Shown here piece by piece: positions 1 to 64,000 of a stretch of DNA of 64,000 nucleotides (the stretch's first letter is position 1; the number at the start of each line of letters is the position of its first letter). The translations under genes and the position numbers were made by a program. The stretch spans positions 1,184,001-1,248,000 of the forward strand of contig OZ253470.1 in NCBI GenBank assembly GCA_965261735.1, in the 5' to 3' direction. The DNA is from Alphaproteobacteria bacterium. GTDB lineage: Bacteria; Pseudomonadota; Alphaproteobacteria; SHVV01. The notes beneath the pieces were generated by a model. That model saw only the letters and a list, made by a program, of their open reading frames with translations. It ran no database searches and was not told the origin of the DNA.

Positions 1-612
1 GGGGAGCCGGAATAGAATGTCCGTTCGCCGATCCTCACGAAACCATGCCAGTCGCCGAGGGCGAGGTAATCGAGCCCGGCCGAGGCCGCCCGGTCGGGCG
101 GGATCGTCTCTGCGTCGTCGTCTTCGCTTCCGAAGGTCACGACGCCACCGTGCGCCAAGCCGATTCTCAGATGGCCTTCGGGAGTTGAGCAGCCGGGCAT
201 CCAGTCGGTCAGATCACGGCCAGGAAAACGGCGCGGCGCGGGCGATGGAAGGAGCATCGCTCCGGGTGCGATTTCAAGCGGCTCGGGCACATCGACCAGA
301 TGCACGCAGCCGGGAGCCTGAGCGCGAATACGGTCCCAGAGCGCTTCAGCGGCAAGGCTGTCGTGGTTTCCTGGAATTATCCACCACCGGATTCCCTCCG
401 CCGCGCCCATCGCGGCGAGCGCCTGTCGCCAGACCCGATCCGAGGGCGTCTCGCTATCGAAGAGATCGCCGACGATGAACACATGGTTGGCTCCATGTTG
501 CAGCGCGGCAGCCGACAGACTGTGGATCGCTGCATGACGGGCCTCCACAAGACGACCGCGAATATCTTCGGGGAGAGTGCCGAACCGGCGCCCAAGGTGA
601 AGGTCGAATGAA
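1..612 (-). pseudogene. Mre11/SbcD-like metallophosphoesterase (DNA repair exonuclease), 5' end disrupted next to IS1595; runs off the window
   Basis: Manual minus-strand translation (absent from the ORF track): DLHLGRRF...GDLFD...IPGNHD...GLAHG...YLALGDWHG...FYSGSP, the five Mre11/SbcD motifs. Start codon missing and FIH(SS)DLH frameshifted at ~605. Confidence 0.85.
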
Positions 613-1719
613 CCTTGCCTATCCGGTTAACGCCCATGACCGCTACATGTAGGGTGCCGCCACTCTCCCGAGTAAAGCTCGGCATAGGTTGGAGCAGAGG
701 TGTCGCCCGCGATGCCGAGCAATGAGCGGAAGGCGTTGAACGGGTAGAACCGCCTGTTGAAGCGGAAGGTGAACTCGTTGAGGTAGGCTTGTAGGTGCTG
801 GTGGCTAACGCCGTGATGGATACCGATCAGCCACGTCTTCAGGTTGGCGAAAACCAGATGGATGATCGGCAGGTATTGCTCGGCAACCTCTGGATCACCA
901 CACTCGGCAACAGCGAAGTGCTCATAGCCGCGCTTACCGAGGCCAGCATAGCCGCTCCAATCGTCAGTAACGATCAGCGATCGCGGCGCGACGGTGCTCT
1001 CGACGAACCCACAGAGCGACTCGGCGCTACGGTCGAGCACGACGGCGAGCCGAACGCGTCCGGCATAGCGTCCGTCTTTCCGGTTGTCGAGCTTGGTGCC
1101 CGGCTTTCGATGACGCACCTCGATGGCACAGGAGACGGGAACCTTGTGGTGAACACCACGGCCTTCCCCACGCGTTCGCCCGCCAACCCAGGTTTCGTCC
1201 ACCTCAACATGGTTCTTGGGCTGTCCACCGATCCTGTCTTGGTTGGGCCGCACCATGCCCGAGCGGAGCTTGTGGAGAATTTGAAAGGCCGTCTCGTAGC
1301 GCGAAAGACCAAGTTGCCGCTGAAACTGCACGGCGGACATGCCGGGCGTCTGACTGGCGACCAGATAAGCGGCCCAGAACCAGACGTTCAGCGGAGTGTG
1401 GCTACGCTCCATCACTGTTCCCACCGTCAGCCCGGTGTTCTGGCGGCACTTGCGGCAGCGCAGGACGCCAGGGCGGTTTTCAAAGTGGAACGGCTCTCCC
1501 GCCGTGCCGCAGTGCGGGCAGGCAAAGCCGTCTCCCCAGCGGGCTTTCTCCAGGTAGGCGGCGCAGGCCGCATCATCGGGGAAAAGTCGCTGGAACTCGG
1601 GTAGCGAATGCGGGAATGGGAGATCGGCGCGGTCGAGAACATCCATGGCGCGCTCCCCTATATCCGGGTTGCGCCCATTCTAGCCCTAGTGGGTGTGGGT
1701 GTAACCCGGATAGGCAAGG
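613..1719 (-). mobile_element. IS1595-family element, full length (copy 1)
   Basis: Terminal IRs CCTTGCCTATCCGG at both ends; no target duplication seen. Confidence 0.92.
627..1646 (-). CDS. IS1595-family (ISXO2-like) transposase
   Basis: CPHC...CRKC Zn ribbon, HTH region, VEVDETWVGG, TDDWSGY, YLNEFTFRFNRR. Confidence 0.92.
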   Translation of the reverse strand: MDVLDRADLPFPHSLPEFQRLFPDDAACAAYLEKARWGDGFACPHCGTAGEPFHFENRPGVLRCRKCRQNTGLTVGTVMERSHTPLNVWFWAAYLVASQTPGMSAVQFQRQLGLSRYETAFQILHKLRSGMVRPNQDRIGGQPKNHVEVDETWVGGRTRGEGRGVHHKVPVSCAIEVRHRKPGTKLDNRKDGRYAGRVRLAVVLDRSAESLCGFVESTVAPRSLIVTDDWSGYAGLGKRGYEHFAVAECGDPEVAEQYLPIIHLVFANLKTWLIGIHHGVSHQHLQAYLNEFTFRFNRRFYPFNAFRSLLGIAGDTSAPTYAELYSGEWRHPTCSGHGR

Positions 1720-1827
1720 AAGAATGGATGAAGCGAAACTCAGTCATTCGTCTCAAACTCCGGAACTGCAAGATCAAGCCCACAGCGGATGGAATATACG
1801 GGACGGCCACGGAGAGGGAGATGGGCA

Positions 1828-1941
1828 ATTAACAAAATCGCGCCTGACCATCTGGCGCGCGAGACGGTCGTCTACATCCGGAATTCGACGCACGACCAGT
1901 TACTGCACAACCATGAGAGCCGCCGTCGTCACAACGGCCTC
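1828..1941 (+). pseudogene. N-terminal remnant of a large serine recombinase
   Basis: NKIAPDHLARETVVYIRNSTHDQLLHNHESRRR matches the YxRxS...Q start of large serine recombinases; no start codon, truncated. Confidence 0.6.
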
Positions 1942-2044
1942 CCGATTGCCCGGACCGGTTCCCGAAGACCTTCACCGCCTACGGGACGAGCGGTAGAAAG
2001 GAGCACCGATACGAATTTCCGTCATCGGAGGAAAGCGATTCGGC

Positions 2045-2285
2045 ATGACATATCCGTTTTCACGACCCGATGCCGGCGTGCGCATTTCTGCGACGGTCAA
2101 ATGGTACGACCCGGCAAAGGGGTACGGTTTCCTCGTTCCCGGCGACGGCTCGCCCGACATTTACTGCGGGAAAGCGGCATTGGCAGCGGTCGGTCTCGAT
2201 ACCCTTCTCGCCGGGGCGACGGTCGCCTGCGAGACGGCGCCGGGCCGGCGCGGGCCTGAGGTCTCCCGGATCCATGCCGTCGAGC
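2045..2285 (+). pseudogene. Cold-shock domain protein, 3' end fused to a truncated IS256
   Basis: [15 protein letters not shown] (RNP1) and GRRGPEV motif, then reads into the antisense strand of IS256. Confidence 0.8.
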
Positions 2286-3453
2286 CGTTCGATCGGGTTT
2301 GTGGAGTGCAATTTCTGGCGGTGCTCCCTGGGGAAGCTCATGTAGGCGAGGACGTCGTGCTCGGCTTCGTCCATGAGAACTGCCAGCTTGGGCACCTTGG
2401 GCCTGAGCTGGTCGGCGACCTGGCGCCACTGGACCTTCGCGCTGTCGGCGTCCTCCTGGGCGAAGGCGGAGACGACGCGCCGGCCCTGGCGGCCGGCATG
2501 GGCCAGCAGGTTGCGGGCGAAGTGCACGCGGCAGTGCTGCCATGTGGCGCCGAGGATCCGGGTCGCGGCGGCCTTCAGGCCCTTGTGGTCGTCGGAGATC
2601 ACCAGCTTCACGCCGCGCAGCCCGCGCCGGGCCAGCGAGCGCAGGAACTCGGTCCAGAAGGTCTCGGCCTCCGACGCGCCGATCGCCACGCCCAGGACCT
2701 CGCGGCGGCCTTGGTCGTTGACGGCCACAGCCACGGTCACCGCGACCGAGACGATGCGTCCGGTCTGGCGCACCTTCACGTAGGTGGCGTCGAGCCACAG
2801 ATAGGGCCAGTCGCCCTCCAGCGGTCGATCGAGGAAGCCGGTGACCTTATCGTCGATCTCGCCGCACAGCCTGGAGACCTGGCTCTTGGAGGCGCCCGAC
2901 ATCCCCATCGCCTGAACCAGATCGTCGACCGAGCGGGTCGACACCCCCTGGATGTAGGCCTCCTGGATCACCGCAGCCAGCGCCTTCTCGGCCATCCGCC
3001 GCGGCTCCAGGAAGCCCGGGAAGTAGCTTCCCTTCCTCAGCTTCGGGATCTTCAGCTCGACCGTGCCGGCCCGCGTCTCCCAGGACCGGTCGCGGTAGCC
3101 GTTGCGATGGGTGATACGATCCGCCGAGCGCTCGCCGTGCCCGGCGCCGGTCAGGCCCTCAACCTCCAGTGCCATCAGCCGCTCGGCCGTGAAGCCGATC
3201 ATCTCGCAAAGCAGATCGGCATCGGAGCTCTTCTCCAAAAGCGCGCGCAGGGTCATCATGTCCTGGGTCATCGTGGTTCTCCTTCGGGTCAGGTTGGTTT
3301 GCACTAGCCCAACCCTAAACCGGAACCGCGATGGCCTCCGCTGTGGATAGCCGGCTTGCCTACGCCAGACTCTCGGCGGTCGCTACGGCAAGCCGCCTAC
3401 CCACAGCTAACAGAGGCTCCAACAACTCCTACACCACGTCCTGGGACACGACC
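2282..3453 (-). mobile_element. IS256-family element type A, copy 1; transposase (ATG 3271) truncated at 3' end
   Basis: Near-identical to 14214-15664 and 19944-21377. Keeps IR GGTCGTGTCCC but breaks after TNPIERL; second IR lost. Confidence 0.92.
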
Positions 3454-3530
3454 AACTCGCGTGACACAAAGGGCGCTGATGCGTCATGGTATTGCGACAA
3501 ACGCTGCCTATAATTTCATTCATAGACATT

Positions 3531-3588
3531 CGACGCAGGAGCATATCCATGAGAACGAGCGACGCAGGAGCATATCCATGAGAACGAG
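3531..3588 (+). repeat. 29-bp perfect tandem duplication covering the RBS and start codon of the EF-hand gene
   Basis: CGACGCAGGAGCATATCCATGAGAACGAG at 3531-3559 and 3560-3588. Confidence 0.95.
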
Positions 3589-4063
3589 AACGAAGGCGCT
3601 GATTGGCGTGGGCATCGCTGAAGCTATCGGCAGTATCGCACTCGCAGGCGCGAGCTACGCGGAACGCGGTCATGGCCGCATGGGTTTCTTCGCCAAAGGA
3701 CAGTTCGGACTCATGGCGATGGCAATAATCGAGTCCATCGACACCGATGGTGACGGCAAGCTCAGCCAAGCGGAGATCGACAAGGTGCGCAATGACCGTC
3801 ATGCGGCCCACGACGGCGACAGCGACGGCAACCTCAGCCTCGATGAATTCGCCGGCGTCTGGCATGAGACCACGCGTCCGCTGACCGTGCGCGCCTTCCA
3901 GATGCTGGATACGGACGGCAACGCTGTCATCTCGCGCGCGGAGTACGACAGGCCGTTGGCCAACATCGTCGAGCGGCTGGACCGCAACGACGACAGCGGG
4001 CTGTCGATGAGTGACCGATGGCGCCACCGCCGCGGGGCTCAAAAGCGAAACAATGCCAATTAG
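3578..4063 (+). CDS. Exported EF-hand calcium-binding protein
   Basis: Signal-peptide-like N-terminus; four loops DTDGDGKLSQAE, DGDSDGNLSLDE, DTDGNAVISRAE, DRNDDSGLSMSD; AGGAG RBS. Confidence 0.85.
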   Translation: MRTRTKALIGVGIAEAIGSIALAGASYAERGHGRMGFFAKGQFGLMAMAIIESIDTDGDGKLSQAEIDKVRNDRHAAHDGDSDGNLSLDEFAGVWHETTRPLTVRAFQMLDTDGNAVISRAEYDRPLANIVERLDRNDDSGLSMSDRWRHRRGAQKRNNAN

Positions 4064-4231
4064 GCGGCATGCGCCGGCCCTCCAGGTGCGGGCTATTGCC
4101 TCCCGTAGCCCACACCGCCAGCCATCGGCTCTTGCACAGAACGCAACATCAATTCGATTTCGGACAATCGATTGCGGCCGATTGCGGATACTCCGGCCCA
4201 ACCGGCAACTCCAATAACCCTGGAGGTTCAA

Positions 4232-4681
4232 ATGTTCGGCAATCCCTCTTTGAACACCCGCATCGCCGTCGGCAAAACGCTCGGCGCCCTGTTCGGCCTT
4301 GCGGGATTTATCTACCTCACTGTCTATCCGGTCGGCGATGAAAGCCTGCTGCGCTGGGGAATATTGCTCTGGTACACGACGCTGGGCGCGATCATCGGCG
4401 TGTTCGGCGTCTACACGTGGCACCCCGTGCTGAAATTACCGATGCCGTGGTGGATTCTCGCACCCCTTTTGGGGGCGTGGATGAACTTCGTACTAACGTT
4501 CTTTGCCTATGACACGCTGGCCGCCGCCATGGCGTCCGTGTTCGGTCCGGAGGGCATCTTGTCTTCCCCGTTCTGGTTTGTCGCCGAGGGCGCCATTGTC
4601 GGGCTCATCATCGGCTTCGCCGCCACACGGTTCGGTGGCGAGGGACCCGAGACCGTTGCCCAGACCGCGGTCGTCCGGTGA
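4232..4681 (+). CDS. Hypothetical membrane protein (~4 TM)
   Basis: GGAGG RBS before ATG 4232; several hydrophobic segments. Confidence 0.75.
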   Translation: MFGNPSLNTRIAVGKTLGALFGLAGFIYLTVYPVGDESLLRWGILLWYTTLGAIIGVFGVYTWHPVLKLPMPWWILAPLLGAWMNFVLTFFAYDTLAAAMASVFGPEGILSSPFWFVAEGAIVGLIIGFAATRFGGEGPETVAQTAVVR

Positions 4682-5512
4682 ATCGGGGACTACTCGCGCT
4701 GATCTGCCAGGGCAACGCGTTTGTAACGTGAACGGGCAAAACGCGGCCGTTCAGGGGACCGGCTAAAGGCCGGCTTTGCCGGGCCGTCAAGGCGCGTGAA
4801 CGGAAAACCTGCACTCGATCGCCTTATTCGTGCGCCTCGCATCCTCCGCGCAATCGACGATCGTGCGGCCGTAGTTCTGCCAGATGTGGGCGCTCCAGCC
4901 GCTGGTCGGATCGTGGAGCGGCACGATCTGGAACTGCTGCTCGAGCAGCACGCCGAGTACAAAGAAGGCTGGCACGGTAACGGCCAGCCCGAGCACCGAC
5001 AATCGAAAACGATACCGGCGCTGCGTGGCTGCCCAACGGTGGAAGTCGGCCGTGACTTTCCGATCACCCTCTTCGAGCAATTTCGCGGCTTCGCCTGTTA
5101 CAGTTTTATGCGCAGCCAGCACCTTATCGAGCGCGGCCCAGGTATTCTTCGCCGCGGACGCGAACTTCTCCATGGCAAGGGTAAGCTTGTCGACTTTCCC
5201 ACTTAGCTCGGCCAAATTCACGTCCGGTTCCTTGCCGAGGCGCGCGCAAATGCGGCGCGTCAGATCGAAGACGTTTTCAAGCGAGGCGAATTCCTCGGCC
5301 GGGACGTGTTCCGGATCGGGGTCGCCCCCAGCACCGCCACCCGGCAGATCCTTCGCGCCATCACTTTCAGCTGGCTGGGATGGGTCGCACGTGTTCGCCG
5401 CGAGGCTCTCCGATGCTGTCTCCCCGCGATCCTCACCCGGGACTTTCCCGGCGGGCGCCGCGCTTCTCGGACCGCCAATTGCCGAAGGACGTGTCCATCC
5501 GGCCGGCTTTAG

Positions 5513-6885
5513 CAGGCTGCTGAAAAAGTCATCATTGCCGAGCCTTGAACTCGGATTCATCGCCGAAATGAAATGAGATTTCGTGTCTTAGGGTGAAACC
5601 GTCTTCAATCTCGACCGATCCGATGCCCTGGGCTTCGTCCAGTTCGATGATCTGCCACTTTGCGGTCAGCGGCGTGCCGGCATCGCCCGTCATGTTGGCG
5701 CCTCCGCCAGCAGTCTGGGTAGTCGGACGAGGTTGTAGGCGGCCAAGGCCAGGGTGAACGAAGCGTCGACCCGGTGGCGGCCCCGGAATTTGGTCTTGCT
5801 CAATCCCGCGCTCGTCTTGACCCAGCCGAAGACCTCCTCGATGCGCTTGCGGCAACGTTGGCTGACGCCGTAACCGGGATGGCGCGTCGTGCGCCCGTCT
5901 ATCTTGGTCTTGCGCCGCTTGCCGGTCTTGGTGACGTGGTCCTGGACGGCGATATGGGGGGTCACCTTGCGGTGCCGCAGTTCCTCGACAAAATCCGCGA
6001 CGTCAAAACCCTTGTCCCCGCCCACCGTGATCCGACGCCGCCCGCCTCTACTCTCCACCGGGCGATGCCTGTCGATCAGATCAAGGGCGGCTTCGCGTTC
6101 CGCCGTGCCCGACGCAATGGTCACGCCGCCGCCGACTGCCAGACCATGGCGGTTCTCCGTCAGCGCATGGCCCATGTAACACAGCTTGCTTTCCCGGCCA
6201 TTACCCTTGCGATAAAGCCGGGCGTCCGGATCAGTGGTGCTTGCATGGGTCGCGTTCGAGCGTTTCTCGCCATGAAAATCCCGCGCGGCGTTGCGCCCCG
6301 ATCCCCCGTCGCCATCGTCCTCACCTTTGGGACGAAAGCTCTTCATCGACGCCCAGGCCTCGATCAATGTTCCGTCTACCGAAAAATGATCCCGGCTCAA
6401 TAGTCCCCCTACCTTGTGGTGCTGGATAACCCCCGCAAGCAGCTGCCCCGAAACCTCCGCCTCCAGAAGACGGTCCCGGTTGTGGCAGAACGCGCTGGCG
6501 TCCCACACGCCATCGTCCAGCCCAAGCCCCACAAACCAGCAAAACAGCATGTTGAAGTTTAGCTGCTCCATCAGCTGACGCTCCGAGCGGATCGAATAAA
6601 ACGCCTGCAACAGTAACGCTCGAAGAAGCTTCTCCGGCGGGATCGATGGGCGACCCATGTGGGAATAAAGCGTCTCGAACTCCGAAGATAGAGACCCCAA
6701 TACGTCGTTCACGATCTCACGGATCAGACGCAGCGGATGATCATCCGGAACACGCTCTTCCAAGTCTACGTAGCTGAATAAATTGCCACTGCTTTGATCT
6801 CGACCCCGCATGCCATCCTCCATCACTCGAAGAAATCACAGAATCATGTCACAATTGCAAAGGCGAGGACTTTTTCAGCAGCCTG
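5513..6885 (-). mobile_element. IS5-family element, complete
   Basis: Perfect 18-bp IRs CAGGCTGCTGAAAAAGTC; 4-bp target duplication TTAG (5509-5512, 6886-6889). Confidence 0.92.
5690..6811 (-). CDS. IS5-family DDE transposase
   Basis: RVPDDHPLR, GRPSIPPE, SVDGTLI, GDKGFD, RKRIEEVFGW motifs. Confidence 0.9.
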   Translation of the reverse strand: MRGRDQSSGNLFSYVDLEERVPDDHPLRLIREIVNDVLGSLSSEFETLYSHMGRPSIPPEKLLRALLLQAFYSIRSERQLMEQLNFNMLFCWFVGLGLDDGVWDASAFCHNRDRLLEAEVSGQLLAGVIQHHKVGGLLSRDHFSVDGTLIEAWASMKSFRPKGEDDGDGGSGRNAARDFHGEKRSNATHASTTDPDARLYRKGNGRESKLCYMGHALTENRHGLAVGGGVTIASGTAEREAALDLIDRHRPVESRGGRRRITVGGDKGFDVADFVEELRHRKVTPHIAVQDHVTKTGKRRKTKIDGRTTRHPGYGVSQRCRKRIEEVFGWVKTSAGLSKTKFRGRHRVDASFTLALAAYNLVRLPRLLAEAPT

Positions 6886-6942
6886 TTAGTGCTTCATTAG
6901 CCCCAGGATCGCGATTGCCTGCCAATTGTTCAAGTTTCTCCG

Positions 6943-8704
6943 TCACAACGTTTTTCCACCGAAGGGTAGTTTGAATTGCGGCCACACCCGCTTTGCGTTG
7001 GCCTTTTCCGCGCGTTCTTTGCGGATGACGAAAGGGTTGGGATCAGCGAGGTCGCGGGAATCCCAACGGCGCCAGTAGCGGGCGTGATGAAGATGGAGTG
7101 CATCTCTCGGCATGTCCTTGGGCGAGGCGATGATGTATTGGCGATCGGGGCCAAGGGTCATGAGTTCATCGGGGGTGATCAGGCGCTCGCGCACCAGGGC
7201 GCGGGAATCGCCGGCTTGCCATTGCGTGTTGGCGGTGACGATGCGGTTCTCGGCGATGGTGCCGGAACGGTTTTCGGTCCGGGCCTCGAAGGTGGCGGTG
7301 CCGATGGCCTTGGAAAGTTCCTCGGCGCCCTCGGCGTCGGTGCGCGGGAAGCCCAGGATCTGGACCAGTTCGGCCAGATGCAGGAGGGTCTTGCGGTGCT
7401 CCTTGCCCCAGGTCGAATCGAGGGCCGAGATCGACTGGGCGAAGCACCAGAAGTGGACGCCCTTGCCGGCGGCCATGGTGTAGCCGTCCATGACCGGCTT
7501 GAGGTAGCCAAGCCGCGGCATCTCGTCGATGACGATAAGAAGATCGCGCTCAAGCGGTTTGATACCGGCGACGGCGTTGGGGATGGTGACCCACAGGCGC
7601 AGCCAGCCCTTGACGTGCTCGATGGTCTCTTCCGGCGCAACGACGAAGAGGTCGGTATCGCCCTCCGCCAGGATCAGGGGATCGAAGCTGGAGGTTTGCG
7701 TATGGGCGAGCAATTCAGGGTAGTTCAGGAAGGCGAGCTGGTTGGCGATGGTCATGAAATTGCTGCCGCCTTCCTCATCGCCGACCTGGGCCTGGCGCTC
7801 AACCGCGATATGGGTGAGCCCGCCGGCGAAGCGGTCCATTGAGGCCACCCCCTCGGCAAAATCATCCCGTTCCTTCGGTGGCATCGAGAGCATCTCGTAA
7901 AGGGTGGACAGGTTTTGCCTCTCGGCCGGTTCCTGGAAACGGACCCATGCCATGTAACCCGCAACGATAGCGCGCGCGGACTCATAGAAATGCTTGCCGG
8001 CGTTATGAGCATCAGGACGCGGCGGCGTGAGCAGAGCGTCCAGGAGGACATAGATGTCGCGCACGGCGAGGCTGTCATCGTCTCGAATAAAGTCGAGCGG
8101 GTTGTAGAGCACGCTTTCGACATCCGGCAGATGGGTTTCCTTGAACTTCTTGTGCTCGGCCACCACCCCGAAGGGATCGATCAGCAGAGCCCGGCGGCCC
8201 AGCTCGCGCCTGCGCCGCGCGGCGATGCACCAGAGCTCGCCGCGCGGGTCGATGGTGACGGTCCCCCCGGTCGTCGGGCGACAGCAGGTTTAGGGCGATG
8301 AGAGCGCCCTTGCCGGCGCGGGGCGGGGCCACGGTGATGGCGGAGCCTTCCAGGGACCAGCCGATCAGCTTGGCATTGCGGCCCGCGCCCCACTGGCCGA
8401 GCAGGATGCCCCGGCGTTTGGCGAGGCGGCGCAGAGACCTTCGGCCGAGCAGCTTCGACCTGCCGTAGAGATCGGACTCGGCGCGCTGGCGGCGGTTGCC
8501 ACTCTGAAGGTATTTGAGGCTGTGGATCAGGACCTCGAACCACGGCAGGAAAGAAATCGCGAAGCCCGGGGGCGGCACGGCGATCAAGGCCAGTTCATGG
8601 CCGCTCAGGCGGGTGAGCCGGTCGACAAACCCTAAGAAGGAGGAGGCCTCGAGCACGGGCCGGACGATCTCCATCCAGATCGACGCGGCGCAAATCATCA
8701 TTGC
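6943..8704 (-). pseudogene. VirD4/TraG-family type IV coupling protein, frameshifted (~8265) and 5'-truncated
   Basis: TM segment and Walker A (APPRAGKG) in one frame; VTIDPRGEL, YNPLDFI, IDEMPRLG and FAQSISAL in another. 5' end replaced by the IS1380 remnant. Confidence 0.85.
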
Positions 8705-9645
8705 CGCGCTGTAGATCCGCCGCATCGTCGCGATGATCCGCGAACGCTGGCCCAACGTCGACATCCTGCTGCGCGGCGACCGCGGCTTCGCGCGCGAGAA
8801 CCTGATGCGCTGGTGCGAGGGAAATGCCGTGGATTACGTCTTCGGCCTGGCGCGCAACGATGTCCTGCTCAAGAAAGCACAGAGGGTCCGCGGCAAGGCC
8901 GCCATGGCCATGATCGAAACCGGCCAGCCGGTCCGCGCCTACGGCGATTTTCACCATATGACCAAATCACGATCTTGGGCCCGGCCACGGCGCGTCATCG
9001 CCAAGGTCGAACACAAGCCCGGACACGAACAGCGCTGCCGCTTCCTCGTCACCTCCCTGGATCGCCACCAAGTCCCGCCCAGGGAACTCTACGAAGACAC
9101 CTATTGCCCACGCGGAGACATGGAAAACCGCATCAAGGACTGCCAACTCGATTTGTTTGCCAATCGCATGAGCGCGCACGCCTACAAAGCCAACCAGCTC
9201 CGCCTGCTCCTCGCCGCTTTCGCCTATGTCCTCATCGACGGTATCCGCGTGTCGCCCTGAAAAAGACGGCCCTGGCCAAGGCCGTCCCCAATACCATCCG
9301 CCTGAAACTTCTGAAGCTCGGCGCCAAAGTCATCAACTCCGTGCGACGCATCAAGCTCTCCCTGCCCGATGCCTGCCCTTACAAAGACCTCTTCTTCAAG
9401 GCCCGCGCCGCCCTGGCGCCCCCATAATCGCAACTCTCCACCGCAACAGGGAAAAGGGGGCAACGCTGCGGCGGCGATGACTCCTGCATGCCCGAAAGCC
9501 ACCAAAACTCAAATCATACGCGGAGCCTGCCCAACTATCTCGGCCAGAATATCCATCTCAAAGCCCGACCCACCACACCGACACTCAAATCAGCCCAATC
9601 ACTCTCAAATGCACCGTCTCAAAAACGCCTCGCGAGAAGTCCGGG
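8705..9645 (+). mobile_element. IS1380-family remnant (3' part of transposase, frameshift ~9250, probable right end)
   Basis: IRERWPNVDILLRGDRGF, YCPRGDMENRIKD, ANQLRLLLAAFAY, TIRLKLLKLGA; ends GAGAAGTCCGGG. Confidence 0.82.
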
Positions 9646-9716
9646 ATATATCGTTGTGTTCGGGAGCGATATCCTCGCTATTTGTGCTTTACAGCCCTTC
9701 CGCGAACACCATATTG

Positions 9717-10151
9717 ATGGGTATGGAAACGATCCGCCTCTACACCAAAGTGCGTCGCCTACTTAAAGGAGCAAACCTCCGGCCAACGCAGCAGCGCTTG
9801 GCGCTCGCACGGCTGCTCATGGATGGGACGCACCGACATGTCACCGCCGAGCAGCTCCACGGCGACGCAGTGGCGGCTAACATCAAAGTATCGTTGGCGA
9901 CGGTCTATAACACTCTCCACCAATTCACTAACGCAGGTTTGTTGCGTGAAGTCGTCGTAGAGCCGGGCCGTTCCTATTTCGACACGAACACGTCCGACCA
10001 CCACCACTTCTTCAATGTCGACTGCGGCGAATTGATCGACATTTCGGGTGAAGAGTTCAGTGTAGGGAAGCTTCCGCCCACGCCCTATGGAACTCAGATC
10101 AGCCGGATCGACATCATCGTCCAAATCCGAGAAGACGAAGATCCGGCTTAG
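9717..10151 (+). CDS. irr: Fur-family iron response regulator Irr
   Basis: LRPTQQRLAL, VSLATVYNTLHQFT.AGLLRE, SYFDTNTSDHHHF (Irr HHH motif). Start is 9717 or 9723. Confidence 0.85.
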   Translation: MGMETIRLYTKVRRLLKGANLRPTQQRLALARLLMDGTHRHVTAEQLHGDAVAANIKVSLATVYNTLHQFTNAGLLREVVVEPGRSYFDTNTSDHHHFFNVDCGELIDISGEEFSVGKLPPTPYGTQISRIDIIVQIREDEDPA

Positions 10152-10185
10152 GATCGTTTTGTGGTCTCAAGCGGATATTTTTGTG

Positions 10186-10202
10186 TTTGGAACGCTTCCA
10201 AT
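10186..10202. promoter_or_regulatory. Putative Irr-binding iron control element (ICE) upstream of katG
   Basis: TTTGGAACGCTTCCAAT, 15/17 match to TTTRGAAYNRTTCYAAA; palindrome TTGGAA-N3-TTCCAA. Confidence 0.6.
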
Positions 10203-10415
10203 TCATTGACTCGGTATTCGCCGTTTCCCATATTCACCGATGCGGACCGGCGATCCCAATTCTGAGCGCGTTGCAACCGCAATTTTGATACGGGAATCAG
10301 CCAAACAAATTGTGGGAAGATGCCACGCCGTCCTTGAAGGGAACTCGAACCCGACAGAATTTAAAAGACTCATATGGTGGCTAGAACCAGGCACTATTTG
10401 GGGAATGTCAGCTAA

Positions 10416-12641
<2,226 letters not shown>

Positions 12642-12668
12642 TCCCAACGGAAAGGTCTTCGAGGGCTT

Positions 12669-13751
12669 CTAGTGGATTGATTCCAACGTTTGGAACCCTC
12701 TGTTTCGTGCGGCGATGATATGATCGGGGTCGGCTTTCCAGATGAAGGGTTTTGGGTTTGCGTCATTGTATTCGCGGACAAATCGGTTGATGGCGGCCTG
12801 AAGGTCGACGACGGATTGGAAGACGCCGTATTTGAGCCTGCGCCGCGTTAGTTTGGCGAAGAAGCCCTCGACGGCATTGAGCCACGAGCACGAGGTTGGC
12901 GTGAAGTGGAAGGTCCAGCGTGGATGGCGGGCGAGCCAGGCGCGGACCTTGTCCTTCTTGTGCGCGGCGTAGTTGTCGAGGATGACGTGGACGGCCTTGT
13001 CCGTCGGCACCTCGCGCTCGATGCGGTTGAGGAAGCGGATGAACTCCTGATGGCGGTGGCGCTGCATGTTCTGTGCGATGACCGTACCGTCCAGCACGTT
13101 GAGCGCGGCGAACAGCGTCGTCGTGCCATGCCGTTTGTAATCATAGGTCATCGTACCGGCGCGGCCCTTCTTCATCGGCAAGCCGGGTTGGGTGCGGTCG
13201 AGCGCCTGGATCTGTGATTTCTCATCAACCGACAGCACCACGGCATGGGCCGGCGGATCGACATACAAGCCGACGATATCTGTGAGCTTCTCGGCGAAGG
13301 CGGGATCATTGGAGAGCTTGAAGTGCCGCCAGCGGTGCGGGCTGAGGCCATGGGCCTTCCAGATCGCTTGGACCGTCGACGCCGCGACGCCAGTAACCTT
13401 CGCCATCGCGCGCAGCGTCCAGTGGGTCGCCTCGTGCGGCGGCGCTTGCTGGGTCAGGCGGACGATCTCGGCGACGCGCTCCGGCGGGATCGGCGCTTTG
13501 CCAGGCGGACGGGACCTGTCGCGAAGCAAGCCGTTGACACCCTCGTGCATGAACCGCTCCTGCCAGCGCCAGACACAGGTCTTGGACTTGCCGGTCTCGG
13601 CCATGATCGACGAGTTCCCGAGCCCCTCGTCGCTCTTCAGGATGATCCGCGCCCGCCAGACATGTTTCTGCGAGCTCTTCGGGTCCGCGACGATAGCTTG
13701 CAATCGCTGACGGTCGCCAGACGTGACAGTAAAATGGATGCCGGTGCGCAT
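12669..13751 (-). CDS. IS630-family transposase
   Basis: SVDEKSQIQAL, YKRHGTTTLFAAL, ILDNYAAHK, SWLNAVEGFF; stop codon lies in the target TAG. Confidence 0.92.
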   Translation of the reverse strand: MRTGIHFTVTSGDRQRLQAIVADPKSSQKHVWRARIILKSDEGLGNSSIMAETGKSKTCVWRWQERFMHEGVNGLLRDRSRPPGKAPIPPERVAEIVRLTQQAPPHEATHWTLRAMAKVTGVAASTVQAIWKAHGLSPHRWRHFKLSNDPAFAEKLTDIVGLYVDPPAHAVVLSVDEKSQIQALDRTQPGLPMKKGRAGTMTYDYKRHGTTTLFAALNVLDGTVIAQNMQRHRHQEFIRFLNRIEREVPTDKAVHVILDNYAAHKKDKVRAWLARHPRWTFHFTPTSCSWLNAVEGFFAKLTRRRLKYGVFQSVVDLQAAINRFVREYNDANPKPFIWKADPDHIIAARNRGFQTLESIH

Positions 13752-13820
13752 AGCACAGACTCGCATGACACCGCACAATACGGAATCTCAAATCGGACTC
13801 TTTCGTTCCGATCAATCCAC
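12672..13820 (-). mobile_element. IS630-family element, copy 1
   Basis: IRs GTGGATTGAT/ATCAATCCAC flanked by TA, inserted in CTAG. Confidence 0.92.
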
Positions 13821-13984
13821 TAGATTGGATTGGTCCCATTATCGGAGGAGCGATCGCAGCTCTTGTCTACAAGCACGTATTCATGAGCGACAGTCAGCCG
13901 AACGAGTAGTCCTGCACTGAAGATCGCAACGGCCCCATGGGGTATTTGTATGGACGCCTCCCGGAACGCAAGGACCGATTTGGT

Positions 13985-14105
13985 CCAACGCCCGCGAAGG
14001 GTGCGAAGCGGTCGCGAATGGCGGTCGCGAGGTTTTCGGGGCCTGCTTTGCTGTCAACCGCCTCACGCAGGATGAGGCGCGCTTCTTCTTCCATTGAACG
14101 CCCCA
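13985..14105 (-). pseudogene. Remnant of a FitA/StbC-like ribbon-helix-helix antitoxin
   Basis: GRSMEEEARLIL...NLATAIRDRFAPFAGV; N-terminus missing and no toxin gene seen. Confidence 0.65.
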
Positions 14106-14213
14106 CCGTGAAACACATCAGACGACGAGACAAACTCCAGAAAATGGCATTCAGAAGTGCAATCACGCCGCCGCATCGGCTCACGATTCGTCGCGGGATC
14201 AAGGCCTAAACCT

Positions 14214-15664
14214 GGTCGTGTCCCAGGACGTGGTGTAGGAGTTGTTGGAGCCTCTGTTAGCTGTGGGTAGGCGGCTTGCCGTAGCGACCGCCGAGAGTCT
14301 GGCGTAGGCAAGCCGGCTATCCACAGCGGAGGCCATCGCGGTTCCGGTTTAGGGTTGGGCTAGTGCAAACCAACCTGACCCGAAGGAGAACCACGATGAC
14401 CCAGGACATGATGACCCTGCGCGCGCTTTTGGAGAAGAGCTCCGATGCCGATCTGCTTTGCGAGATGATCGGCTTCACGGCCGAGCGGCTGATGGCACTG
14501 GAGGTTGAGGGCCTGACCGGCGCCGGGCACGGCGAGCGCTCGGCGGATCGTATCACCCATCGCAACGGCTACCGCGACCGGTCCTGGGAGACGCGGGCCG
14601 GCACGGTCGAGCTGAAGATCCCGAAGCTGAGGAAGGGAAGCTACTTCCCGGGCTTCCTGGAGCCGCGGCGGATGGCCGAGAAGGCGCTGGCTGCGGTGAT
14701 CCAGGAGGCCTACATCCAGGGGGTGTCGACCCGCTCGGTCGACGATCTGGTTCAGGCGATGGGGATGTCGGGCGCCTCCAAGAGCCAGGTCTCCAGGCTG
14801 TGCGGCGAGATCGACGATAAGGTCACCGGCTTCCTCGATCGACCGCTGGAGGGCGACTGGCCCTATCTGTGGCTCGACGCCACCTACGTGAAGGTGCGCC
14901 AGACCGGACGCATCGTCTCGGTCGCGGTGACCGTGGCTGTGGCCGTCAACGACCAAGGCCGCCGCGAGGTCCTGGGCGTGGCGATCGGCGCGTCGGAGGC
15001 CGAGACCTTCTGGACCGAGTTCCTGCGCTCGCTGGCCCGGCGCGGGCTGCGCGGCGTGAAGCTGGTGATCTCCGACGACCACAAGGGCCTGAAGGCCGCC
15101 GCGACCCGGATCCTCGGCGCCACATGGCAGCGCTGCCGCGTGCACTTCGCCCGCAACCTGCTGGCCCATGCCGGCCGCCAGGGCCGGCGCGTCGTCTCCG
15201 CCTTCGTCGCCACCGCCTTCGCCCAGGAGGACGCCGACAGCGCGAAGGTCCAGTGGCGCCAGGTCGCCGACCAGCTCAGGCCCAAGGTGCCCAAGCTGGC
15301 AGTTCTCATGGACGAAGCCGAGAGCACGACGTCCTCGCCTACATGAGCTTCCCCAGGGAGCACCGCCAGAAATTGCACTCCACAAACCCGATCGAACGGC
15401 TCCATGCCGAGGTCAAGCGTCGCACCAACGTCGTCGGTATCTTTCCCAACGAAGCCGCCATCACACGGCTCGTCGGCGCCATCCTTCTCGAGCAGAACGA
15501 CGAGTGGGCCGTCTCAAGGAGATACATGACGCTGGAATCCATCGCCCCGCTGAGCGATGGTGTCCCCATCACGCTGCCCACCGTGGCAGCCTGAACGTCC
15601 CGGCCCTACCCGCCGGGAGCCGCGTAGAGCGCAACGCTCTTACACCACTCCGCGGGACACGATC
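14214..15664 (+). mobile_element. IS256-family element type A, copy 2; transposase 14396-15594 frameshifted at ~15321
   Basis: IRs GGTCGTGTCCC/GGGACACGATC; 8-bp TSD CTAAACCT; extra AG relative to the other copies. Confidence 0.93.
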
Positions 15665-15699
15665 CTAAACCTGTAGATCAGATTCTTGGTGGGGACAGG

Positions 15700-17094
15700 G
15701 GTTGTGTCTCGAAAGTGGTGGAAATTGGTTTTGGCGCCTCTCCGAGCGGGTTGAGTTTTGCGGCGGTCAGGCTGCGCGGTCAAGGGTTTCGTCGGCGATT
15801 AGCTGATCGAGGGTTTCCCATCCATCGACTTTGCGCATCTGGATTTGGCCGGAAGCGAGGAGTGCCCAGAGGAGCATCGGCACTGTTTCGGGACACGGCA
15901 GCACGGTCTGTGTTTTGATCCGGCGCTTGAACTCCTCGTTGAGACGCTCAATGGCGTTGGTCGTTCGGGCTGATTTCCATTGGCTCTTGGACAGGCGCGT
16001 GAAGGTAAAGAGCTTGTCGCCCGCTTCTGCGAGGCTGTCCGCGACGGCCCTGCATTTCAGCCGCCACTTGCGGACAAACGCCTTGCGGCGGGTTTCCACC
16101 TCGGAGGCAGTGTCGGCATAGATCATATCGCGGTAATCTTCGCTCAGCTCGTCATGCACGTGTTTGGGAGCATGACCCAGAAGGTTGCGGTGCTTGTGCA
16201 CGGTGCAGCGTTGAACGGGAAGGTCATCGCCCCAAAGCGCCGACAGAGCCGCCTCCAGTCCCGGCGCGCCATCGACGATGACAAACCCGGGCCGTTTCAG
16301 TCCACGCGCATCAAGGTCGTCGAGGAACTGGCGCCACGCCGCCTGGCTTTCTCCGCCCATATTCCCGATCGAAAGCAAGACCTTCTGGCCATCCCGGCGC
16401 ACCCCTATAGCCGCGAGAACCGAGATGTTGGTGGCCTTGCGGTCCAGTCGGGTCTTGATCACAGTGCCGTCAAGGATCAGCCGAACGATATCCTCATCCG
16501 CGAGGCCACGGCTGCACCAGGCGTCCCAATCGACCTTCACCTTGCGCCACGCCCGGCTCACAACGTCCTTGCTCACAGCACCCCGGAAGAGCCCGAACAG
16601 CGCGCGTTTCACCCGCCGCGTGTTGGTTCCGGACAGATACACCGAAGCGATCAGCGCCTCGGCCTTTCTGGTCAGCCGCTGGTAGCGCGGCAGCGCCCGC
16701 GAACGCCATTCCGACGCCCGACCGTCTTCCTCAACGATCCGCGCACGCGGCACGCTCACCCTCTCGGTCCCGAATGTCCCCGTCAGTTGCCGCTCCCGGT
16801 GCCCGTTCCAGATACCCTTGCCGAAGCGCGTCCTCTCGACCGTATCGGCAGCGCCCGAGAAACTGCGCAAGTTCCTCCTCAAAAACGGCCTCGATCGTGG
16901 ATCTGATGTTCTCCCGCAGCCGGTCCTCGAGCGGATCATAGCCGGCGTCATTGGCCAGTAGCGAAAGCGCGGAAGTCTCGGTAGTGTTCTTCATGGCGTG
17001 ATCTCCTTGGCGGTGCTAGCCGCCGATTGGGTGGTTGTCTTGTCACCCGGAGATTACGCCATCCTCAAATTTCCACCACTTTCGAGACACAGCC
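15700..17094 (-). mobile_element. IS256-family element type B; transposase 15767-16994 frameshifted at ~16810
   Basis: ~27-bp IRs GG(T/C)TGTGTCTCGAAAGTGGTGGAAATT; 8-bp TSD GGGACAGG; LILDG, IVDGAPGL, QRCTVHK, TTNAIERLNEE; 1-nt insertion in GYRNG. Confidence 0.92.
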
Positions 17095-17142
17095 GGGACA
17101 GGTTCCAGTTAGAGACTTGTCGAAGACGCCCTCGCCGCATGG

Positions 17143-17643
17143 CTACTCCCCCTCGTCCTCCGGCTCGCGCACCTCGATCTTGGGCTGCTCCGCGACTTGG
17201 TCTTCGGGCACGAAGGTGATGCGCATGCCCCACCCGGCAAAAAATCGCAGCAGGCCGCCGAACTCGGCGAGATCGAATGCTCGGTCGTCGATGTAGATCA
17301 CAGTCTCACCATTCTCGTCGTCCTCGATATGGCAGCGGAGCACTCGGCCGCGAGGCACCCATTGGGCGCTGTCTTCGACGAACCTGACCTGAGGTTTGCC
17401 GGGAGGTATCTCGACCGCGGTGCTGTCGAACTCGGCGGCGAGGTTCTCTTGTGCGTCCATCATCGCGTTGAACAGGTCGAGCACCGCGGCGTCGGACATG
17501 GTTCGGAGATGAGAGCCGACGTTCACGCGGGCCACCGACACGTTGGGGTCGGCATGCTCGATAACCGCCATTTCGCCCTCGCGGGTGATCTTCACTTCGT
17601 CGAGAGAGGCACGCCGGGGCGGTTTCTTTCGCATGAACGGCAC
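17143..17643 (-). CDS. Hypothetical protein
   Basis: Globular-looking 166-aa ORF (VLRCHIEDD...FFAGWGMRITFVPED); no family assigned. Confidence 0.65.
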   Translation of the reverse strand: MPFMRKKPPRRASLDEVKITREGEMAVIEHADPNVSVARVNVGSHLRTMSDAAVLDLFNAMMDAQENLAAEFDSTAVEIPPGKPQVRFVEDSAQWVPRGRVLRCHIEDDENGETVIYIDDRAFDLAEFGGLLRFFAGWGMRITFVPEDQVAEQPKIEVREPEDEGE

Positions 17644-17770
17644 CGCAGGTCGTACATTGTTGGGATGGATAGGCGGTCCATCCAGAATCTCGGAGTAGCG
17701 TAGCTCGGACGGGAACCGCCGGGAAGTACCGCGGAGGGCAGTGCGCCCGTGTGGACGCTACGAGCTCCTA

Positions 17771-18919
17771 GTGGATTGATTCCAACGTTTGGAACCCTCT
17801 GTTTCGTGCGGCGATGATATGATCGGGGTCGGCTTTCCAGATGAAGGGTTTTGGGTTTGCGTCATTGTATTCGCGGACAAATCGGTTGATGGCGTCCTGA
17901 AGGTCGACGACGGATTGGAAGACGCCGTATTTGAGCCTGCGCCGCGTTAGTTTGGCGAAGAAGCCCTCGACGGCATTGAGCCACGAGCACGAGGTTGGCG
18001 TGAAGTGGAAGGTCCAGCGTGGATGGCGGGCGAGCCAGGCGCGGACCTTGTCCTTCTTGTGCGCGGCGTAGTTGTCGAGGATGACGTGGACGGCCTTGTC
18101 CGTCGGCACCTCGCGCTCGATGCGGTTGAGGAAGCGGATGAACTCCTGATGGCGGTGGCGCTGCATGTTCTGTGCGATGACCGTACCGTCCAGCACGTTG
18201 AGCGCGGCGAACAGCGTCGTCGTGCCATGCCGTTTGTAATCATAGGTCATCGTACCGGCGCGGCCCTTCTTCATCGGCAAGCCGGGTTGGGTGCGGTCGA
18301 GCGCCTGGATCTGTGATTTCTCATCAACCGACAGCACCACGGCATGGGCCGGCGGATCGACATACAAGCCGACGATATCTGTGAGCTTCTCGGCGAAGGC
18401 GGGATCATTGGAGAGCTTGAAGTGCCGCCAGCGGTGCGGGCTGAGGCCATGGGCCTTCCAGATCGCTTGGACCGTCGACGCCGCGACGCCAGCAACCTTC
18501 GCCATCGCGCGCAGCGTCCAGTGGGTCGCCTCGTGCGGCGGCGCTTGCTGGGTCAGGCGGACGATCTCGGCGACGCGCTCCGGCGGGATCGGCGCTTTGC
18601 CAGGCGGACGGGACCTGTCGCGAAGCAAGCCGTTGACACCCTCGTGCATGAACCGCTCCTGCCAGCGCCAGACACAGGTCTTGGACTTGCCGGTCTCGGC
18701 CATGATCGACGAGTTCCCGAGCCCCTCGTCGCTCTTCAGGATGATCCGCGCCCACCAGACATGTTTCTGCGAGCTCTTCGGGTCCGCGACGATAGCTTGC
18801 AATCGCTGACGGTCGCCAGACGTGACAGTAAAATGGATGCCGGTGCGCATAGCACAGACTCGCATGACACCGCACAATACGGAATCTCAAATCGGACTCT
18901 TTCGTTCCGATCAATCCAC
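17771..18919 (-). mobile_element. IS630-family element, copy 2 (transposase 17768-18850, intact)
   Basis: Only a few substitutions from copy 1; same IRs, TA duplication and CTAG target. Confidence 0.92.
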
Positions 18920-18921
18920 TA

Positions 18922-19365
18922 GTGTACCGGAGGGCCGAACATCCGAAGGCGCATCTGGCGGGCTTCGGCGGCTGGATGCATACCGACGGCTATGCCGGGT
19001 TCGGCAAGCTCGCCCGCGCCGGGCCGGTCCGCGAGGTCGCCTGCCTGGCGCATGTGAGACGGAAGTTCTTCGATGTCCATGGCGCCCGGGGCTCGGCGAT
19101 CGCGGCCGAGGCGCTGGAACGCATCGCGGCGCTCTACGCCATCGAGAAGGAAGCCCGCGGGCAGCCGCCCGACCGGCGCGTTGCAATCCGCGGGGCCAAG
19201 GCCGGGCCGCGCCTCGACGATCTGGAGCGCTGGTTGCAAACGGCAAAAAACCCCGCTGGCGGCGGCCATCCGGTATGCGCTGACCCGCCTGAAGCGCCTA
19301 CGGCCATATCTGGAGCACGGCTTCCTGGAAATCGACAACAACCCCGCCGAGTGCGCCATGAGTGG
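18922..19365 (+). pseudogene. IS66-family transposase (TnpC) internal fragment
   Basis: HTDGYAGF, ACLAHVRRKF, IAALYAIE, then frameshift to AIRYAL...LEIDNNPAE. Confidence 0.85.
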
Positions 19366-19385
19366 CCGCTTTGCCTCGGAATGCG

Positions 19386-19434
19386 CAACATAGGCGAAGG
19401 CGGCGAAGATCAGGCGCACCTGGTTGGCCTTGTA
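19386..19434 (-). mobile_element. ~50-bp scrap of a second IS1380-family transposase
   Basis: Encodes YKANQVRLIFAAFAYV, compare YKANQLRLLLAAFAYV in the remnant at ~9185-9230. Confidence 0.65.
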
Positions 19435-19680
19435 CCAACCCCCCGCTATCACCTTCCCCTTCGAATCCTTGGTGACGGGCACCAGCAATTCCGCGATCAG
19501 GACTTCTTCTCGCGTATTTTCGCCGTCGCGGTCTGCATCGATCTAGCTCCCGAAATTCTTTGCGCGCTCAAAGGGTTTGCCCGTGAACTCATGTTCTATC
19601 CCGATTCCGTCCAGAGGATCGTTGGCCAATGCCGGCACAGCCAGAAGAACAAGGGTTGCCATCGTCGCAAAGCGAAACAT
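19432..19680 (-). pseudogene. N-terminal part of a secreted DUF1524/HNH-like nuclease
   Basis: Manual translation: signal peptide MFRFATMATLVLLAVPALA, then FGS*IDADRDGENTREEVLIAE...GGWY; in-frame TAG at 19543-19545 where Trp is expected. Confidence 0.55.
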
Positions 19681-19943
19681 CGGATGCCTACCTTCCAGTT
19701 GGTCCAGCGCTATTCCCCAGGTTTGGCAGGTTTGGTTGCCTTGGCGGCTATCCGTGCGTTCACTGCTTCCCGTCCGAACCCAAGTACACCCTGGAAGAGC
19801 AGGATCGCGCCCTTGCTTCCGCCGGCGATGACTGCCGCGGTTGCAAATGTGCCAAACGACAATGCACCGGAATATCCCCCGGTCTTGGCGAAGATCACTG
19901 ATAAGACGTCGAACTGGCCCCAGACACAGATTACGTATGATGC

Positions 19944-21377
19944 GGTCGTGTCCCAGGACGTGGTGTAGGAGTTGTTGGAGCCTCTGTTAGCTGTGGGTAG
20001 GCGGCTTGCCGTAGCGACCGCCGAGAGTCTGGCGTAGGCAAGCCGGCTATCCACAGCGGAGGCCATCGCGGTTCCGGTTTAGGGTTGGGCTAGTGCAAAC
20101 CAACCTGACCCGAAGGAGAACCACGATGACCCAGGACATGATGACCCTGCGCGCGCTTTTGGAGAAGAGCTCCGGTGCCGATCTGCTTTGCGAGATGATC
20201 GGCTTCACGGCCGAGCGGCTGATGGCACTGGAGGTTGAGGGCCTGACCGGCGCCGGGCACGGCGAGCGCTCGGCGGATCGTATCACCCATCGCAACGGCT
20301 ACCGCGACCGGTCCTGGGAGACGCGGGCCGGCACGGTCGAGCTGAAGATCCCGAAGCTGAGGAAGGGAAGCTACTTCCCGGGCTTCCTGGAGCCGCGGCG
20401 GATGGCCGAGAAGGCGCTGGCTGCGGTGATCCAGGAGGCCTACATCCAGGGGGTGTCGACCCGCTCGGTCGACGATCTGGTTCAGGCGATGGGGATGTCG
20501 GGCGCCTCCAAGAGCCAGGTCTCCAGGCTGTGCGGCGAGATCGACGATAAGGTCACCGGCTTCCTCGATCGACCGCTGGAGGGCGACTGGCCCTATCTGT
20601 GGCTCGACGCCACCTACGTGAAGGTGCGCCAGACCGGACGCATCGTCTCGGTCGCGGTGACCGTGGCTGTGGCCGTCAACGACCAAGGCCGCCGCGAGGT
20701 CCTGGGCGTGGCGATCGGCGCGTCGGAGGCCGAGACCTTCTGGACCGAGTTCCTGCGCTCGCTGGCCCGGCGCGGGCTGCGCGGCGTGAAGCTGGTGATC
20801 TCCGACGACCACAAGGGCCTGAAGGCCGCCGCGACCCGGATCCTCGGCGCCACATGGCAGCGCTGCCGCGTGCACTTCGCCCGCAACCTGCTGGCCCATG
20901 CCGGCCGCCAGGGCCGGCGCGTCGTCTCCGCCTTCGCCCAGGAGGACGCCGACAGCGCGAAGGTCCAGTGGCGCCAGGTCGCCGACCAGCTCAGGCCCAA
21001 GGTGCCCAAGCTGGCAGTTCTCATGGACGAAGCCGAGCACGACGTCCTCGCCTACATGAGCTTCCCCAGGGAGCACCGCCAGAAATTGCACTCCACAAAC
21101 CCGATCGAACGGCTCCATGCCGAGGTCAAGCGTCGCACCAACGTCGTCGGTATCTTTCCCAACGAAGCCGCCATCACACGGCTCGTCGGCGCCATCCTTC
21201 TCGAGCAGAACGACGAGTGGGCCGTCTCAAGGAGATACATGACGCTGGAATCCATCGCTCCGCTGAGCGATGGTGTCCCCATCACGCTGCCCACCGTGGC
21301 AGCCTGAACGTCCCGGCCCTACCCGCCGGGAGCCGCGTAGAGCGCAACGCTCTTACACCACTCCGCGGGACACGATC
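19944..21377 (+). mobile_element. IS256-family element type A, copy 3
   Basis: Both IRs present; flanks differ (no TSD); right end truncates umuC. Confidence 0.93.
20126..21307 (+). CDS. IS256-family transposase (open frame, 5-aa internal deletion)
   Basis: [36 protein letters not shown]; AAGGAG RBS. Confidence 0.9.
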
Positions 21378-22358
21378 CGCCGCCGCGACGATAACGCGGC
21401 TGTCGGCGGTTGGCGTCAGGAACGCTGCCGATGCGGCGGTCGTATATTGCGGGGCGGCGGTATCGAAACTGTCGGTCGCGATGGACACCTGGAGATTGCC
21501 GCAGACCTGATCGGCCTGACGGATCTTCTCCGCCGTCCTTTCCGCGAAGGATACGATCGCGTCGCGAACCTGTCCCTGATCGGCAATCGCCCGGCTGAAG
21601 CTTCGCGAACAGCAGGTGGTTTGTTTCGCGGCGGGTTGTGTCTCCAATTCATGACAGGCGATGCCGCGCAGCTCGTGCACCGTTCTGAGCCCGGTCACGC
21701 CCATGCGCTGGCGCACCCAGCCATCGGGCGCATCGCGCAGGTCCAGCGCGGTCCCGATACCGCGCCCGGCCAGCATCCTCGACCAGCGGCCACCGATGCC
21801 CCAGACATCGCCCGCGGCGGTCCTGGAGAGCGCCGGGCCGACCCAGGCGGGATTGCCCGACAGGTCGAGAACCCCTCCCGTCCGTGGCGCGCTTTTGGCG
21901 ATCCTGTTGGCGATCTTGGCCAGGGTCTTGGTCGGGCCGATCCCGATCGATACCGGGATGCCGGTCCAGCGGCGGACCCGGGTGCGAAGATCTCGGCACC
22001 ACCGGGTCAGGTCCGGAACCGCCAGGCGGTCGAGATCGAGGAAGCTCTCGTCGATACTGTAGACCTCGATGCGCGGCGCCTCGGCGGCCAGGATGCTCAT
22101 CACCCGTTCCGACAGGTCGCCATAGAGCGCGTAGTTCGAGGACAGCACGGTGACATCGTGGCGTTCGACGAGGCGCTTCGCCTGGAACAGCGGGACGCCC
22201 ATGGCGATGCCGAGCGCCTTGGCCTCCTGGGAGCGGGCGACGATGCAGCCATCGTTGTTGGACAGCACGACGATGGGGCGGCCGGCGAGCAAAGGTTGGA
22301 ACACCCGCTCGCACGAGGCATAGAAGTTGTTGCAATCGACCAGGCCGATCGTGGCCAT
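21378..22358 (-). pseudogene. umuC: Y-family DNA polymerase V subunit, 3'-truncated by IS256
   Basis: [49 protein letters not shown]; C-terminal domain missing. Confidence 0.9.
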
Positions 22359-22362
22359 GGAC

Positions 22363-22620
22363 CTAACGCGCGCAGTGCCGGCGGATGCTGTGGGTAACGA
22401 CGCCCCAGGCCTCGCAACCGGCATCATCGAGGTCGATATCGGAAAAGGCCGGGTTCTCGGCGTAGAGGACCAATCCGTCATTGCTCTTTTTCAGGCGTTT
22501 GACCGTCAGCTCGCCATGCAGGACGGCGATGACGATATCGTCGGCCTGGGGCGCGATGGCGCGGTCGACAACGAGAAGGTCGCCGTCGAAAATTCCGGCA
22601 TCGCGCATGGATTCGCCCTG
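22363..22620 (-). pseudogene. umuD: UmuD (S24 peptidase), N-terminus deleted
   Basis: GESM...[12 protein letters not shown]...TVKRL...WGVVT; cleavage-site region and start absent. Confidence 0.85.
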
Positions 22621-23114
22621 TCGTATGTAGCCACATACCACCCGTCGTCAAAATAATCGTCACACGACGAGAATAGGTGTTGTTTGACTCGAAGCACGAT
22701 TGATATCCAGTGGGGCCCGGCTATGCGAACGGAGCTATTTCCGAAAGTGAAAGTTGGTGACGGTGCCCGTGTAATCCACGCCGTTCAAGGGAAGACTCAT
22801 TCTTGCTGGGACCTCGGCGGTTTCCGTGGCCGTGCCGGTGCCGACAATGACGCCGTCCGCGTCGAGCAGCGTGATGCCGTAGCTGCATCCTGAGAGCAGT
22901 AGGAGGGGAAGGATTAAGGAGGCGTCGCACCGTCACCTCTCTGCTGGCCAGTCTGGACTCGGCAGTATCCAGAGTGCGCGCATGGACTCAGCGTAGCGCG
23001 CTGCCGCGGGCCTGCCAACAGGGTGCGAGTCGGCGCCGATTTTGGGGAATTTGAACTCTCAGGTGCCAGCTTCAATCAGCATATACTGCTTGTAGCAAGG
23101 TGTGGGATGCCCGG

Positions 23115-23333
23115 ATGAGCCCAGAAAGACGATCGGTCTTGATGACTGTGATCGGCGGCATGATGGCTGCCGCCTACCTGGACACCGAAGGCGTCGTCGA
23201 TCTGAGTTTTGGATTCCCGCAAGGTGGCGTCGTCGAGGGCGCGCTCACGGCGATCACCGGCGCCGCGGCGGGTTATGCGGTATTGTTCTTCTTCCGCAAG
23301 CTGCGGGATCTAGTGACCCGCGACGAGGAATAG
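23115..23333 (+). CDS. Small hypothetical membrane protein
   Basis: Two hydrophobic segments and a charged C-terminus. Confidence 0.5.
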   Translation: MSPERRSVLMTVIGGMMAAAYLDTEGVVDLSFGFPQGGVVEGALTAITGAAAGYAVLFFFRKLRDLVTRDEE

Positions 23334-23726
23334 CGACCTGTCAAGACGGCTGCTGCCGAGGCCGAGTGGCGCCCGAAGCTGACGTCGCGCTCAGGCCGGC
23401 GCCGCCGTCCCTGGTCGTGACGGGCCTCAAAATCGGCTGATGCCGGTCCCGATGCCGCATGGGGGATTCGGGCTCTTAGGCCCCTACTGCGACCGCCTGA
23501 GAGGCCCGTCAGCGCGTTTCTAGGGGTCGGGCGGTAAGATGGGTGCCCTCTGGGGAAGCCACGATTCGACAGGCGGCGATGTCCCCGACTGACGCGATTC
23601 TGAAGGAGCAGGTTGCAAGTTAGGAACATGTTCCGAATTCGCACGGACATAACCTCGGGCAACGTTGCCCCAGGTTCCATTGACCGCAAGTCCACTTACC
23701 GCTGGCGCATCATGTCGCGAGGAAGC

Positions 23727-23771
23727 TGTAGTGGCCTAGAAGTTTCAGACCGGATAAATTCAGGCCACTAC
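23727..23771. repeat. Inverted repeat, possibly two abutting IS ends
   Basis: GTAGTGGCCT...AGGCCACTAC, perfect 10-bp arms with further imperfect matches inward. Confidence 0.55.
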
Positions 23772-23781
23772 GATGTTCGTT

Positions 23782-24849
23782 CCTTGCCTATCCGGTTTAC
23801 ACCCACACCCACTAGGGCTAGAATGGGCGCAACCCGGATATAGGGGAGCGCGCCATGGATGTTCTCGACCGCGCCGATCTCCCATTCCCGCATTCGCTAC
23901 CCGAGTTCCAGCGACTTTTCCCCGATGATGCGGCCTGCGCCGCCTACCTGGAGAAAGCCCGCTGGGGAGACGGCTTTGCCTGCCCGCACTGCGGCACGGC
24001 GGGAGAGCCGTTCCACTTTGAAAACCGCCCTGGCGTCCTGCGCTGCCGCAAGTGCCGCCAGAACACCGGGCTGACGGTGGGAACAGTGATGGAGCGTAGC
24101 CACACTCCGCTGAACGTCTGGTTCTGGGCCGCTTATCTGGTCGCCAGTCAGACGCCCGGCATGTCCGCCGTGCAGTTTCAGCGGCAACTTGGTCTTTCGC
24201 GCTACGAGACGGCCTTTCAAATTCTCCACAAGCTCCGCTCGGGCATGGTGCGGCCCAACCAAGACAGGATCGGTGGACAGCCCAAGAACCATGTTGAGGT
24301 GGACGAAACCTGGGTTGGCGGGCGAACGCGTGGGGAAGGCCGTGGTGTTCACCACAAGGTTCCCGTCTCCTGTGCCATCGAGGTGCGTCATCGAAAGCCG
24401 GGCACCAAGCTCGACAACCGGAAAGACGGACGCTATGCCGGACGCGTTCGGCTCGCCGTCGTGCTCGACCGTAGCGCCGAGTCGCTCTGTGGGTTCGTCG
24501 AGAGCACCGTCGCGCCGCGATCGCTGATCGTTACTGACGATTGGAGCGGCTATGCTGGCCTCGGGAAGCGCGGCTATGAGCACTTCGCTGTTGCCGAGTG
24601 TGGTGATCCAGAGGTTGCCGAGCAATACCTGCCGATCATCCATCTGGTTTTCGCCAACCTGAAGACGTGGCTGATCGGTATCCACCACGGCGTTAGCCAC
24701 CAGCACCTACAAGCCTACCTCAACGAGTTCACCTTCCGCTTCAACAGGCGGTTCTACCCGTTCAACGCCTTCCGCTCATTGCTCGGCATCGCGGGCGACA
24801 CCTCTGCTCCAACCTATGCCGAGCTTTACTCGGGAGAGTGGCGGCACCC
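23782..24849 (+). mobile_element. IS1595 copy 2; last codons and downstream IR deleted
   Basis: Matches copy 1 up to ...GAGTGGCGGCACCC, then joins the antisense strand of the peroxiredoxin gene. Confidence 0.92.
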
Positions 24850-25314
24850 GGCGAGGTTCACCTCGAGCCCTAGCGCCCTGGTAAAGTTGCCGTTTCCGTC
24901 CGCCAGCATCAGGATCTGGCCGCCGACGTGCTGATCTCCGGCCCAGGCACACATGACGAAGGCGTCGTTAACGGCAAGGCAGGCAATCGTGTCGATTCCC
25001 TTCGCCTTGATTGTCGCGGCACTGGCGACGAACCCGGGTAGATGCTGCGCCGAACAGATCGGTGTGAAGGCTCCCGGAACCGAAAACAGTACCACTCTCT
25101 TGCCACCGAAGAGGTCGCCCGTGGAGATCGCCTGCGGCCCCTCGTCGGTCATCGTCATCAGGCTCGCCGCGGGGATCCTTTCACCAATGAGTATGGTCTT
25201 GCGAAGGCCGATCTCGTTCATCTGGGTGGTGAAGATGTTGTCGAATTGCTCCTTGCTGGCCTTGAACAATTCATCGAGTGATGCCGACCCTACGGCGCGA
25301 TTCTGCTCGGTCAT
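24850..25314 (-). pseudogene. Prx5-type peroxiredoxin with a 37-aa N-terminal leader; C-terminus deleted at the IS1595 junction
   Basis: VVLFSVPGAFTPICSAQHLPGF, CLAVNDAFVM.AW, MLADGNG.FT; ATG 7 nt after the upstream stop. Confidence 0.88.
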
Positions 25315-25321
25315 CGCGGCA

Positions 25322-25849
25322 TCACAGCAGCTCGACGCATCGCGCCAACGCCCGCTCCACGGCGCGATGGAATGCCGCTTCCTCTGGATCCACGGTGGAC
25401 CTGCCGCGGGACATCTCTTCAGGCTGAATTGCGAAGGCCACACCGTCCGCGCTTCCCGTGATCTCGTGTCCATCGCCGGACGAATTGATGTGGGCCCTAC
25501 CGAACTGCGACTTGCTGATGTTTTGATCCGCCAGGATCAGTTTGCACAGAACGATGAACTCATCGCCATCGCGGCGGCGATCCGCCACCTCGTAGCGCCA
25601 CCCGTCGCCATAGCGGTCATCGAGGAAGCGCACCGTTTCCGACGATCCCACCGCGGCCGCCGAGTCGGGTTCGGTTGTCTGGGCCACGGGCCGTGCCGTA
25701 TACGGCCCATCGCCCAGCGAATTGCCCTGACGCCCTGTGCCGGCAAGGCTTGATCCTCGGCCGGCATAGAGTTCCTCGAGCCGTTCGCGATTGCGGCCCA
25801 GCATTTCGTCAAATGCCGACGAGTAGCCGGGCCGGCGGTTGGAGACCAT
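25322..25849 (-). CDS. Hypothetical 175-aa protein: amphipathic leader, linker, Rad52/Rad22-like domain
   Basis: Tightly packed between the amidase and prx genes; homologous to the N-terminal extension of the 32334 protein (LDDRYGDGW...VLCKL...SKSQFG.A.IN...RALARC). Confidence 0.8.
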   Translation of the reverse strand: MVSNRRPGYSSAFDEMLGRNRERLEELYAGRGSSLAGTGRQGNSLGDGPYTARPVAQTTEPDSAAAVGSSETVRFLDDRYGDGWRYEVADRRRDGDEFIVLCKLILADQNISKSQFGRAHINSSGDGHEITGSADGVAFAIQPEEMSRGRSTVDPEEAAFHRAVERALARCVELL

Positions 25850-25860
25850 ATGTTCTTGCC

Positions 25861-26571
25861 TCAGGTTTGGGCGCTGGGCTCGCCGCTCCACCAACGTTGG
25901 AAATCGTGCCGGGCCGTGGCCGCATAGCCGCTCGTGCCGGCCGCCCTCAGGTGCGCCATCACCTCCTCGCTTGAGACAACGTCGCCGTACTTGGCGTCGA
26001 TGTCGAACAGGTTGGCCTCGTGCGGCTCCTCGGCCCGATCGCCGACGCCATCGCGCACCACGATCGTGTGGTAGCCGCACTGCATCGAGTCGATCGCCGA
26101 CGCACGGATGCAGCCACTTGTCGTGCACCCGGTCATAACGATGGTATCGACACCGCGCGACTTCAGGTAGGCATCCACATCGGTGCCAAAAAAGGCGCTG
26201 GCGAACTTCTTTTCCACCACATACTCGCCGTTGTCGGGGGCGATGCGCTCGTCCACCTCGACCATCGGGGAGCCCCTGCGTAGGATGGCCAGCGCAGGCA
26301 CTTTCTTGATGAACATACCCGCGTCCCGAAAGTGCGCCTCATAGGCGATCGTGGTGTACACGATAGGCAGACCGCCGCGCCGGAACGCGGCCAATAGCTC
26401 GTTCGTGACCGCCAACTGATTGGAGAAATCACCACCCAAGGGCGTCGTCGGATCGGTGAACCCCCTGATGAAATCGACGATCAGAAGGGCGGGCTTGGTA
26501 CCATACCCGGCGCGGCCGGCGAAGCCTTTGTGCCGGTACTCCTCAAACGTCTGCTCTTGCCAGTCGTTCAT
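25861..26571 (-). CDS. Isochorismatase-family cysteine hydrolase (N-carbamoylsarcosine/maleamate amidase-like)
   Basis: PALLIVDF, KKFASAFFGT, GCTTSGCIRAS, ANLFDIDAKYGDV; GGAGG RBS. Confidence 0.9.
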   Translation of the reverse strand: MNDWQEQTFEEYRHKGFAGRAGYGTKPALLIVDFIRGFTDPTTPLGGDFSNQLAVTNELLAAFRRGGLPIVYTTIAYEAHFRDAGMFIKKVPALAILRRGSPMVEVDERIAPDNGEYVVEKKFASAFFGTDVDAYLKSRGVDTIVMTGCTTSGCIRASAIDSMQCGYHTIVVRDGVGDRAEEPHEANLFDIDAKYGDVVSSEEVMAHLRAAGTSGYAATARHDFQRWWSGEPSAQT

Positions 26572-26850
26572 TTTGCACCTCCGCAAGAGACCTGAGCCCG
26601 CGACCGCCAGCCCGGCCATCGCAGCGTCGCTCGGCCTCGCTGCCGCCTCGATTTAACACCTCTTGAGGACTTCGATCAACGCGAGCAGAACCGCGGCGAA
26701 CTGGCTTGATCTCCGCCGGTTAGCCCATTATCAACAAAAGGGCAAGGGAGCCCTTCGATTCTGTGGACATCCGGGCCGCGCGATCGGCGGGAGAGACGAT
26801 CGCCGGAGTGAGTGTCTCAAGATCAACGCCAATTCGTGGGAGAGCGACCG

Positions 26851-27924
26851 ATGAGCGATGATTCCACCCCCGATCCCGCCCTAGATCCCGACCGGCAGCG
26901 GCCTCGCGCGGAGGTGCTAGCGGCAGGTGGGCCGCGCTACAGCCCGCGGCCACTGCTCACTCCCTCATCCCACAATTCACTGACCGATGCGCGGCGACTT
27001 AGGGGATCCGGCACGGAAGGCCGCAAGGACATCCTGTGTGCCTTCGGCGTCGACGTAGACGCCGTCGCCGGGTGGCTCGGCTCCTATGGCGGGGAGAACT
27101 CGCCGTGCGACATCTCGCGCGGACTGTTCGCGGGCGAGGTGGGCGTTCCGCGGCTGGTTAAGCTGTTCGACCAGCTCGGCATCAAAACCACGTGGTTTAT
27201 CCCGGGCCACTCGATCGAGACCTTTCCGCAACAAACCAAGCTGGTGGTCGATGCGGGTCACGAAATCGGCATACACGGCTACTCCCACGAAAACCCGATC
27301 GCCATGACGCCGGACCAGGAGGAGGCGGTGCTGGATAAATGCATCGACCTCATCCGCGGCGTCTCCGGGCGCAGCCCTACCGGTTACGTCGCACCCTGGT
27401 GGGAGTTCAGTCCGGTCAGCAACGAATTGCTGTTGAAAAAAGCGATCAAGTACGACCACAGCCTCATGAACGACGACTTTCACCCGTTCTACGTTCGGGT
27501 CGGCGACAGCTGGACTCCAATCGACTACGCCAAGCATCCGCGCGAGTGGATGAAGCCATTGGTACGCGGCGAGGAGACCGATCTGATCGACATCCCGGCG
27601 AGCTGGTACCTCGACGACCTGCCGCCAATGATGTTCATCAAGAGCGCCCCCAACAGCTTCGGCTTTGTCAATCCGCGCGACATCGAGCAGCTTTGGCGCG
27701 ACCAGTTCGACTGGGTGTATCGTGAGAACGACTACGCCGTGTTCACCATGACCATCCACCCCGACGTTTCGGGACGGCCGCAGGTGCTGCTCATGCTCGA
27801 GCGGCTCTACAATCACTTCATCAGCCACCCCGGCGTGCGCTTCTGCACCTTCGACGAAATCGCTGACGACTTCAAACGGCGCTCCCCACGCGATACCGGG
27901 GCGGGCGCAAAGGCCGCCGAGTAG
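26851..27924 (+). CDS. CE4 polysaccharide-deacetylase-family protein (PgdA/PuuE-like) with N-terminal extension
   Basis: [47 protein letters not shown]. Confidence 0.9.
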
Positions 27925-27954
27925 CGGCGCGCCAAAACAGGAGGCGAGACGGAA

Positions 27955-28284
27955 ATGTGCAGCTTGTGCGGGGTGCTCGCAGGCCGGGGGCATTGGACGG
28001 AGTCTTCGAGCCATCCTGAGGCGTTCGCGGACGGCGCGCCAGCGACCCGGCGGGCGGAGCGCCAACGGCGCGCGCGCCTCGCCAGCACGATTCTCAAGTT
28101 TTACGGGCTGACGCTCCGAGATTGGGAGGGCACGTCCTATATATTGCAGGGCGGCACCGGCCGGACCCTTTTGATCGAGAATCTGACTGACCTGTGGGCC
28201 GCCGCCGACCGTATGAGCGGAAGGACCTGCGACCCGCTGGACGCCTCCCTACTGGCCGCGCTAACCGGGGCGGAACATCCATGA
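27955..28284 (+). CDS. Small hypothetical protein with N-terminal CxxC
   Basis: MCSLCGVL..GHW, LTLRDWEG, GRTCDPL; AGGAGG RBS; in operon with cobW. Confidence 0.8.
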   Translation: MCSLCGVLAGRGHWTESSSHPEAFADGAPATRRAERQRRARLASTILKFYGLTLRDWEGTSYILQGGTGRTLLIENLTDLWAAADRMSGRTCDPLDASLLAALTGAEHP

Positions 28285-28297
28285 CTGGCGCTCACCG

Positions 28298-29392
28298 ATG
28301 ACGGACTACGCTTCCCTCCTGCCGATCAATGTCATAACCGGGTTTCTCGGCAGCGGCAAAACCACCCTGCTGCGGGATTTGTTGCGATCGCCGCACCTAC
28401 GCGACACCGCGGTGCTGATCAACGAGTTCGGCGAAGTAGGACTGGATCATCATCTGTTCCGCCACGTCTCCGAGAGCACGGTGCTGCTCGAGAACGGCTG
28501 CCTCTGTTGCGCCGTACGCGGCGATCTCAAGTTGGCCCTGCACGATCTGCTGTCGAAGCGCGACAAAGGAGAGCTGCCCCCCTTCCGGCGCGTCGCGATT
28601 GAGACCTCCGGCCTCGCCGACCCCGTGCCCATCGCCTACACAATCCTGGCCGAACCGGTCCTGCAACACCACTTCCGCCTCGGCAACGTGGTGACCACGA
28701 TTGACGCGGTGAACGGGGCGGGTCAACTGGATCAGTTCGAGGAATCGGTGAAACAGGTCTCCGTCGCCGATCGCTTGGTGTTGACCAAGACGGACCTCTG
28801 CGGTGCGCCGGAGGTTGCGGTGCTTCGCGATATTTTGAGCCGCCTCAACAAGTCGGCGCCGGTGTTCGAGTCGGTCGCGGAGGGGATCGATCCCGAGCAT
28901 CTGCTGGCGCAGGATATTTACAATCCGGGCGACTACCGGGAAGCAAGCCGATGGCTCGTCGACCGTAGCGAACACCCGGTAAGTGCGGAATGCGAGATTC
29001 TCCACCACCACCACGACCCGGGCATCTTCTCCTTTTGCCTGTGTTTCGATCAGCCCATGGATTGGACTGCCTTTGGCGTCTGGATGACGATGCTCCTCAA
29101 CCGCCATGGCGAAAAAGTGCTCCGCATCAAGGGCATGCTCAACGTTGCCGGCCAAGCCGCTCCCGTGCTTATCAACGGGGTGCAGCACATCGTGCATCCA
29201 CCAGCCCATCTCGACGACTGGCCCGACGCGGATCATCGCTCGCGCATCGTGTTCATCGTTCGTGACATGTCGCGCCGGCGCATCGAGGCTTCTCTGGCGG
29301 CCTTCAACGACCTCGCCAATCCGCGCGCCACCATGGACGCCGAAAACCGACCCGGGCCGACCACGGCCCTCGACTCTGCCAGCGTCGGTTAA
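28298..29392 (+). CDS. CobW/COG0523-family metallochaperone GTPase
   Basis: TGFLGSGKTT, INEFGEVGLD, GCLCC, ETSGLADP, HHHH, LRIKG. Confidence 0.93.
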   Translation: MTDYASLLPINVITGFLGSGKTTLLRDLLRSPHLRDTAVLINEFGEVGLDHHLFRHVSESTVLLENGCLCCAVRGDLKLALHDLLSKRDKGELPPFRRVAIETSGLADPVPIAYTILAEPVLQHHFRLGNVVTTIDAVNGAGQLDQFEESVKQVSVADRLVLTKTDLCGAPEVAVLRDILSRLNKSAPVFESVAEGIDPEHLLAQDIYNPGDYREASRWLVDRSEHPVSAECEILHHHHDPGIFSFCLCFDQPMDWTAFGVWMTMLLNRHGEKVLRIKGMLNVAGQAAPVLINGVQHIVHPPAHLDDWPDADHRSRIVFIVRDMSRRRIEASLAAFNDLANPRATMDAENRPGPTTALDSASVG

Positions 29393-29916
29393 GGGGCCGA
29401 GTCGGACGAAGACACCCGCGGTGGTGGCCGGCGCGGACGCCAGCCGATCCTGAAAGCGCGCACCGCGTGGTGGAGCAGGAAAAACGCTATCGCGAGAATC
29501 ACCAGCAAGATGATGGCGAGGAGCTTGCCGCCAAACCCCGCATCGATGATCGGACCACGGCTCATCAAGTGCTCGCTCAGCATCTCGACGGCTTGCAGAG
29601 TGGCGCCGCCAAAAAAGATCAAGGCTATGAGAATGGCTATCTGTAGGGTATCGAAGACGAGCCCTTCGACCTCAAGATCAGTGGCGGCCCGGAAGATGTT
29701 TCTGCGGAAGGATTGCCAATGGGAGACCGCGTAGCCGATCACCCCGACGAGCGACGCGAACCAGAATATGACGTTGGAAAAATGGATGCGCGGAATACTT
29801 TGGGTCAAGTAATCTTCGAACGGCCGATAAAAATAGAGGAAGATCAACAGTATGACGAGACCAACCAGGATGATCCAAAACCTCGGCCGCTGCCAACTGG
29901 TGCTGTCCTGTGCCAT
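29389..29916 (-). CDS. Hypothetical 4-TM membrane protein (paralog of 43637-44104)
   Basis: Four hydrophobic helices and motifs shared with the paralog; start chosen at MAQDST. Confidence 0.8.
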   Translation of the reverse strand: MAQDSTSWQRPRFWIILVGLVILLIFLYFYRPFEDYLTQSIPRIHFSNVIFWFASLVGVIGYAVSHWQSFRRNIFRAATDLEVEGLVFDTLQIAILIALIFFGGATLQAVEMLSEHLMSRGPIIDAGFGGKLLAIILLVILAIAFFLLHHAVRAFRIGWRPRRPPPRVSSSDSAP

Positions 29917-30261
29917 GATGAGCGGGGCCGCTCCGTCCCGGGGGTTCCAGTAGCTGCTTATCGTCTCGGCGCACCTCGGGCAAGCCAAAAAACGGCTCTC
30001 GCCAACCTCGACCTCAATGCACTGCGGTGAATCCGTTCTCACGGAGCCCGCGCGGACCGAACGCTGGTGTGGCTACGGCGGAGCCGGCGGCGGCATCGAC
30101 CCGCAACCTCGGGCTTAGCTTAGGCGCCGGCTTGACTCAGCCTTTCAGCTACCCAAAGAATGGGAGTTGGGCGGAAGGATGGGCGTAGTCCGAGGGAACG
30201 GGGACGGCATCTCGGTCGATTCCCGGCGCTGCCGCGTGAATTTTGGTAACAAGGAAAGGCC

Positions 30262-32325
30262 ATGAGCAGCCGCCTCGGCATTGATGTGGGTGGGACTTTC
30301 ACCGATCTCTTGCTGTTCAACGAGAGTAGCGGCGAAATCCACCTGCTCAAGACGCCGTCCACGCCCGAAGACCAGTCGGTCGGCATTCTCAACGGCGTCG
30401 AGCGGCTGATCGCCCAATCGGGCATACCCGCGGCCGAGATTCAGACGGCACTCCACGGCACCACGGTATCGACAAACATCGTGCTCGAGGAAAAAGGCGC
30501 CAAAGTCGGCCTGCTGGTCACGGAAAACTTCGAGCAGGTGCTGCATTTGGCGCGGTCGCAGACGCCGGGGCCGCTGGCCGGTTGGATCATCATGATCAAG
30601 CCGGATCCGCTCGCGGATCTGGAGTTGACCCGTGGTGTCCCGGAACGCATCAACGCGCGCGGCGAAATCCTCAAGCCGCTCGATGAAGCCTACGTGCGCA
30701 CCGCCATACCGGACCTCATAGAGGCAGGCGTGGAATCGATTACGGTATCATTACTCCATTCCTACGCCAACGCCGCGCACGAGGTACGGATCAAGGAGAT
30801 CATCCAGGACCTGGGAATCGAGGTGCCGGTTTCGCTGTCCAGCGAAATTCTCCCGGAGTTTCGTGAATACGAGCGGACTCTGGTCACGGTGATGAACGCC
30901 TACGTGCGGCCCAGCATGCGCAGCTATCTGAGGAACTTCGAGGACAAGTTGCGCAGCATCCAGTTTTCGCCCCATGTGAACATCGTGCGCTCCGATGGCG
31001 GACTGATGAGCGTGGAGCGCGCCTCCGAGTCCCCCGTCTACACGATGTTGTCCGGGCCGGCGGGCGGGGTTTCGGGTGCCGCTTTTCTCGCCGCGCTGGC
31101 CGGGAGCCCCAATGCTCTCGGTTTCGACATGGGTGGCACCTCGACCGACGTTTCGCTGATCCAAGATGGCCAACCGATGATCTCGCGCCAGACCTCGCTC
31201 GGCTATTACCCACTGAAGGTGCCCTCCGTCGAGGTACACAGCGTCGGCGCAGGTGGCGGCTCCATCGCCCATGTGCCGATGACCGGCGCTCTGCGCGTCG
31301 GTCCCGAGAGCGCGGGCGCCGCGCCTGGCCCCGCCTGCTACGGTAGGGGCGGCGACCAGCCCACGGTGACGGACGCCAACGTGGTGCTCGGGCGCTTGCC
31401 GCCGAGCCTGCTCGGCGGCGACATGGCGCTGGACGTCAAGGCGGCCGAGGAAGCGGTGGCGAAGATCGGGCGCGCCCTTGGTCTCGACACCTACCAGGCG
31501 GCTCAGGGGATTCTCGATATCGTCAACGAGAACATGTTCGGGGCGCTGCGACTGGTATCGGTGCAGAAGGGTCTCGATCCGCGGGACTTCGCGCTCGTCG
31601 CCTTTGGCGGGGCGGGCCCCCTTCACGGCAATGCCATGGGCGCGCTCGCGCAGTGCTACCCGGTGATCATCCCCCCGACCCCTGGAGTGCTCTCGGCCCT
31701 AGGGTTTCTCTACTCGGACGTAAAGAACGAGTTCGCCAAGACGTTTATCCGCAATCTCAACGAAGTGCATGCCGGCGATGTGACGGAAATCTTGACGCGG
31801 CTAGGCACTGAGGCGACAGCGTGGCTGCGCGAGGAAGGCATCGAGGAGCGAAGCCAGGAGCTGCGCTTCGAGGCCGACGTGCGGTATTTTCGCCAGGGCT
31901 ACGAGATCTCCCTTACCGTGACCCCCAGCACGTTGGTCAATGGCGGAATCCAGGATATTGAGAATCGTTTCGGCGCCATCCACGAACGGCTGTATGGTTT
32001 CAAGTTGGATGCGCCGGTCGAGCTCGTGAACCTGCGCGCCGTCGGTACCGGCCGGGTGGTGAAGATCAAGTTCCCGAGCTTCGAGAAGCAAGGCAGCGAT
32101 CCCTCCCCCGCCATGGTGGATCAACACCGGGTCTACTTCGACGGCAACTTTGTGTCGGCCAACGTTTACGATCGCAACCTGCTCGCCGCGGGCAACCGCA
32201 TCTCGGGCCCAGCGGTGGTCACACAAACGGATTCGACCACCCTCATCCACCCCGCGCACAGCGGAGAGGTGGACGCGTATCTGAACATCTTGATTTATCC
32301 GCAGGGCGCGAGTCCTTCGGCATGA
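30262..32325 (+). CDS. Hydantoinase/oxoprolinase A subunit (ATP-binding), copy 1
   Basis: GIDVGGTFTD, HGTT, SGPAGG, DMGGTSTD, GAGGGSIA, PTVTDAN, AFGGAGPLH. Confidence 0.93.
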   Translation: MSSRLGIDVGGTFTDLLLFNESSGEIHLLKTPSTPEDQSVGILNGVERLIAQSGIPAAEIQTALHGTTVSTNIVLEEKGAKVGLLVTENFEQVLHLARSQTPGPLAGWIIMIKPDPLADLELTRGVPERINARGEILKPLDEAYVRTAIPDLIEAGVESITVSLLHSYANAAHEVRIKEIIQDLGIEVPVSLSSEILPEFREYERTLVTVMNAYVRPSMRSYLRNFEDKLRSIQFSPHVNIVRSDGGLMSVERASESPVYTMLSGPAGGVSGAAFLAALAGSPNALGFDMGGTSTDVSLIQDGQPMISRQTSLGYYPLKVPSVEVHSVGAGGGSIAHVPMTGALRVGPESAGAAPGPACYGRGGDQPTVTDANVVLGRLPPSLLGGDMALDVKAAEEAVAKIGRALGLDTYQAAQGILDIVNENMFGALRLVSVQKGLDPRDFALVAFGGAGPLHGNAMGALAQCYPVIIPPTPGVLSALGFLYSDVKNEFAKTFIRNLNEVHAGDVTEILTRLGTEATAWLREEGIEERSQELRFEADVRYFRQGYEISLTVTPSTLVNGGIQDIENRFGAIHERLYGFKLDAPVELVNLRAVGTGRVVKIKFPSFEKQGSDPSPAMVDQHRVYFDGNFVSANVYDRNLLAAGNRISGPAVVTQTDSTTLIHPAHSGEVDAYLNILIYPQGASPSA

Positions 32326-32333
32326 GGTGAACC

Positions 32334-34625
32334 ATGACTGACCTGAACCCGCCGCGCAGATCGGTCTCGCTGGACGACTTGCTGAAGGCCAACAAGGCGC
32401 AGTTCGACAGTGTCTTCGCGGCCCAGATGAGGGACACGGGCCTGGTGAGCGTGACCCATCGGCCGGCCACGGCAGAGGATCTTGTCTCGGCTAGCCTAGG
32501 GGTCCGGGCGGTCGTCGACGGCGACGATAGTACGGCACTCCTCGACGGGCGGTTTGGCGAGGGTTGGTCATCCGAGGTCGTCGAACACAAGACCGAAGGC
32601 GGCTCGGTCACGGTGCTGTGCAAGCTCGTGGTGGACGGGGTTTCAAAAATGCAGTTCGGTGCGGCACGGATCAACGGCGATCAGGGTGCCGCTCTGCAAA
32701 GGGCGACCGACGAGGCGCTCAAGAAGTGTGCGGCCCTGTTCGGGCCGCGAGAGGGGCTGCCGGAGGCAGAGGCCGGAGGCCCCGCCGCCCGACCGCAAGA
32801 GGCGCCGGCCGCGGGAGCCCAGCCCGATGCCGCCGTGCCCAGCCTCGCCGCCCCCACTAGCCGTGCGCTGGACACGATCACCCTGGATCTCATCGAAAAC
32901 GCGCTGCGCAACGCCCGGCACGAGATGGACGCCGTACTCTTCCGCTCCGCCATGTCACCCGTGATCCGCGAGCAACACGACGAGTTTCCCATGATCACCG
33001 ACCCCAAGGGGCGGATGATCGTCGGCCAGTTCGGCTCCTACGTCGCCGAGATGCTGCGCGAGCAGAACATGCAGGTTGATCCGGGCGACGTCATTCTCAA
33101 TAACGATCCCTTCAAATGCGGCGGCGCCATCAGCCATATCAACGATTGGCTCGTGCTCGTGCCGATCTTTCACGGCAACGAACTTGTCGGCTTCAGCTCC
33201 ATGTTCGGCCACATGATGGACGTCGGCGGCTGGGTGCCCGGCAGCATGCCGACCGCCGCCACGTCGATCTTCGGCGAGGGAATCCGCATCCCGCCGATCA
33301 AGATCTACGCGAAGGGCGAGATCAACAAGGCGGCGCTCGGCATCATCATGAACAACACGCGCACGCCCGAAATGAACTACAGCGACCTCATGGCTATCAT
33401 CGCCGGCTGCCGTGCCGGCGAGAAGCGGGTGATCCAGATCTGCGACCGCTTCGGTAAGGACACCTACATTCAGGCGTGTGAGGCCCTGCTTGAGCGTACC
33501 AACCGCGCGATGCGGCAGCTCATCGTTCAGAACCTGCCCAATGAGCCTCAGTCGTTCGAAGACTACGTAGATGATGACGGCTGCGGCAACGGCCCCTTCA
33601 AGATGAAACTGACCGTGTGGCGCGAGGGCGACGAGGCCTTCTTCGATTGGACGGGGACCTCAGATCAGGCGCCGGGTCCGATCAATTTCTTCCTCAACGA
33701 GGGCATGTTCAAGATGTTCATCGGGGTCTACATGATCATGGTGTTCGACCCCCAGATTCTCTTCAACGACGGATTCTACGACCTCATTCACGTGACCCTA
33801 CCCAAAGGGTCGCTCGTGCACCCGGAGTTCCCGGCAGCGCTGGGCTGCCGCACGCACGCCCTCGCCCGCCAGTTCGACGTCCTCGGCGGCGCGCTGAGTA
33901 AAAACGCGCCGGAAATGGCCACTGCCGCCGGCTATGGCTCAAGCCCTCACTTCCTGTACTCGGGCGTTGACGGCGATGGCCGCCCGTTCCAGCTCATGGA
34001 GATACTGTTTGGCGGGATTCCCGGCCGCCCGGTAGGCGACGGCATGGATGGCCACTCGTGGTGGCCGCTATTCGAGAATATTCCCACCGAATACCTCGAA
34101 ACCTACTATCCGATGATCATCGAAAACTACACCACGCTAGCCGACACCGGCGGCGCTGGGAGGCACCGCGGCGGCAACGGCGTCGAAAAGGTTTACTTGT
34201 TGTTGGAGAACGGCGAGATCTCCATCCACGATGACCGCCATCTCACCCAGCCGTGGGGGATTCTCGGAGGACAACCGGGCGCTTGCTCGGAAAAATGGCT
34301 GGAGAAAGAGGACGGGTCCAGGGAGCCGTTGCCCTCGAAGGTGGACAACGTAAGAGTGCGCGGGGGCGACAGGATCATCTTCCGCACCGCCGGCGGCGGC
34401 GGCTGGGGCGACCCATTGGAACGCGAGCCGGCAAAGGTGCGCGGCGACGTGGTGCGCGGTCTCTTGACCGTGGGCGCCGCCCAGGAACGGTACGGCGTGG
34501 TCATCGGCAGCGTCGGGCTCACCATTGACGACCGGGCGACCCAGGAGTTGCGCGAGAAGCTGAAAGGGAATCGAGGGACCCTCCCGGTGTTCGATTTTGG
34601 TGCGCAGCCATCGGGTCATGCATGA
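32334..34625 (+). CDS. Hydantoinase/oxoprolinase B subunit, copy 1, with ~178-aa N-terminal extension
   Basis: Catalytic part starts at LDTITLDLIENAL; NDPF...SHIND, GHMMDVGG..PGS, AGGGGWGDP; GAGGTG RBS. Confidence 0.93.
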   Translation: MTDLNPPRRSVSLDDLLKANKAQFDSVFAAQMRDTGLVSVTHRPATAEDLVSASLGVRAVVDGDDSTALLDGRFGEGWSSEVVEHKTEGGSVTVLCKLVVDGVSKMQFGAARINGDQGAALQRATDEALKKCAALFGPREGLPEAEAGGPAARPQEAPAAGAQPDAAVPSLAAPTSRALDTITLDLIENALRNARHEMDAVLFRSAMSPVIREQHDEFPMITDPKGRMIVGQFGSYVAEMLREQNMQVDPGDVILNNDPFKCGGAISHINDWLVLVPIFHGNELVGFSSMFGHMMDVGGWVPGSMPTAATSIFGEGIRIPPIKIYAKGEINKAALGIIMNNTRTPEMNYSDLMAIIAGCRAGEKRVIQICDRFGKDTYIQACEALLERTNRAMRQLIVQNLPNEPQSFEDYVDDDGCGNGPFKMKLTVWREGDEAFFDWTGTSDQAPGPINFFLNEGMFKMFIGVYMIMVFDPQILFNDGFYDLIHVTLPKGSLVHPEFPAALGCRTHALARQFDVLGGALSKNAPEMATAAGYGSSPHFLYSGVDGDGRPFQLMEILFGGIPGRPVGDGMDGHSWWPLFENIPTEYLETYYPMIIENYTTLADTGGAGRHRGGNGVEKVYLLLENGEISIHDDRHLTQPWGILGGQPGACSEKWLEKEDGSREPLPSKVDNVRVRGGDRIIFRTAGGGGWGDPLEREPAKVRGDVVRGLLTVGAAQERYGVVIGSVGLTIDDRATQELREKLKGNRGTLPVFDFGAQPSGHA

Positions 34626-34720
34626 GGCCGGCGCAAGGAACCATGCGTTAGACGGATAGGCGGCTACCTATTCCATCCCTGGAGGCAACGCCGACCCATC
34701 GCAACAGCGGGGGCTATACG

Positions 34721-37537
34721 ATGCTCGACATAGCGATCCCAATCCTCATCTTCGCGATCATTGTCATCGCCATCCTGTATGTCGTCTCAATCTGGATTTA
34801 CAAGCGTTCGCCCACCAACATGGCATTCATCCGCACCGGTTTCCTGGGCACCAAGGTATGCCTGGGCCGGGGCGCTCTGGTGTTTCCGGTTTTCCACGAG
34901 GTCACTTGGGTTTCCCTGGAGACGATCAAACTCATCGTAAGCCGCGCCCGTGAGCAGGGCGTTCTCACAGCCGACAAGATCCGCATCGACGTCGGCGCCG
35001 AGCTCTACGCCCATGTCGGCCACACGCCCGAGGCCATTCTCACGGCGAGCCGGAGTTTGGGCGAGAAGACATTCGACGCCGAGAAGGTACGCAACCTGCT
35101 CGAGGCCAAGGTCGTCAGCGCGCTCAGGAGCTACGCGGCGACCAAGACCCTTAGCGAGCTGCACGAAAACCGGGACGCCTTTGCCCGCGAAATCAAAGCT
35201 AGTGTGACGGAGAGCTTTGAGGCCAATGGCCTCACGCTTGAGGAAGTGACGATCGTCACCATGGAGCAAACGCCAAAGGAGTACTTCAAGACCGACAACG
35301 TGTTCGACGCCGAGGGGCTCAAGATCATCACGGAAATCACTTCCGATGCCCGTAGAGAGGTCCACGACACCGAGAAGCGCACGACCGTGTCCATCCGCCA
35401 GAAGGACCTGGACACGCAACTCGAGCTCCTCGAAATCGAACGGCAGGAGGCCGTCGCCCGGGCGGGCCAGGACAAGGCAGTATCCAACGAGCAGGCGCTT
35501 CAGCTCGGCCAAAAGCAGATCTACGTTCTCGACCAGCGCAAAGCCGTCGAGGAAAAGGAGATCGAGAACGAGAAAGCGCTGGAGCGCATGCGGACCGATC
35601 GCGATCTGATCATCACCGAAGAGGCGAAGAAGCGCGAGGCTTCCGAGATCCAAAAAGAGTTGGCACTAGAGCAGGAGCGCAAGGACCGGGAGATTGCGAT
35701 TATCGCCAAGGCGAGGGAAGAAGAGCTGGCCAACATCGCACGCAATCTAGCTCTCGAGCAGGCTGAGAAAGATCGCCAAATCGCCTTGATCGCCAAGGCG
35801 AAGCAGGAGGAATTGGCCGATATCGAGCGAGCGCTGGCACGCGATCGGGCCGCGAAAAACAGCGAAATCGAGCTCATCGCCACGGATCAGGAACGCCAGC
35901 AGACTGAGATTCAGCGTGCCACGGCGGTTATGGCCGAGGAGGAGGCGGCACGCGATCGGCGCCATCAGGCTGGTGAGGAGGCCGCCATATCCATGCGCAG
36001 GCGTAGCCTCCAGACCCGCCTCAGCACGCTTGACCTGGACAAGGACGAGGCGTTCGCCGAAGCCCGCCAGGAGCAAGAGGTGTCCAACGAAAAGGCGCGC
36101 GTACTCAGCGAACAACAGCGCTTCATCCTCGAGCAGCGTTGGCAAGTCGAAGAAGAAGAGATCAACAAGGCGCGGGCGGTCGAGGCCGCCGAAATCCACA
36201 AGGAAGCCGGAATTATCGAAACCATGAAAACACGCGAGGCCGCCGAGGTGCGCCGTGCCCTGGCCCGCGAGCAGGAGGAAAGGGACCGTGAGATCGCGCT
36301 GGTCGCCAAGTCGCAGGAGCTCGAACAGGCGGAAATCCGCCGCAAGTTGGCGGGCGAACAGGAAGATCGCGACCGCCAGCTCGCCCTTGTCGCCAAGGAG
36401 GAAGAGCTGCGACGTGCCGAGGTGAGGCAGGCCCTGGCGGTCGAGCTCGAGGAACGAGCCCGCGAGATCACGCTCATTGGCAAGGAACAGGAGCGCGAAA
36501 TAGCGGATATCGGTCGCTTTCTGGCGCGCGAAAAGGAGGAACGCGACCGCGAGATCGCGTTGGCCGAAAAAACTCGGCAGCTGGAGGAAGCGGAGATCAA
36601 GCGCCTGGAGGCCTCCGCAAAGAGGGAGCGGGCCCAGCACAACGTGGAATCGGTGAGCCTCCTCGCCGACGCCGAGCGCACCAAGAACATCGAACGCGTC
36701 GAAGCCGAAAGGTTGGCTGAAAGCCGTCGGATCGACGAGGAAAATAAGGCCCAGATCAACCGCATGCACATGCTGGCTCAAGCCGAGACGCGGAAGCTGT
36801 CGGCTGAGCAGGAATCCGATGCGACGCTCATCAGAGCTCGCGCTACGAGCGAGGCCCAGAAGATTACCGCCGAGGGGATCGAGAAGGAGGCGGGGGCCAC
36901 AGGCCGGGCCGAAATGGAGATCGAAGCGCTGCGTGCCGCCAACGCCCGGCGCATGCTCGAGGCCGAGGCTTCAGGCCTTGAAGCCAAGGCGGTCGCGCTG
37001 AAGAAGTACAACGAGTCCGGGGCCTTCCTGGAATTGGCAAAGATGCGTATCGAGGCCGAGCGCGACATCCACATCGATCAGGCCAAGGCCATGGGGAGCG
37101 CCCTGCAGGGTGCGCAAATCCGCATGTATGGCGGCGAGAATGGCACCGTCGATACCATTCGCAGCATGTTTACCTCTGGGTTCGCGCTCGGCGAGGTTCT
37201 GGAGGGGGTGGCGCAGTCCTTACCCGAGGGCTTGCGCGGGCGATTCAAGGACAACGGCCTCAGGGGTCTTTTCGGCAAGCCGTACGGGACCAGCGATTTC
37301 AAGCATTCCATCGAGGACTTGAGCAAGCTGGTCCAGAAGAGCTTGCGTACGCGCAAAGACAAGGAGATCCCCTTCGCGGAAGCCGTGACCATTTTGCAGG
37401 AAAAGGCCGGCGGGGATGACGGCCAGGCGAAAGCGGTCGGCCTTCTCAAGGAGATGAACGAACAGGGGCAATTCGACGACCTTTCCTTTGACAAGGTGTG
37501 GGCGCTTATAAGAGCCGCGGCAAAGTCGGCGGACTGA
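34721..37537 (+). CDS. Very long flotillin/YqiK-like SPFH protein (938 aa)
   Basis: N-terminal TM, AFIRTG.LG.KV...PVFHE, LT.DKIRIDV, ALRS.AA...L.ELH..R..F, NGL.LE.V, N.FDAEGL..IT; long E/R/A/K helical region; IRMYGG flotillin C-domain. Confidence 0.9.
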   Translation: MLDIAIPILIFAIIVIAILYVVSIWIYKRSPTNMAFIRTGFLGTKVCLGRGALVFPVFHEVTWVSLETIKLIVSRAREQGVLTADKIRIDVGAELYAHVGHTPEAILTASRSLGEKTFDAEKVRNLLEAKVVSALRSYAATKTLSELHENRDAFAREIKASVTESFEANGLTLEEVTIVTMEQTPKEYFKTDNVFDAEGLKIITEITSDARREVHDTEKRTTVSIRQKDLDTQLELLEIERQEAVARAGQDKAVSNEQALQLGQKQIYVLDQRKAVEEKEIENEKALERMRTDRDLIITEEAKKREASEIQKELALEQERKDREIAIIAKAREEELANIARNLALEQAEKDRQIALIAKAKQEELADIERALARDRAAKNSEIELIATDQERQQTEIQRATAVMAEEEAARDRRHQAGEEAAISMRRRSLQTRLSTLDLDKDEAFAEARQEQEVSNEKARVLSEQQRFILEQRWQVEEEEINKARAVEAAEIHKEAGIIETMKTREAAEVRRALAREQEERDREIALVAKSQELEQAEIRRKLAGEQEDRDRQLALVAKEEELRRAEVRQALAVELEERAREITLIGKEQEREIADIGRFLAREKEERDREIALAEKTRQLEEAEIKRLEASAKRERAQHNVESVSLLADAERTKNIERVEAERLAESRRIDEENKAQINRMHMLAQAETRKLSAEQESDATLIRARATSEAQKITAEGIEKEAGATGRAEMEIEALRAANARRMLEAEASGLEAKAVALKKYNESGAFLELAKMRIEAERDIHIDQAKAMGSALQGAQIRMYGGENGTVDTIRSMFTSGFALGEVLEGVAQSLPEGLRGRFKDNGLRGLFGKPYGTSDFKHSIEDLSKLVQKSLRTRKDKEIPFAEAVTILQEKAGGDDGQAKAVGLLKEMNEQGQFDDLSFDKVWALIRAAAKSAD
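35660..35920 (+). repeat. 29-aa (87-nt) degenerate repeat block 1 in the SPFH protein, 3 units
   Basis: LALEQERKDREIAIIAKAREEELANIARN / LALEQAEKDRQIALIAKAKQEELADIERA / LARDRAAKNSEIELIATDQERQQTEIQRA. Confidence 0.85.
36260..36607 (+). repeat. 29-aa degenerate repeat block 2 in the SPFH protein, 4 units
   Basis: LAREQEERDREIALVAKSQELEQAEIRRK / LAGEQEDRDRQLALVAKEEELRRAEVRQA / LAVELEERAREITLIGKEQEREIADIGRF / LAREKEERDREIALAEKTRQLEEAEIKRL. Confidence 0.88.
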
Positions 37538-37557
37538 GCCGGCGCTCGGGACAGGGC

Positions 37558-38640
37558 ATGACGCAGCACGACGTCGTTCTGAAAGGCGTGGACAAGACCT
37601 TCGTGGGCGACGTTCGTGCCGTGATCGACTTCAATGCCGAGATCGAGCACGGCGAGTTCGTAGCCATGCTCGGGCCGAGCGGCTGCGGCAAGACCACCAT
37701 GCTGCGCCTGATCGGCGGGCTCGAAGAGGTGACCGCGGGACGCATCTACATCTCCGAGCAAGACGTGACGGACCTGCCGCCGTCGCAGCGCGACACCGCG
37801 ATGATGTTTCAGAGCTTCGCGCTCTTCCCGCACCGCACGGTGCTGCAGAATGTTGAGTTCAGTCTCAAGACCAAGGGGCTGCCGAAAGACGAGCGCGCGC
37901 GCCACGTGTGGGAGATGCTCGAATTGGTGAGCCTCGCCGAGCTCGCCAACCGCTATCCCCGTGATCTGAGCGGAGGGCAACAGCAGCGCGTCGCCCTGGG
38001 CAGGGCTTTGATCGCCAGACCGACCGTACTTCTACTCGATGAGCCGCTCGGCTCTCTCGACTACAGCCTGCGCCAAGCCATGATGGTCGAGCTCAAGAAG
38101 ATTCAGCGCGAGCTGGGAATCACCTTCATCATGGTCACCCACTCCCAGCAGGAAGCGTTGTCCATGGCGGACAAGGTGATCGTAATGAGCGATGCCGTGA
38201 TTCAGCAGATCGGCACGTCGCGGGAAATCTACGAGCACCCGCGAACCAAGTTCGTGGCCGAATTCGTCGGCAACAACAACTTGTTCCAGGGGACCGTCCG
38301 ATCGCGCAGCGGTTCCATCGTGTTCGTGGAAACCAATGGCCACTTGTTCTACGTGAGAATCCCCGAGCACATGCGCCAGGTGCCGATCGGCAAGGAAGCG
38401 TACTTCTCGGTGCGAGCCGACCGCATGCACACGGGCGAACAACCGGCCATGGCCAATCGGATCGAAGGCGAGTACGTCACCACCGAATTCATGGGCTCGC
38501 TGGAGACCGACGTTTTCGAGATCGCGCCCAGGATTTTCGTCCACGTCGAGCAGCACCGTAGCGCGTCGGATCGCGACTACAACATGGGGGACCGCGAAAC
38601 CATCTGCTGGGCGGCCGATGCGGGGGTGCTGCTCGACTAG
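37558..38640 (+). CDS. ABC transporter ATP-binding protein (PotA-like)
   Basis: GPSGCGKTT, LSGGQQQRVALGRAL, LLLDEP, VTH; TOBE-like C-terminus. Confidence 0.93.
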   Translation: MTQHDVVLKGVDKTFVGDVRAVIDFNAEIEHGEFVAMLGPSGCGKTTMLRLIGGLEEVTAGRIYISEQDVTDLPPSQRDTAMMFQSFALFPHRTVLQNVEFSLKTKGLPKDERARHVWEMLELVSLAELANRYPRDLSGGQQQRVALGRALIARPTVLLLDEPLGSLDYSLRQAMMVELKKIQRELGITFIMVTHSQQEALSMADKVIVMSDAVIQQIGTSREIYEHPRTKFVAEFVGNNNLFQGTVRSRSGSIVFVETNGHLFYVRIPEHMRQVPIGKEAYFSVRADRMHTGEQPAMANRIEGEYVTTEFMGSLETDVFEIAPRIFVHVEQHRSASDRDYNMGDRETICWAADAGVLLD

Positions 38641-38652
38641 GAACCTCGATCG

Positions 38653-39480
38653 CTATCGCGAGCGGCGATAGAGGATGGTGTAGATCGCGACGAACAGAGC
38701 GATCATGGACAACGAAAAAAGCGTCGAGGCGGTGCCGAGCGCAAACAGCGTCGGCCGGATGCGCTGGGCCGTGGCGGCGTTGATGTCGAGCGGCAGTGTG
38801 TTGTACTGGCCCGAGAGCAGAGTCGTGCGCGCGAACTCGTCGTAGGAAAGCGTAAAGCCAAAGAGAGCAGCCGCCACGATGCCAGGCATAATCAGCGGCA
38901 GCGTCACCTCCCTGAACACGGTCCATTCGCTGGCGCCCATGTCGCGGGCCGCCTCCTCGACACTCTCATCGAAGCGGTTGAAAACCGCCATCATGACCAG
39001 GAACCCGAACGGCAGCGTCCACACCACGTGGACGCCCAAACCCGAGGACCACCACGCCGGTGCAATCGCCACCTGCTTCAGCAGGGTCGCGAGCCCGAGA
39101 CTGAGCAGGATCCCCGGCACCATGAGGCCCGCCAAGATCGTGTAGAACAAGAGGCCCGAGCCTGGGAACGGTTTGCGAAATGCCATCGCCAACATGGTGG
39201 AGAACAGGGCGGTGACGACCATCACGATCAGCGCCAGAATCAACGAGCGCAGCAACGCCCCCTGCATGTCGCCGACCACCGAGGGCTCAATCAGCTTGTT
39301 CCACCAGTACAGGCTGACGCCGCGCATGGGAAAGCTCACGCCCCCTCGGCGCCCCTGGAACGAAAGGATGAACATGGCGATCATCGGCCCATAGATGAAG
39401 AGGAGGAACAGGATGTAGTAGGCGCTGAAACCGGTCTTGATCCAGGCCTTCTTTCTCCTTTCCGGGGTCGAGCGAGCCAC
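38653..39480 (-). CDS. ABC transporter permease (PotC-like)
   Basis: EEAARDMGA loop, FTLSYDEF; multiple TM segments. Confidence 0.92.
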   Translation of the reverse strand: MARSTPERRKKAWIKTGFSAYYILFLLFIYGPMIAMFILSFQGRRGGVSFPMRGVSLYWWNKLIEPSVVGDMQGALLRSLILALIVMVVTALFSTMLAMAFRKPFPGSGLLFYTILAGLMVPGILLSLGLATLLKQVAIAPAWWSSGLGVHVVWTLPFGFLVMMAVFNRFDESVEEAARDMGASEWTVFREVTLPLIMPGIVAAALFGFTLSYDEFARTTLLSGQYNTLPLDINAATAQRIRPTLFALGTASTLFSLSMIALFVAIYTILYRRSR

Positions 39481-39481
39481 C

Positions 39482-40462
39482 TCAAAGCTCCTTGCGAATG
39501 TCGACCAGCCTCAGGATGATGACCACGCCGATCATCATGGCGAGCATCAGCATGAGGGCGTTTACCGCGGCGAAGGGATAGTTCGCTATACCGTAATAGT
39601 TCAGGATCACCGTCCCCGCTGTGCTGGTTTTTCCGCCGTACACCACAACCGCGGTCGCGAACTCCCCCATGATCAGCACGAAGATGAAGATCATTCCGAT
39701 GGCCACCCCCGGGAGTGAGAGCGGGCCGATGATCTCGCGGAAAATCTGGAACGGTTTGGCGCCCATATCGCGCGCCGCCTCGAGGATCGTCTTTTCGATT
39801 TTCGCCAGCGAGAAAAAGATGGGTCCGACGCACAGCACAACGTAGAGCTGCACCAACGCCATCGTGTAACTGAACTGCGAATACAGCAGGAACTCGACGG
39901 GCTTGTCGATGATGCCCATGTCGAGCAAGGCCCTGTTGAGCAGGCCGCGCCGCCCCAGCATGGGCAGCCAGGCCACGGCGCGGATCAGGTAGCTGGTCCA
40001 GAACGGCACCATGCAAAACAGAAACAGCGTGATCTGCCACTTGAAGCTCTTCACCTGCATGGCGAGGAAATAGGCGATCGGGTATCCAAACAGCAGACAG
40101 AAGAGCATCACGACAATGGTGAATTTGAAAGTCGTCCAGAGAGTCCGGACAAAGATGCCTGGGGTCAGAAACCCAACGGAGGAGGGATCGAGGAATCCCT
40201 CGACGGTGAAGTAGTCCGCGTAGTGGCGGAGGGTCAGATCGGGCTCCATGCCGTGGCCCGTGGACTTCCAAAAGCTGAAAACAACGATGCTGGCCAAGGG
40301 CACAACCAGGAACAGCAGCAGCCAGACGACGGCGGGCGTAATCAGCCAGCCCACGGGGAACCCAGCCTGTCGCCAGGTTTTCGCGGCCCGGGCCTCTGTT
40401 TCCGGCGCCGTCGGCTGGCTGCCGATCAGCCCTGAGTGGTGCGCATGCTCGGCTTGCTGCAT
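39482..40462 (-). CDS. ABC transporter permease (PotB-like)
   Basis: VPFWTSYLIR, LEAARDMGA, PLSLPGV; start approximate. Confidence 0.92.
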   Translation of the reverse strand: MQQAEHAHHSGLIGSQPTAPETEARAAKTWRQAGFPVGWLITPAVVWLLLFLVVPLASIVVFSFWKSTGHGMEPDLTLRHYADYFTVEGFLDPSSVGFLTPGIFVRTLWTTFKFTIVVMLFCLLFGYPIAYFLAMQVKSFKWQITLFLFCMVPFWTSYLIRAVAWLPMLGRRGLLNRALLDMGIIDKPVEFLLYSQFSYTMALVQLYVVLCVGPIFFSLAKIEKTILEAARDMGAKPFQIFREIIGPLSLPGVAIGMIFIFVLIMGEFATAVVVYGGKTSTAGTVILNYYGIANYPFAAVNALMLMLAMMIGVVIILRLVDIRKEL

Positions 40463-40494
40463 ACCAGTCAAGATTCAAAAGGCACGGAAGGACT

Positions 40495-40529
40495 AGGACC
40501 GGGCAAACCGGTGGGATTTGCCCGGTCCT
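40495..40529. other. 13-bp perfect hairpin between the SBP and permease genes (probable mRNA-stabilising or attenuating element)
   Basis: AGGACCGGGCAAA-N9-TTTGCCCGGTCCT. Confidence 0.6.
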
Positions 40530-40640
40530 TGGGGAGACGGCAGATCCCTGGGGACGCCACCGGTTCTCTAGGCGGGCGCGGCCGAAGCCGCCCGCACCCG
40601 CCACGACTACCGGGCCATCGGTCCGGCAACAAACATCGGA

Positions 40641-41945
40641 TCAGGCCGCCAGAAACTCCGTCCAGCGCTTTACCAGATAATCGTTCTCGTCCATCAACGA
40701 GTTCCACACGGCGATATTGCTGAAGCGGTCCTGGTAGGAGCCGCCATCGCGGATTTCTCCCTTGGGCACAATGACGGTCCCGAACGGATCGGACAGTTCT
40801 TTGGCGGCGGGTTTCCCGTCGTACCAGTAATCCCACTCCTCGGGTTCCAAGTTCTTCCTCACTGGATCCAGCACCGACATGTAGTACGCCTGACGGGCCA
40901 CAAAGGCGCCCGGCCAGCCGCTCAGCCACCAGTTGATGTATTCGTATGCCGCGTCGAGCTTCGCACCCGTGGCCTTGGCGGAAATGGCCAAGCCGCCATG
41001 CCAGCCGCGCATGCCTTCTTTCGGCGAGGCGTAGATGCATTTTACGCCCTCCGCCTTGATGGCCGTCACCGCCGGAGACCACATGCTTTCAAGAGCCACC
41101 TCGCCGCTCACCATCAGGTTGACCGATTGGCCGAAGCTCTCCCAGAATGCCCGGAAGTGACCCTCCTTTTTCTTCTTGATCAGGAAATCGGCCATGAAAT
41201 CGATCTCCTCCTTGGTCATGTTGCCCTTGTCGCCAAATGTGCGCAGGCCCAGCGCCTCGATCCCCATGGCCGCGTCCATGACACCGATCTGGGGTACGTT
41301 CAAGAGCGCTACGCGACCCTTGAAATCCGGGCTGAACAACTCGGCCCAGGATTCGATTTTCCGCCCGGTCTCATCGGGGTTGTAGCCAATCGAATCCGCG
41401 TTGTGCCAGGCCGGGACCATGGATACGTAACGCGACGGTCCCTGCACCCGATTACCGTCCTCGTCGAGCCAAAGGTGGCGGAACGGGGCGTCGCCCTGCC
41501 CGAGGTTCGAGCTGGGGGTCAGCTTACCGGTCTTTGACAGGTTGGTGACGTTGTCCCACTCCTTGATCCGCCGTGTGTCAATGGGCTGCCACACCTTGGC
41601 TGGAATCATAAAGTCCATATCGTTGTAGTAGCCCTCGGCCACATCATACTGGTCGTTCTGGTTCAGCAATTTGGCCACAAAGGGGCCGTAAACCAGCGCC
41701 TGGCCGCGAACGGCGAAGCCAAGATCCTTCGAGGCTTGGCTCTGGATCTCATTGATGATGCTGACGGCGAGGCCAACGGTGCGTACCGTTTCAGCCCCTT
41801 GGGCGATATGCGGGAAACCGCTGACGAGCGCCCCTGCCGCAACCGCGGTGGCAGTGGTGCCGATAAACTCGCGACGACTTACGCCCTTTTTGGGGGCGCG
41901 CTTCTTTCGATGAGTCTGGCCTGATTTCGCTTTATGCTCGGCCAT
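40641..41945 (-). CDS. ABC transporter substrate-binding protein (PotD/PotF-like), Tat-exported
   Basis: SRREFIG twin-arginine signal; SWAELF...KGRVAL, PKEG..GW, AAYEYINWWL; GGAGG RBS. Confidence 0.9.
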   Translation of the reverse strand: MAEHKAKSGQTHRKKRAPKKGVSRREFIGTTATAVAAGALVSGFPHIAQGAETVRTVGLAVSIINEIQSQASKDLGFAVRGQALVYGPFVAKLLNQNDQYDVAEGYYNDMDFMIPAKVWQPIDTRRIKEWDNVTNLSKTGKLTPSSNLGQGDAPFRHLWLDEDGNRVQGPSRYVSMVPAWHNADSIGYNPDETGRKIESWAELFSPDFKGRVALLNVPQIGVMDAAMGIEALGLRTFGDKGNMTKEEIDFMADFLIKKKKEGHFRAFWESFGQSVNLMVSGEVALESMWSPAVTAIKAEGVKCIYASPKEGMRGWHGGLAISAKATGAKLDAAYEYINWWLSGWPGAFVARQAYYMSVLDPVRKNLEPEEWDYWYDGKPAAKELSDPFGTVIVPKGEIRDGGSYQDRFSNIAVWNSLMDENDYLVKRWTEFLAA

Positions 41946-42160
41946 CGATTCTCTCCTCCCGTTGACAACGTGGGTTCCTGTAGAGACGCCCGTTGAAGCT
42001 TGAATAAATCCTAGGGAAGCCGCCTCCAAGAGTCCATCCAAACATCATCGCCGGCGCCAGCAGCGCAGCCGTCAAAGCCTTTGCCTCGCCGCGATAGCCG
42101 CGCGCATACTGGCCGCCGGTCGAGCGCTAGATCGAGGCCGAGACTGCCCGGGAGGATGTC

Positions 42161-43627
42161 GTGACCGTATTGATCAAGAACGGCCGTATTGTGACCGCCG
42201 TCGATGACTACCACGCCGATATTTTTGTCAACGGCTCCACGGTTACCGTGATCGGGAAGAACCTGAACATCGAAGCGGATCGGGTGATCGACGCCTCGGG
42301 GAAGCTCGTCATTCCCGGCGGGGTCGACCCGCACACCCATCTCGACCTACCGTTCGGCGGAACCACGACCTCCGACGACTTCGAGACCGGGACGCGCGCC
42401 GCGGCCTTTGGCGGAACCACGTGCCTCGTGGATTTCGCCGTGCAGTTGAAGGGTACCTCGACGCTGGAGGCGCTCGAGAAATGGCACGAGAAGGCCGCCG
42501 GCAAGACCGCCATCGATTATGGCTTTCACATGATCATCACCGACATGCCGACCCATCGTACGCCAGAAATGAGGCGTCTCGCGGACGAGGGAATCACTAG
42601 CTACAAGCTGTTCATGGCCTATCCCGGTGCCATGCTGTCCGACGACGGCACCATCTTCCGCACGATGCGCAAGGCCGGTGAGGACGGAACCCTCGTGTGC
42701 ATGCACGCCGAGAATGGAATCGTCATCGACGAGCTCGTCAAGATCGCTCTCGCCGAAGGCCACATCGAACCCAAATATCACGCCTTGACCCGGCCGACCC
42801 GTCTCGAGGCCGAGGGAACGCACCGGGCGCTCGCCATCGCCGAGGTCGCGCGCTCGCCCGTCTACATCGTGCACATGAGTTGCCACGATTCGCTCCATGA
42901 GCTTCGCCAAGCCCAGGCCCGCGGGGTCATGGCCCACGGCGAGACCTGCCCGCAATACCTCCTGCTCGACGTCGGCGCCTATGACGAGCCGGGATTCGAC
43001 GGTGCCAAGTACGTGCTGACCCCGCCGCTGCGAGAAAAGTGGAACCAGGACGAACTATGGCGGGGTCTGCGCGGCAACGCCCTCAACGTCATTTCGACCG
43101 ACCATTGTCCGTTCTGCCTACGCGAGCAGAAGGAGCTCGGGCGCGACGATTTCAGCAAGATCCCGAATGGCGGCCCGGGCATCGAAAACCGGATGAGCCT
43201 CATCTATCACCATGGCGTCGGAGCCGGCCGCATCGGCCTCAATCGCTTCGTCGAGCTCACCTCGACCGCCCCGGCCAAGATCTTCGGCCTCTTCCCGAAG
43301 AAGGGAACACTGGCCGTCGGCAGCGACGCCGATATCGTGATCTTCGATCCCGACCGCGAGGAGACGATCAGCTATTACAATGCGGCCACCCACCACATGA
43401 ACATCGATTACAGCGCCTACGAGGGCTTTAAGGTCAAGGGCTACACGGAGACCGTGCTGAGCCGCGGCAAGGTCATCATCGACAAAGGCGAGTATTTGGG
43501 TCGACCGGGAGACGGCATGTTCGTCAAGCGAGGGCCCTACGGCGGCATGTACGCCGCCGCACCGGGTATGGGTGCGCCGCCGGCCGACTCGCGGTGGGAC
43601 ACCAGCGGGCCATCGCGCGCCGCCTGA
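42161..43627 (+). CDS. hydA: Dihydropyrimidinase / D-hydantoinase
   Basis: PGGVDPHTH, GGTT..DF, SYKLFMAY, MHAENG, YIVH, GETCPQYL, TDHCPF, IPNGGPG.E.R; GGAGG RBS. Confidence 0.93.
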   Translation: MTVLIKNGRIVTAVDDYHADIFVNGSTVTVIGKNLNIEADRVIDASGKLVIPGGVDPHTHLDLPFGGTTTSDDFETGTRAAAFGGTTCLVDFAVQLKGTSTLEALEKWHEKAAGKTAIDYGFHMIITDMPTHRTPEMRRLADEGITSYKLFMAYPGAMLSDDGTIFRTMRKAGEDGTLVCMHAENGIVIDELVKIALAEGHIEPKYHALTRPTRLEAEGTHRALAIAEVARSPVYIVHMSCHDSLHELRQAQARGVMAHGETCPQYLLLDVGAYDEPGFDGAKYVLTPPLREKWNQDELWRGLRGNALNVISTDHCPFCLREQKELGRDDFSKIPNGGPGIENRMSLIYHHGVGAGRIGLNRFVELTSTAPAKIFGLFPKKGTLAVGSDADIVIFDPDREETISYYNAATHHMNIDYSAYEGFKVKGYTETVLSRGKVIIDKGEYLGRPGDGMFVKRGPYGGMYAAAPGMGAPPADSRWDTSGPSRAA

Positions 43628-43636
43628 GCGGCGGGC

Positions 43637-44104
43637 TCAGGGTTGCTGCGTGGCGGGACGGATGATCTTAAGCAGCCAAAAAATGATGCAAAACACGCCG
43701 GTCAGGATCACCAGCGCGGCGACGGCGCCAAGGCGCTCGCCGAACCCCGCATCGAGGGCGTACTCCTGCCGCAGAAGATGGACGCAGAGGATTTGAACCG
43801 CCTGCAGTGTCGCGCCGCCACTCAGTAGGATCGCGACGAAGGTGGAGCCCCGTAGCGAACTCAGCACCATGGATTCGATGCTGCGCTGCTGCACGATGTG
43901 GACGCGGTAGGCGTGCCAGTGATAGGTACAAAACCCGATGATGCCGATGATCAACGCGACCCAGAAGATCGCATTCTCGAACCTTATTCCATAGACGACC
44001 AGCTTGAACAAGTCCTCAAAGGGCTCGTAAAAATAGAGAAACATCAAGACAACAATGAAAAGCAGGAAGCCCACGAGCGTCCAAAACCATTGCCACCCAG
44101 TCAT
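43637..44104 (-). CDS. Hypothetical 4-TM membrane protein (paralog of 29389-29916)
   Basis: Shared FLYFYxPFED, FxNxIFW, GGATLQAV, DAGFG. Confidence 0.82.
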   Translation of the reverse strand: MTGWQWFWTLVGFLLFIVVLMFLYFYEPFEDLFKLVVYGIRFENAIFWVALIIGIIGFCTYHWHAYRVHIVQQRSIESMVLSSLRGSTFVAILLSGGATLQAVQILCVHLLRQEYALDAGFGERLGAVAALVILTGVFCIIFWLLKIIRPATQQP

Positions 44105-44253
44105 TGGCCCACCAGCTCGTGGTTCTTCAGGGTAGGGTACGGGTCAAAGGGCAATAAAAGCTCCCACAGCCTTATATCCGATTGCTCTCGCCGAGGGCAA
44201 GCCCCGCCTCGACGACTCTCAGGCTCTATTCGCGCGCGCCCGGCGGGGTCCAC

Positions 44254-45315
44254 TCACGCGGCCGTTTCCGCAGCCGCGACAATAAGAAGGACACCGTAGA
44301 GAACCAGAAATACGGCGTCCTTAACCGCCGGAACGAGCTGTTTTTCCGCCCGATTGACGGCGATTAGGGCGATGGCCTCAAGAACAAAAAAGACTCCCGA
44401 CAAGAAGAAGAACGGCCATATGCTGCGCCACCAGGACAGCTCTTCCGCTTGGGGCACCTCTTGTACCCATCTCGATATCAGCAATAAGAGGGGCAACACC
44501 ATCAAGTAGCCGTACGCCACAAGGAAGCGAAACCGCGTGAGCTTCCGGTCCAGTATCCAGAACGTAAAGAAGAAAAGAACGACGTGGAGAAAATCCCAAA
44601 AGAGCGACGCATATTGATCGCTCTCGGTGACCTGCAACAGGTTGAGGAACCCAAGTAGAAGCAGAAAGACGATGCCGTCGCAGAATAGCCATTCGCGCAC
44701 CGTCTCGCCGGCGCTCTTCATGCTCCAGGCGCGGGTCGCCTTGTCGAACAGCAGCACCACGCCGACCGCCACGCTGGCCGGATAGATTAGATGGAGCATC
44801 AGCGCGTACTGCTGCGCCCTCGGGACGTAGATCCAGTTGAGCAGCAGGAAGGCGAGCCCCAGGGCCAGTAGTCCCAAGAGGCGCGCTCCGGCAGGAGTCT
44901 CGAATTCCGACGGCGTGGCCGGGGTTTCGCCGTCTGCCGCCGCTACCGCTCGCGGCTGCCGAGGCAGGCGGGCGAAAAGAAAGACAACGAAGGCCGCGAG
45001 CCCGACCGCGCCGACGACCGACATTGCAACGATGAAGACGACCGATCGCCGGCCCGTCCGCCAATCCGTTGCCGCCAGCTGCTCTTGCACGCCCGGAAGG
45101 AACTGCCAGAGCGCCAGCAGGACGACGACCAGGAGCAGGATCGCCGCCAATAGGAGCTCGTACCATTGTGGCGTGTATCCGCCGACCGGTCTGCCGGCCT
45201 CCGGCTGCTGTGATCGGCCTAGGTAACGAGTAACGAGGAAAACGAGGAAGGCCGCGACGGCAACCGCCGCGATGGCGATCATGACCTCGAGGAAGGCAAC
45301 CGATCTGCTATCCAC
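44254..45315 (-). CDS. Hypothetical polytopic membrane protein (~10 TM)
   Basis: Repeated hydrophobic helices; internal duplication near the N-terminus; co-oriented behind hyuB copy 2. Confidence 0.8.
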   Translation of the reverse strand: MDSRSVAFLEVMIAIAAVAVAAFLVFLVTRYLGRSQQPEAGRPVGGYTPQWYELLLAAILLLVVVLLALWQFLPGVQEQLAATDWRTGRRSVVFIVAMSVVGAVGLAAFVVFLFARLPRQPRAVAAADGETPATPSEFETPAGARLLGLLALGLAFLLLNWIYVPRAQQYALMLHLIYPASVAVGVVLLFDKATRAWSMKSAGETVREWLFCDGIVFLLLLGFLNLLQVTESDQYASLFWDFLHVVLFFFTFWILDRKLTRFRFLVAYGYLMVLPLLLLISRWVQEVPQAEELSWWRSIWPFFFLSGVFFVLEAIALIAVNRAEKQLVPAVKDAVFLVLYGVLLIVAAAETAA

Positions 45316-45432
45316 CTTGTACCCGGGGGCTCATGTGAACGCGGCCCTGCGATCCCACGATTGCGGCGGCGCGGCGCAGCCGCACGGTCCGCCGAAAACA
45401 GCCGGCGACACGTGCCAGCGCCCGCATGCGCG

Positions 45433-47673
45433 CTAGCGAGACCGCAATCGCTGGGTCTCCTCCGAATTCAGGGTGTCAGCGACCGGATCGATGGCGACTC
45501 CGTAAACATCTCGGGCGATCTCTATTGTTATGTAGTCGTCCAGATAATCGCCCAGCACCATCGCCGGATCACGCGCTTTAGGATCGCCGTAGCCACCGCC
45601 GGAGGGCGCCGTGATTTGGATCAGATCGCCAGCTTCCATCTTATATCCGGTGACCTTGGAGGGCCAGTTCTGCTCTTCTGCCGTGCCCGGGTTCTTAACG
45701 AGCTTGCCCGTGTGGCCTTCCGTCCCACCGAAGACGCCGTGCGGCTTTTCCAGGTGGCGGTCCGCCTCACACGAGATGTAACCCGGTGCGAGGAACCGGT
45801 TCTCGCGCACGATGCCGATGCCGCCGCGCCACTGGCCGGCGGCCGGAGGATCGGGCCGCAACTCGTAGCGCTCGTTGCGGATCGGATAGTGCATGTCGAG
45901 CTCTTCGACCGGATTGTTGCGCGTGTTGGCCATAAGGTTGTCGACGCTGTCCATGCCGTCCTTGCCGTGTCGGCCGCCGTAACTCCCCTCGTCGACCTCC
46001 AGATAAACCCAGTATTGCTGTTTCTCGGGAATGAACCCGCTGTAGGAGATGAAATAGAGCGACGCGGAATTGCCCCCGGTCGCCCTTTCCGGGATGACCG
46101 GCGACAGCGCGTGAATGACGCAGTCCAGCACCCTCTGAATCTGGGCGAAGCGTGAAAAGCAGGCGCGCGGAAAGTTTGGATTGAAGATCGTGCCCTTGGG
46201 GGCAATGACGTTGACCGGGCGGAAGATGCCCTCGTTTTGCGGGATGAACTCCTCGAAGGTCACTTCGTCCAGCATTAGGGTACGAACGATGTAGTTGCAA
46301 GCGACCACGAGACTGCCCTCGAAGGGCACGTTGAAGCCGGTCTCCACCTCGGCCGCCGACCCGGTGAGGTCGATGGTGATGTCGCTGCCCTTGACACGCA
46401 CGGTGACGTTGACCTTCAGCGGCGTATCGCGGTTTTTCCCGTCGTCATCCAGCCAGCCCTCGGAGTGGTACTCACCGTCGGGAACCTTTTCGATCTCGGC
46501 GCGCAGCATTCTTTCCGAGTAGTCCATCCAATAGTTTGCCGTGCCCATGACGGTGTCCGCGCCGTATTTCCCGACGAGCCGCAGAAAACGCTCGCGTCCG
46601 ATTTCCACCGCCGCGATCATCGCCTCGATATCCGAGGTATCCATGTCGGGGGTGCGCACGTTGTCCTTGAGGAGTTGCCAGACCTCCTCGTTACGGGTTC
46701 CGCGGTCGTACAACTTGATGGCGTTGAAGAGCTTGGACTCGGCGTAGACGTCGACCACGTCGACATTGATGCCGGGGGCGGCGCCGCCCATGTCGAGCAG
46801 GTGCGCGGTGCAGGCGGAGAACCCCAATAGCCCGCCGTCATGAACGATGGGCACGATCACGGCCACGTCGGGCGTATGCGAGGCGCCGTAATAGGGGTGG
46901 TTGTGGATGATGACGTCGCCCTCGTGGATGTTGCCGGCCAACCGTTTCAGGATGCCTCTGATGTACCAGGGAAGAGAACCGATGTGCATCGGCGTGCTCT
47001 CGCTCTCGCAGAGCTCATTCCCTTCCATGTCGAAAATGCCGCAACCCAGGTCCTCCGACTCGCGAATGATGCTCGAGTAGGACATTCGGTAAAGGACGTG
47101 GGCCATCTCCTTGGCGATGGCGTTGAAGGCGCCGCCCACCACGCGAAGCGTGACTGGGTCGAGGTCCTGATATGAAAAGTCGGTAATCTTCGATGGCGCC
47201 GGACGGCCAGTCAGCGCCACCGCGGTCGAAACTGGCTCGGAGTCGGCCTGTCGCAACGCTGGCAGCTGGGGCGCGGGCGCCGGCCGCAGAGCCTCCGCCG
47301 CCGGTTCCGTTGCCTCGGGCGGGGAGGCTACCGGAGCGTCCGTTGTGGCCGGTAGCCCCGGTCGCGGCCGGACCGTGTCCGGCGGCGCGGCGCCCCGCCC
47401 GGTATCGACGAGCGTCATTGCGCACTGGAGGAGGCTGTCGTCGGAGGCGACCTCGAGCTGCTCGCCCAGCGACAGACCACCGCGCCCGTTGGCCGTTCCC
47501 GATTTTCGCACCTGGGCGCCGTCCGCCCGCAGCTCGCCTTCCACTTCCACGCCGTCGCCACGCAGGTGGTGGTTGATAATGTCGAAACTCCAACCGTCGC
47601 CGTAGGCGTCGCGGAGTGCCTTGACGACGGCGGGGACGGTTGTTGGTCCCGTCGTACTTGGCGCGTCATTCAT
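45433..47673 (-). CDS. Hydantoinase/oxoprolinase B subunit, copy 2, with ~165-aa N-terminal extension
   Basis: Catalytic part from LDPVTLRVVGGA; SSIIRESED, NHPY.G.SH.PD, AHLLDMGG, GGGYGDP. Confidence 0.93.
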   Translation of the reverse strand: MNDAPSTTGPTTVPAVVKALRDAYGDGWSFDIINHHLRGDGVEVEGELRADGAQVRKSGTANGRGGLSLGEQLEVASDDSLLQCAMTLVDTGRGAAPPDTVRPRPGLPATTDAPVASPPEATEPAAEALRPAPAPQLPALRQADSEPVSTAVALTGRPAPSKITDFSYQDLDPVTLRVVGGAFNAIAKEMAHVLYRMSYSSIIRESEDLGCGIFDMEGNELCESESTPMHIGSLPWYIRGILKRLAGNIHEGDVIIHNHPYYGASHTPDVAVIVPIVHDGGLLGFSACTAHLLDMGGAAPGINVDVVDVYAESKLFNAIKLYDRGTRNEEVWQLLKDNVRTPDMDTSDIEAMIAAVEIGRERFLRLVGKYGADTVMGTANYWMDYSERMLRAEIEKVPDGEYHSEGWLDDDGKNRDTPLKVNVTVRVKGSDITIDLTGSAAEVETGFNVPFEGSLVVACNYIVRTLMLDEVTFEEFIPQNEGIFRPVNVIAPKGTIFNPNFPRACFSRFAQIQRVLDCVIHALSPVIPERATGGNSASLYFISYSGFIPEKQQYWVYLEVDEGSYGGRHGKDGMDSVDNLMANTRNNPVEELDMHYPIRNERYELRPDPPAAGQWRGGIGIVRENRFLAPGYISCEADRHLEKPHGVFGGTEGHTGKLVKNPGTAEEQNWPSKVTGYKMEAGDLIQITAPSGGGYGDPKARDPAMVLGDYLDDYITIEIARDVYGVAIDPVADTLNSEETQRLRSR

Positions 47674-47685
47674 CGCCGGGCCCCG

Positions 47686-49764
47686 TTAGTGCAGTTTGAT
47701 GAGAAGGTTGCCGTGAGAGTCTACCTCCGCAAGCAGCTCCGGCAAAATGAGGGTCGTGGTGTCCGCTTGCTCGACGATGGCGGGCCCCTGGATCACATTG
47801 CCCCTCTTCAGACGCCGCCGGTCGTAGATAGGTGTGGAGACACTCGCGGGGCGCCCGCCGTCATCAAAAACGACGCTGCGACGCGCCGTCAACGCATCGG
47901 CGTCCGGTTCGCGCGAGCCCGCCGGTAGCTCCGCGGTACGAAGCTCCGGGATCTTGCCGAGGCCGATCACCCGGATGTTCACCAGCTCGACGTCCTTGTC
48001 CTCGAAATGCCGGCCATATTCACGTTCATGCGTGCGGTGGAACTCCGCAATCAACTGTTCGATAAAACCAGCGTCCACGTTACCGGCGGGGGCGTCGACC
48101 CGCAGCTCGTATCCCTGCCCGTGATAGCGGCACTCCGCGACCCTCAGGAACATCCGGTCCTGTCGTCCGGTGTTGTCGCTGTCCAGCTGCCTCGCGGCCA
48201 GCTGCTCGAGCTGCGCGTAGTCCTCGGCGATTGGGCCGAGGTCCGGTTTGCTCAGGAGCTGCAGCTGGGTGCGGCTGAAATCGTAGGACAGATCGGTGGC
48301 CAGCAGGCCGAGGGCGGACGTAAGGCCCGGACTAGGTGGCACGATCACCAAGGGAATCGCTAGTTCCAACGCCACCTCGCAGGCCTGTAGGGGCCCGGCC
48401 CCGCCAAACGCCACCAGGGCGAACTCGCGCGGGTCGTACCCCTTGCGCACGCTGTTCATCTCGATCGACTGGATCATGCCGTGGTTGAGGATCTTGATCG
48501 CCCCGAGCGCCGCCTCCTCCACCGACATGGCGAGTTGGGCGCACAGGTGTTTCTCGATACCCTGGCGCGACAGGTCGAACCGGAGCCCCATCTTGCCGCC
48601 GAGGAAGTTGTCCGGATTGAGCCTCCCCAGTACGGCGTTACAATCGGTCGACGTGGGTAGCTCACCCCCTCTGTCATAACAGCAGGGACCGGGTAGCGCC
48701 CCGGCGCTTCTCGGCCCGACTCGAAACACGCCGCCCTTGTCGACATAGGCGATCGAGCCGCCTCCGGCGCCGATGGTGTCGATATCCACCATGGGGACCA
48801 TGGCCTGGTAGTCACCAATCTTCGTGTCGAGCAGATGCTTCATGCTCATCCGGCCGTCGGGCGCCACGCCGATGTCGGCCGAGGTCCCCCCCACGTCCAG
48901 GGTGATCGCATTCTTGTACCCGGCCAGACCGCTGGCCCAGATGCCTCCGATCAACCCGGCGACGGGTCCCGACATCAGCAGCGTCACGGGCCGGCGAGTC
49001 GCGCCCTGAGCAGTGGCAACCCCCCCGTTGGCCTGCATCAGATGCAGGTCCGAACGGAACTGCTCCTGCTTCATGGCGCGGTTCAAATTGTCCACGTAGG
49101 TCGCGGTCTTCGGCCCGACGTAGGCATTGAGACAGGTCGTGGTGAAGCGCTCATATTCCCTGTACTGGGGTATCACCTCGTGACTGAGCGACAGAAACAC
49201 CTCGGGCCATTCCTCGCGGATGATCTCTCCGGCCCGCTTTTCGTGGGCCGGATTGAGGAAGGAGAACATGAAGCAGACCGCGACCGCCTCGACGCCCGCG
49301 CGCTTGAGCTTACGGATGGCCTCGCGCACGCCCTCCTCGTCAAGGGGAACGAGCACCTCGCCATCCGGAGCGATGATGCGCTCCTTGACGGTCAGGCGAT
49401 AACGTCGCCTGACCAACGGATATTTCTGCCAGGGCAGATCCTGCTGGATGCTGAAGTTGTAAGGGCGCTTGTGGCGGGCGATGTGGAGGATGTCCCGGTA
49501 ACCCTCGGTGGTGATGAGCCCCGCCTTCGCTCCGTCGTGTTGCAGGATGATGTTGGTCGCGATGGTGGTGCCGTGGAAGAACTGCTCCACGTCGGAGGGA
49601 GCGACGCCGGCGCTCTCGCAGATCTCTAGTGCCCCGCCAATGGTACCGATCGAGGGGTCATCCGGGGTGGTGGGAACCTTGTTGAGGTCTATCGTCCCCT
49701 TCTCGTCGTTGACGAGTACGAGGTCGGTGAACGTTCCCCCGACATCCACGCCCATCCGAATCAA
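47686..49764 (-). CDS. Hydantoinase/oxoprolinase A subunit, copy 2 (N-methylhydantoinase A-like)
   Basis: GVDVGGTFTD, HGTTIATN, SGPVAG, DVGGTSAD, GAGGGSIA, AFGGAGPL. Confidence 0.93.
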   Translation of the reverse strand: MIRMGVDVGGTFTDLVLVNDEKGTIDLNKVPTTPDDPSIGTIGGALEICESAGVAPSDVEQFFHGTTIATNIILQHDGAKAGLITTEGYRDILHIARHKRPYNFSIQQDLPWQKYPLVRRRYRLTVKERIIAPDGEVLVPLDEEGVREAIRKLKRAGVEAVAVCFMFSFLNPAHEKRAGEIIREEWPEVFLSLSHEVIPQYREYERFTTTCLNAYVGPKTATYVDNLNRAMKQEQFRSDLHLMQANGGVATAQGATRRPVTLLMSGPVAGLIGGIWASGLAGYKNAITLDVGGTSADIGVAPDGRMSMKHLLDTKIGDYQAMVPMVDIDTIGAGGGSIAYVDKGGVFRVGPRSAGALPGPCCYDRGGELPTSTDCNAVLGRLNPDNFLGGKMGLRFDLSRQGIEKHLCAQLAMSVEEAALGAIKILNHGMIQSIEMNSVRKGYDPREFALVAFGGAGPLQACEVALELAIPLVIVPPSPGLTSALGLLATDLSYDFSRTQLQLLSKPDLGPIAEDYAQLEQLAARQLDSDNTGRQDRMFLRVAECRYHGQGYELRVDAPAGNVDAGFIEQLIAEFHRTHEREYGRHFEDKDVELVNIRVIGLGKIPELRTAELPAGSREPDADALTARRSVVFDDGGRPASVSTPIYDRRRLKRGNVIQGPAIVEQADTTTLILPELLAEVDSHGNLLIKLH

Positions 49765-49818
49765 GTCAAGCCCCCGTTCGCCTGTAACGGTGCATGCGCA
49801 GTCGGCGCCGTCGCGGAT

Positions 49819-50505
49819 TCAAGCACCGGTTTCCACCTTGGCCTGACCGAGGTAGTCGAGCACCCGCTCGAGGGGCTCCACGTCGCCGAACTTCGCGTCA
49901 ATGTCGAAGAGGTTCCAGTCGACGACGCCGGCCACCCGGTCGCCCACCGCCTCGCGGACGACAATCGGCCGGAACCCCTCGGCGATCGCATCTTCGGTCG
50001 TGTGGCGGACGCACGCGCTGACGGTCGTACCGGTGATGATGACCGTATCCACCCCGGCCGCCCTCAGGAAGCCGGCGAGATAGGTGCCGTGAAAGGCGCT
50101 GGCCCGCTTCTTGACGATAACATGCTCGCCGGCCTGCGGCGCGATGCGCTCGTCGATGGCAACGCCCTCGGTGCCGAGCTTCAAGACGGCCAGCGGAATC
50201 TTGAGATGCCACAGGCCCATGTCGGTATTCGGCCCTTCGGTGACGGCATAGGCGGTGGTCGTGTAGACGATGGGAATGCGCTTGGCGCGCGCCGCCGCCA
50301 GCAGCTTCTGGACGCTCGGAATGATCACGTCCATGCCGTCGCAACTGAACGCGTTGCCGGGGCGCGTCCAGGCGTTCGCGAGATCGATATTGATGAGCGC
50401 GGGCCATTCGCCAAAGCCAATTCGGCGCTGGAATCCCCGCTTCTTGTAGAGGTCGGAATCGGCGGAGAAGACCCGGCTCAGGGCCTTGCTAAGCTCTTCG
50501 TCCAT
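49819..50505 (-). CDS. Isochorismatase-family hydrolase, N-carbamoylsarcosine amidase-like
   Basis: RIGFG..PALINIDLANAWT, KKRASAFHGT, SACVRHT.EDA, NLFDIDAKFGDV. Confidence 0.88.
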   Translation of the reverse strand: MDEELSKALSRVFSADSDLYKKRGFQRRIGFGEWPALINIDLANAWTRPGNAFSCDGMDVIIPSVQKLLAAARAKRIPIVYTTTAYAVTEGPNTDMGLWHLKIPLAVLKLGTEGVAIDERIAPQAGEHVIVKKRASAFHGTYLAGFLRAAGVDTVIITGTTVSACVRHTTEDAIAEGFRPIVVREAVGDRVAGVVDWNLFDIDAKFGDVEPLERVLDYLGQAKVETGA

Positions 50506-50615
50506 AGTGAAACGAAGCTACCACCGACCAATCGGGGTGTCGATTTGGATTTGCGAGCCGTGGTACGGGGAGTTGTCGGGGCGGCCCGGTGGCCGCAACC
50601 GCGTTCGGCCTTGCC

Positions 50616-51030
50616 CTATTCCGGCGGGGTGACCCCCGTCTGTTCGGTGATGATCTTGTAGTGCTCGATCCGCCGATGGACGGCGAAATTGAACATGGCG
50701 TCCTGTGCGCGCACGCAGAGGTCCAGATCGCAGCGGGCGGCGATCAGCTCGTCCCCTTTGGTGGCGGCCTGAGCGACGATCTCGCCCGACGGCGCGGCGA
50801 TGATGGAGCCACCGATCAGGTCGCAGCCCTTCCTCGATGCCCGCCTTGGCCACGCCCACCACCCAGGCACCGTTCTGATAGGTGCCCGCCTGCATGCACA
50901 GATGATTGTGGAAGGCCGTGAGGTCGCTATAGATCGGCTCCCACGGCATGTTCGCTGGCGTGTTGTAGCCGAGAAGCACGACTTCCGCCCCCTTGAGCGC
51001 CAGCACCCGATATGTCTCCGGCCAGCGCCG
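50616..51030 (-). pseudogene. N-carbamoyl-D-amino-acid amidohydrolase (nitrilase superfamily), C-terminal half only, frameshift ~50828
   Basis: RRWPETYRVLALKGAEVVLLGYNTP...MQAGTYQNG.WVVGVAKAG.EEG / IAAPSGEIVA...FNFAVHRRIEHY; catalytic residues lost at the IS junction. Confidence 0.88.
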
Positions 51031-51526
51031 TCCACCGATCCTGTCTTGGTTGGGCCGCACCATGCCCGAGCGGAGCTTGTGGAGAATTTGAAAGGCCGTC
51101 TCGTAGCGCGAAAGACCAAGTTGCCGCTGAAACTGCACGGCGGACATGCCGGGCGTCTGACTGGCGACCAGATAAGCGGCCCAGAACCAGACGTTCAGCG
51201 GAGTGTGGCTACGCTCCATCACTGTTCCCACCGTCAGCCCGGTGTTCTGGCGGCACTTGCGGCAGCGCAGGACGCCAGGGCGGTTTTCAAAGTGGAACGG
51301 CTCTCCCGCCGTGCCGCAGTGCGGGCAGGCAAAGCCGTCTCCCCAGCGGGCTTTCTCCAGGTAGGCGGCGCAGGCCGCATCATCGGGGAAAAGTCGCTGG
51401 AACTCGGGTAGCGAATGCGGGAATGGGAGATCGGCGCGGTCGAGAACATCCATGGCGCGCTCCCCTATATCCGGGTTGCGCCCATTCTAGCCCTAGTGGG
51501 TGTGGGTGTAAACCGGATAGGTAAGG
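51030..51526 (-). mobile_element. IS1595 copy 3, 5' half only
   Basis: Matches copy 1 from the upstream IR (one mismatch) to ...QDRIGG. Confidence 0.92.
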
Positions 51527-51841
51527 ATTGTATTATTTGGAATAAGTGGATTCGTTTCACTTGGGTTCATGATCGGCACTATTGACTTTCATAAACCAAT
51601 TTTTCTGTCGGTATATTGGGAGCACCTTCGGATATCTGGTCCTGGCTATTGTGTTGTGGCTCCTCGCAATCAGGCTTTTTCTGACCGAATTCAAATATTA
51701 TGATTAGGAGCTGTTCCCGAACCAGGCGCTCAACGACCACTGGAGGAATGGAATTTGGGGGTCGATACTTGTAGGTCGCTAAATCTGCAGCTTCGGTAGC
51801 GTAATGGCCGTAAGTGGACCCTCGGTCTATGAGTGCACCCC

Positions 51842-52687
51842 CTAGTCGCGCAGCAGCTCGTTGACCGAGGTCTTGGCGCGCGTCCCGGCATCGACCTGCT
51901 TGACGATGACCGCGCAGTAAAGGTTCGGGCCGGGGCTGCCGTCGGCGAGCGGCTTGCCCGGGAGGCTGCCCGGTACGACGACCGAGTAGGCCGGCACCAG
52001 GCCGTAGTGGATCTCGCCGCTGGTGCGGTCGACGATCTTGGTCGAGGCGCCGATATAGACGCCCATCGAGAGCACCGCGCCGGTTTCCACGATCACCCCC
52101 TCGGCGACCTCGGAGCGCGCGCCGATGAAGCAGTCGTCCTCGACGATGACCGGCCCCGCCTGCAGCGGCTCGAGCACGCCGCCGATGCCGGCGCCGCCTG
52201 AGATGTGGCAGTTCTTGCCGATCTGGGCGCAGCTTCCCACGGTCGCCCAGGTATCGATCATGGTTCCGGCATCGACGTAGGCGCCGAGGTTGACGAAGCT
52301 CGGCATGAGCACGACGCCGGGCGCGATGTAGGCGGAATGGCGCACCACGCAGCTCGGCACGGCGCGAAAGCCCGCGGCGCGGAAGCGCGCCTCGTCCCAG
52401 TTGGCGAACTTCGACGCCACCTTGTCGAACCACGGCGTGTTGGCGCCGGGGCCGCCGGGAATCGTGGCCATGTCGTTGAGACGAAACGACAGCATGACGG
52501 CCTTCTTGAGCCACTGATGGACCCGCCACACCCCGCTCACCCTCTCGGCCACGCGCGCGGTTCCCGAATCGAGGGCCTCGAGCGCCTCGGCCACCGCGTC
52601 GCGGACCTCTCCCGTCGTCTTCGCGGTGACCTGGTCGCGCCTGTCCCAGGCGGCTTCGATCACGGGCGCAAGTTGCTCGGCCGGCAT
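51842..52687 (-). CDS. dapD: Tetrahydrodipicolinate N-succinyltransferase
   Basis: [55 protein letters not shown]. Confidence 0.96.
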
Positions 52688-52750
52688 CGCTGGCCCCTCC
52701 GCTTCTCCTGTCACGAAACTCGCGCGACCATAATCCGGGGCGCCGCGCTG

Positions 52751-53464
52751 TCAACCGCGCTCGGCCGCCGCTTCCTCGCCCGTCAGGGCCTCGAGCCAGG
52801 CCGCCAGGTCGTCGGCAACGTAGTGCACGTGCGCGCCGTCGGAGCCTTCCTTGGCGCTGTCGCGGTCGTTCGCGACCCAGACCGTCGTCATTCCAAGCGC
52901 GGCCGCGGGCTCCAGGTTGCGGGCGATGTCCTCGACCATGGCGGCGGCGCGAGGATCGACGTCGTGGCGCTCAATTAGCCTCCGATAAGTCTCGGGGTAA
53001 GGTTTTGCCAGGTAGTCTGCGGCTTCGATGTCGAAAACGGCTTCGAAGTGGGAGCGCACGCCGAGGCGCGCCAAGATGCGTTCGGCGTGCGCCGTCGAGG
53101 CGCTGGTAAAGACGAGCTTGCGGCCCGGGAGCTTGTCGAGGGCGCTGTGCAAACGCTCGTCGACCGGCATGTGACCAAGGTCGATGTCATGAACATAGTC
53201 GAGGAAGGTCGTCGGATCGGTGTCATGATGCAGCATCATGCCGCGCAGGGTGTTGCCGTAGCGCCCGAAATAGTCGCGCCGCACGGCGCGGGCGGCGGCG
53301 GGTTCGACACCGGTGGCGGCGGCGGCGAACGCGCTGATGCGGGCGTCGATCTGCGCAAAAAGGTCCCAATGGGCGGGGTAGAGCGTGTTGTCGAGGTCGA
53401 ACAGCCAGACCTCGACATGGGCGAGCGCCTGGCCCGAAGGCGCCGCGCGACTGGCCGTGGGCAT
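52751..53464 (-). CDS. Pyrimidine 5'-nucleotidase (HAD superfamily)
   Basis: WLFDLDNTLYP, YG.TLRG, KP, MVEDIARNL..A..LGMTTV; directly upstream of dapD. Confidence 0.9.
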   Translation of the reverse strand: MPTASRAAPSGQALAHVEVWLFDLDNTLYPAHWDLFAQIDARISAFAAAATGVEPAAARAVRRDYFGRYGNTLRGMMLHHDTDPTTFLDYVHDIDLGHMPVDERLHSALDKLPGRKLVFTSASTAHAERILARLGVRSHFEAVFDIEAADYLAKPYPETYRRLIERHDVDPRAAAMVEDIARNLEPAAALGMTTVWVANDRDSAKEGSDGAHVHYVADDLAAWLEALTGEEAAAERG

Positions 53465-53562
53465 GGCGCGAGTTTGCGGCCCCAGCGGAGCCGGGGCAAG
53501 CCGGAAATCGGGATCGCGCCCGCCTTGCGTCACCGATACCGCGCATTAGATGTTAGAATGAG

Positions 53563-53826
53563 TCTTGCCTATCCGGTTAACACCCATGACCGCTACATGT
53601 AGGGTGCCGCCACTCTCCCGAGTAAAGCTCGGCATAGGTTGGAGCAGAGGTGTCGCCCGCGATGCCGAGCAATGAGCGGAAGGCGTTGAACGGGTAGAAC
53701 CGCCTGTTGAAGCGGAAGGTGAACTCGTTGAGGTAGGCTTGTAGGTGCTGGTGGCTAACGCCGTGGTGGATACCGATCAGCCACGTCTTCAGGTTGGCGA
53801 AAACCAGATGGATGATCGACAGGTAT
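53563..53826 (-). mobile_element. IS1595 copy 4, 3' end only
   Basis: Downstream IR plus the last ~80 codons of the transposase. Confidence 0.9.
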
Positions 53827-53909
53827 GAGTATCGGCCGCTCCCCGGCGCCCCGAGCGAGGCCGATTGGCCGATCGGGGTCGAACCACGTGAGCGCGACCC
53901 GCACACATC

Positions 53910-54592
53910 ATGGTTGACCAAGCCACCATCGTTACCAGCCTGCGGACAGACCGCGATCGCTTCGTGGCGTTCTCGTTCGCCGCCGCCGACGCGCTGGTCG
54001 AGCTCGACGCCGACCGCAAGGTCAGCTACGCCGTAGGCGCCATTCACTGGCTCTCCGGCAAGTCGGCCGAAACCATCATCGGCGTGAGCTTTCTCGACGT
54101 GGTCGCCAAGGCCGACCGGCGCATGATCCAAGCCGCCTTCACGACCGCCGAGACTCAGCATCGGTTCGGCCCCATCAACATTCGGCTGACCGGCTCCGGC
54201 GGACGCGAGCAGCGTGTGGCCCTGTTCGGATCCTACCTCCCGGACCGTGCCAACCGCCTCTTCCTGGCGCTCAGCTCCCATCGCGTCGCGCCGGTGACGG
54301 CGGTTCGCGAGAACGTGAGCCGCGACGAGGCGACGGGGTTGCTCGACAAGCAGTCGTTCTCCGACCTGACGCTGGAGACGATGCAGTCGGGCGATCCGGA
54401 TAACCCCTATAAGATGACGCTCCTCAACGTCGAGGGTCTCGACGAGCTGCAGGAGCGGCTCGATGGCGCCGCGGCGCACGAATTCGTGTCCGATATCAGC
54501 GCCCACCTCCAGGTCCACTCGGTCAACGGCGAGGCCGCCGGGCGGCTCGAAGACAACCAGTTCGGCCTCGTCCACGAGGGGTTCCTCGACGT
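53910..54592 (+). pseudogene. N-terminal part of a PAS/degenerate-GGDEF signalling protein, deleted at the 3' end
   Basis: RDRFVAFSFAAADALVELD (PAS-like), RDEATGLLD..SF, AGRL...FGLVH, then an abrupt switch to another gene. Confidence 0.7.
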
Positions 54593-55772
54593 CTCCGTGC
54601 GAGGTGCCGCTCGAGGACGTCGAGGTGTGGATGACGCGGGCCGACGGCGGGCCGGCGTGCCTGGTGATCTCGTCGGTCCCCGTGGTCGATGCGTCGGGAG
54701 TCCGCGTCGCCGCGCGCGGCGTATGCCGCGATGTCACCGAAGCGCGCGAACGCGACGCGGCGCTGGAACAGGCGCGCGATCGTGAGCGCCTGCAGGGCCG
54801 CATCATCGATACGATGCGCAATGAGATTGATCCCGACCGCATGCTCCTCGTAGCCGCGGAATCGGTGGCGCTGGCGCTGGCGGCCCGTCACAGTTGGATC
54901 TTCGAGACCGCACCTGATGTCGCTCCGCACGCGGCCGCCACCTTCACCGGGGCGAGCGAGCCTCCCCCTCCCCACGCGGCCGCCATCGAAGCGGCACTGA
55001 CGGACTTGTTCGGTACCGGTGAGCCCGAGCCCGCAGCCGTCGCCGTCGCCGGACACCGGCTGCTCGCCATACCGTCCAACTACCACGGCGCGGTCAATGG
55101 TGCGATTTGCGTCGCACGCCTCGCCAATGAGGCCCCGTTCGGCGACGACGAGCGGGCGCTCCTGGCCGGGATCGCCGGCCACATCGGAATTGCGATCGAG
55201 CAGTGCGCCAACCACCGGCGTCTGGAGACGCTGTCGCGCACCGACGACTTGACGGGCCTGTTGAACCGGCGCGCTTTCGCCGAGGAAGTGGGGGACGCTT
55301 CAGCCACCTCCAGCGCATGGGACGATGTGGCGCCCTGCTGTATGTCGACCTCGATAATTTCAAGCAGGTCAACGACGTGCACGGACACCAGCGTGGCGAC
55401 GAGGCGCTTGTCGCGCTCGCCGAGATATTGTCTGGGGGCAGCCGCGTCGGCGATATCCCGGCGCGCCTCGGCGGCGACGAGTTCGCCCTATGGCTCGAGG
55501 AAACCGATGCCGCGGCGGCCGAGGCCAAGGCCAGGACGCTGCTCGAACAGGCACGCAGCCTGCGCGCCTATTCGGGCAGCCCCGATACGCCGCTCGGCAT
55601 CTCCATAGGCATCGCCCTTAGCGATCCGGCGCTCGACGAATCGATCGACGAATTGCTGGCGCGCGCCGACGAGGCCATGTACGCGGTCAAGAAGGGTGGC
55701 AAGGGGAGCTTCGCCCTCGATGCGGCGAGCCTCGTGCGGGCACCGGTGGCAATGGAGCGGGACAAGTGCTGA
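54593..55772 (+). pseudogene. PAS-GAF-GGDEF diguanylate cyclase, 5'-deleted and frameshifted at ~55295
   Basis: ARGVCRDVTE, GAF-like segment, TDDLTGLLNRRAF in one frame; DLDNFKQVND.HGH..GD, RLGGDEF, ADEAMY..K in the next. Confidence 0.85.
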
Positions 55773-56887
55773 ACCGACTGTTCAAGGGCAAGAGCAAGGC
55801 AAGGAAGACGCGCAAGTCGCCGCCTCTCTCCGATGACGAGGTCAAGCGGCTGGCGCGCGCCGAGGATCCGGGCGTTCGCTCGGAGATCGCGGGGCGCGAA
55901 GACGTCAGGCCCGAGGTCCTGTACTACCTAGCCGAGGACGAGGCGCCCGGCGTGCGCCGCCGAATTGCCGCCAACCCGGAAACCCCACGGCAAGCGGACG
56001 TCATTCTCGCGCGCGACGTCGATGACGAGGTACGCTGTGATCTCGCCCTCAAGATCGGGCGCCTCATCCCCGGCTTGTCCAGCGAAGAGTCCTCGCGCCT
56101 TCAGGATCTGACGTTCGAGGTCCTCAACATTCTCGCCAGCGATCAGCTGCCGCGGGTGCGTCAGATCATTGCCGAGGAGATCAAGCACGCCGGCAACGTG
56201 CCCCACGACATCGTCAACGAACTCGCCCGCGACGTCGAGCACATCGTCGCGGCGCCAATCCTCGAATATTCGATCCTGCTGACGGACCAGGACCTGATGG
56301 AGATCATCGCCGCCGGCCCGAACGAGGGAGCGCTGCCGGCCATAGCGCGGCGCGCCAGCGTCAGCGGCCGCGTGTCGGACGCGCTCGCATCGAGCGAAGA
56401 CGTCCCGGCGATCGCCTCGCTGCTCGCCAATCCCAACGCGCAGATCCGTGAGGAGACCTTGGACTCGATCCTCGATCGCGCGCCCGCGGTGCCGCCTTGG
56501 CATGAGCCCCTGACCGTGCGGCCCAACCTATCGCAGCGCGCGCTCCGCCGTATCGCCGGCTTCGTCACCTCCTCGCTGCTCAGCATCCTCGCCGAGCGCA
56601 ACGATCTCGACCCGGAGACCACCCGCGAGGTCGCGGAGGCGGTCAAGGAGCGGCTCAAGGAGCCGCTTCCGGGGGATGAGGGCGAGAGCATCGAGGAGCG
56701 CGCCAGGCGCATGTTCACGGCGGGACAGATCGACGACGAGGCGCTGACCAATGCGGCGGAACAGGGCCAGCGCGAGTTTGCCGTGCACGCGCTGGCCCTC
56801 AAGGCGGCGATGGCGGTTCCGCTGGTGCGCAAAATACTCGATTCCAAGGCCGGCAAGGCGGTGACGGCGCTGACCTGGAAGGCCGAT
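55766..56887 (+). pseudogene. DUF2336-family protein, C-terminus cut by IS1595
   Basis: RPEVLYYLAED, LARDV..IVAAPILEYS..L.D.DL, LLANPNAQI; frame ends inside the IS IR. Confidence 0.8.
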
Positions 56888-57994
56888 CCTTGCCTATCCG
56901 GTTAACGCCCATGACCGCTACATGTAGGGTGCCACCACTCTCCCGAGTAAAGCTCGGCATAGGTTGGAGCAGAGGTGTCGCCCGCGATGCCGAGCAATGA
57001 GCGGAAGGCGTTGAACGGGTAGAACCGCCTGTTGAAGCGGAAGGTGAACTCGTTGAGGTAGGCTTGTAGGTGCTGGTGGCTAACGCCGTGGTGGATACCG
57101 ATCAGCCACGTCTTCAGGTTGGCGAAAACCAGATGGATGATCGGCAGGTATTGCTCGGCAACCTCTGGATCACCACACTCGGCAACAGCGAAGTGCTCAT
57201 AGCCGCGCTTCCCGAGGCCAGCATAGCCGCTCCAATCGTCAGTAACGATCAGCGATCGCGGCGCGACGGTGCTCTCGACGAACCCACAGAGCGACTCGGC
57301 GCTACGGTCGAGCACGACGGCGAGCCGAACGCGTCCGGCATAGCGTCCGTCTTTCCGGTTGTCGAGCTTGGTGCCCGGCTTTCGATGACGCACCTCGATG
57401 GCACAGGAGACGGGAACCTTGTGGTGAACACCACGGCCTTCCCCACGCGTTCGCCCGCCAACCCAGGTTTCGTCCACCTCAACATGGTTCTTGGGCTGTC
57501 CACCGATCCTGTCTTGGTTGGGCCGCACCATGCCCGAGCGGAGCTTGTGGAGAATTTGAAAGGCCGTCTCGTAGCGCGAAAGACCAAGTTGCCGCTGAAA
57601 CTGCACGGCGGACATGCCGGGCGTCTGACTGGCGACCAGATAAGCGGCCCAGAACCAGACGTTCAGCGGAGTGTGGCTACGCTCCATCACTGTTCCCACC
57701 GTCAGCCCGGTGTTCTGGCGGCACTTGCGGCAGCGCAGGACGCCAGGGCGGTTTTCAAAGTGGAACGGCTCTCCCGCCGTGCCGCAGTGCGGGCAGGCAA
57801 AGCCGTCTCCCCAGCGGGCTTTCTCCAGGTAGGCGGCGCAGGCCGCATCATCGGGGAAAAGTCGCTGGAACTCGGGTAGCGAATGCGGGAATGGGAGATC
57901 GGCGCGGTCGAGAACATCCATGGCGCGCTCCCCTATATCCGGGTTGCGCCCATTCTAGCCCTAGTGGGTGTGGGTGTAAACCGGATAGGCAAGG
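56888..57994 (-). mobile_element. IS1595 copy 5, full length (transposase 56902-57921)
   Basis: Both IRs present; protein differs from copy 1 by one residue (R to W near the C-terminus); no TSD. Confidence 0.93.
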
Positions 57995-58083
57995 AATAAT
58001 CGATGTTTGCCATCGCTCCAGGCCGGCAGGTGTCGAGCAAGTTTGGAGGCTCGGATACGCTAGCCGATCCGTGAGATCGCGCG

Positions 58084-58833
58084 CTACGTATCCTTTCTCC
58101 GGATCACGGTTTCAACCGATCTCGGGCGCAGGAGCCGGGCGATATAGGCTGGCACGACCTCGCTCGCGGGGCCGTAGAGGGTCTCAGCGAACAGCGAATG
58201 TCCCTCCGAGGGTTCGAGGTTGAGCTCGACCGTGTGGGCGCTGCCCGCGGCGCGCGCTTGGGCTACGAAGCCCGCGGCCGGATAGACGCTGCCCGAGGTG
58301 CCGATCGAGAGGAAGAGGTCGCAGGCCTCGAGCGCCGCGTCGATTCGCTCCATCGCCATCGGCATCTCGCCGAACCATACGACGTGCGGCCGCATCGAGC
58401 CGTGCCCCTCGCAAGCCGGGCAGGCCGTCTCGAGCCCGAGGTCCTCGGTCCACGGAAGGACGTGCCGGCAGGCGGTGCATCGCGCCTTCAGCAGCTCGCC
58501 GTGCATGTGAACGACGTTGCGCCCGCCGGCCCGCTCGTGGAGGTCATCCACGTTTTGCGTTACCACCATCACATCGCCGGCATGATCGCGCTCGAGGCGC
58601 GCCAGGGCCGCGTGCGCGGCGTTGGGCTCGGCGCCGGTCACGTTGCGCCGGCGCGCGTTGTAGAAGTTGTGCACCAGCGCGGGGTCGCGCGCGAATCCCT
58701 CGGGCGTCGCCACCTGCTCGAGGTCGTAGCGGGTCCACAATCCGTCCGTGTCGCGGAAGGTGCCGAGCCCGGATTCGGCGGAGATGCCGGCCCCGGTGAG
58801 GATGACGATGCGCGTGGGTTCGGCTAGGGTCAT
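58084..58833 (-). CDS. cobB: NAD-dependent protein deacylase (sirtuin)
   Basis: LTGAGISAESGL.TFR, TQNVDDLHE, HMHG, CxxC...CxxC, RPHVVWFGE, GTSG.VYPAA. Confidence 0.93.
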   Translation of the reverse strand: MTLAEPTRIVILTGAGISAESGLGTFRDTDGLWTRYDLEQVATPEGFARDPALVHNFYNARRRNVTGAEPNAAHAALARLERDHAGDVMVVTQNVDDLHERAGGRNVVHMHGELLKARCTACRHVLPWTEDLGLETACPACEGHGSMRPHVVWFGEMPMAMERIDAALEACDLFLSIGTSGSVYPAAGFVAQARAAGSAHTVELNLEPSEGHSLFAETLYGPASEVVPAYIARLLRPRSVETVIRRKDT

Positions 58834-58863
58834 GCGCCGCGTAGGATCGAAGAGGGCGGGCGC

Positions 58864-59337
58864 GTGGTCAAAGTTCTGTTCGTCTGCCTCGGCAACATAT
58901 GTCGCTCGCCGAGCGCCGAGGGGGTGTTCCGGGCGCTTGTCGCCGAGCATGGCCTCGGCGATCGAATCGCGGTCGATTCGGCCGGCACCGGGGACTACCA
59001 CATCGGCGAGGCGCCCGATTCGCGGGCCCAGGCCGAGGCCCGCCGGCGCGGGTTCGACATCAGCGCTCTCAAGGCACGCCAGGTGCGCCTCAGCGACTTT
59101 CACGACTTCGACTACATGATCGCTATGGACCGGCGAAATCACGCCGAGCTCGAGGCGCTGCGGCCGGGCGGCGCCAGGGCGCATCTTCGGATGCTCCTCG
59201 ACTTCGCGCCGGAGCTTGCCCGGGACGAGGTGCCCGACCCCTATCTCGGTGGGCCCGAGGGCTTCGCCGAGGTCCTGGAAATGATCGAGGCCGGGGCCCG
59301 CGGCCTGCTCTCAGAGGTGCGCGTGCGGTGCCTCTGA
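58864..59337 (+). CDS. Low-molecular-weight protein tyrosine phosphatase
   Basis: VLFVCLGNICRSP, DSAGT, VPDPY. Confidence 0.93.
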   Translation: MVKVLFVCLGNICRSPSAEGVFRALVAEHGLGDRIAVDSAGTGDYHIGEAPDSRAQAEARRRGFDISALKARQVRLSDFHDFDYMIAMDRRNHAELEALRPGGARAHLRMLLDFAPELARDEVPDPYLGGPEGFAEVLEMIEAGARGLLSEVRVRCL

Positions 59338-59373
59338 GCTAACGGCGCCCAAGCGGTCGCGCTATCGCGCCGG

Positions 59374-59906
59374 CTATTGCAGCGGGTAGGTGGCCTCGGC
59401 GCTGTGGATGGCGCCGGCGCGCGCGAGATGGCTCGAATAGAGCGTGAACGCATCGACGGCAACAGGCGCGCTGCGATACAGGTTGTGATCGGCAACGAAG
59501 CGGCCGACGCGCCCGTGGTGCGCGCCCTTGAGCCGGGCGAGCGTGACGTGGGGCTGGAACTTGCGGCGCTCCGCGGCGAGCCCGGCCCGGGTCAGCGCGC
59601 GCTCGACCTTGTCGTGCAGGCTCAGCAGCTCGGGACAGGGATCGAGGCCGGCCCATAGCGTGTGGGTCCGGCGGCCGTTGGCGAAGTGGCCGACGCCGGC
59701 GAGCGCACACGTAAGGCCGCGGCATCGACCGCGCCGAGTGCGTCGCTGATCTCGGCGAGGTGGGTGCGCTCGACCTCGCCGATGAAGCGCAGCGTCAGGT
59801 GGATCTGCTCGGCCTCGACCCATTTCGCGCCTGACACGCCGGCGCACAGGAGCTGGAGACCGCGTTTGACCTCCTCGGGCAGGTCGACGGCGACGAACAG
59901 GCGCAT
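59374..59906 (-). pseudogene. thpR: RNA 2',3'-cyclic phosphodiesterase (2H family), frameshift ~59718
   Basis: MRLFVAV...HLTLRFIG in one frame; PHVTLAR...F.LYSS.L in another. Confidence 0.88.
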
Positions 59907-60964
59907 CACGATCGCGCGCGCGCGACCTCGAGCGGTGGGTTGGGCTGGGCCCGGTGGATCGCCTCGGCCTCGCGCAGCACCTCTTCCGACAACGTGATCT
60001 CGGCGCTGGCGATCGCGCCCTCGAGCTGCGCCATGGAGGTGGCGCCGATGATGGCGGCGGTCACGAAGGGTCGGCCGGCGACATAGACGAGAGCCATTTG
60101 CGCGGGTTCGAGACCATGTTCGCGCGCCAGTGCGACATAGGCTTCCGTCGCCGCCGCCGCCTGCGGCGAGGCGTAGCTGGCGTAGCGCTCGAAGACGGCG
60201 AGCCGGCTGCCGGCGGGCTTCGCGCCGCCCGCATACTTGCCGCTGAGCAGCCCCATCGCCATCGGCGAGTAGGCGAGCAGGCCGACACCCTCGCGCATGC
60301 CGATCTCGGCGAGACCCGCCTCGAAGGAACGGTTGAGCAGGCTGTAGGCGTTCTGGATGCTGACGAGGCGCGGCCGGCCCGCGGCTTGGGCCTCGGCGAG
60401 GAAGCGCATCACGCCCCACGGGGTCTCGTTCGACACCCCGAGGTGGCGCACCTTGCCGGCCTTGACGAGATCGCCCAACGCCGCCAGCGTTTCCTCGATC
60501 GCGATGTCGTCGGCATCGGCCACGTGCCGGTAGCCGAGGTCGCCGGCGAAGCCGATGCGCCGTTCCGTCGAATGGAGCTGGTAGAGGTCGACGTAATCGG
60601 TGCGCAGCCTCTTGAGGCTCGCATCGATGGCGGCCTCGATGTTGCTGCGGTCGAGCCGGGTCTCGCCGCCGCGCAGCCAAGCGAGGTTGCTGCGCCCGAC
60701 GGCCTTGGTGGCGAGGACCACCTTGTCGCGCACCCCGCGCGCGGCCAGCCAGGTGCCGATGTAGGACTCGGTGAGGCCCTGGGTTTCCGCCCGCGGCGGG
60801 ATCGGGTAGGCCTCCGCCGTGTCGATGAAGTTGACGCCGTGATCGAACGCGTAGTCGAGCTGTGCGTGGGCCTCGGATTCACTGTTCTGCTCGCCCCACG
60901 TCATGGTGCCGAGGCAGAGGGCGCTGACGGAGACGTTCGTGCGCCCGAGGGGACGGTTTTCCAT
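59906..60964 (-). CDS. Tas-like NADP(H)-dependent aldo/keto reductase
   Basis: LGTMTWGEQN, FIDTAEAY, LATK, GVSNETPWG, IQNAYSLLNR, LLAYSP; the usual HWP motif reads HST. Confidence 0.88.
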   Translation of the reverse strand: MENRPLGRTNVSVSALCLGTMTWGEQNSESEAHAQLDYAFDHGVNFIDTAEAYPIPPRAETQGLTESYIGTWLAARGVRDKVVLATKAVGRSNLAWLRGGETRLDRSNIEAAIDASLKRLRTDYVDLYQLHSTERRIGFAGDLGYRHVADADDIAIEETLAALGDLVKAGKVRHLGVSNETPWGVMRFLAEAQAAGRPRLVSIQNAYSLLNRSFEAGLAEIGMREGVGLLAYSPMAMGLLSGKYAGGAKPAGSRLAVFERYASYASPQAAAATEAYVALAREHGLEPAQMALVYVAGRPFVTAAIIGATSMAQLEGAIASAEITLSEEVLREAEAIHRAQPNPPLEVARARS

Positions 60965-61071
60965 GGCGCTACTTCCGTGGCGGCTCGCCGGCGCCCGCGC
61001 AGGGGCGCCCGAGACCTAGCACAAAGGGCGAGCCTTGCTAAGGGAGATATCGGGGCCGGCGCCCCGGCGTG

Positions 61072-61761
61072 TCAATCGTCGGCGATCAGGCGTTTGACCA
61101 CGGGTCCGATGCGCTCGACGATGACGGTGACGCCGGCGGCGTTGGGGTGGATGCCGTCCGCCTGATTGAGTGCGGGGTTGGTCGCCACTCCGTCGAGGAA
61201 GAAAGGATAAAGCGTGGCGGCGTGCTCGTGCGCGAGAACCGGGAACAGCGAATCGAAGGCGTGCACGTACGCATTGTCGAGGTTGCGCGGCGCCAGCATG
61301 CCGGCGAGCAGTATCTTGATTCCGCGTGCCTTGAGCTGGCCCAGGATGGCGTCGAGATTGTCGCGCGTGACCGCGGGGTCGATGCCGCGCAGGGCGTCGT
61401 TGCCGCCGAACTGAACGATCACGAGGTCGGGTTCCTCGGCCAGCGTCCAGTTGAGGCGCGTCCGCGCGCCGGCCGTGGTTTCGCCGGACAGGCCGGCGTT
61501 GACGACCCGGGCCGGGACGCCTGCCGCCTCGAGCCACGCCTCGAGCCGGCGGGGAAAGGAATCCCGCCAGTGCAACCCGTAGCCCGAGGTCAGGCTGTCT
61601 CCGAAGGCGATGACGAGCGGCTCGGCCGCGGCCACGGCCGGGGTCATCGTTGCGATCAGCAGCGCCACGCCCAACCCCGTGAAAGATCGCCAAAAAGGGT
61701 AATATGGAAGAGACGCGCCCGTCTCGCGCGCACGCCGCCATCTGCCACCCAGCAGCCCCAT
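61072..61761 (-). CDS. Arylesterase / TesA-like SGNH hydrolase (start uncertain)
   Basis: FGDSLTSGYG, NAGLSGETT, GGND.LRG, YPFFLDGV, DGIHPN. Confidence 0.88.
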   Translation of the reverse strand: MGLLGGRWRRARETGASLPYYPFWRSFTGLGVALLIATMTPAVAAAEPLVIAFGDSLTSGYGLHWRDSFPRRLEAWLEAAGVPARVVNAGLSGETTAGARTRLNWTLAEEPDLVIVQFGGNDALRGIDPAVTRDNLDAILGQLKARGIKILLAGMLAPRNLDNAYVHAFDSLFPVLAHEHAATLYPFFLDGVATNPALNQADGIHPNAAGVTVIVERIGPVVKRLIADD

Positions 61762-61783
61762 CCCGCCTCGGCGCCAAAGTTTC

Positions 61784-62524
<741 letters not shown>

Positions 62525-64000
62525 GGGCGCGGCCCGCGGCGCGACGCTGGCCGCCGGCCAGCAGCTAGGCCTCGCCGTCCGCCTGGCGCGGCGCGAGCTG
62601 CGCGGCGGCCTCAAGGGATTTCGCATTTTCCTCGTCAGCCTGGCGCTCGGCGTTGCCGCGATCGCCGGGATCGGCTCGCTGGCGGCGGCCATGCGCGCCG
62701 GGCTCGTCGAGAACGCCCAGGCGCTGCTCGGCGGCGATGTCGAGGTCGGCCTGCTCGGTCGCGGGCTCGACGCCGAGGAGGTCGCCTACCTCGGTGCCCA
62801 CAGCCTCGCGGTCAGCCGCGTCCGCGAAATGCGCGCCCTCGCCCGTGCCCCTGCGGGCGAACGGCGCACGCTCGTCGAACTCAAGGGCATCGCCGCGAAC
62901 TATCCGCTGTACGGCGCCGTCGCTCTCAAACCGACGATGGCGCTCGCGGCCGCTCTTGGGCCGCGCGAGGGGCGCCTTGGGGCCGTCGCCGAGCCCTTCC
63001 TGCTCGAACGCCTCGGCCTGCGCCTCGGCGATGCGGTGCGCGTCGGTAAAGAGTTGTTCGAGATTCGCGCGGTGCTCGAGCGCGAGCCCGACCGCCTGGC
63101 GAGCGCCTTCAGCCTCGGGCCACGCCTGATGGTATCGGAGGCGGGGTTCGATGCCACCGGCCTGGTGCGCGTCGGCAGCCTGATCCGGCACAAGTACCGG
63201 GCCGCGCTGGCCCCGGGCGAGAACATCGCGAGCTGGCGCACGGACCTGATGCGCGCCTTTCCCGAGAATGCGTGGCGCCTCCGCGACCGCCGCGATTCGC
63301 AGCCCTCGGTGCGCCGCTTCGTCGATCGTTTCGCGGTTTTCCTCGAGCTCATCGGCATTACAGCGCTGCTCGTCGGCGGCATCGGCGTCGGCAACGCGGT
63401 GCGCAACTACCTCGCCGGCAAGACCGAGACCATCGCCATCCTCAAGGGCCTCGGCGCGCCCGGTGCCGTTATCTTCCGCATCTATTTCGCCGAGATCGGC
63501 GTGCTGTGTCTCACCGGGGTGGTCGCCGGCCTGGCGCTCGGCGCGCTCGTCCCGCCGCTGGCCACGGCACTGCTGGCGGACGCGTTGCCGGTGCCGACAT
63601 CGGGCGGCCTCTATCCGGGGCCGCTGCTGCTCGCGGCCGCGTTCGGCGTCCTCGTCGCCTTCGTGTTCGCGATCTGGCCGCTCGCGCGGGCGCGCGAGGT
63701 GCCGGCGGCGAGCTTGTTCCGCGATATCGTCGCGCCGACCCGGCGCCTGCCGCGCGCCCGCTACCTCGTCGCCGCCGGTGGTGGTGCGCTGGCGCTCGCG
63801 CTGCTCGCCGTGTTCGCCGGCGGCCAGGCCTACATCGCCGCCTGGTTCGTGCTCGGCGCGGTTGGAGCGCTGCTCGCTTTTCGCCTCGCCGCAGCGGGGC
63901 TCGTGGCCGCGGTCCGCGCCCTCGGCCGACCGCGCCGCGCCGGTCTGCGCCTCGCGCTGTCCAACATTTGCCGGCCCGGCGCGCCTACCGCCGGCATCGT

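Follow-up and report, generated by a model that had tools for sequence, protein, structure and literature searches.

What described systems come closest to a short leader carried by unrelated proteins of one gene cluster? The cargo of bacterial microcompartments (BMCs) bears encapsulation peptides, N- or C-terminal amphipathic helices of ~18 residues, and the cargo-loading peptides of encapsulins are short C-terminal tags. Clients are also known for the SPFH family, as exemplified by HflK/C with FtsH, stomatin with NfeD, and the vault INT domain. The roles of bacterial flotillins and their choice of clients are largely open, and we know of no flotillin-targeting peptide. In the excerpted text of two reports, flotillin 1/2 is described as forming a cage (PMC11260169, PMC11348225), and the flotillin-associated rhodopsin cluster, as outlined in the excerpted text of a third (PMC10308929), is a precedent for a client-specific flotillin paralogue.

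Here we analyze a cluster in a 64,000-nucleotide stretch of alphaproteobacterial DNA (hereafter the window) in which a leader recurs on a hydantoinase B subunit (HyuB1), a 175-residue protein (p175) and a peroxiredoxin (Prx). Like BMC encapsulation peptides, this leader is a short, predicted terminal helix that is modular and transferable among unrelated proteins of a single pathway; on HyuB1 and p175 a variable linker, predicted to be disordered, comes after it. Unlike those peptides, the leader is longer (a helix of ~22 residues within 37), acidic and weakly amphipathic, its sequence itself is strongly conserved rather than a pattern alone, it is almost linker-free on Prx, and the genome lacks BMC shell genes. 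Similarly, it recalls the encapsulin peptides as a short tag on presumed cargo encoded beside a putative scaffold gene, but it is N-terminal and helical, and the genome contains no PF04454. As for SPFH cages and their clients, a dedicated SPFH/flotillin gene lies in an operon-like block with the presumed clients; here, however, these are soluble catabolic enzymes with a short tag. The catalytic parts of HyuA1/HyuB1 and HyuA2/HyuB2 are ordinary members of the HyuA-HyuB hydantoinase/5-oxoprolinase/caprolactamase family as presented in the excerpted text of PMC8453981, whereas the ~175-residue N-terminal extension of HyuB1 (leader, motif, Rad52-like domain and linker) is absent from its nearest flotillin-less relatives. 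Finally, the domain that follows the leader has the same alpha-beta-beta-beta-alpha core as the Rad52, Mgm101 and Sak annealing proteins, but it falls below every sequence threshold of these families, keeps company, by fusion or gene neighbourhood, with catabolic enzymes and not with recombination genes, and in p175 bears an extra hairpin. A limited keyword search of the literature for the flotillin and Rad52 links returned no paper on either of them or on such an assembly.

Results

The hyuB1 gene (32334-34625, + strand) follows that of its partner subunit HyuA1 (Hydantoinase_A; 30262-32325, +). The leader, residues 1-37 (32334-32444, +), is followed by a second short conserved motif at residues 41-55 (32454-32498, +; consensus HRPPT..DL.SASL), in which R43, P44, T46, D49, L50, S52, A53 and S54 are near-invariant and which is not present in Prx or p175. 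Next come a predicted Rad52-like alpha-beta-beta-beta-alpha domain at residues 66-135 (32529-32738, +; AlphaFold2 pLDDT ~90), a Pro/Ala-rich linker at residues 139-176 (32748-32861, +) that is predicted to be disordered (pLDDT <50) and varies among homologues, and the Hydantoinase_B/oxoprolinase catalytic region (32871-34415, +; PF02538, E 1e-149). PF02538 matches HyuB1 (499.8 bits) and its paralogue HyuB2 (525.1 bits) over its full length and above cut-off, and each adjoins a HyuA. The best NCBIfam model for the HyuB1 catalytic region is caprolactamase beta, under its cut-off; the CapB and CapA equivalogs score 240 and 524 bits and do not reach their cut-offs of 1000. HyuB relatives with 52-64% catalytic identity occupy stop-to-stop frames of ~600-780 aa, mostly 630-685 aa, and the genomes that encode them have either no leader match or one, sitting in the flotillin-linked copy; at least 16 such genomes have neither the cluster flotillin nor a leader match. 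Ordinary relatives of HyuB are leaderless, as the original prediction had assumed.

That prediction placed one leader in identical register from Met1 on three proteins. For HyuB1 and Prx (residues 1-37; 25204-25314, -) it holds in coordinates and sequences alike: 19 of 37 residues are identical without gaps, and BLASTP aligns the two N-termini at E 1e-10. A profile HMM built from 110 HyuB leaders of other organisms and run against the 69,042 six-frame ORFs of the genome recovered HyuB1 at E 3e-24 and, at E 5e-14, the Prx ORF; the third-ranked match lay at E 0.5. The p175 leader (residues 1-31; 25757-25849, -) was not matched in that search, but alignment of the p175-family and HyuB leader profiles with hhalign pairs residues 8-29 with 8-29 at a probability of 95% (E 2.7e-8), the register that had been foreseen, and marks the p175 leader, only ~20% identical to the HyuB type, as a diverged copy. 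Three leaders in total were found in the genome. GAGG precedes the ATGs of HyuB1 and p175, and homologues begin at the same Met.

Conservation of the leader is at the level of protein, under purifying selection, in agreement with the earlier observation that the DNA has diverged: HyuB1 and Prx differ with pS 0.54 and pN 0.20, and codons 10-37 of 25 HyuB leaders give pS 0.645 and pN 0.195 (pN/pS 0.30). The HyuB leader is near-invariant across 110 homologues, with the core S-L-D-D-L-L-K-A-N-K-x-Q-F-D-x-I-F, and the p175 leader is conserved across 30. AlphaFold2 predicts a helix at residues 13-34 of HyuB1 and 10-31 of p175, followed in both by a stretch with pLDDT <50 and then a folded domain. 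Read by eye, the three leaders contain no hydrophobic stretch, no hydrophobic core of ~10 or more residues and no twin-arginine motif; a Sec or Tat signal, already discounted in the original prediction, was rejected on these grounds.

The p175 gene (25322-25849, -) encodes, after the leader, a predicted Rad52-like domain at residues 71-174 (25328-25639, -; pLDDT >90) with an inserted hairpin at residues 130-141 (25427-25462, -). HyuB1 and p175 are homologous far beyond the leader (E 7e-15), and the Rad52-like domain is common to both; because they share the whole N-terminal module, they are not independent examples of the leader. PF04098 (Rad52_Rad22) reaches HyuB1 at E 0.0065, 16.8 bits against a cut-off of 20.3; it does not match p175, and a p175 profile finds no RAD52 among PDB sequences. 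The predicted p175 core is nevertheless superposable on RAD52 and Mgm101, consistent with a Rad52/Sak-type fold. RAD52 chains fill the top 11 Foldseek rows (best E 1.2e-3), and VIA-align gives Z 9.9 for 8tkq_A (rmsd 3.0 over 82 residues), 9.6 for yeast Rad52 and 9.2 for Mgm101, a range of 9.2-9.9 over 76-85 residues, with the next unrelated fold at 7.3. Likewise, ESM Atlas neighbours of the domain are annotated Rad52_Rad22 or Sak.

Profile searches of this genome and public proteins, as the original prediction had suggested, extended the carriers to HyuB homologues, the p175 family and a mini-p175, and revealed five leader architectures. Leader, Rad52-like domain and HyuB are combined in 158 proteins at E <= 0.1, with PF02538 in all 120 of those listed, while leader, linker and HyuB without the Rad52-like domain occur in P0165, P0183, P0197, P0231 and locus L046. 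The remaining three are leader plus Rad52-like domain alone (p175), leader plus Prx5, and mini-p175, a protein of ~70 aa with leader, linker and a short C-terminal motif, encoded 3' of an isochorismatase gene in all five marine metagenome-assembled genomes (MAGs) and in locus L055.

The peroxiredoxin is the exceptional carrier. Its ATG lies 7 nt past the p175 stop, and the junction is bridged by RNA-library contigs, which is weak evidence because such libraries can hold DNA. Merely ~3 residues separate the leader helix from the Prx5-type fold, of which residues 38-155 remain (24850-25203, -; Redoxin PF08534, 87.7 bits, PGAFTPIC motif kept). The remnant is 100% identical over residues 1-155 to P0001, an intact form of 202 aa, and the final 47 residues of the latter are missing from the window copy and were not found elsewhere in the genome. 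An IS1595-family element (23783-24849, +; PF12762/PF12760; transposase ORF 23855-24934, +) cuts the gene at codon 155: the frame runs into IS sequence and stops at 24826, a step in depth typical of a high-copy element spans 23783-24849, and identity to Prx ends at 24850. As the gene is interrupted, it is dispensable here. Leader-Prx was found as one Prx lineage among 99 profile matches in 1.84 billion representatives and is the sole second leader match in 401 genomes of the class. Ordinary Prx5 relatives are leaderless, as predicted: all 49 from metagenomes start at a position corresponding to residue ~40, without a match to any of the three leader profiles. Leader-Prx is a single-lineage fusion, in which a Prx5 behind p175 acquired a HyuB-type copy. 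All three proteins of the original prediction do bear the leader, but they do not amount to three independent cases.

The leader genes belong to a conserved cluster. Isochorismatase-family hydrolase 1 (PF00857; 25861-26619, -) is the first gene of an isochorismatase-p175-prx operon, and it is followed by p175 or mini-p175 at all 13 loci with that side visible and in 5 further genomes. A conserved block upstream of hyuA1 (26812-29392) encodes a PuuE-like hydrolase of the polysaccharide-deacetylase fold (26812-27924, +), a 109-aa protein, p109 (27955-28284, +), and a CobW-type GTPase (28298-29392, +). It is followed by a conserved gene for a small polytopic membrane protein (29389-30042, -), divergent from hyuA1. 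A paralogous cluster comprises two membrane proteins (43637-44104, a paralogue of the foregoing, and 44254-45315), HyuB2 (45433-47673, -; Rad52-like domain at 47413-47616, then linker and HyuB), HyuA2 (47686-49764, -) and isochorismatase 2 (49819-50505, -). Leader searches of the genome found no leader on HyuB2 or elsewhere in this cluster, which has no flotillin gene of its own. The Rad52-like domain common to HyuB1 and p175, the leaderless HyuB2 and the IS1595-cut prx gene all lay beyond the original prediction.

Downstream of hyuB1 lies a gene for a 938-aa protein (34721-37537, +) whose sequence fits the flotillin/SPFH layout, with a hydrophobic N-terminal anchor, Band_7 over residues 45-190 (PF01145; 60.3 bits, cut-off 23.6), a repetitive Glu/Ala/Arg-rich region that fits a long coiled coil, and a conserved C-terminal domain; no NCBIfam model matched it. 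Among 31 leader-hyuB loci, flotillin is directly 3' in all 28 with downstream sequence, the other three stopping at a contig end. In 61 relatives, a full-length orthologue occurs in 5 of the 6 genomes with a leader and in none of the 55 without, counts that are not independent because the genomes are related. The sixth leader genome is 89% complete and in 530 contigs. Among the 401 genomes of the class, which are likewise related, the flotillin C-terminal domain occurs in 18; the leader accompanies it in 17, each time on the same strand at a distance of 4-5 kb, and the 18th has a diverged leader recognized by eye. None has the leader alone, and neither was detected in the remaining 383. Leader and flotillin always accompany the whole cluster (membrane protein, PuuE-like hydrolase, p109 and CobW), and co-occurrence therefore cannot single out flotillin.

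Discussion

The original interpretation finds partial support. The leader acts like a selected module that stands by itself on otherwise unrelated proteins, in keeping with a docking or targeting peptide, two of the three roles originally suggested. Since the leader is common to HyuB, the p175-type adaptor and Prx and is always found with the flotillin cluster, it is most likely a gathering tag. We propose, with moderate confidence, that it is a modular protein-protein docking helix, the assembly tag of a flotillin-linked hydantoin/lactam-catabolic system of Alphaproteobacteria. The primary carriers would be HyuB1, the beta subunit of a putative ATP-dependent hydantoinase/lactamase, and the presumably non-enzymatic p175 or its ~70-aa mini form. 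The helix, held on a flexible linker, would bind a common receptor through a narrow hydrophobic seam and so gather HyuA1B1, the adaptor with its partners, and Prx in one assembly at the cytoplasmic membrane face. Like its ring-forming structural relatives, the Rad52-like domain may assemble into rings and add multivalency. The receptor would most likely be the dedicated flotillin, the only cage-forming candidate in the genome, to which the leader is linked by gene co-occurrence; as the p175-type leader shares only ~20% of its residues with the HyuB type, the receptors of the two may differ.

Alternatively, the two leader types may be each other's partners, pairing as a two-helix, coiled-coil-like heterodimer in which the receptor role falls to p175 or mini-p175 and flotillin has an indirect link or none. 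We regard this as unlikely, though worth entertaining. Both classes are present wherever both sides of the locus are visible (G000, G001, G004, G006 and G056), at the 13 of 13 isochorismatase-side loci and in the 5 of 5 marine MAGs; both retain, at matching positions, an Asn midway along the hydrophobic seam, and a Prx with a HyuB-type leader is encoded immediately behind p175. However, shared cluster membership explains the co-occurrence equally, and D14, K21, Q23 and D25 are conserved as strongly as the seam residues although they lie outside a coiled-coil seam.

A bolder extension of the docking proposal is that flotillin, like its eukaryotic counterparts, forms a membrane-attached cage and the leader is a cargo-targeting peptide, together making a hydantoinase/lactamase compartment. 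We hold this to be rather improbable. If it were true, the adaptor would bring the next hydrolase, Prx would be an addition in one lineage, and Rad52-derived rings would act as multivalent cargo hubs; the leader would then represent the first signal that directs cargo to an SPFH cage, and its neighbouring domain the first recombination-protein fold reused as a metabolic scaffold.

Could the helix instead belong structurally to the Rad52-like module, as its N-terminal element, with the Prx copy a functionless relic of hyuB-prx recombination? In this genome the helix does precede the domain in both HyuB1 and p175, and the Prx fusion is confined to one lineage and already disrupted here. We find the idea doubtful: mini-p175 and some HyuB proteins have the helix and lack the domain, HyuB2 has the domain and lacks the helix, and a low-confidence linker of variable length parts the two. 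Moreover, the Prx leader keeps the seam residues, with a best match to any HyuB leader of 23/38 (about 60%), while synonymous change is near-saturated. On a slightly less probable reading, the leader serves regulation or maturation rather than localization or assembly: it might autoinhibit its carrier, act as a degron, or be gripped by the metallochaperone CobW of the cluster or by p109. CobW and p109 are co-conserved with the leader as strictly as flotillin is, and the leader abuts the Prx fold; non-enzymatic carriers such as p175 and the ~70-aa proteins are, however, hard to square with autoinhibition or metal delivery.

Direct anchoring of the carriers in the lipid bilayer by an amphipathic helix is very improbable. 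The original prediction inferred such a helix from the i, i+3/4 hydrophobic spacing, and the cluster encodes membrane proteins and flotillin. While AlphaFold2 supports the helix, its hydrophobic moment does not exceed that of shuffles (the fractions of shuffles reaching it are 0.44, 0.09 and 0.73 for the three leaders); the net charge of residues 11-34 is -1, -3 and -1, and the mean hydrophobicity is below zero. Membrane binding is thus unlikely since the helix is acidic and only weakly amphipathic. Least credible of all, despite the terminal position and helical character, are an encapsulation peptide for a BMC or encapsulin shell and an export signal of Sec or Tat type: the carriers belong to cytoplasmic enzyme families, the sequence features of an export signal are lacking as described above, and searches of the 98%-complete, single-contig genome for BMC shell (PF00936) and encapsulin (PF04454) proteins gave no matches where controls (E. 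coli and Synechococcus for PF00936) were positive, which leaves the BMC analogy without a shell in this genome.

The proposed docking helix thus offers a testable hypothesis of client recognition, by peptide and flotillin or by peptide and adaptor. One soluble enzyme system has a flotillin paralogue tied to it gene for gene, and its proteins are marked by a short, transferable, strongly conserved tag; if the tag works as proposed, it could serve as a compact means of bringing foreign enzymes to a membrane scaffold. The Rad52/Sak-type fold predicted inside catabolic enzymes would be an unexpected reuse of a recombination-protein scaffold. Even if the tag reading fails, the locus reveals a HyuB subfamily, widespread in marine and host-associated Alphaproteobacteria, with a domain architecture that had gone unremarked.

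Results

What do the three tagged proteins have in common? The leader, an N-terminal stretch of about 37 residues, begins where the original prediction had placed it, at 32334 (+) in HyuB1, a subunit of an ATP-dependent hydantoinase-type enzyme, and at 25314 (-) in the Prx5-type peroxiredoxin Prx; the start of p175, a 175-aa protein, was also confirmed. Recounted on the alignment, HyuB1 and Prx share 19 of 37 residues, as first noted, ungapped from Met1 (BLASTP E 1e-10), and substitution between these two leaders (pS 0.54, pN 0.20) bears out conservation at the protein level, as does that in codons 10-37 of 25 HyuB leaders (pS 0.645, pN 0.195). The start codons are credible, with GAGG preceding the ATGs of HyuB1 and p175 and the same Met shared by homologues; the Prx ATG follows the p175 stop by 7 nt. 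A non-circular HMM, trained on the N-terminal 45 residues of 110 HyuB homologues, all from other organisms, was searched against all 69,042 six-frame ORFs (at least 40 aa) of the 5.03-Mb genome; HyuB1 scored E 3e-24 there and the ORF of Prx E 5e-14, with nothing else better than E 0.5. The same HMM missed p175, whose predicted place in the common register is upheld by profile-profile comparison of the HyuB-type and p175-type leader alignments (probability 95%, E 2.7e-8). Our searches of the genome found no further tagged cargo beyond HyuB1, Prx and p175. At position 25304, contigs of two RNA libraries have G in place of the T of the window; by our reading the change falls in codon 4 of Prx, where the head of the leader is variable, and it is a strain variant rather than evidence of editing.

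AlphaFold2 predicts a helix at residues 13-34 of HyuB1 and 10-31 of p175. The model thus agrees with the helix of the original prediction, but its amphipathic character is weak, the hydrophobic moments of the three leaders being reached by 44%, 9% and 73% of shuffles. Net charge over residues 11-34 is -1, -3 and -1. A narrow seam of hydrophobic positions (L13, L16/17, N20, F24 and V27/F28) runs along the helix, which looks to be of the protein-binding rather than the lipid-binding type.

Which proteins carry the leader elsewhere? With HyuB1 residues 1-150 as query, 158 proteins matched at E <= 0.1; all of the matches listed (120 of the 158) are Hydantoinase_B proteins, mostly of about 770 aa, and the leader ranks with the most conserved stretches of these homologues. 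Likewise, the leader is conserved in 30 p175 homologues of 151-199 aa. Run against 1.84 billion representatives, a profile of 12 leaders returned 99 matches at E <= 0.001, four of them known (P0001, the intact form of Prx; P0030 and P0054, both HyuB; and P0140, a p175) and 95 new. By BLAST against the non-leader parts, 32 of the new proteins are HyuB-type and 23 are p175-type; the 40 left unassigned proved on inspection to be mostly short or frame-shifted fragments with a HyuB- or p175-like continuation. A Pfam scan of the ten longest of these 40, those of at least 90 aa, gave one isochorismatase read-through (P0236), one sub-threshold chance match and eight blanks. P0242 is a repeat protein and was judged spurious as a carrier. 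Apart from the read-through and the spurious repeat protein, the 99 matches are HyuB-type proteins or fragments and p175-type proteins, with P0001 the only peroxiredoxin among them; P0001 was also the sole match among proteins of 89-284 aa in a leader-only word search of a 5.8-billion-protein set. We note that a second, nearly invariant motif, HRPPT..DL.SASL, occupies HyuB1 residues 41-55 (32454-32498), between the leader and the domain described below, and is confined to HyuB-type carriers.

The homology of HyuB1 and p175 reaches well past the 37 residues first noted, extending over about 140 (E 7e-15). In both proteins a variable, low-confidence linker separates the leader from an alpha-beta-beta-beta-alpha domain modelled at a pLDDT of about 90 in HyuB1 and above 90 in p175. 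With the p175 model as query, VIA-align ranked human and yeast RAD52 and Mgm101 first (Z 9.2-9.9; next fold 7.3), and Foldseek matched RAD52 entries, which are undecamers, at E 1.2e-3. Similarly, Pfam Rad52_Rad22 matched HyuB1 under its cut-off (E 0.0065), and the ESM Atlas neighbours carry Rad52_Rad22 or Sak. A p175 profile run against PDB chain sequences found no RAD52 and a single chance match at E 1.5. The Rad52 likeness is thus based on the fold, a lone Pfam match under its threshold and ESM features, and we call the modelled domain Rad52-like in fold but no member of the Rad52 family.

Helix and domain are found together and each alone, and the helix is found also on an unrelated enzyme. 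For example, HyuB2, from the paralogous HyuA2/HyuB2 pair, begins directly with the Rad52-like domain and lacks the leader. Conversely, the HyuB proteins P0165, P0183, P0197, P0231 and that of locus L046 lack the Rad52-like domain, their catalytic domain following directly on leader, short motif and linker. The gene after the isochorismatase gene in all five marine MAGs (L057-L061) and in L055 encodes mini-p175, a form of about 70 aa that lacks a Rad52-like core: its leader is of the p175 type, the linker that follows is rich in Pro and Ala, and the C-terminus bears the short motif G-R-S-D-G-x-D-F-S-F. This C-terminal motif is the counterpart of a hairpin inserted in the p175 domain, and the two short motifs of mini-p175 may be the functional ends of an adaptor.

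The peroxiredoxin is a special case. Prx is 100% identical to the 202-aa P0001 over residues 1-155 and then continues into IS1595-family sequence; its last 47 residues were searched for in the genome and not found, and the gene is broken here. Contigs of four runs aligned to the window mark a high-copy element at 23783-24849, and none was reported to form a joint across it. RNA-library contigs span 24849-25093, 25188-25381 and 25227-25435, and a DNA contig of run X3 carries 152 letters beyond 24849 that are unlike the window and might be the intact Prx 3' end. The genome has two further Prx5 genes at other sites, paralogues at 60% and 54% identity that have no leader, and the best identity of the Prx leader to any HyuB leader is 23/38. 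In agreement with the predicted rarity of a leader on Prx5, all 49 metagenome Prx5 relatives are leaderless, and among 401 genomes of the class a second leader match occurs only in this one. Together with the single peroxiredoxin of the public searches, these comparisons make the Prx fusion a single-lineage event. UmuC-like (impB/mucB/samB) and UmuD-like (Peptidase_S24) genes (21282-22641, -) adjoin the IS that cuts Prx.

The leader genes belong to a cluster conserved in relatives: isochorismatase - p175 (- prx) / PuuE-like hydrolase - p109 - CobW / membrane protein / HyuA1 - HyuB1 - flotillin. The flotillin, 938 aa with an SPFH domain at residues 45-190, is a dedicated paralogue. Its gene lies directly 3' of hyuB at 28 of 28 leader loci with downstream sequence, the other 3 of 31 stopping at a contig end. 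Of 61 relatives, six have the leader, and five of these hold a full-length flotillin orthologue (at least 59% identity); the remaining 55 have no such orthologue, and other genomes have only SPFH paralogues at about 35-40%. The flotillin C-terminal domain occurs in 18 of the 401 class genomes; every match reaches E <= 1e-74, and no weaker one appears down to 1e-10. In seventeen of these genomes the leader lies on the same strand, 4-5 kb upstream, the eighteenth (G084) has a diverged leader on inspection, and no genome among the 401 has the leader without the flotillin; the 18 genomes, from 14 genera, are mutually related, so this co-occurrence is no statistical test. At least 16 genomes hold HyuB relatives with neither this flotillin nor a leader match, in stop-to-stop frames of about 600-780 aa (mostly 630-685 aa) and at 52-64% catalytic identity, compared with 46-48% for some flotillin-linked HyuB proteins. 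One flotillin-linked HyuB (G075:C1:1278073-1279806) has a single in-frame TAG in its catalytic region, which might reflect a sequencing error, decay to a pseudogene, or recoding. The 109-aa p109 (27955-28284, +), which has no family match and starts with Cys-x-x-Cys, is in every case flanked by the PuuE-like hydrolase on one side and the CobW GTPase on the other; it may handle metal in partnership with CobW.

Discussion

What might the leader do? Taken together, sequence, models and gene neighbourhood lead us to read it as a docking tag that would gather its carriers into one assembly. We propose that HyuA1B1 and the flotillin would form the core of this assembly, on the inner side of the membrane, with p175 or mini-p175 as adaptors for the operon-mate hydrolase and the Rad52-like domains as possible ring-forming multivalency hubs. 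We favour the flotillin as the putative receptor because the two paralogous clusters contrast in this respect: leader and flotillin occur in one, and both are missing from the HyuA2/HyuB2 cluster (pair at 45433-49764, -), which includes two membrane proteins. A complex prediction of whole flotillin (25-row alignment) with HyuB1 residues 1-60, run with no controls, scored 0.00 and counts neither way. Alternatively, the two leader classes might pair with each other, as their universal co-occurrence and the encoding of Prx behind p175 would favour; we consider this unlikely. Bolder than the flotillin as receptor, and somewhat less probable even than leader-leader pairing, is a leader that serves as targeting signal for a flotillin cage. 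On charge and hydrophobic moment, we reject a membrane-binding amphipathic helix as very unlikely. Finally, the leader would work much as encapsulation and docking peptides do, but the analogy to BMC encapsulation peptides in the original prediction fails because the genome has neither BMC nor encapsulin shell genes, and the leader is a tag of neither kind. Among the papers listed by keyword searches, none treats this architecture or connects flotillin or Rad52 with HyuAB-type enzymes; PMC10308929 describes a different, client-specific flotillin-linked gene cluster.

Three genes, at 29389-30042, 43637-44104 and 44254-45315 (all -), encode small polytopic membrane proteins that belong to no known family. 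The first two are paralogues, the 155-aa protein being 37% identical to orthologues of the 217-aa protein, and the presence of membrane proteins in both HyuAB clusters is a hint that the two enzymes act at the membrane. A D-hydantoinase/dihydropyrimidinase gene (42161-43627, +; NCBIfam 599.8 bits, cut-off 393) lies between the two clusters and adjoins ABC-transporter genes (37498-42041). With HyuAB, the isochorismatase-family amidase and the PuuE-like hydrolase, this set suggests that a hydantoin, a lactam or a ureide is broken down. Elements of the IS1595 family (ISXO2-like), as copies or fragments, lie at 627-1646, 23783-24849, 50518-51453, 53577-54842 and 56902-57921; those at 23.8 kb and 50.5 kb bracket the two HyuAB clusters, so the block of about 26 kb may be able to move as one composite element. 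IS elements are dense in the left third of the window, a plasticity zone with two DDE_3 transposase ORFs of equal length (12669-13778 and 17768-18877), a DDE_Tnp_1 transposase (5690-6826), a Mutator-family transposase ORF (15767-16951) and a T4SS coupling-protein fragment (6943-8166). It also holds, 12 kb from the tagged Prx, a leaderless 729-aa haem peroxidase (10452-12641, +) with two Pfam peroxidase stretches, which by size and architecture looks like a KatG-type catalase-peroxidase.

Follow-up and report, generated by a model that had tools for sequence, protein, structure and literature searches.

Rad52-type annealases (Rad52_Rad22, PF04098) include RAD52, yeast Rad52 and the bacterial and phage Rad52-like single-strand annealing proteins (SSAPs), together with Mgm101 and Sak. 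In the papers cited here, the fold figures as a device for annealing nucleic acids. In the excerpted text of PMC9870868, elements i and ii of the Rad52 SSAP fold are a three-stranded antiparallel sheet and the helix α3 that crosses it, and α3 and the sheet determine the curvature of the multimer. The excerpted text of PMC13110880 describes a subunit interface of Mgm101 and RAD52 that involves nearly the whole monomer except for the β1-β2 hairpins and the C-lobes, in which the upper β3-β5 sheet packs on the start of α3. DNA is contacted in RAD52 by R55, V63 and Y65 of the hairpin and by K152, R153 and R156 of α3, and the DNA groove is walled by the hairpin and C-lobe motifs (PMC13110880). The β-hairpin motif is essential for annealing, according to the excerpted text of PMC11783212.

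The window analysed here, a stretch of 64,000 nucleotides of alphaproteobacterial DNA, holds three copies of a small Rad52-like module. The module is N-terminal on two hydantoinase B subunits (HyuB-1 and HyuB-2) and forms a standalone protein, SA. The genes form part of a cluster for cyclic-amide catabolism that is conserved among alphaproteobacteria. We lean towards the reading that the Rad52 core has been co-opted as a self-associating tether on HyuB-1, HyuB-2 and the free SA.

Rad52-like cores of HyuB-1, HyuB-2 and SA

HyuB-1 (32334-34625, +; 763 aa) is composed of an N-terminal helix (helix a), a Rad52-like core, a Pro/Ala-rich linker and a Hydantoinase_B domain. The last of these accounts for residues 180-694 (PF02538, E 1e-149) and leaves over an N-terminal extension. 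Helix a (residues 13-35; 32370-32438, +) is amphipathic and conserved, with a hydrophobic moment of 0.62 and with L16, L17, D25 and other residues nearly invariant among 62 orthologues; AF2 models residues 13-35 as a helix at a pLDDT of about 75. The core (residues 64-137; 32523-32744, +), modelled at a pLDDT of about 90, consists of a helix, three antiparallel strands and a long helix. The linker (residues 138-179; 32745-32870, +), delimited by composition, has 42 residues with 19% P and 31% A. A script detected both anchor motifs in 38 proteins 700-800 aa long, and the HyuB-1-type linkers of these measure 31-47 aa, with a median of 39. A search with the extension gave 158 matches at E ≤ 0.01 among 1545 candidates, and the extension is kept at 58-72% identity in at least 119 further HyuB proteins of about 750-780 aa. 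Thus, it is translated and under selection. None of the 120 HyuB homologues among the matches listed carries a PF04098 annotation.

HyuB-2 (45433-47673, −; 746 aa) has its PF02538 domain at residues 172-698 (E 2.2e-157), its core at residues 13-88 (47410-47637, −) and, again from composition, a linker at residues 89-171 (47161-47409, −) of 83 aa with 19% P and 19% A. Helix a is absent from this protein. The core matches that of HyuB-1 in BLASTP (E 1e-11) and is one row of an alignment of 26 cores. The two N-terminal extensions share 34% identity over 117 columns (BLASTP, E 1e-11) and the whole proteins 31% over 735 columns, in line with the initial annotation, which had called the two quite divergent. 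The open reading frames, coordinates and residues that it quoted for both domains are exact, the resemblance that it noticed goes well past chance, and Pro/Ala-rich linkers do follow both, as it had stated.

The third copy, SA (25325-25849, −; 175 aa), has no Pfam match. Its AF2 model (pLDDT 76.8) shows a helix resembling helix a (residues 11-28), a disordered spacer, the core (71-120), an extra β-hairpin (130-141) and a last helix (155-174). A further helix a (residues 12-37) is fused to a Redoxin/peroxiredoxin domain (24826-25323, −), the 3′ end of which is cut by an IS copy (23780-24849); an intact form of 202 aa occurs elsewhere (P0274). With a 30-aa helix a query against the genome itself, only HyuB-1 and the peroxiredoxin fusion matched, and a search of small proteins in general for helix a turned up this fusion as its one candidate. 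Helix a is thus weakly founded as a general tag.

The HyuB-1 core, the HyuB-2 core and SA are homologous to Rad52-family annealases, for all three types on account of a profile search and hhalign. With 22.2 bits for its 86-aa core, HyuB-1 lies marginally above the Pfam gathering cut-off of PF04098 (20.3 bits); residues 1-189 score 20.3 bits and the full-length protein 16.8 bits. The N-terminus of HyuB-2 has no Pfam match on its own, and PF04098 is matched at E ≤ 1 by 6 of the 26 cores. Comparison of the 26-core alignment with five true alphaproteobacterial Rad52 proteins in hhalign gave a probability of 75% and an E-value of 2.5e-5 over 75 columns, in a register that agrees at the FGxxW motif and at the last helix. 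The 26-core profile retrieves bona fide PF04098 annealases at E-values of 1e-13 to 1e-18, and 1273 cluster representatives, true annealases counted in, at E ≤ 1e-3 (258 at E ≤ 1e-10). Its best 150 matches include some 26 proteins, roughly 175-320 aa long, that carry the hairpin segment at the N-terminus and the C-terminal motif of the annealase type, and nine of ten picked matches reach PF04098 at 28.7-65.5 bits. The kinship to Rad52 proposed in the initial annotation is borne out by these comparisons and by the fold searches below. Against PDB sequences, the isolated N-termini gave nothing relevant (best E 0.37 and 0.69) and the 26-core profile no Rad52, its best match being an RFC subunit (E 0.2). 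The Rad52 link emerged only from profile-profile, large-library and fold searches. By its ESM Atlas features, SA is a neighbour of Sak and of a cluster in which 11% of the members have PF04098. A complete PF04098 gene, distinct from these three, lies elsewhere in the genome (107 bits).

Foldseek returned RAD52 as the top match for the HyuB-1 core (E 1.6e-4), as the initial annotation had anticipated, and for SA (E 1.2e-3). Structural comparisons of the HyuB-1 core gave a Z score of 9.4 with RAD52 (r.m.s.d. of 2.6 over 79 residues), 9.0 with Mgm101 and 8.7 with yeast Rad52, the next fold being the dsRBD at 7.6. The four top Z scores of SA are 9.8, 9.6, 9.5 and 9.0, including those of RAD52 (9.8) and yeast Rad52 (9.5, r.m.s.d. 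of 1.9 over 76 residues), and the next fold scores 7.4. The three-stranded antiparallel sheet crossed by helix α3 is present in the AF2 models, with Z scores about 2 above the next fold. Identity as a dsRBD, the alternative named in the initial annotation, was rejected, since dsRBDs stay at a Z of 7.6 or below where Rad52-family members reach 9.4-9.8, and since the sequence profile retrieves Rad52 proteins; we read the likeness to dsRBDs as a consequence of a shared simple topology.

A domain tree of 158 rows and 74 columns (quick search, unrooted and silent on the order of events; based on rows with at most 8 gaps and without the class 'other') shows four nearly coherent classes, with 6 changes against a minimum of 3. 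A branch with 95% SH-aLRT separates 83 SA rows and one HyuB-1 row from the remaining HyuB-1, HyuB-2 and annealase-type rows.

Annealase elements of the core and predicted self-association

The core keeps only the helix, the three-strand sheet and the second helix; the β1-β2 hairpin and the C-lobe are gone. Upstream of the core, the AF2 models of the HyuB-1 N-terminus and of SA contain only helices and disorder, with no strands, and the extra hairpin of SA (130-141) follows the sheet and does not lie at the hairpin position of the Rad52 family. The hairpin segment and the C-terminal motif are present in all the annealase-type matches listed and absent from the HyuB-1, HyuB-2 and SA types. Basic residues were counted in 85 SA-type, 32 HyuB-1-type, 15 HyuB-2-type and 26 annealase-type rows of a classification of 176 rows. 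The K152 equivalent is basic in 9/32 HyuB-1-type, 10/15 HyuB-2-type and 8/85 SA-type cores vs. 26/26 of the annealase type, and the R153 equivalent in 27/32, 11/15 and 49/85, respectively, vs. 26/26. The R156 equivalent is seldom basic even among the annealase-type rows (2/26). The median net charges of the cores are −3, −2 and −1 for the HyuB-1, HyuB-2 and SA types vs. −2.5 for the annealase type; net charge was dropped as an argument because it does not tell annealase-type from cluster-type cores. The missing DNA-binding hairpin and C-lobe strengthen a reading without DNA, and we infer that the module has lost DNA binding. As the R153 equivalent is mostly basic, some nucleic-acid affinity is possible.

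Prediction with four copies of HyuB-1 residues 1-149 gave ipSAE values of 0.64, 0.61 and 0.45 (median 0.61), against 0.00 for the best of three controls. In a calibration from which the HyuB-1 job differs by its four copies and its own alignment, 20 of 30 solved pairs and 1 of 23 single chains attain the ipSAE mark. The runs have at least 35% of contacts in common, with a partner pLDDT of 60-62. The predicted interface is asymmetric and head-to-tail, with residues 83-110 and 131-137 of one copy facing residues 67-87 and 116-125 of the next. It lies wholly within the core, and helix a takes no part. These models, limited to four copies, suggest that the module self-associates; the pass may also reflect the model's memory of solved RAD52 and Mgm101 rings.

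The cyclic-amide catabolic cluster

Both HyuB proteins span positions 1-519 of the 519-position PF02538 model, and a HyuA gene lies directly upstream of each: HyuA-1 (30262-32325, +) with Hydantoinase_A, Hydant_A_N and Hydant_A_C domains, and HyuA-2 (47686-49764, −) with the Pfam HyuA domains. Both pairs have the full family domains and, among NCBIfam models, come closest to caprolactamase alpha and beta, at 240-570 bits vs. a cut-off of 1000; the 240 bits of HyuB-1 against caprolactamase beta are likewise under the cut-off of that model. HyuB-1 is followed by the gene of a flotillin-like SPFH protein of 938 aa (34721-37537, +; PF01145, 60.3 bits at residues 45-190), in which an N-terminal hydrophobic, TM-like stretch and a long, repeat-rich, charged, coiled-coil-like region were recognized by eye. 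An ABC importer (37498-42041, mixed strands) comprises an ATPase (37498-38640, +), a binding protein (40641-42041, −) and two permeases (38653-39480 and 39482-40471, −). The second permease is named from its position, its conservation across the loci and a weak tblastn cross-match to the first, and the ORF overlapping it (39381-40604) has no Pfam match. A D-hydantoinase/dihydropyrimidinase (42161-43627, +) scores 599.8 bits against TIGR02033 (cut-off 393).

Downstream of HyuB-2 lie two conserved proteins of membrane character (by eye) with no Pfam match, a polytopic one of 353 aa (44254-45315, −) and one of 155 aa (43637-44104, −). The latter is a paralogue of a 217-aa membrane protein (29389-30042, −) that is divergent from HyuA-1. 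Directly upstream of SA is an isochorismatase-family hydrolase (25861-26619, −; PF00857, 132.9 bits; supported by synteny), the stop of which lies 12 nt before the SA start, and a second isochorismatase-family hydrolase (49819-50505, −; Pfam) lies upstream of HyuA-2. Together with the D-hydantoinase, these two amidases of the isochorismatase type point to a cyclic ureide or imide as the candidate substrate of the pathway. A polysaccharide-deacetylase-family protein, a conserved 109-aa ORF and a CobW-family GTPase occupy 26812-29392 (+). Scans of the cluster genes with Pfam and NCBIfam found no recombination, nuclease or phage gene, and Pfam scans of the cluster ORFs no shell or encapsulin gene.

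A related-locus search with a single protein gave nine loci, all from alphaproteobacterial MAGs. The flotillin-like gene follows HyuB-1 in 12/12 other genomes examined. Of 401 genomes in the class, 18 have close orthologues of it, with 57-80% identity among the segments listed, and 17 of these are also among the 18 of 401 that have the domain; the genomes bearing the cluster are related, so these co-occurrence counts overstate independence. The module, N-terminal on both HyuB proteins here, is C-terminal on the HyuB-2 of genome G188 (residues 640-720 of 737) and in the metagenomic proteins P0152 and P0243. The HyuB-1 of G188 has no module, and a free SA gene is retained on the same contig, where it immediately follows a homologue of the 217-aa membrane protein. 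SA was not seen in the examined stretches of 5/12 other genomes (in G320 and G261 the stretch ends at the expected SA site), so the set of modules may vary.

Possible roles of the module and comparison with known systems

With the DNA-gripping parts lost and the ring-packing parts kept, the module probably serves in clustering catabolic enzymes and not in DNA handling. In this reading, SA and the N-terminal domains of the two HyuB proteins descend from a Rad52-family single-strand annealing protein; the β1-β2 hairpin and C-lobe of its DNA groove are lost and the subunit-packing core is retained. Carried on Pro/Ala linkers of 40-80 residues, the cores could join head to tail, and the resulting arcs, rings or filaments might combine HyuB-1, HyuB-2 and SA. 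In this way, the two HyuAB enzymes of the pathway, both of the ATP-dependent lactamase type, would be gathered into a single assembly, adjoining a dedicated flotillin-like membrane scaffold and the ABC importer. We infer the mixed assembly, as well as any link to the flotillin-like protein. The initial annotation had suggested an oligomerization or scaffold role; a four-copy model that passes its controls, the presence of the module on three cluster proteins and its varying position speak for that suggestion, which stands as a role predicted from models and gene context. A fuller picture, in which the core without a DNA groove is a protein-only ring or filament scaffold that mixes SA with HyuB in a flotillin-associated, membrane-proximal metabolon for cyclic-amide catabolism, with helix a as a possible second client tag (e.g. 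on the peroxiredoxin), is tentative, and we would sooner doubt than assume it.

The constant place of the flotillin-like gene after HyuB-1 (12/12), its co-occurrence with the domain (17/18 genomes), the conserved membrane proteins in each HyuAB operon and the SA gene right after the 217-aa membrane protein homologue in G188 could also point to docking, in which either the flotillin-like protein or a cluster membrane protein is bound by the core or by helix a, so that HyuAB is tethered to the membrane near the ABC importer, homo-oligomerization not being the point; helix a alone on the peroxiredoxin resembles an address tag. However, the flotillin gene still follows HyuB-1 in G188, where that protein lacks the module, and HyuB-2 lacks helix a. 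We consider docking rather unlikely. It is compatible with a self-associating tether and the two are not exclusive. An intramolecular role, with the module folded onto HyuA or HyuB as a lid, a regulator or a substitute for a third subunit, is very unlikely. The related acetone and acetophenone carboxylases are described, in excerpted accounts, as having additional small subunits, and the domain is kept with its enzyme at 58-72% identity, but the Pro/Ala linkers are long and differ in length, with 31-47 aa among HyuB-1 types and 83 aa in HyuB-2, suggesting a tether over a fixed dock, and the module is found at either end or as a separate protein.

That the module still binds ssDNA or RNA, either coupling the level or location of the enzyme to RNA or acting as a moonlighting annealase, appears quite unlikely. 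Homology to annealases, a fold that is also dsRBD-like (Z about 7), a basic R153 equivalent in 27 of 32 HyuB-1-type cores and the precedent of RDM1, in which a small Rad52-like motif sits in another architecture (excerpted text of PMC11783212), would agree with it. However, the β1-β2 hairpin with the equivalents of R55, V63 and Y65 is absent together with the C-lobe, the K152 equivalent is degenerate, the core is net acidic, and the cluster genes scanned include no recombination, nuclease or phage gene. A functionless relic of an old gene fusion is scarcely credible, because the module sequence is conserved across many families of the class and is kept on three proteins, with a large standalone family (85 of 176 classified rows).

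A branch of the Rad52 fold is thus placed here in a purely catabolic, membrane-linked cluster. This branch is widespread but unannotated, and has lost exactly the DNA-holding parts while retaining the subunit-packing parts. If the fuller picture of a membrane-proximal metabolon holds, it would provide the first Rad52-fold assembly without a nucleic-acid role and a new bacterial way of organizing enzymes. Assembly of enzymes by the module would be a natural case of an oligomerizing fold reused as a scaffold, would tie bacterial flotillins to defined clients, an open question in the flotillin field, and would yield a ring-forming tag, small and portable, with which enzymes could be clustered. 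For annotation, a Pfam Rad52 match on these proteins should not imply a recombination function. Literature searches, with subscription journals outside their reach, found nothing joining 'hydantoinase' with 'Rad52' or 'flotillin' with 'hydantoinase', and nothing on Rad52 with oxoprolinase, caprolactamase or acetone carboxylase among the matches listed.

The best fold matches of the module are the Rad52_Rad22 annealases, with which it shares a helix, FGxxW, an antiparallel sheet of three strands, a conserved Gly and a crossing helix that closes with D-A-L-basic-x-A. The head-to-tail meeting of the sheet with the start of the crossing helix, predicted here, would also match the packing of Mgm101 and RAD52 as described in the excerpted PMC13110880. 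In contrast to these annealases, the module has neither the β1-β2 hairpin nor the C-lobe, its K152 equivalent is degenerate, and it measures 75-105 residues vs. about 150-200. Moreover, it is joined to a catabolic enzyme by a Pro/Ala linker or encoded on its own within a catabolic cluster, and its surroundings lack recombination partners. RDM1 is similar, by description only, in that a small Rad52-like motif is built into another arrangement of domains (excerpted PMC11783212). However, RDM1 is a eukaryotic protein that binds nucleic acids and has an RRM besides the motif, whereas the partner here is a hydantoinase B domain or none. Among the HyuAB-type hydantoinase, oxoprolinase and caprolactamase enzymes, both pairs of the window have full domains and fall far below the equivalog cut-offs. 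Enzymes are clustered elsewhere by microcompartment encapsulation peptides, encapsulin cargo tags and dockerin-cohesin pairs. By analogy, the module may be likened to such tags in being small, borne on a flexible linker, present on several enzymes of one pathway and independent of position. It differs from them in being a Rad52 core, and the scaffold candidate nearby is a flotillin-like membrane protein.

N-terminal domains of the two HyuB proteins

The two hydantoinase gene pairs lie on opposite strands, HyuA-1 (30262-32325) and HyuB-1 (32334-34625) on the plus strand and HyuA-2 (47686-49764) and HyuB-2 (45433-47673) on the minus strand. The Hydantoinase_B domain (Pfam) covers residues 180-694 of HyuB-1 (E 1e-149) and 172-698 of HyuB-2 (E 2.2e-157); thus, both HyuB proteins have ~170-180 additional N-terminal residues. 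The coordinates and residues quoted for the two extensions in the initial annotation are exact, and the Pro/Ala-rich linker that it described between the small and the catalytic domains is present; it spans 42 residues of HyuB-1 and 83 of HyuB-2. Aligned over 117 columns, the extensions share 34% identity (E 1e-11), and the whole proteins are co-linear with 31% identity. Residues 1-145 of HyuB-1 match 158 proteins at E ≤ 0.01. Among the matches listed, the extension is kept at 58-72% identity in 119 relatives of ~750-780 aa, none of which carries a precomputed Rad52 annotation. The HyuB-1 extension is real and no annotation artefact.

The N-terminal domain of HyuB is Rad52-like. This relationship, proposed initially from the sequence, is borne out by the PF04098 (Rad52_Rad22) score, fold searches, hhalign and a profile search with A3, an alignment of 26 Rad52-like cores taken from the window and from 12 further genomes. 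The isolated HyuB-1 N terminus scores 20.3 bits, which equals the PF04098 cut-off of 20.3 bits, and the 86-residue core scores 22.2 bits. The score falls to 16.8 in full-length HyuB-1, so that the domain stays unannotated. PF04098 is matched at E ≤ 1 by only 6/26 A3 cores, the Rad52-like domains of HyuB-2 and of the free-standing protein SA have no Pfam match, and Rad52 did not turn up when PDB sequences were searched by sequence or by profile.

The AlphaFold model of HyuB-1 residues 1-149, built with 62 aligned orthologues, shows a core (pLDDT ~90) of a helix (64-74), three strands (78-88, 91-100 and 103-112) and a second helix (117-136). The suggested Foldseek check of this domain placed human RAD52 at the top (E 1.6e-4), ahead of Mgm101 and yeast Rad52, and dsRBDs followed from ~3e-3. 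Exhaustive alignment against 48,161 chains gave Z 9.4 for RAD52 (rmsd 2.6 over 79 residues), 9.0 for Mgm101 and 8.7 for yeast Rad52, and 7.6 for the next fold, the dsRBD. Comparison of A3 with five true alphaproteobacterial PF04098 proteins by hhalign gave a probability of 75% (E 2.5e-5, 75 columns), with FGxxW and the final helix in register. Against 1.84 billion cluster representatives, the A3 profile has 1273 matches at E ≤ 1e-3, of which 258 reach E ≤ 1e-10. The best 150 include proteins of ~175-320 aa with the hairpin segment and C-terminal motif of the annealase type (E 1e-13 to 1e-18), and PF04098 was confirmed by Pfam in 9/10 of those picked (28.7-65.5 bits). The tenth, P0239, lacks a PF04098 match and joins the same core to an NTF2-like Cds6_C domain (67.3 bits). 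One A3 match, P0177, aligns with residues 42-154 of human RAD52 (E 3.6e-4). In P0228, a SWIM zinc finger precedes a full PF04098 domain.

Further copies of the module and the conserved gene cluster

Comparison of the HyuB-1 N terminus with its own genome showed two additional places, both within the window. SA, a free-standing protein of 175 aa (25325-25849, minus strand), starts 12 nt beyond the stop codon of an isochorismatase-family gene. The SA model has a helix (11-28), a disordered spacer, the core (71-120), an added beta-hairpin (130-141) and a last helix (155-174). The fold matches RAD52 (Z 9.8 and 9.6), yeast Rad52 (Z 9.5, rmsd 1.9 over 76 residues) and Mgm101 (Z 9.0), with the next fold after the Rad52 family at Z 7.4; in Foldseek, RAD52 takes all of the first seven places, from E 1.2e-3. 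By protein-language-model features, SA falls next to unnamed clusters, followed by a cluster in which 11% of members have PF04098 and by a Sak cluster. SA-type proteins form the biggest class among the best A3 matches (85/176 classified rows). The other place (24826-25323, minus strand) encodes a Redoxin domain (87.7 bits) with only helix a, the conserved helix of HyuB-1 residues 13-35, at its N terminus. The 3' end of this peroxiredoxin gene is replaced by an IS copy (23780-24849), and the intact form of 202 aa is P0274 of the protein collection. No helix-a fusions other than the peroxiredoxin were found.

Identical 1070-nt IS copies are located at 652-1721, 23780-24849 and 56927-57996, with partial copies at 51027-51527 and 53602-53826. 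They carry IS1595-type transposase domains, and in inverted orientation (pairs I2, I3, I5 and I6) they bracket the catabolic cluster, which may be part of a composite-transposon-like or island segment. In its first third, the window is IS-rich (direct and inverted repeat pairs D3-D5, I1 and I4), with direct and inverted repeats of ~1-1.2 kb and 99-100% identity (12665-15621 vs. 17764-21334, 2282-3453 vs. 19944-21115). Two adjacent ORFs at 21282-22641(-), of 399 and 92 aa, resemble by eye a UmuC/DinB-type polymerase and a UmuD/LexA-type peptidase fragment, respectively.

When the window proteins were compared by tblastn with sequence stretches of 12 other genomes in the class, one conserved cluster emerged. 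In order, it comprises SA, an isochorismatase-type hydrolase, a deacetylase-family protein, a 109-aa ORF, a CobW GTPase, a 217-aa membrane protein, HyuA-1, HyuB-1, a flotillin-like protein of ~810-970 aa, an ABC ATPase, two permeases, a binding protein, a D-hydantoinase (TIGR02033, 599.8 bits), a 155-aa membrane paralogue, a polytopic 353-aa membrane protein, HyuB-2, HyuA-2 and a second isochorismatase-type hydrolase. SA is present in 7/12 of the other genomes' stretches; two of the five in which it is unseen (G320 and G261) stop at its expected site. The 109-aa ORF (27955-28284(+)), which has no Pfam family, occupies the gap between the deacetylase-family and CobW genes at 51-61% identity in 11/11 loci covering the spot. 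The paralogous small membrane proteins (29389-30042(-) and 43637-44104(-)) each adjoin one HyuAB operon; these two and the polytopic protein (44254-45315(-)) are all conserved within the cluster across genomes and have no Pfam family.

The flotillin-like gene (PF01145), with a hydrophobic N terminus and a long repeat-rich charged region by eye, follows HyuB-1 in 12/12 other genomes. Close orthologues (57-80% identity over the listed segments) occur in 18/401 genomes sampled from the class, whose ordinary flotillins are 29-42% identical to it. The Rad52-like core also occurs in 18/401, with 17 genomes in both sets; the two exceptions are G325 (a weak domain match) and G081 (a 79%-complete genome). 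Since these are related genomes and neighbouring genes, this co-occurrence reflects linkage rather than independent replication.

In one genome, G188, the core of HyuB-2 is C-terminal (residues 640-720 of 737; L055 6505-8715(+)), as in the metagenomic proteins P0152 and P0243. HyuB-1 of G188 has no Rad52-like core at all, and its contig carries a short SA-type gene, lacking the hairpin insertion, directly after the homologue of the 217-aa membrane protein. This arrangement (L055 and L074/L054) is a natural permutation of the module, the position of which is fluid. Fusion in the window and separation in G188 is a pattern typical of parts that function together. Within the class, true PF04098 genes are uncommon (7/301 genomes, counting the unpublished G240). 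A complete Rad52_Rad22 gene lies outside the window in the same genome (C1:902825-903247(+), L006; 107.1 bits, 307-aa open frame); therefore, the domains of the cluster are not the cell's annealase.

DNA-binding and subunit-packing parts of the Rad52 fold

The superfamily is described as having a three-stranded sheet that helix alpha3 crosses, two more helices and a beta-hairpin (PMC9870868, PMC11783212). The sheet and alpha3 are reported there to set the multimer curvature (PMC9870868), motifs of the hairpin and sheet are called essential for annealing (PMC11783212), and DNA is gripped by the hairpin (RAD52 R55, V63 and Y65) and alpha3 (K152, R153 and R156) (PMC13110880, Mgm101 paper). According to the same paper, the subunit interface of Mgm101/RAD52 involves almost the whole monomer apart from the beta1-beta2 hairpins and C-lobes. 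The HyuB and SA domains retain the helix, sheet and alpha3 but not the hairpin segment, and the C-terminal motif is missing as well; every listed annealase-type relative has both the hairpin segment and this motif. With the register taken from hhalign and the P0177/RAD52 alignment, the K152 equivalent is basic in 9/32 HyuB-1-type, 10/15 HyuB-2-type, 8/85 SA-type and 26/26 annealase-type proteins, the R153 equivalent in 27/32, 11/15, 49/85 and 26/26, and the R156 equivalent in 0/31, 2/15, 16/83 and 2/26, respectively. The absent segments and these counts therefore indicate that the DNA-groove parts are lost or decaying and the subunit-packing parts kept, suggesting a loss of DNA binding. A rival explanation, residual nucleic-acid binding, would draw on the basic residues that persist; net charge does not separate the four classes.

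Prediction of four copies of HyuB-1 1-149 with an alignment gave ipSAE values of 0.64, 0.61 and 0.45 (median 0.61), compared with 0.00 for the best of three controls. The ipSAE mark is reached by 20/30 solved pairs and 1/23 single chains, in a calibration set-up from which the four-copy run with its own alignment departs. The runs have at least 35% of contacts in common, with partner pLDDT of 60-62. The predicted interface is head to tail and entirely inside the core, with residues 83-110 (sheet, chiefly the third strand) and 131-137 facing the neighbour's 67-87 and 116-125 (where the long helix begins). Such a geometry could extend to rings or filaments. The result may also reflect model memory of the solved RAD52 and Mgm101 rings.

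The best-supported reading is that the Rad52 core was co-opted as a self-associating module on a flexible tether. The assembly would unite both HyuAB enzymes and SA, and would probably lie close to the importer and the flotillin-like scaffold. Docking of the domain to another partner, or an intramolecular role, would compete with self-association of the cores, which is predicted from the models. That the domain is a relic is unlikely, as the module sequence is conserved.

A literature search found no paper joining a hydantoinase with Rad52 or with a flotillin. The predicted HyuB-1 interface echoes the published packing of the sheet on the start of alpha3 in Mgm101 and RAD52. The text of the large structural survey of the superfamily describes proteins with the Rad52 fold as annealases and names a single variant architecture, RDM1 (PMC11783212). 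Thus the fold and the family are known, and what is new is the architecture and the non-recombination context.

Follow-up and report, generated by a model that had tools for sequence, protein, structure and literature searches.

The locus raises the question of what a flotillin-like protein of 938 residues builds with an exceptionally long helical stalk, and what it does among genes for a hydantoinase-type enzyme and an ABC transporter. We analysed it within the window, i.e. the whole 64,000-nucleotide stretch of DNA. The features discussed below are listed in Table 1.

Table 1. Features of the giant SPFH locus. Coordinates are positions in the window; residue numbers refer to the encoded proteins.
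Feature	Coordinates	Strand	Basis
Peroxiredoxin-type protein with HyuB-type N-terminal helix motif	24826..25314	-	Pfam Redoxin; helix profile E 3e-10
Stand-alone copy of the HyuB N-module, 175 aa, downstream of an isochorismatase-family gene	25322..25849	-	whole-genome profile scan
Small membrane protein, family unassigned, about four hydrophobic stretches by eye, divergent from hyuA	29389..29916	-	translation
hyuA, 687 aa, of the hydantoinase/oxoprolinase A type; opens the operon	30262..32325	+	Pfam
hyuB, 763 aa, N-terminal extension of ~170 aa	32334..34625	+	Pfam Hydantoinase_B, residues 180-694
HyuB N-terminal module: helix (residues ~10-32), variable linker, alpha/beta core	32334..32753	+	alignment
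Giant flotillin-like SPFH gene, 938 aa, ATG start	34721..37537	+	Pfam Band_7, hhalign
N-terminal membrane anchor: hydrophobic stretch of residues 4-27 with K-R behind it	34730..34801	+	read from translation
SPFH / Band 7 domain, residues 45-190	34853..35290	+	Pfam, Foldseek
Helical module A, residues ~222-420, made up of ~80 unique residues and array A	35384..35980	+	lag-200 autocorrelation, A/B alignment
Array A, three 29-residue repeats, residues 303-389	35627..35887	+	profile matches of 41.6-45.6 bits
Helical module B, tandem copy of module A, residues ~422-640	35984..36640	+	autocorrelation, alignment to P0137
Array B, four 29-residue repeats, residues 503-618	36227..36574	+	repeat profile
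C-terminal helical/oligomerisation region of flotillin type, residues ~650-835	36668..37225	+	BLASTP, weak Pfam Flot, hhalign
Clade-specific C-terminal helical domain, residues 838-938	37232..37534	+	predicted model, profile
PotA-like ABC ATPase	37558..38640	+	NCBIfam, Pfam

The gene product is a flotillin-like SPFH protein comprising a membrane anchor, an SPFH domain, a charged helix, a flotillin-type C-terminal segment and an end domain. The Band_7 family (PF01145) matches residues 45–190 with 60.3 bits (cut-off 23.6). A Foldseek search with the SPFH region of the predicted model, part of which is of low confidence, returned the Band 7 domain of flotillin-2 (1win, E = 1.1e-5, TM-score to the target 0.70) and stomatin (4fvj, TM-score 0.77–0.81), and the model of the giant protein aligned with chain A of the flotillin complex 9bq2 over 402 columns (E = 1.1e-4). 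The AlphaFold2 model starts with a helix at residues 2–29, and the positive-inside rule points to an N-out, C-in topology in the membrane.

An hhalign comparison with 40 ordinary proteins carrying both Flot and Band_7 domains (probability 100, E = 6e-84) aligned residues 9–797 of the giant protein with columns 9–481 of 602, with one gap in the template that faces residues ~313–560. By BLASTP, residues 492–837 correspond to residues 267–580 of a 645-residue relative, P0137; identities to ordinary flotillin-like proteins range from 29% to 40%. The Pfam Flot family (PF15975) reaches only 15.1 bits at residues ~730–812, under its cut-off of 27, and has no match above the cut-off anywhere in the genome. 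The NCBIfam FloT equivalog scores 18.2 bits against a cut-off of 700. PF15975 is present in eight of ten ordinary relatives, and the corresponding region of the giant protein aligns with theirs. The flotillin C-domain named in the preliminary description thus misses the Pfam cut-off and is homologous to ordinary flotillin-like proteins by BLASTP and hhalign. Searched against the PDB, the sequence alone gave nothing at E ≤ 0.01, and its profile gave only rows of E = 0.12–0.47.

The extra helical residues noticed earlier behind this region belong to a predicted domain of their own. Modelled alone, residues 838–938 form a compact helical domain (pLDDT 85, pTM 0.74), which is present in every one of the 43 loci whose sequence includes the SPFH gene's 3' end. 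Its profile, run against 149 representatives, matched only fragments of giants, and a search for stand-alone relatives of 55–177 residues found none. Pfam has no match to it. Among PDB folds the best Foldseek hit had an E-value of 1.3, and the best Z of 5.2 in a wide VIA-align search is at noise level for helical models. Atlas scores were at most 0.80; these fold-search misses do not establish a new fold.

The ordinary relatives of the giant protein have varied neighbours. A YqiJ gene lies directly upstream in 8 of 16 cases, a rhodopsin gene is found in two, PEP_hydrolase/UPF0261 in three and other genes in the remaining three. The absence of an NfeD/YqiJ partner beside the giant gene, as noted before, is borne out: a YqiJ profile built from class-mates matched nothing in the genome, the 46 giant loci or nine longer loci, and YqiJ_OB matched nothing in the genome. 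The single NfeD gene of the genome adjoins a stomatin-like gene approximately 1.08 Mb away. We also considered the small membrane protein divergent from hyuA as a hidden YqiJ/NfeD protein and rejected it; it has about four hydrophobic stretches and no match to any Pfam or NCBIfam family, YqiJ/NfeD domains included.

The upstream hyuB gene had been taken as a sign of the missing partner. This reading does not hold, as hyuB belongs to the conserved context. The SPFH gene is the third of a conserved hyuA–hyuB–SPFH–potA-like ATPase unit inside a cyclic-amide catabolic island. A tblastn search with the proteins of the window found hyuB in 45, the ATPase in 43, hyuA in 42 and the gene for the small membrane protein (four predicted membrane segments) in 38 of 46 giant loci; the ATPase gene directly follows the SPFH gene in all 43, and the three misses are contig ends. 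All four genes are present in each of the nine longer loci, along with genes of the polysaccharide-deacetylase family (8/9), cobW (7/9) and the isochorismatase family (7/9). In no more than 10–11 of the 46 do genes for a permease and a binding protein lie next to the unit. Several alphaproteobacterial families and the Gammaproteobacteria are represented among the loci, which are kin and not independent samples.

Within the unit the gaps are short, with 95 nt between hyuB and the SPFH gene and 20 nt between the latter and the ATPase gene, and there are no terminator-like sites on the plus strand from hyuA to the ATPase. One RNA-library contig bridges the hyuB–SPFH gap; this is weak evidence (two runs of one study, the gene being covered piecewise, so that gaps in coverage carry no meaning). 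A promoter scan gave a single site ahead of hyuA, which does not exceed the number in shuffled sequences, and Rfam had no match between positions 24000 and 44000. For HyuA, the NCBIfam caprolactamase alpha match lies under the cut-off, and the closest PDB entry is 7hk5. A literature search for SPFH or flotillin together with hydantoinase or oxoprolinase genes found nothing relevant.

HyuB itself carries an N-terminal extension, and matches to the PDB start only at residue 167 or later. In a sample of 300 genomes of the class, the N-module of HyuB is present in exactly those 12 that have the giant SPFH protein, and the other 288 have neither. The N-terminal helix is found on HyuB in all 42 informative loci, including those in which the core domain is missing. 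In the 5.03 Mb genome, the helix profile detects only HyuB, its 175-residue paralog and the peroxiredoxin-type protein (next E-value 0.8), and the latter two are both encoded in the island of HyuB. The paralog is 31% identical to HyuB residues 1–114 over 122 residues, and comparable small genes are present in further genomes; of ten genomes examined, only this one has a helix-bearing peroxiredoxin-type gene. The core of the module gives a borderline match to Rad52_Rad22 (PF04098; 20.4–20.7 bits, cut-off 20.3), which reaches E ≤ 0.01 in 5 of 30 aligned members. Atlas scores of the N-module are 0.93–0.94, with 19 of 30 matches in the Rad52 set, whereas its profile has no match in the PDB. The shared helix might, speculatively, be a docking tag.

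At 50% identity the full-length giants form a single cluster, so inheritance or transfer of one island, rather than functional constraint, may account for the conserved gene order. The giant protein would then be a general membrane-organising flotillin, merely carried by a mobile catabolic island, and the gene order would reflect recent common descent or transfer of the block, without the protein being tied physically or functionally to HyuAB or the transporter. This explanation is in line with the patchy distribution: the giant SPFH protein is present in 12 of the 300 genomes of the class and in neither of two from the same family. Transposase genes flanking the island in the window and the varied neighbours of the ordinary relatives also fit. 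It accounts less readily for an SPFH gene that keeps its place, separated by short gaps from hyuB on one side and the ATPase gene on the other, at 54–71% protein identity and with differing outer flanks, for the absence of YqiJ from every giant locus examined, and for the co-occurrence of the clade-specific end domain with the HyuB tag. We regard a mere passenger as rather unlikely and lean slightly towards a length-variable SPFH ring that organises HyuAB and the ABC importer at the membrane.

The stalk of this putative ring is built from repeats. The top lag of the BLOSUM autocorrelation is 29 in every sub-region tested, followed by 58 and 87, and a seven-unit profile finds full-length copies at residues 303, 332 and 361 and at 503, 532, 561 and 590 (39–50 bits), in agreement with the seven repeats (3+4) first described. 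Only degenerate partial copies flank both arrays. Tandem Repeats Finder detected no repeat in the nucleotide sequence, which indicates that the 29-residue repeats are of old origin and did not arise by misassembly. The autocorrelation has a further signal at lag 200, modules A and B align locally with a score of 375, and both align with the single module of P0137. By these alignments, both arrays sit in an internal tandem duplication, ~200 residues long, of a stalk like that of ordinary flotillin-like proteins; the present stalk is traced to this duplication and to units of exactly 29 residues having been gained and lost. The arrays are mutually out of phase (200 = 6 × 29 + 26).

Residues 220–800 contain 41.5% D/E/K/R, no proline and 14 glycines, and the long charged helix claimed at the outset is confirmed as about 540–580 proline-free residues. 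The full-length AlphaFold2 model has helices at residues 259–435, 445–632 and 650–797 (about 540 helical residues) but is of low confidence (pLDDT 63.7, pTM 0.26). The residues I/L/V/M/F/W/Y make up 22% of the stalk and occupy fixed positions of the unit. Opposite charges are enriched at i,i+3 (z = 3.9) and not at i,i+4 (z = 1.2). The period of 29/8 = 3.625 residues per turn, previously compared with an unsupercoiled α-helix, is plain arithmetic. Inside the arrays the hydrophobicity spectrum has a peak at 3.62 that shares power with peaks at 4.14–4.18, both being harmonics of 29; over residues 220–800 no hydrophobic period exceeds shuffled controls. Among ordinary relatives the period is 11 residues, which is the top lag in 57 of 113, and this makes the 29-residue unit a real departure towards a straighter helix.

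Homologs of the giant protein number more than 1000. Equally long homologs in unrelated contexts had been named beforehand as a refutation; such homologs are indeed common, but their context is the same, so the objection applies only by half. The homolog lengths of 851, ~909, 938, 965, 994 and 1023 residues lie on a 29-residue lattice and correspond to 4 to 10 units. Among 120 homologs, 1, 5, 46, 8, 51 and 9 proteins have 4, 6, 7, 8, 9 and 10 units, respectively, classes being assigned by length since a 15-bit repeat threshold mislabels some 938-residue proteins as 3+3 or 2+4. Array counts range from 2+2 to 3+7; array B is the most variable with 2 to 7 units, while array A has 2–3. On a tree of the flanking regions at least 18 changes of unit number are needed, compared with 45–58 for shuffled labels. 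The proposed lengthening in register-preserving units fits both the lattice and these changes.

In the solved flotillin cage, the wall is described as a right-handed barrel of 44 parallel, charged, heptad-free helices that spans 186 residues and reaches a height of 22 nm (preprint 10.1101/2024.05.09.593390). By homology, a taller cage of parallel straight helices is a plausible candidate for the giant protein. The stalk could instead fold back on itself as three helices of ~150–190 residues running up, down and up, which would give a thicker-walled cage of about ordinary height. The low-confidence breaks at residues 436–444 and 633–649 of the AlphaFold2 model are compatible with such turns, the first being close to the boundary of modules A and B (~420–422), but the pTM of that model makes its helix packing uninformative. 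The region is also free of proline, and with array B changing so much more in length than array A, antiparallel pairs would be mismatched by up to about 100 residues. We consider a folded-back stalk unlikely. That there is no cage, and that a single long charged helix or a two- or three-stranded coiled coil acts as spacer or tether from the membrane to a cytoplasmic partner on the end domain, is very improbable: the charge content, the i,i+3 pairs and a 29-residue repeat known from the segmented coiled coils of SF-assemblin and β-giardin (PMC2119799) would suit it, but the missing i,i+4 enrichment, the fixed hydrophobic positions, and the retention of the SPFH domain together with a flotillin-type C-terminal segment, a part described as stabilising cage oligomerisation (10.1101/2024.05.09.593390), argue against it.

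Based on the sequence analysis and on homology to solved SPFH cages we propose the following model for the length-variable ring. The giant protein would assemble into a ring that sits on the inner membrane at its cytoplasmic face and has parallel helices arranged side by side as its wall. Each 29-residue unit (eight turns, 4.35 nm) would alter the length of the wall without rotating its contact seams, and natural variants would differ by up to about 26 nm. Going by gene order, the protein would have exchanged the YqiJ/NfeD partnership for a dedicated role on the island, where it would hold together, or enclose, the ATP-dependent ring-opening enzyme HyuAB and the ABC importer at a membrane patch. 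More speculatively, the N-terminal helix of HyuB, also present on two more island proteins, would serve as the docking tag and the clade-specific C-terminal domain of the SPFH protein as its receptor. In an extended version, which we think doubtful, the giant protein would be the shell of a membrane-attached compartment that captures helix-tagged HyuB, the peroxiredoxin-type protein and a small adaptor by its C-terminal domain or inner wall; HyuAB would open imported cyclic amides inside a cage placed over the ABC importer, and the number of 29-residue units would set the cage height in steps of 4.35 nm.

Solved SPFH cages comprise flotillin, HflK/C, prohibitin, stomatin and erlin. Stalks of 4 to 10 units of equal length within one clade make the relation of stalk length to cage geometry directly testable. 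In this clade, moreover, the usual NfeD partner of a bacterial flotillin gives way to an ABC ATPase and an ATP-dependent enzyme of the hydantoinase/lactamase type, and the shared N-terminal helix offers a handle on whether SPFH assemblies recruit soluble enzymes. If the compartment model is true, an SPFH assembly would for the first time have soluble cargo directed by a tag, in analogy to encapsulins and microcompartments.

Cargo tags of encapsulins and microcompartments are short terminal helices with flexible linkers, carried by several enzymes that are encoded beside the shell gene. The N-terminal helix of HyuB resembles this pattern without homology, and the SPFH assembly is membrane-bound. 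Tag-mediated loading of soluble enzymes is not known for SPFH assemblies. SF-assemblin and β-giardin share with the giant protein a 29-residue pattern in a long α-helical rod; they are eukaryotic cytoskeletal filament proteins, in which the repeat is described as four heptads plus a skip residue (PMC2119799). They lack an SPFH domain and show no sign of homology to the giant protein.

Giant SPFH proteins as such have been in print since 2009, and the literature search found a single paper that names them. Hinderhofer et al. described "giant SPFH2 proteins" (subgroup SPFH2b) of 800–1000 residues with a strongly expanded coiled coil, and SPFH2 members without identifiable NfeD in 17 genomes (PMC2636767). 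The protein studied here and its homologs of 851–1023 residues resemble the published description in length and in the expanded helical region; the passages on those giants mention no repeat unit, duplication, end domain or hyuAB/ABC context. Bacterial FloT/YuaG and YqiK, with their partners YuaF and YqiJ, are homologous to the giant protein along their whole ordinary length, and their cytoplasmic orientation probably applies to it as well. The giant differs from them in lacking YqiJ/NfeD, in having a 29- instead of an 11-residue period and in being about 300–400 residues longer.

The eukaryotic flotillin-1/2 cage (9bq2) is formed by a hetero-pair, whereas the giant protein is the product of a single gene. 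It is further distinguished by about 540 modelled helical residues, the 200-residue duplication, the 29-residue units and the end domain. Both have the SPFH fold next to the membrane, a conserved C-terminal segment and, in between, a long helical region that is charged and free of heptads.

The 938-residue SPFH protein, in the following called the giant, has a single Pfam match, to the SPFH/Band 7 domain (residues 45–190, 60.3 bits compared to a cut-off of 23.6). Residues 220–800 are 41.5% charged and 22% large hydrophobic and contain no proline, in agreement with the charged helical stretch of a preliminary description. The seven 29-residue repeats (three plus four) reported there were also recovered. 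A lag of 29 gave the strongest BLOSUM autocorrelation over the entire helical region as well as in each half, followed by lags of 58 and 87 and then 11, 18, 40 and 47. A profile of the unit located full copies at residues 303, 332 and 361 (array A, residues 303–389) and at residues 503, 532, 561 and 590 (array B, residues 503–618), both flanked by degenerate partial copies only. Since Tandem Repeats Finder detected no repeats in the DNA of the gene, the 29-residue repeats are old. An AlphaFold2 model based on 62 homologs comprises helices 259–435, 445–632 and 650–797 at low confidence (pLDDT 63.7, pTM 0.26). The extra C-terminal helical part is real as well: modeled alone, the last 101 residues (838–938, the end domain) form a compact five-helix domain (pLDDT 85, pTM 0.74).

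A word-indexed homolog search, in which 8000 candidates were scored, yielded at least 1027 proteins matching the giant with E ≤ 0.001. The lengths of the 120 homologs listed fall into classes spaced by 29 residues: 851 (1 protein), 907–915 (5), 936–946 (46), 965 (8), 994–996 (51) and 1023 residues (9). Representatives of these classes carry 2+2, 3+3, 3+4, 3+5, 3+6 and 3+7 units in arrays A and B according to the unit profile; the homologs were classed by length, because a fixed score threshold miscounts units in some proteins. A FastTree tree was built from the 300 residues at either end, with the repeats left out; on it, unit number changed at least 18 times (a count that weak branches may inflate) compared to 45–58 times with shuffled labels. 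When the 50%-identity representatives were searched exhaustively, every full-length giant fell into a single cluster, followed by fragments and then by ordinary proteins of 480–745 residues with 29–40% identity. The unit had no match in 129 of 149 representatives. The stalk of the ordinary relatives shows an 11-residue period, which was the top lag in 57 out of 113, followed by lags of 22 and 33.

A second autocorrelation peak of the giant lies at lag 200. Residues ~222–420 and ~422–640 (modules A and B) can be aligned from end to end (score 375), and each of them also aligns to the one stalk module present in P0137, the nearest relative of ordinary length (645 residues). When a profile of 62 giants was compared with one of 40 ordinary flotillin-like proteins (Band_7 plus Flot), the probability was 100 and the E-value 6e-84, with one large template gap facing giant residues ~313–560. 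The giant is a member of the SPFH superfamily and is homologous to bacterial flotillins over their full length. The lag of 200, the alignment of the two modules and the profile match with its gap together show that it is an ordinary flotillin-like protein with three acquisitions: an internal tandem duplication of ~200 residues, a new end domain and an expansion of the 29-residue unit.

The two periods correspond to 11/3 = 3.67 and 29/8 = 3.625 residues per turn. For an undistorted helix we computed a contact-stripe pitch of ~300–540 Å for the 11-residue period and of ~780 Å or more for the 29-residue period; the 29-residue stripe would thus be almost straight. This calculation uses the magnitude of the pitch and not its handedness. 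Periods above 3.6 lead to right-handed winding. Such winding is consistent with the wall of the solved flotillin cage, for which a preprint (10.1101/2024.05.09.593390) describes 44 charged helices without heptads that run parallel in a right-handed barrel, with 186 residues spanned by the wall and a cage height of 22 nm. Within the unit, the stripe runs through positions 5 (A/L), 8 (I/V), 12 (L), 16 (Q), 19 (K/R), 23 (I), 26 (I/V) and 1 (K). The straight-stripe geometry has to be treated with caution, because no period in the hydrophobicity spectrum of residues 220–800 exceeds shuffled sequences, the power at 3.62 in the arrays is shared with 4.14–4.18, and arrays A and B are mutually out of phase. 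Fully extended, the 539 modeled helical residues would measure ~81 nm, and each unit would add 4.35 nm (computed values). Across the homolog sequences array B varies from two to seven units and array A from two to three, which speaks against a tight antiparallel hairpin of A and B.

Of 300 evenly sampled genomes of the class, 12 contain a giant. They represent about ten families, and neither of the two genomes of the window's own family is among them; ordinary relatives were found in 26 further genomes. The island block is probably mobile. Gene neighborhoods were surveyed at 46 giant loci from a collection of species-representative genomes, using tblastn with the proteins of the window. These loci come from Rhodospirillaceae, Xanthobacteraceae, Bradyrhizobium, Rhodobiaceae, Minwuiaceae MAGs and the gammaproteobacterial Ectothiorhodospiraceae.

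Features in the window and their occurrence at the 46 giant loci
Feature	Position	Strand	Loci	Basis or remark
Giant SPFH ORF, 938 aa, ATG start	34721–37537	+		ORF and translation
hyuB, directly upstream of SPFH gene		+	45/46	tblastn
hyuA		+	42/46	tblastn
PotA-like ATPase, directly downstream of SPFH gene	37558–38640	+	43/46	tblastn; the 3 misses are contig ends
Divergent small membrane protein (4-TM protein)	29389–29916	−	38/46	tblastn
cobW-type GTPase			29/46	tblastn
Permeases, binding protein, dihydropyrimidinase			10–12/46	tblastn
HyuB N-terminal module (helix and core)	32334–32753	+		helix-profile match
Stand-alone helix-plus-core protein, 175 aa	25322–25849	−		helix-profile match; shares HyuB α/β core
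Peroxiredoxin-type protein with helix	24826–25314	−		helix-profile match
Amidohydrolase	42161–43627			passes dihydropyrimidinase/D-hydantoinase model
Second set, total	45433–50505	−		
Second set, isochorismatase-family gene	49819–50505	−		
Second set, hyuA2	47686–49764	−		
Second set, hyuB2	45433–47673	−		
353-aa ORF after hyuB2	44254–45315			no Pfam match
Transposase run	15767–24934			just upstream of island
Y-family polymerase gene	21282–22481	−		among the transposases
IS1595 zinc-ribbon joined to CN_hydrolase remnant	50518–51453			downstream

The gaps between hyuB and the SPFH gene and between the SPFH gene and the ATPase gene are 95 nt and 20 nt, and no terminator-like site was found on the + strand from hyuA to the ATPase. 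One metatranscriptome contig spans the hyuB–SPFH gap (34516–34839) and another crosses the SPFH stop codon; as a single study supplied both and the RNA may have contained carried-over DNA, they are weak evidence for an operon. In the hyuB–SPFH spacer one contig (run X19) lacks a single base at position 34670, probably owing to strain variation or an assembly error. Nine 20-kb regions of other genomes contain a longer order: the small module protein and an isochorismatase-family hydrolase (−), a polysaccharide-deacetylase-family gene and cobW (+), the 4-TM protein (−), and hyuA, hyuB, SPFH and ATPase (+). The permease and binding-protein genes presumed for the PotA-like ATPase are adjacent at only 10–11 of the 46 loci, compared to 43 for the SPFH gene, to which the ATPase is therefore tied more closely than to its own transporter genes. 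The 4-TM protein, divergent from hyuA, has about four hydrophobic stretches by eye and belongs to no Pfam or NCBIfam family. It is kept at 38 of the 46 loci and in all nine longer ones and might serve the system as a membrane partner.

The closest enzymes to HyuA and HyuB are of the caprolactamase and N-methylhydantoinase types, with scores under the equivalog cut-offs. Together with the amidohydrolase and the second isochorismatase–hyuA–hyuB set, this kinship makes the island look like one for cyclic-amide or N-heterocycle catabolism. The N-terminal extension of HyuB2 matches the core profile of HyuB (E = 1.5e-6) and gave no match in the genome-wide helix-profile scan; an ORF of 353 residues follows hyuB2. 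The transposase run upstream of the island comprises the Mutator family twice, DDE_3, an IS66 fragment and IS1595, with a Y-family polymerase gene among them, and another IS1595 zinc-ribbon lies downstream.

HyuB has ~170 extra N-terminal residues, which are unmatched by the solved homologs found. This extension opens, at the very N-terminus, with an amphipathic helix that hardly varies, and it further comprises a variable linker, an α/β core and an Ala/Pro-rich linker. The core of the window's HyuB scores at the Pfam Rad52_Rad22 cut-off, with E ≤ 0.01 in only 5 out of 30 aligned members. A PDB profile search with the core returned no Rad52; an Atlas feature search returned Rad52/Sak clusters (0.93–0.94). 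The 12 class genomes with the N-terminal module are exactly those with the giant, and the remaining 288 lack the module; this is not a statistical test, because the genomes carrying them are kin. A six-frame scan of the whole genome (5.03 Mb) with the helix profile yielded only three ORFs below E = 1e-9, all within 10 kb of the giant; the next match had E = 0.8. Of 42 matches, 40 have the helix starting right from the initiator Met. It is present in HyuB at all 42 loci holding the 5' end of hyuB, including three whose HyuB lacks the core. In one genome HyuB contains the helix without the core, and a stand-alone helix-plus-core gene adjoins the 4-TM gene. The end domain of the giant was found in 43 of 43 complete giant genes and in none of those ordinary relatives that were tested; fold searches gave no recognizable relative.

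SPFH genes number four in the genome. One is stomatin-like and adjoins the sole NfeD gene, two form an adjacent pair taken to be HflK/HflC by its arrangement, and the fourth encodes the giant. The preliminary description had stated that the giant has no NfeD/YqiJ partner, and this holds. YqiJ_OB has no match in the genome. Directly upstream of 16 ordinary-length class-mates we found YqiJ_N plus YqiJ_OB (8/16), rhodopsin (2/16), PEP_hydrolase or UPF0261 (3/16) and other genes (3/16). A profile built from these eight YqiJ proteins had zero matches in the 46 giant loci, in the nine longer loci and the window, and in the whole genome. The pairing of relatives with rhodopsin genes, instead of YqiJ, directly upstream (loci L066 and L067) matches the title of the published 'flotillin-associated rhodopsin' paper (PMC10308929); at the loci with PEP_hydrolase/UPF0261 genes upstream (L064, L069 and L075) there is one fusion to an ABC ATPase domain. 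The giant scores below the thresholds of Pfam Flot and of NCBIfam FloT, and the partner of NfeD type, a defining trait, is missing. For these reasons we call it flotillin-like and not an ortholog of FloT/YqiK.

A paper of 2009 (PMC2636767), the only one in the library searched to use such a term, mentioned giant SPFH2 proteins of 800–1000 residues whose coiled coil is expanded. The accessible text of that paper and our literature searches gave no mention of 29-residue quantization, the internal duplication, the C-terminal end domain, an operon of hyuAB and the ATPase gene or the shared helix. The structural idea that the system suggests can be tested, and the cargo hypothesis, although speculative, is concrete. 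Cargo tags of encapsulins and microcompartments consist of a short terminal helix with a flexible linker and are found on different enzymes encoded beside a shell-type gene. By analogy, the N-terminal helix might, speculatively, be a cargo tag, with the end domain of the giant as the natural candidate receptor: as in those systems, HyuB, the small helix-plus-core protein and the peroxiredoxin-type protein share a short terminal helix and are encoded beside a shell-type gene.
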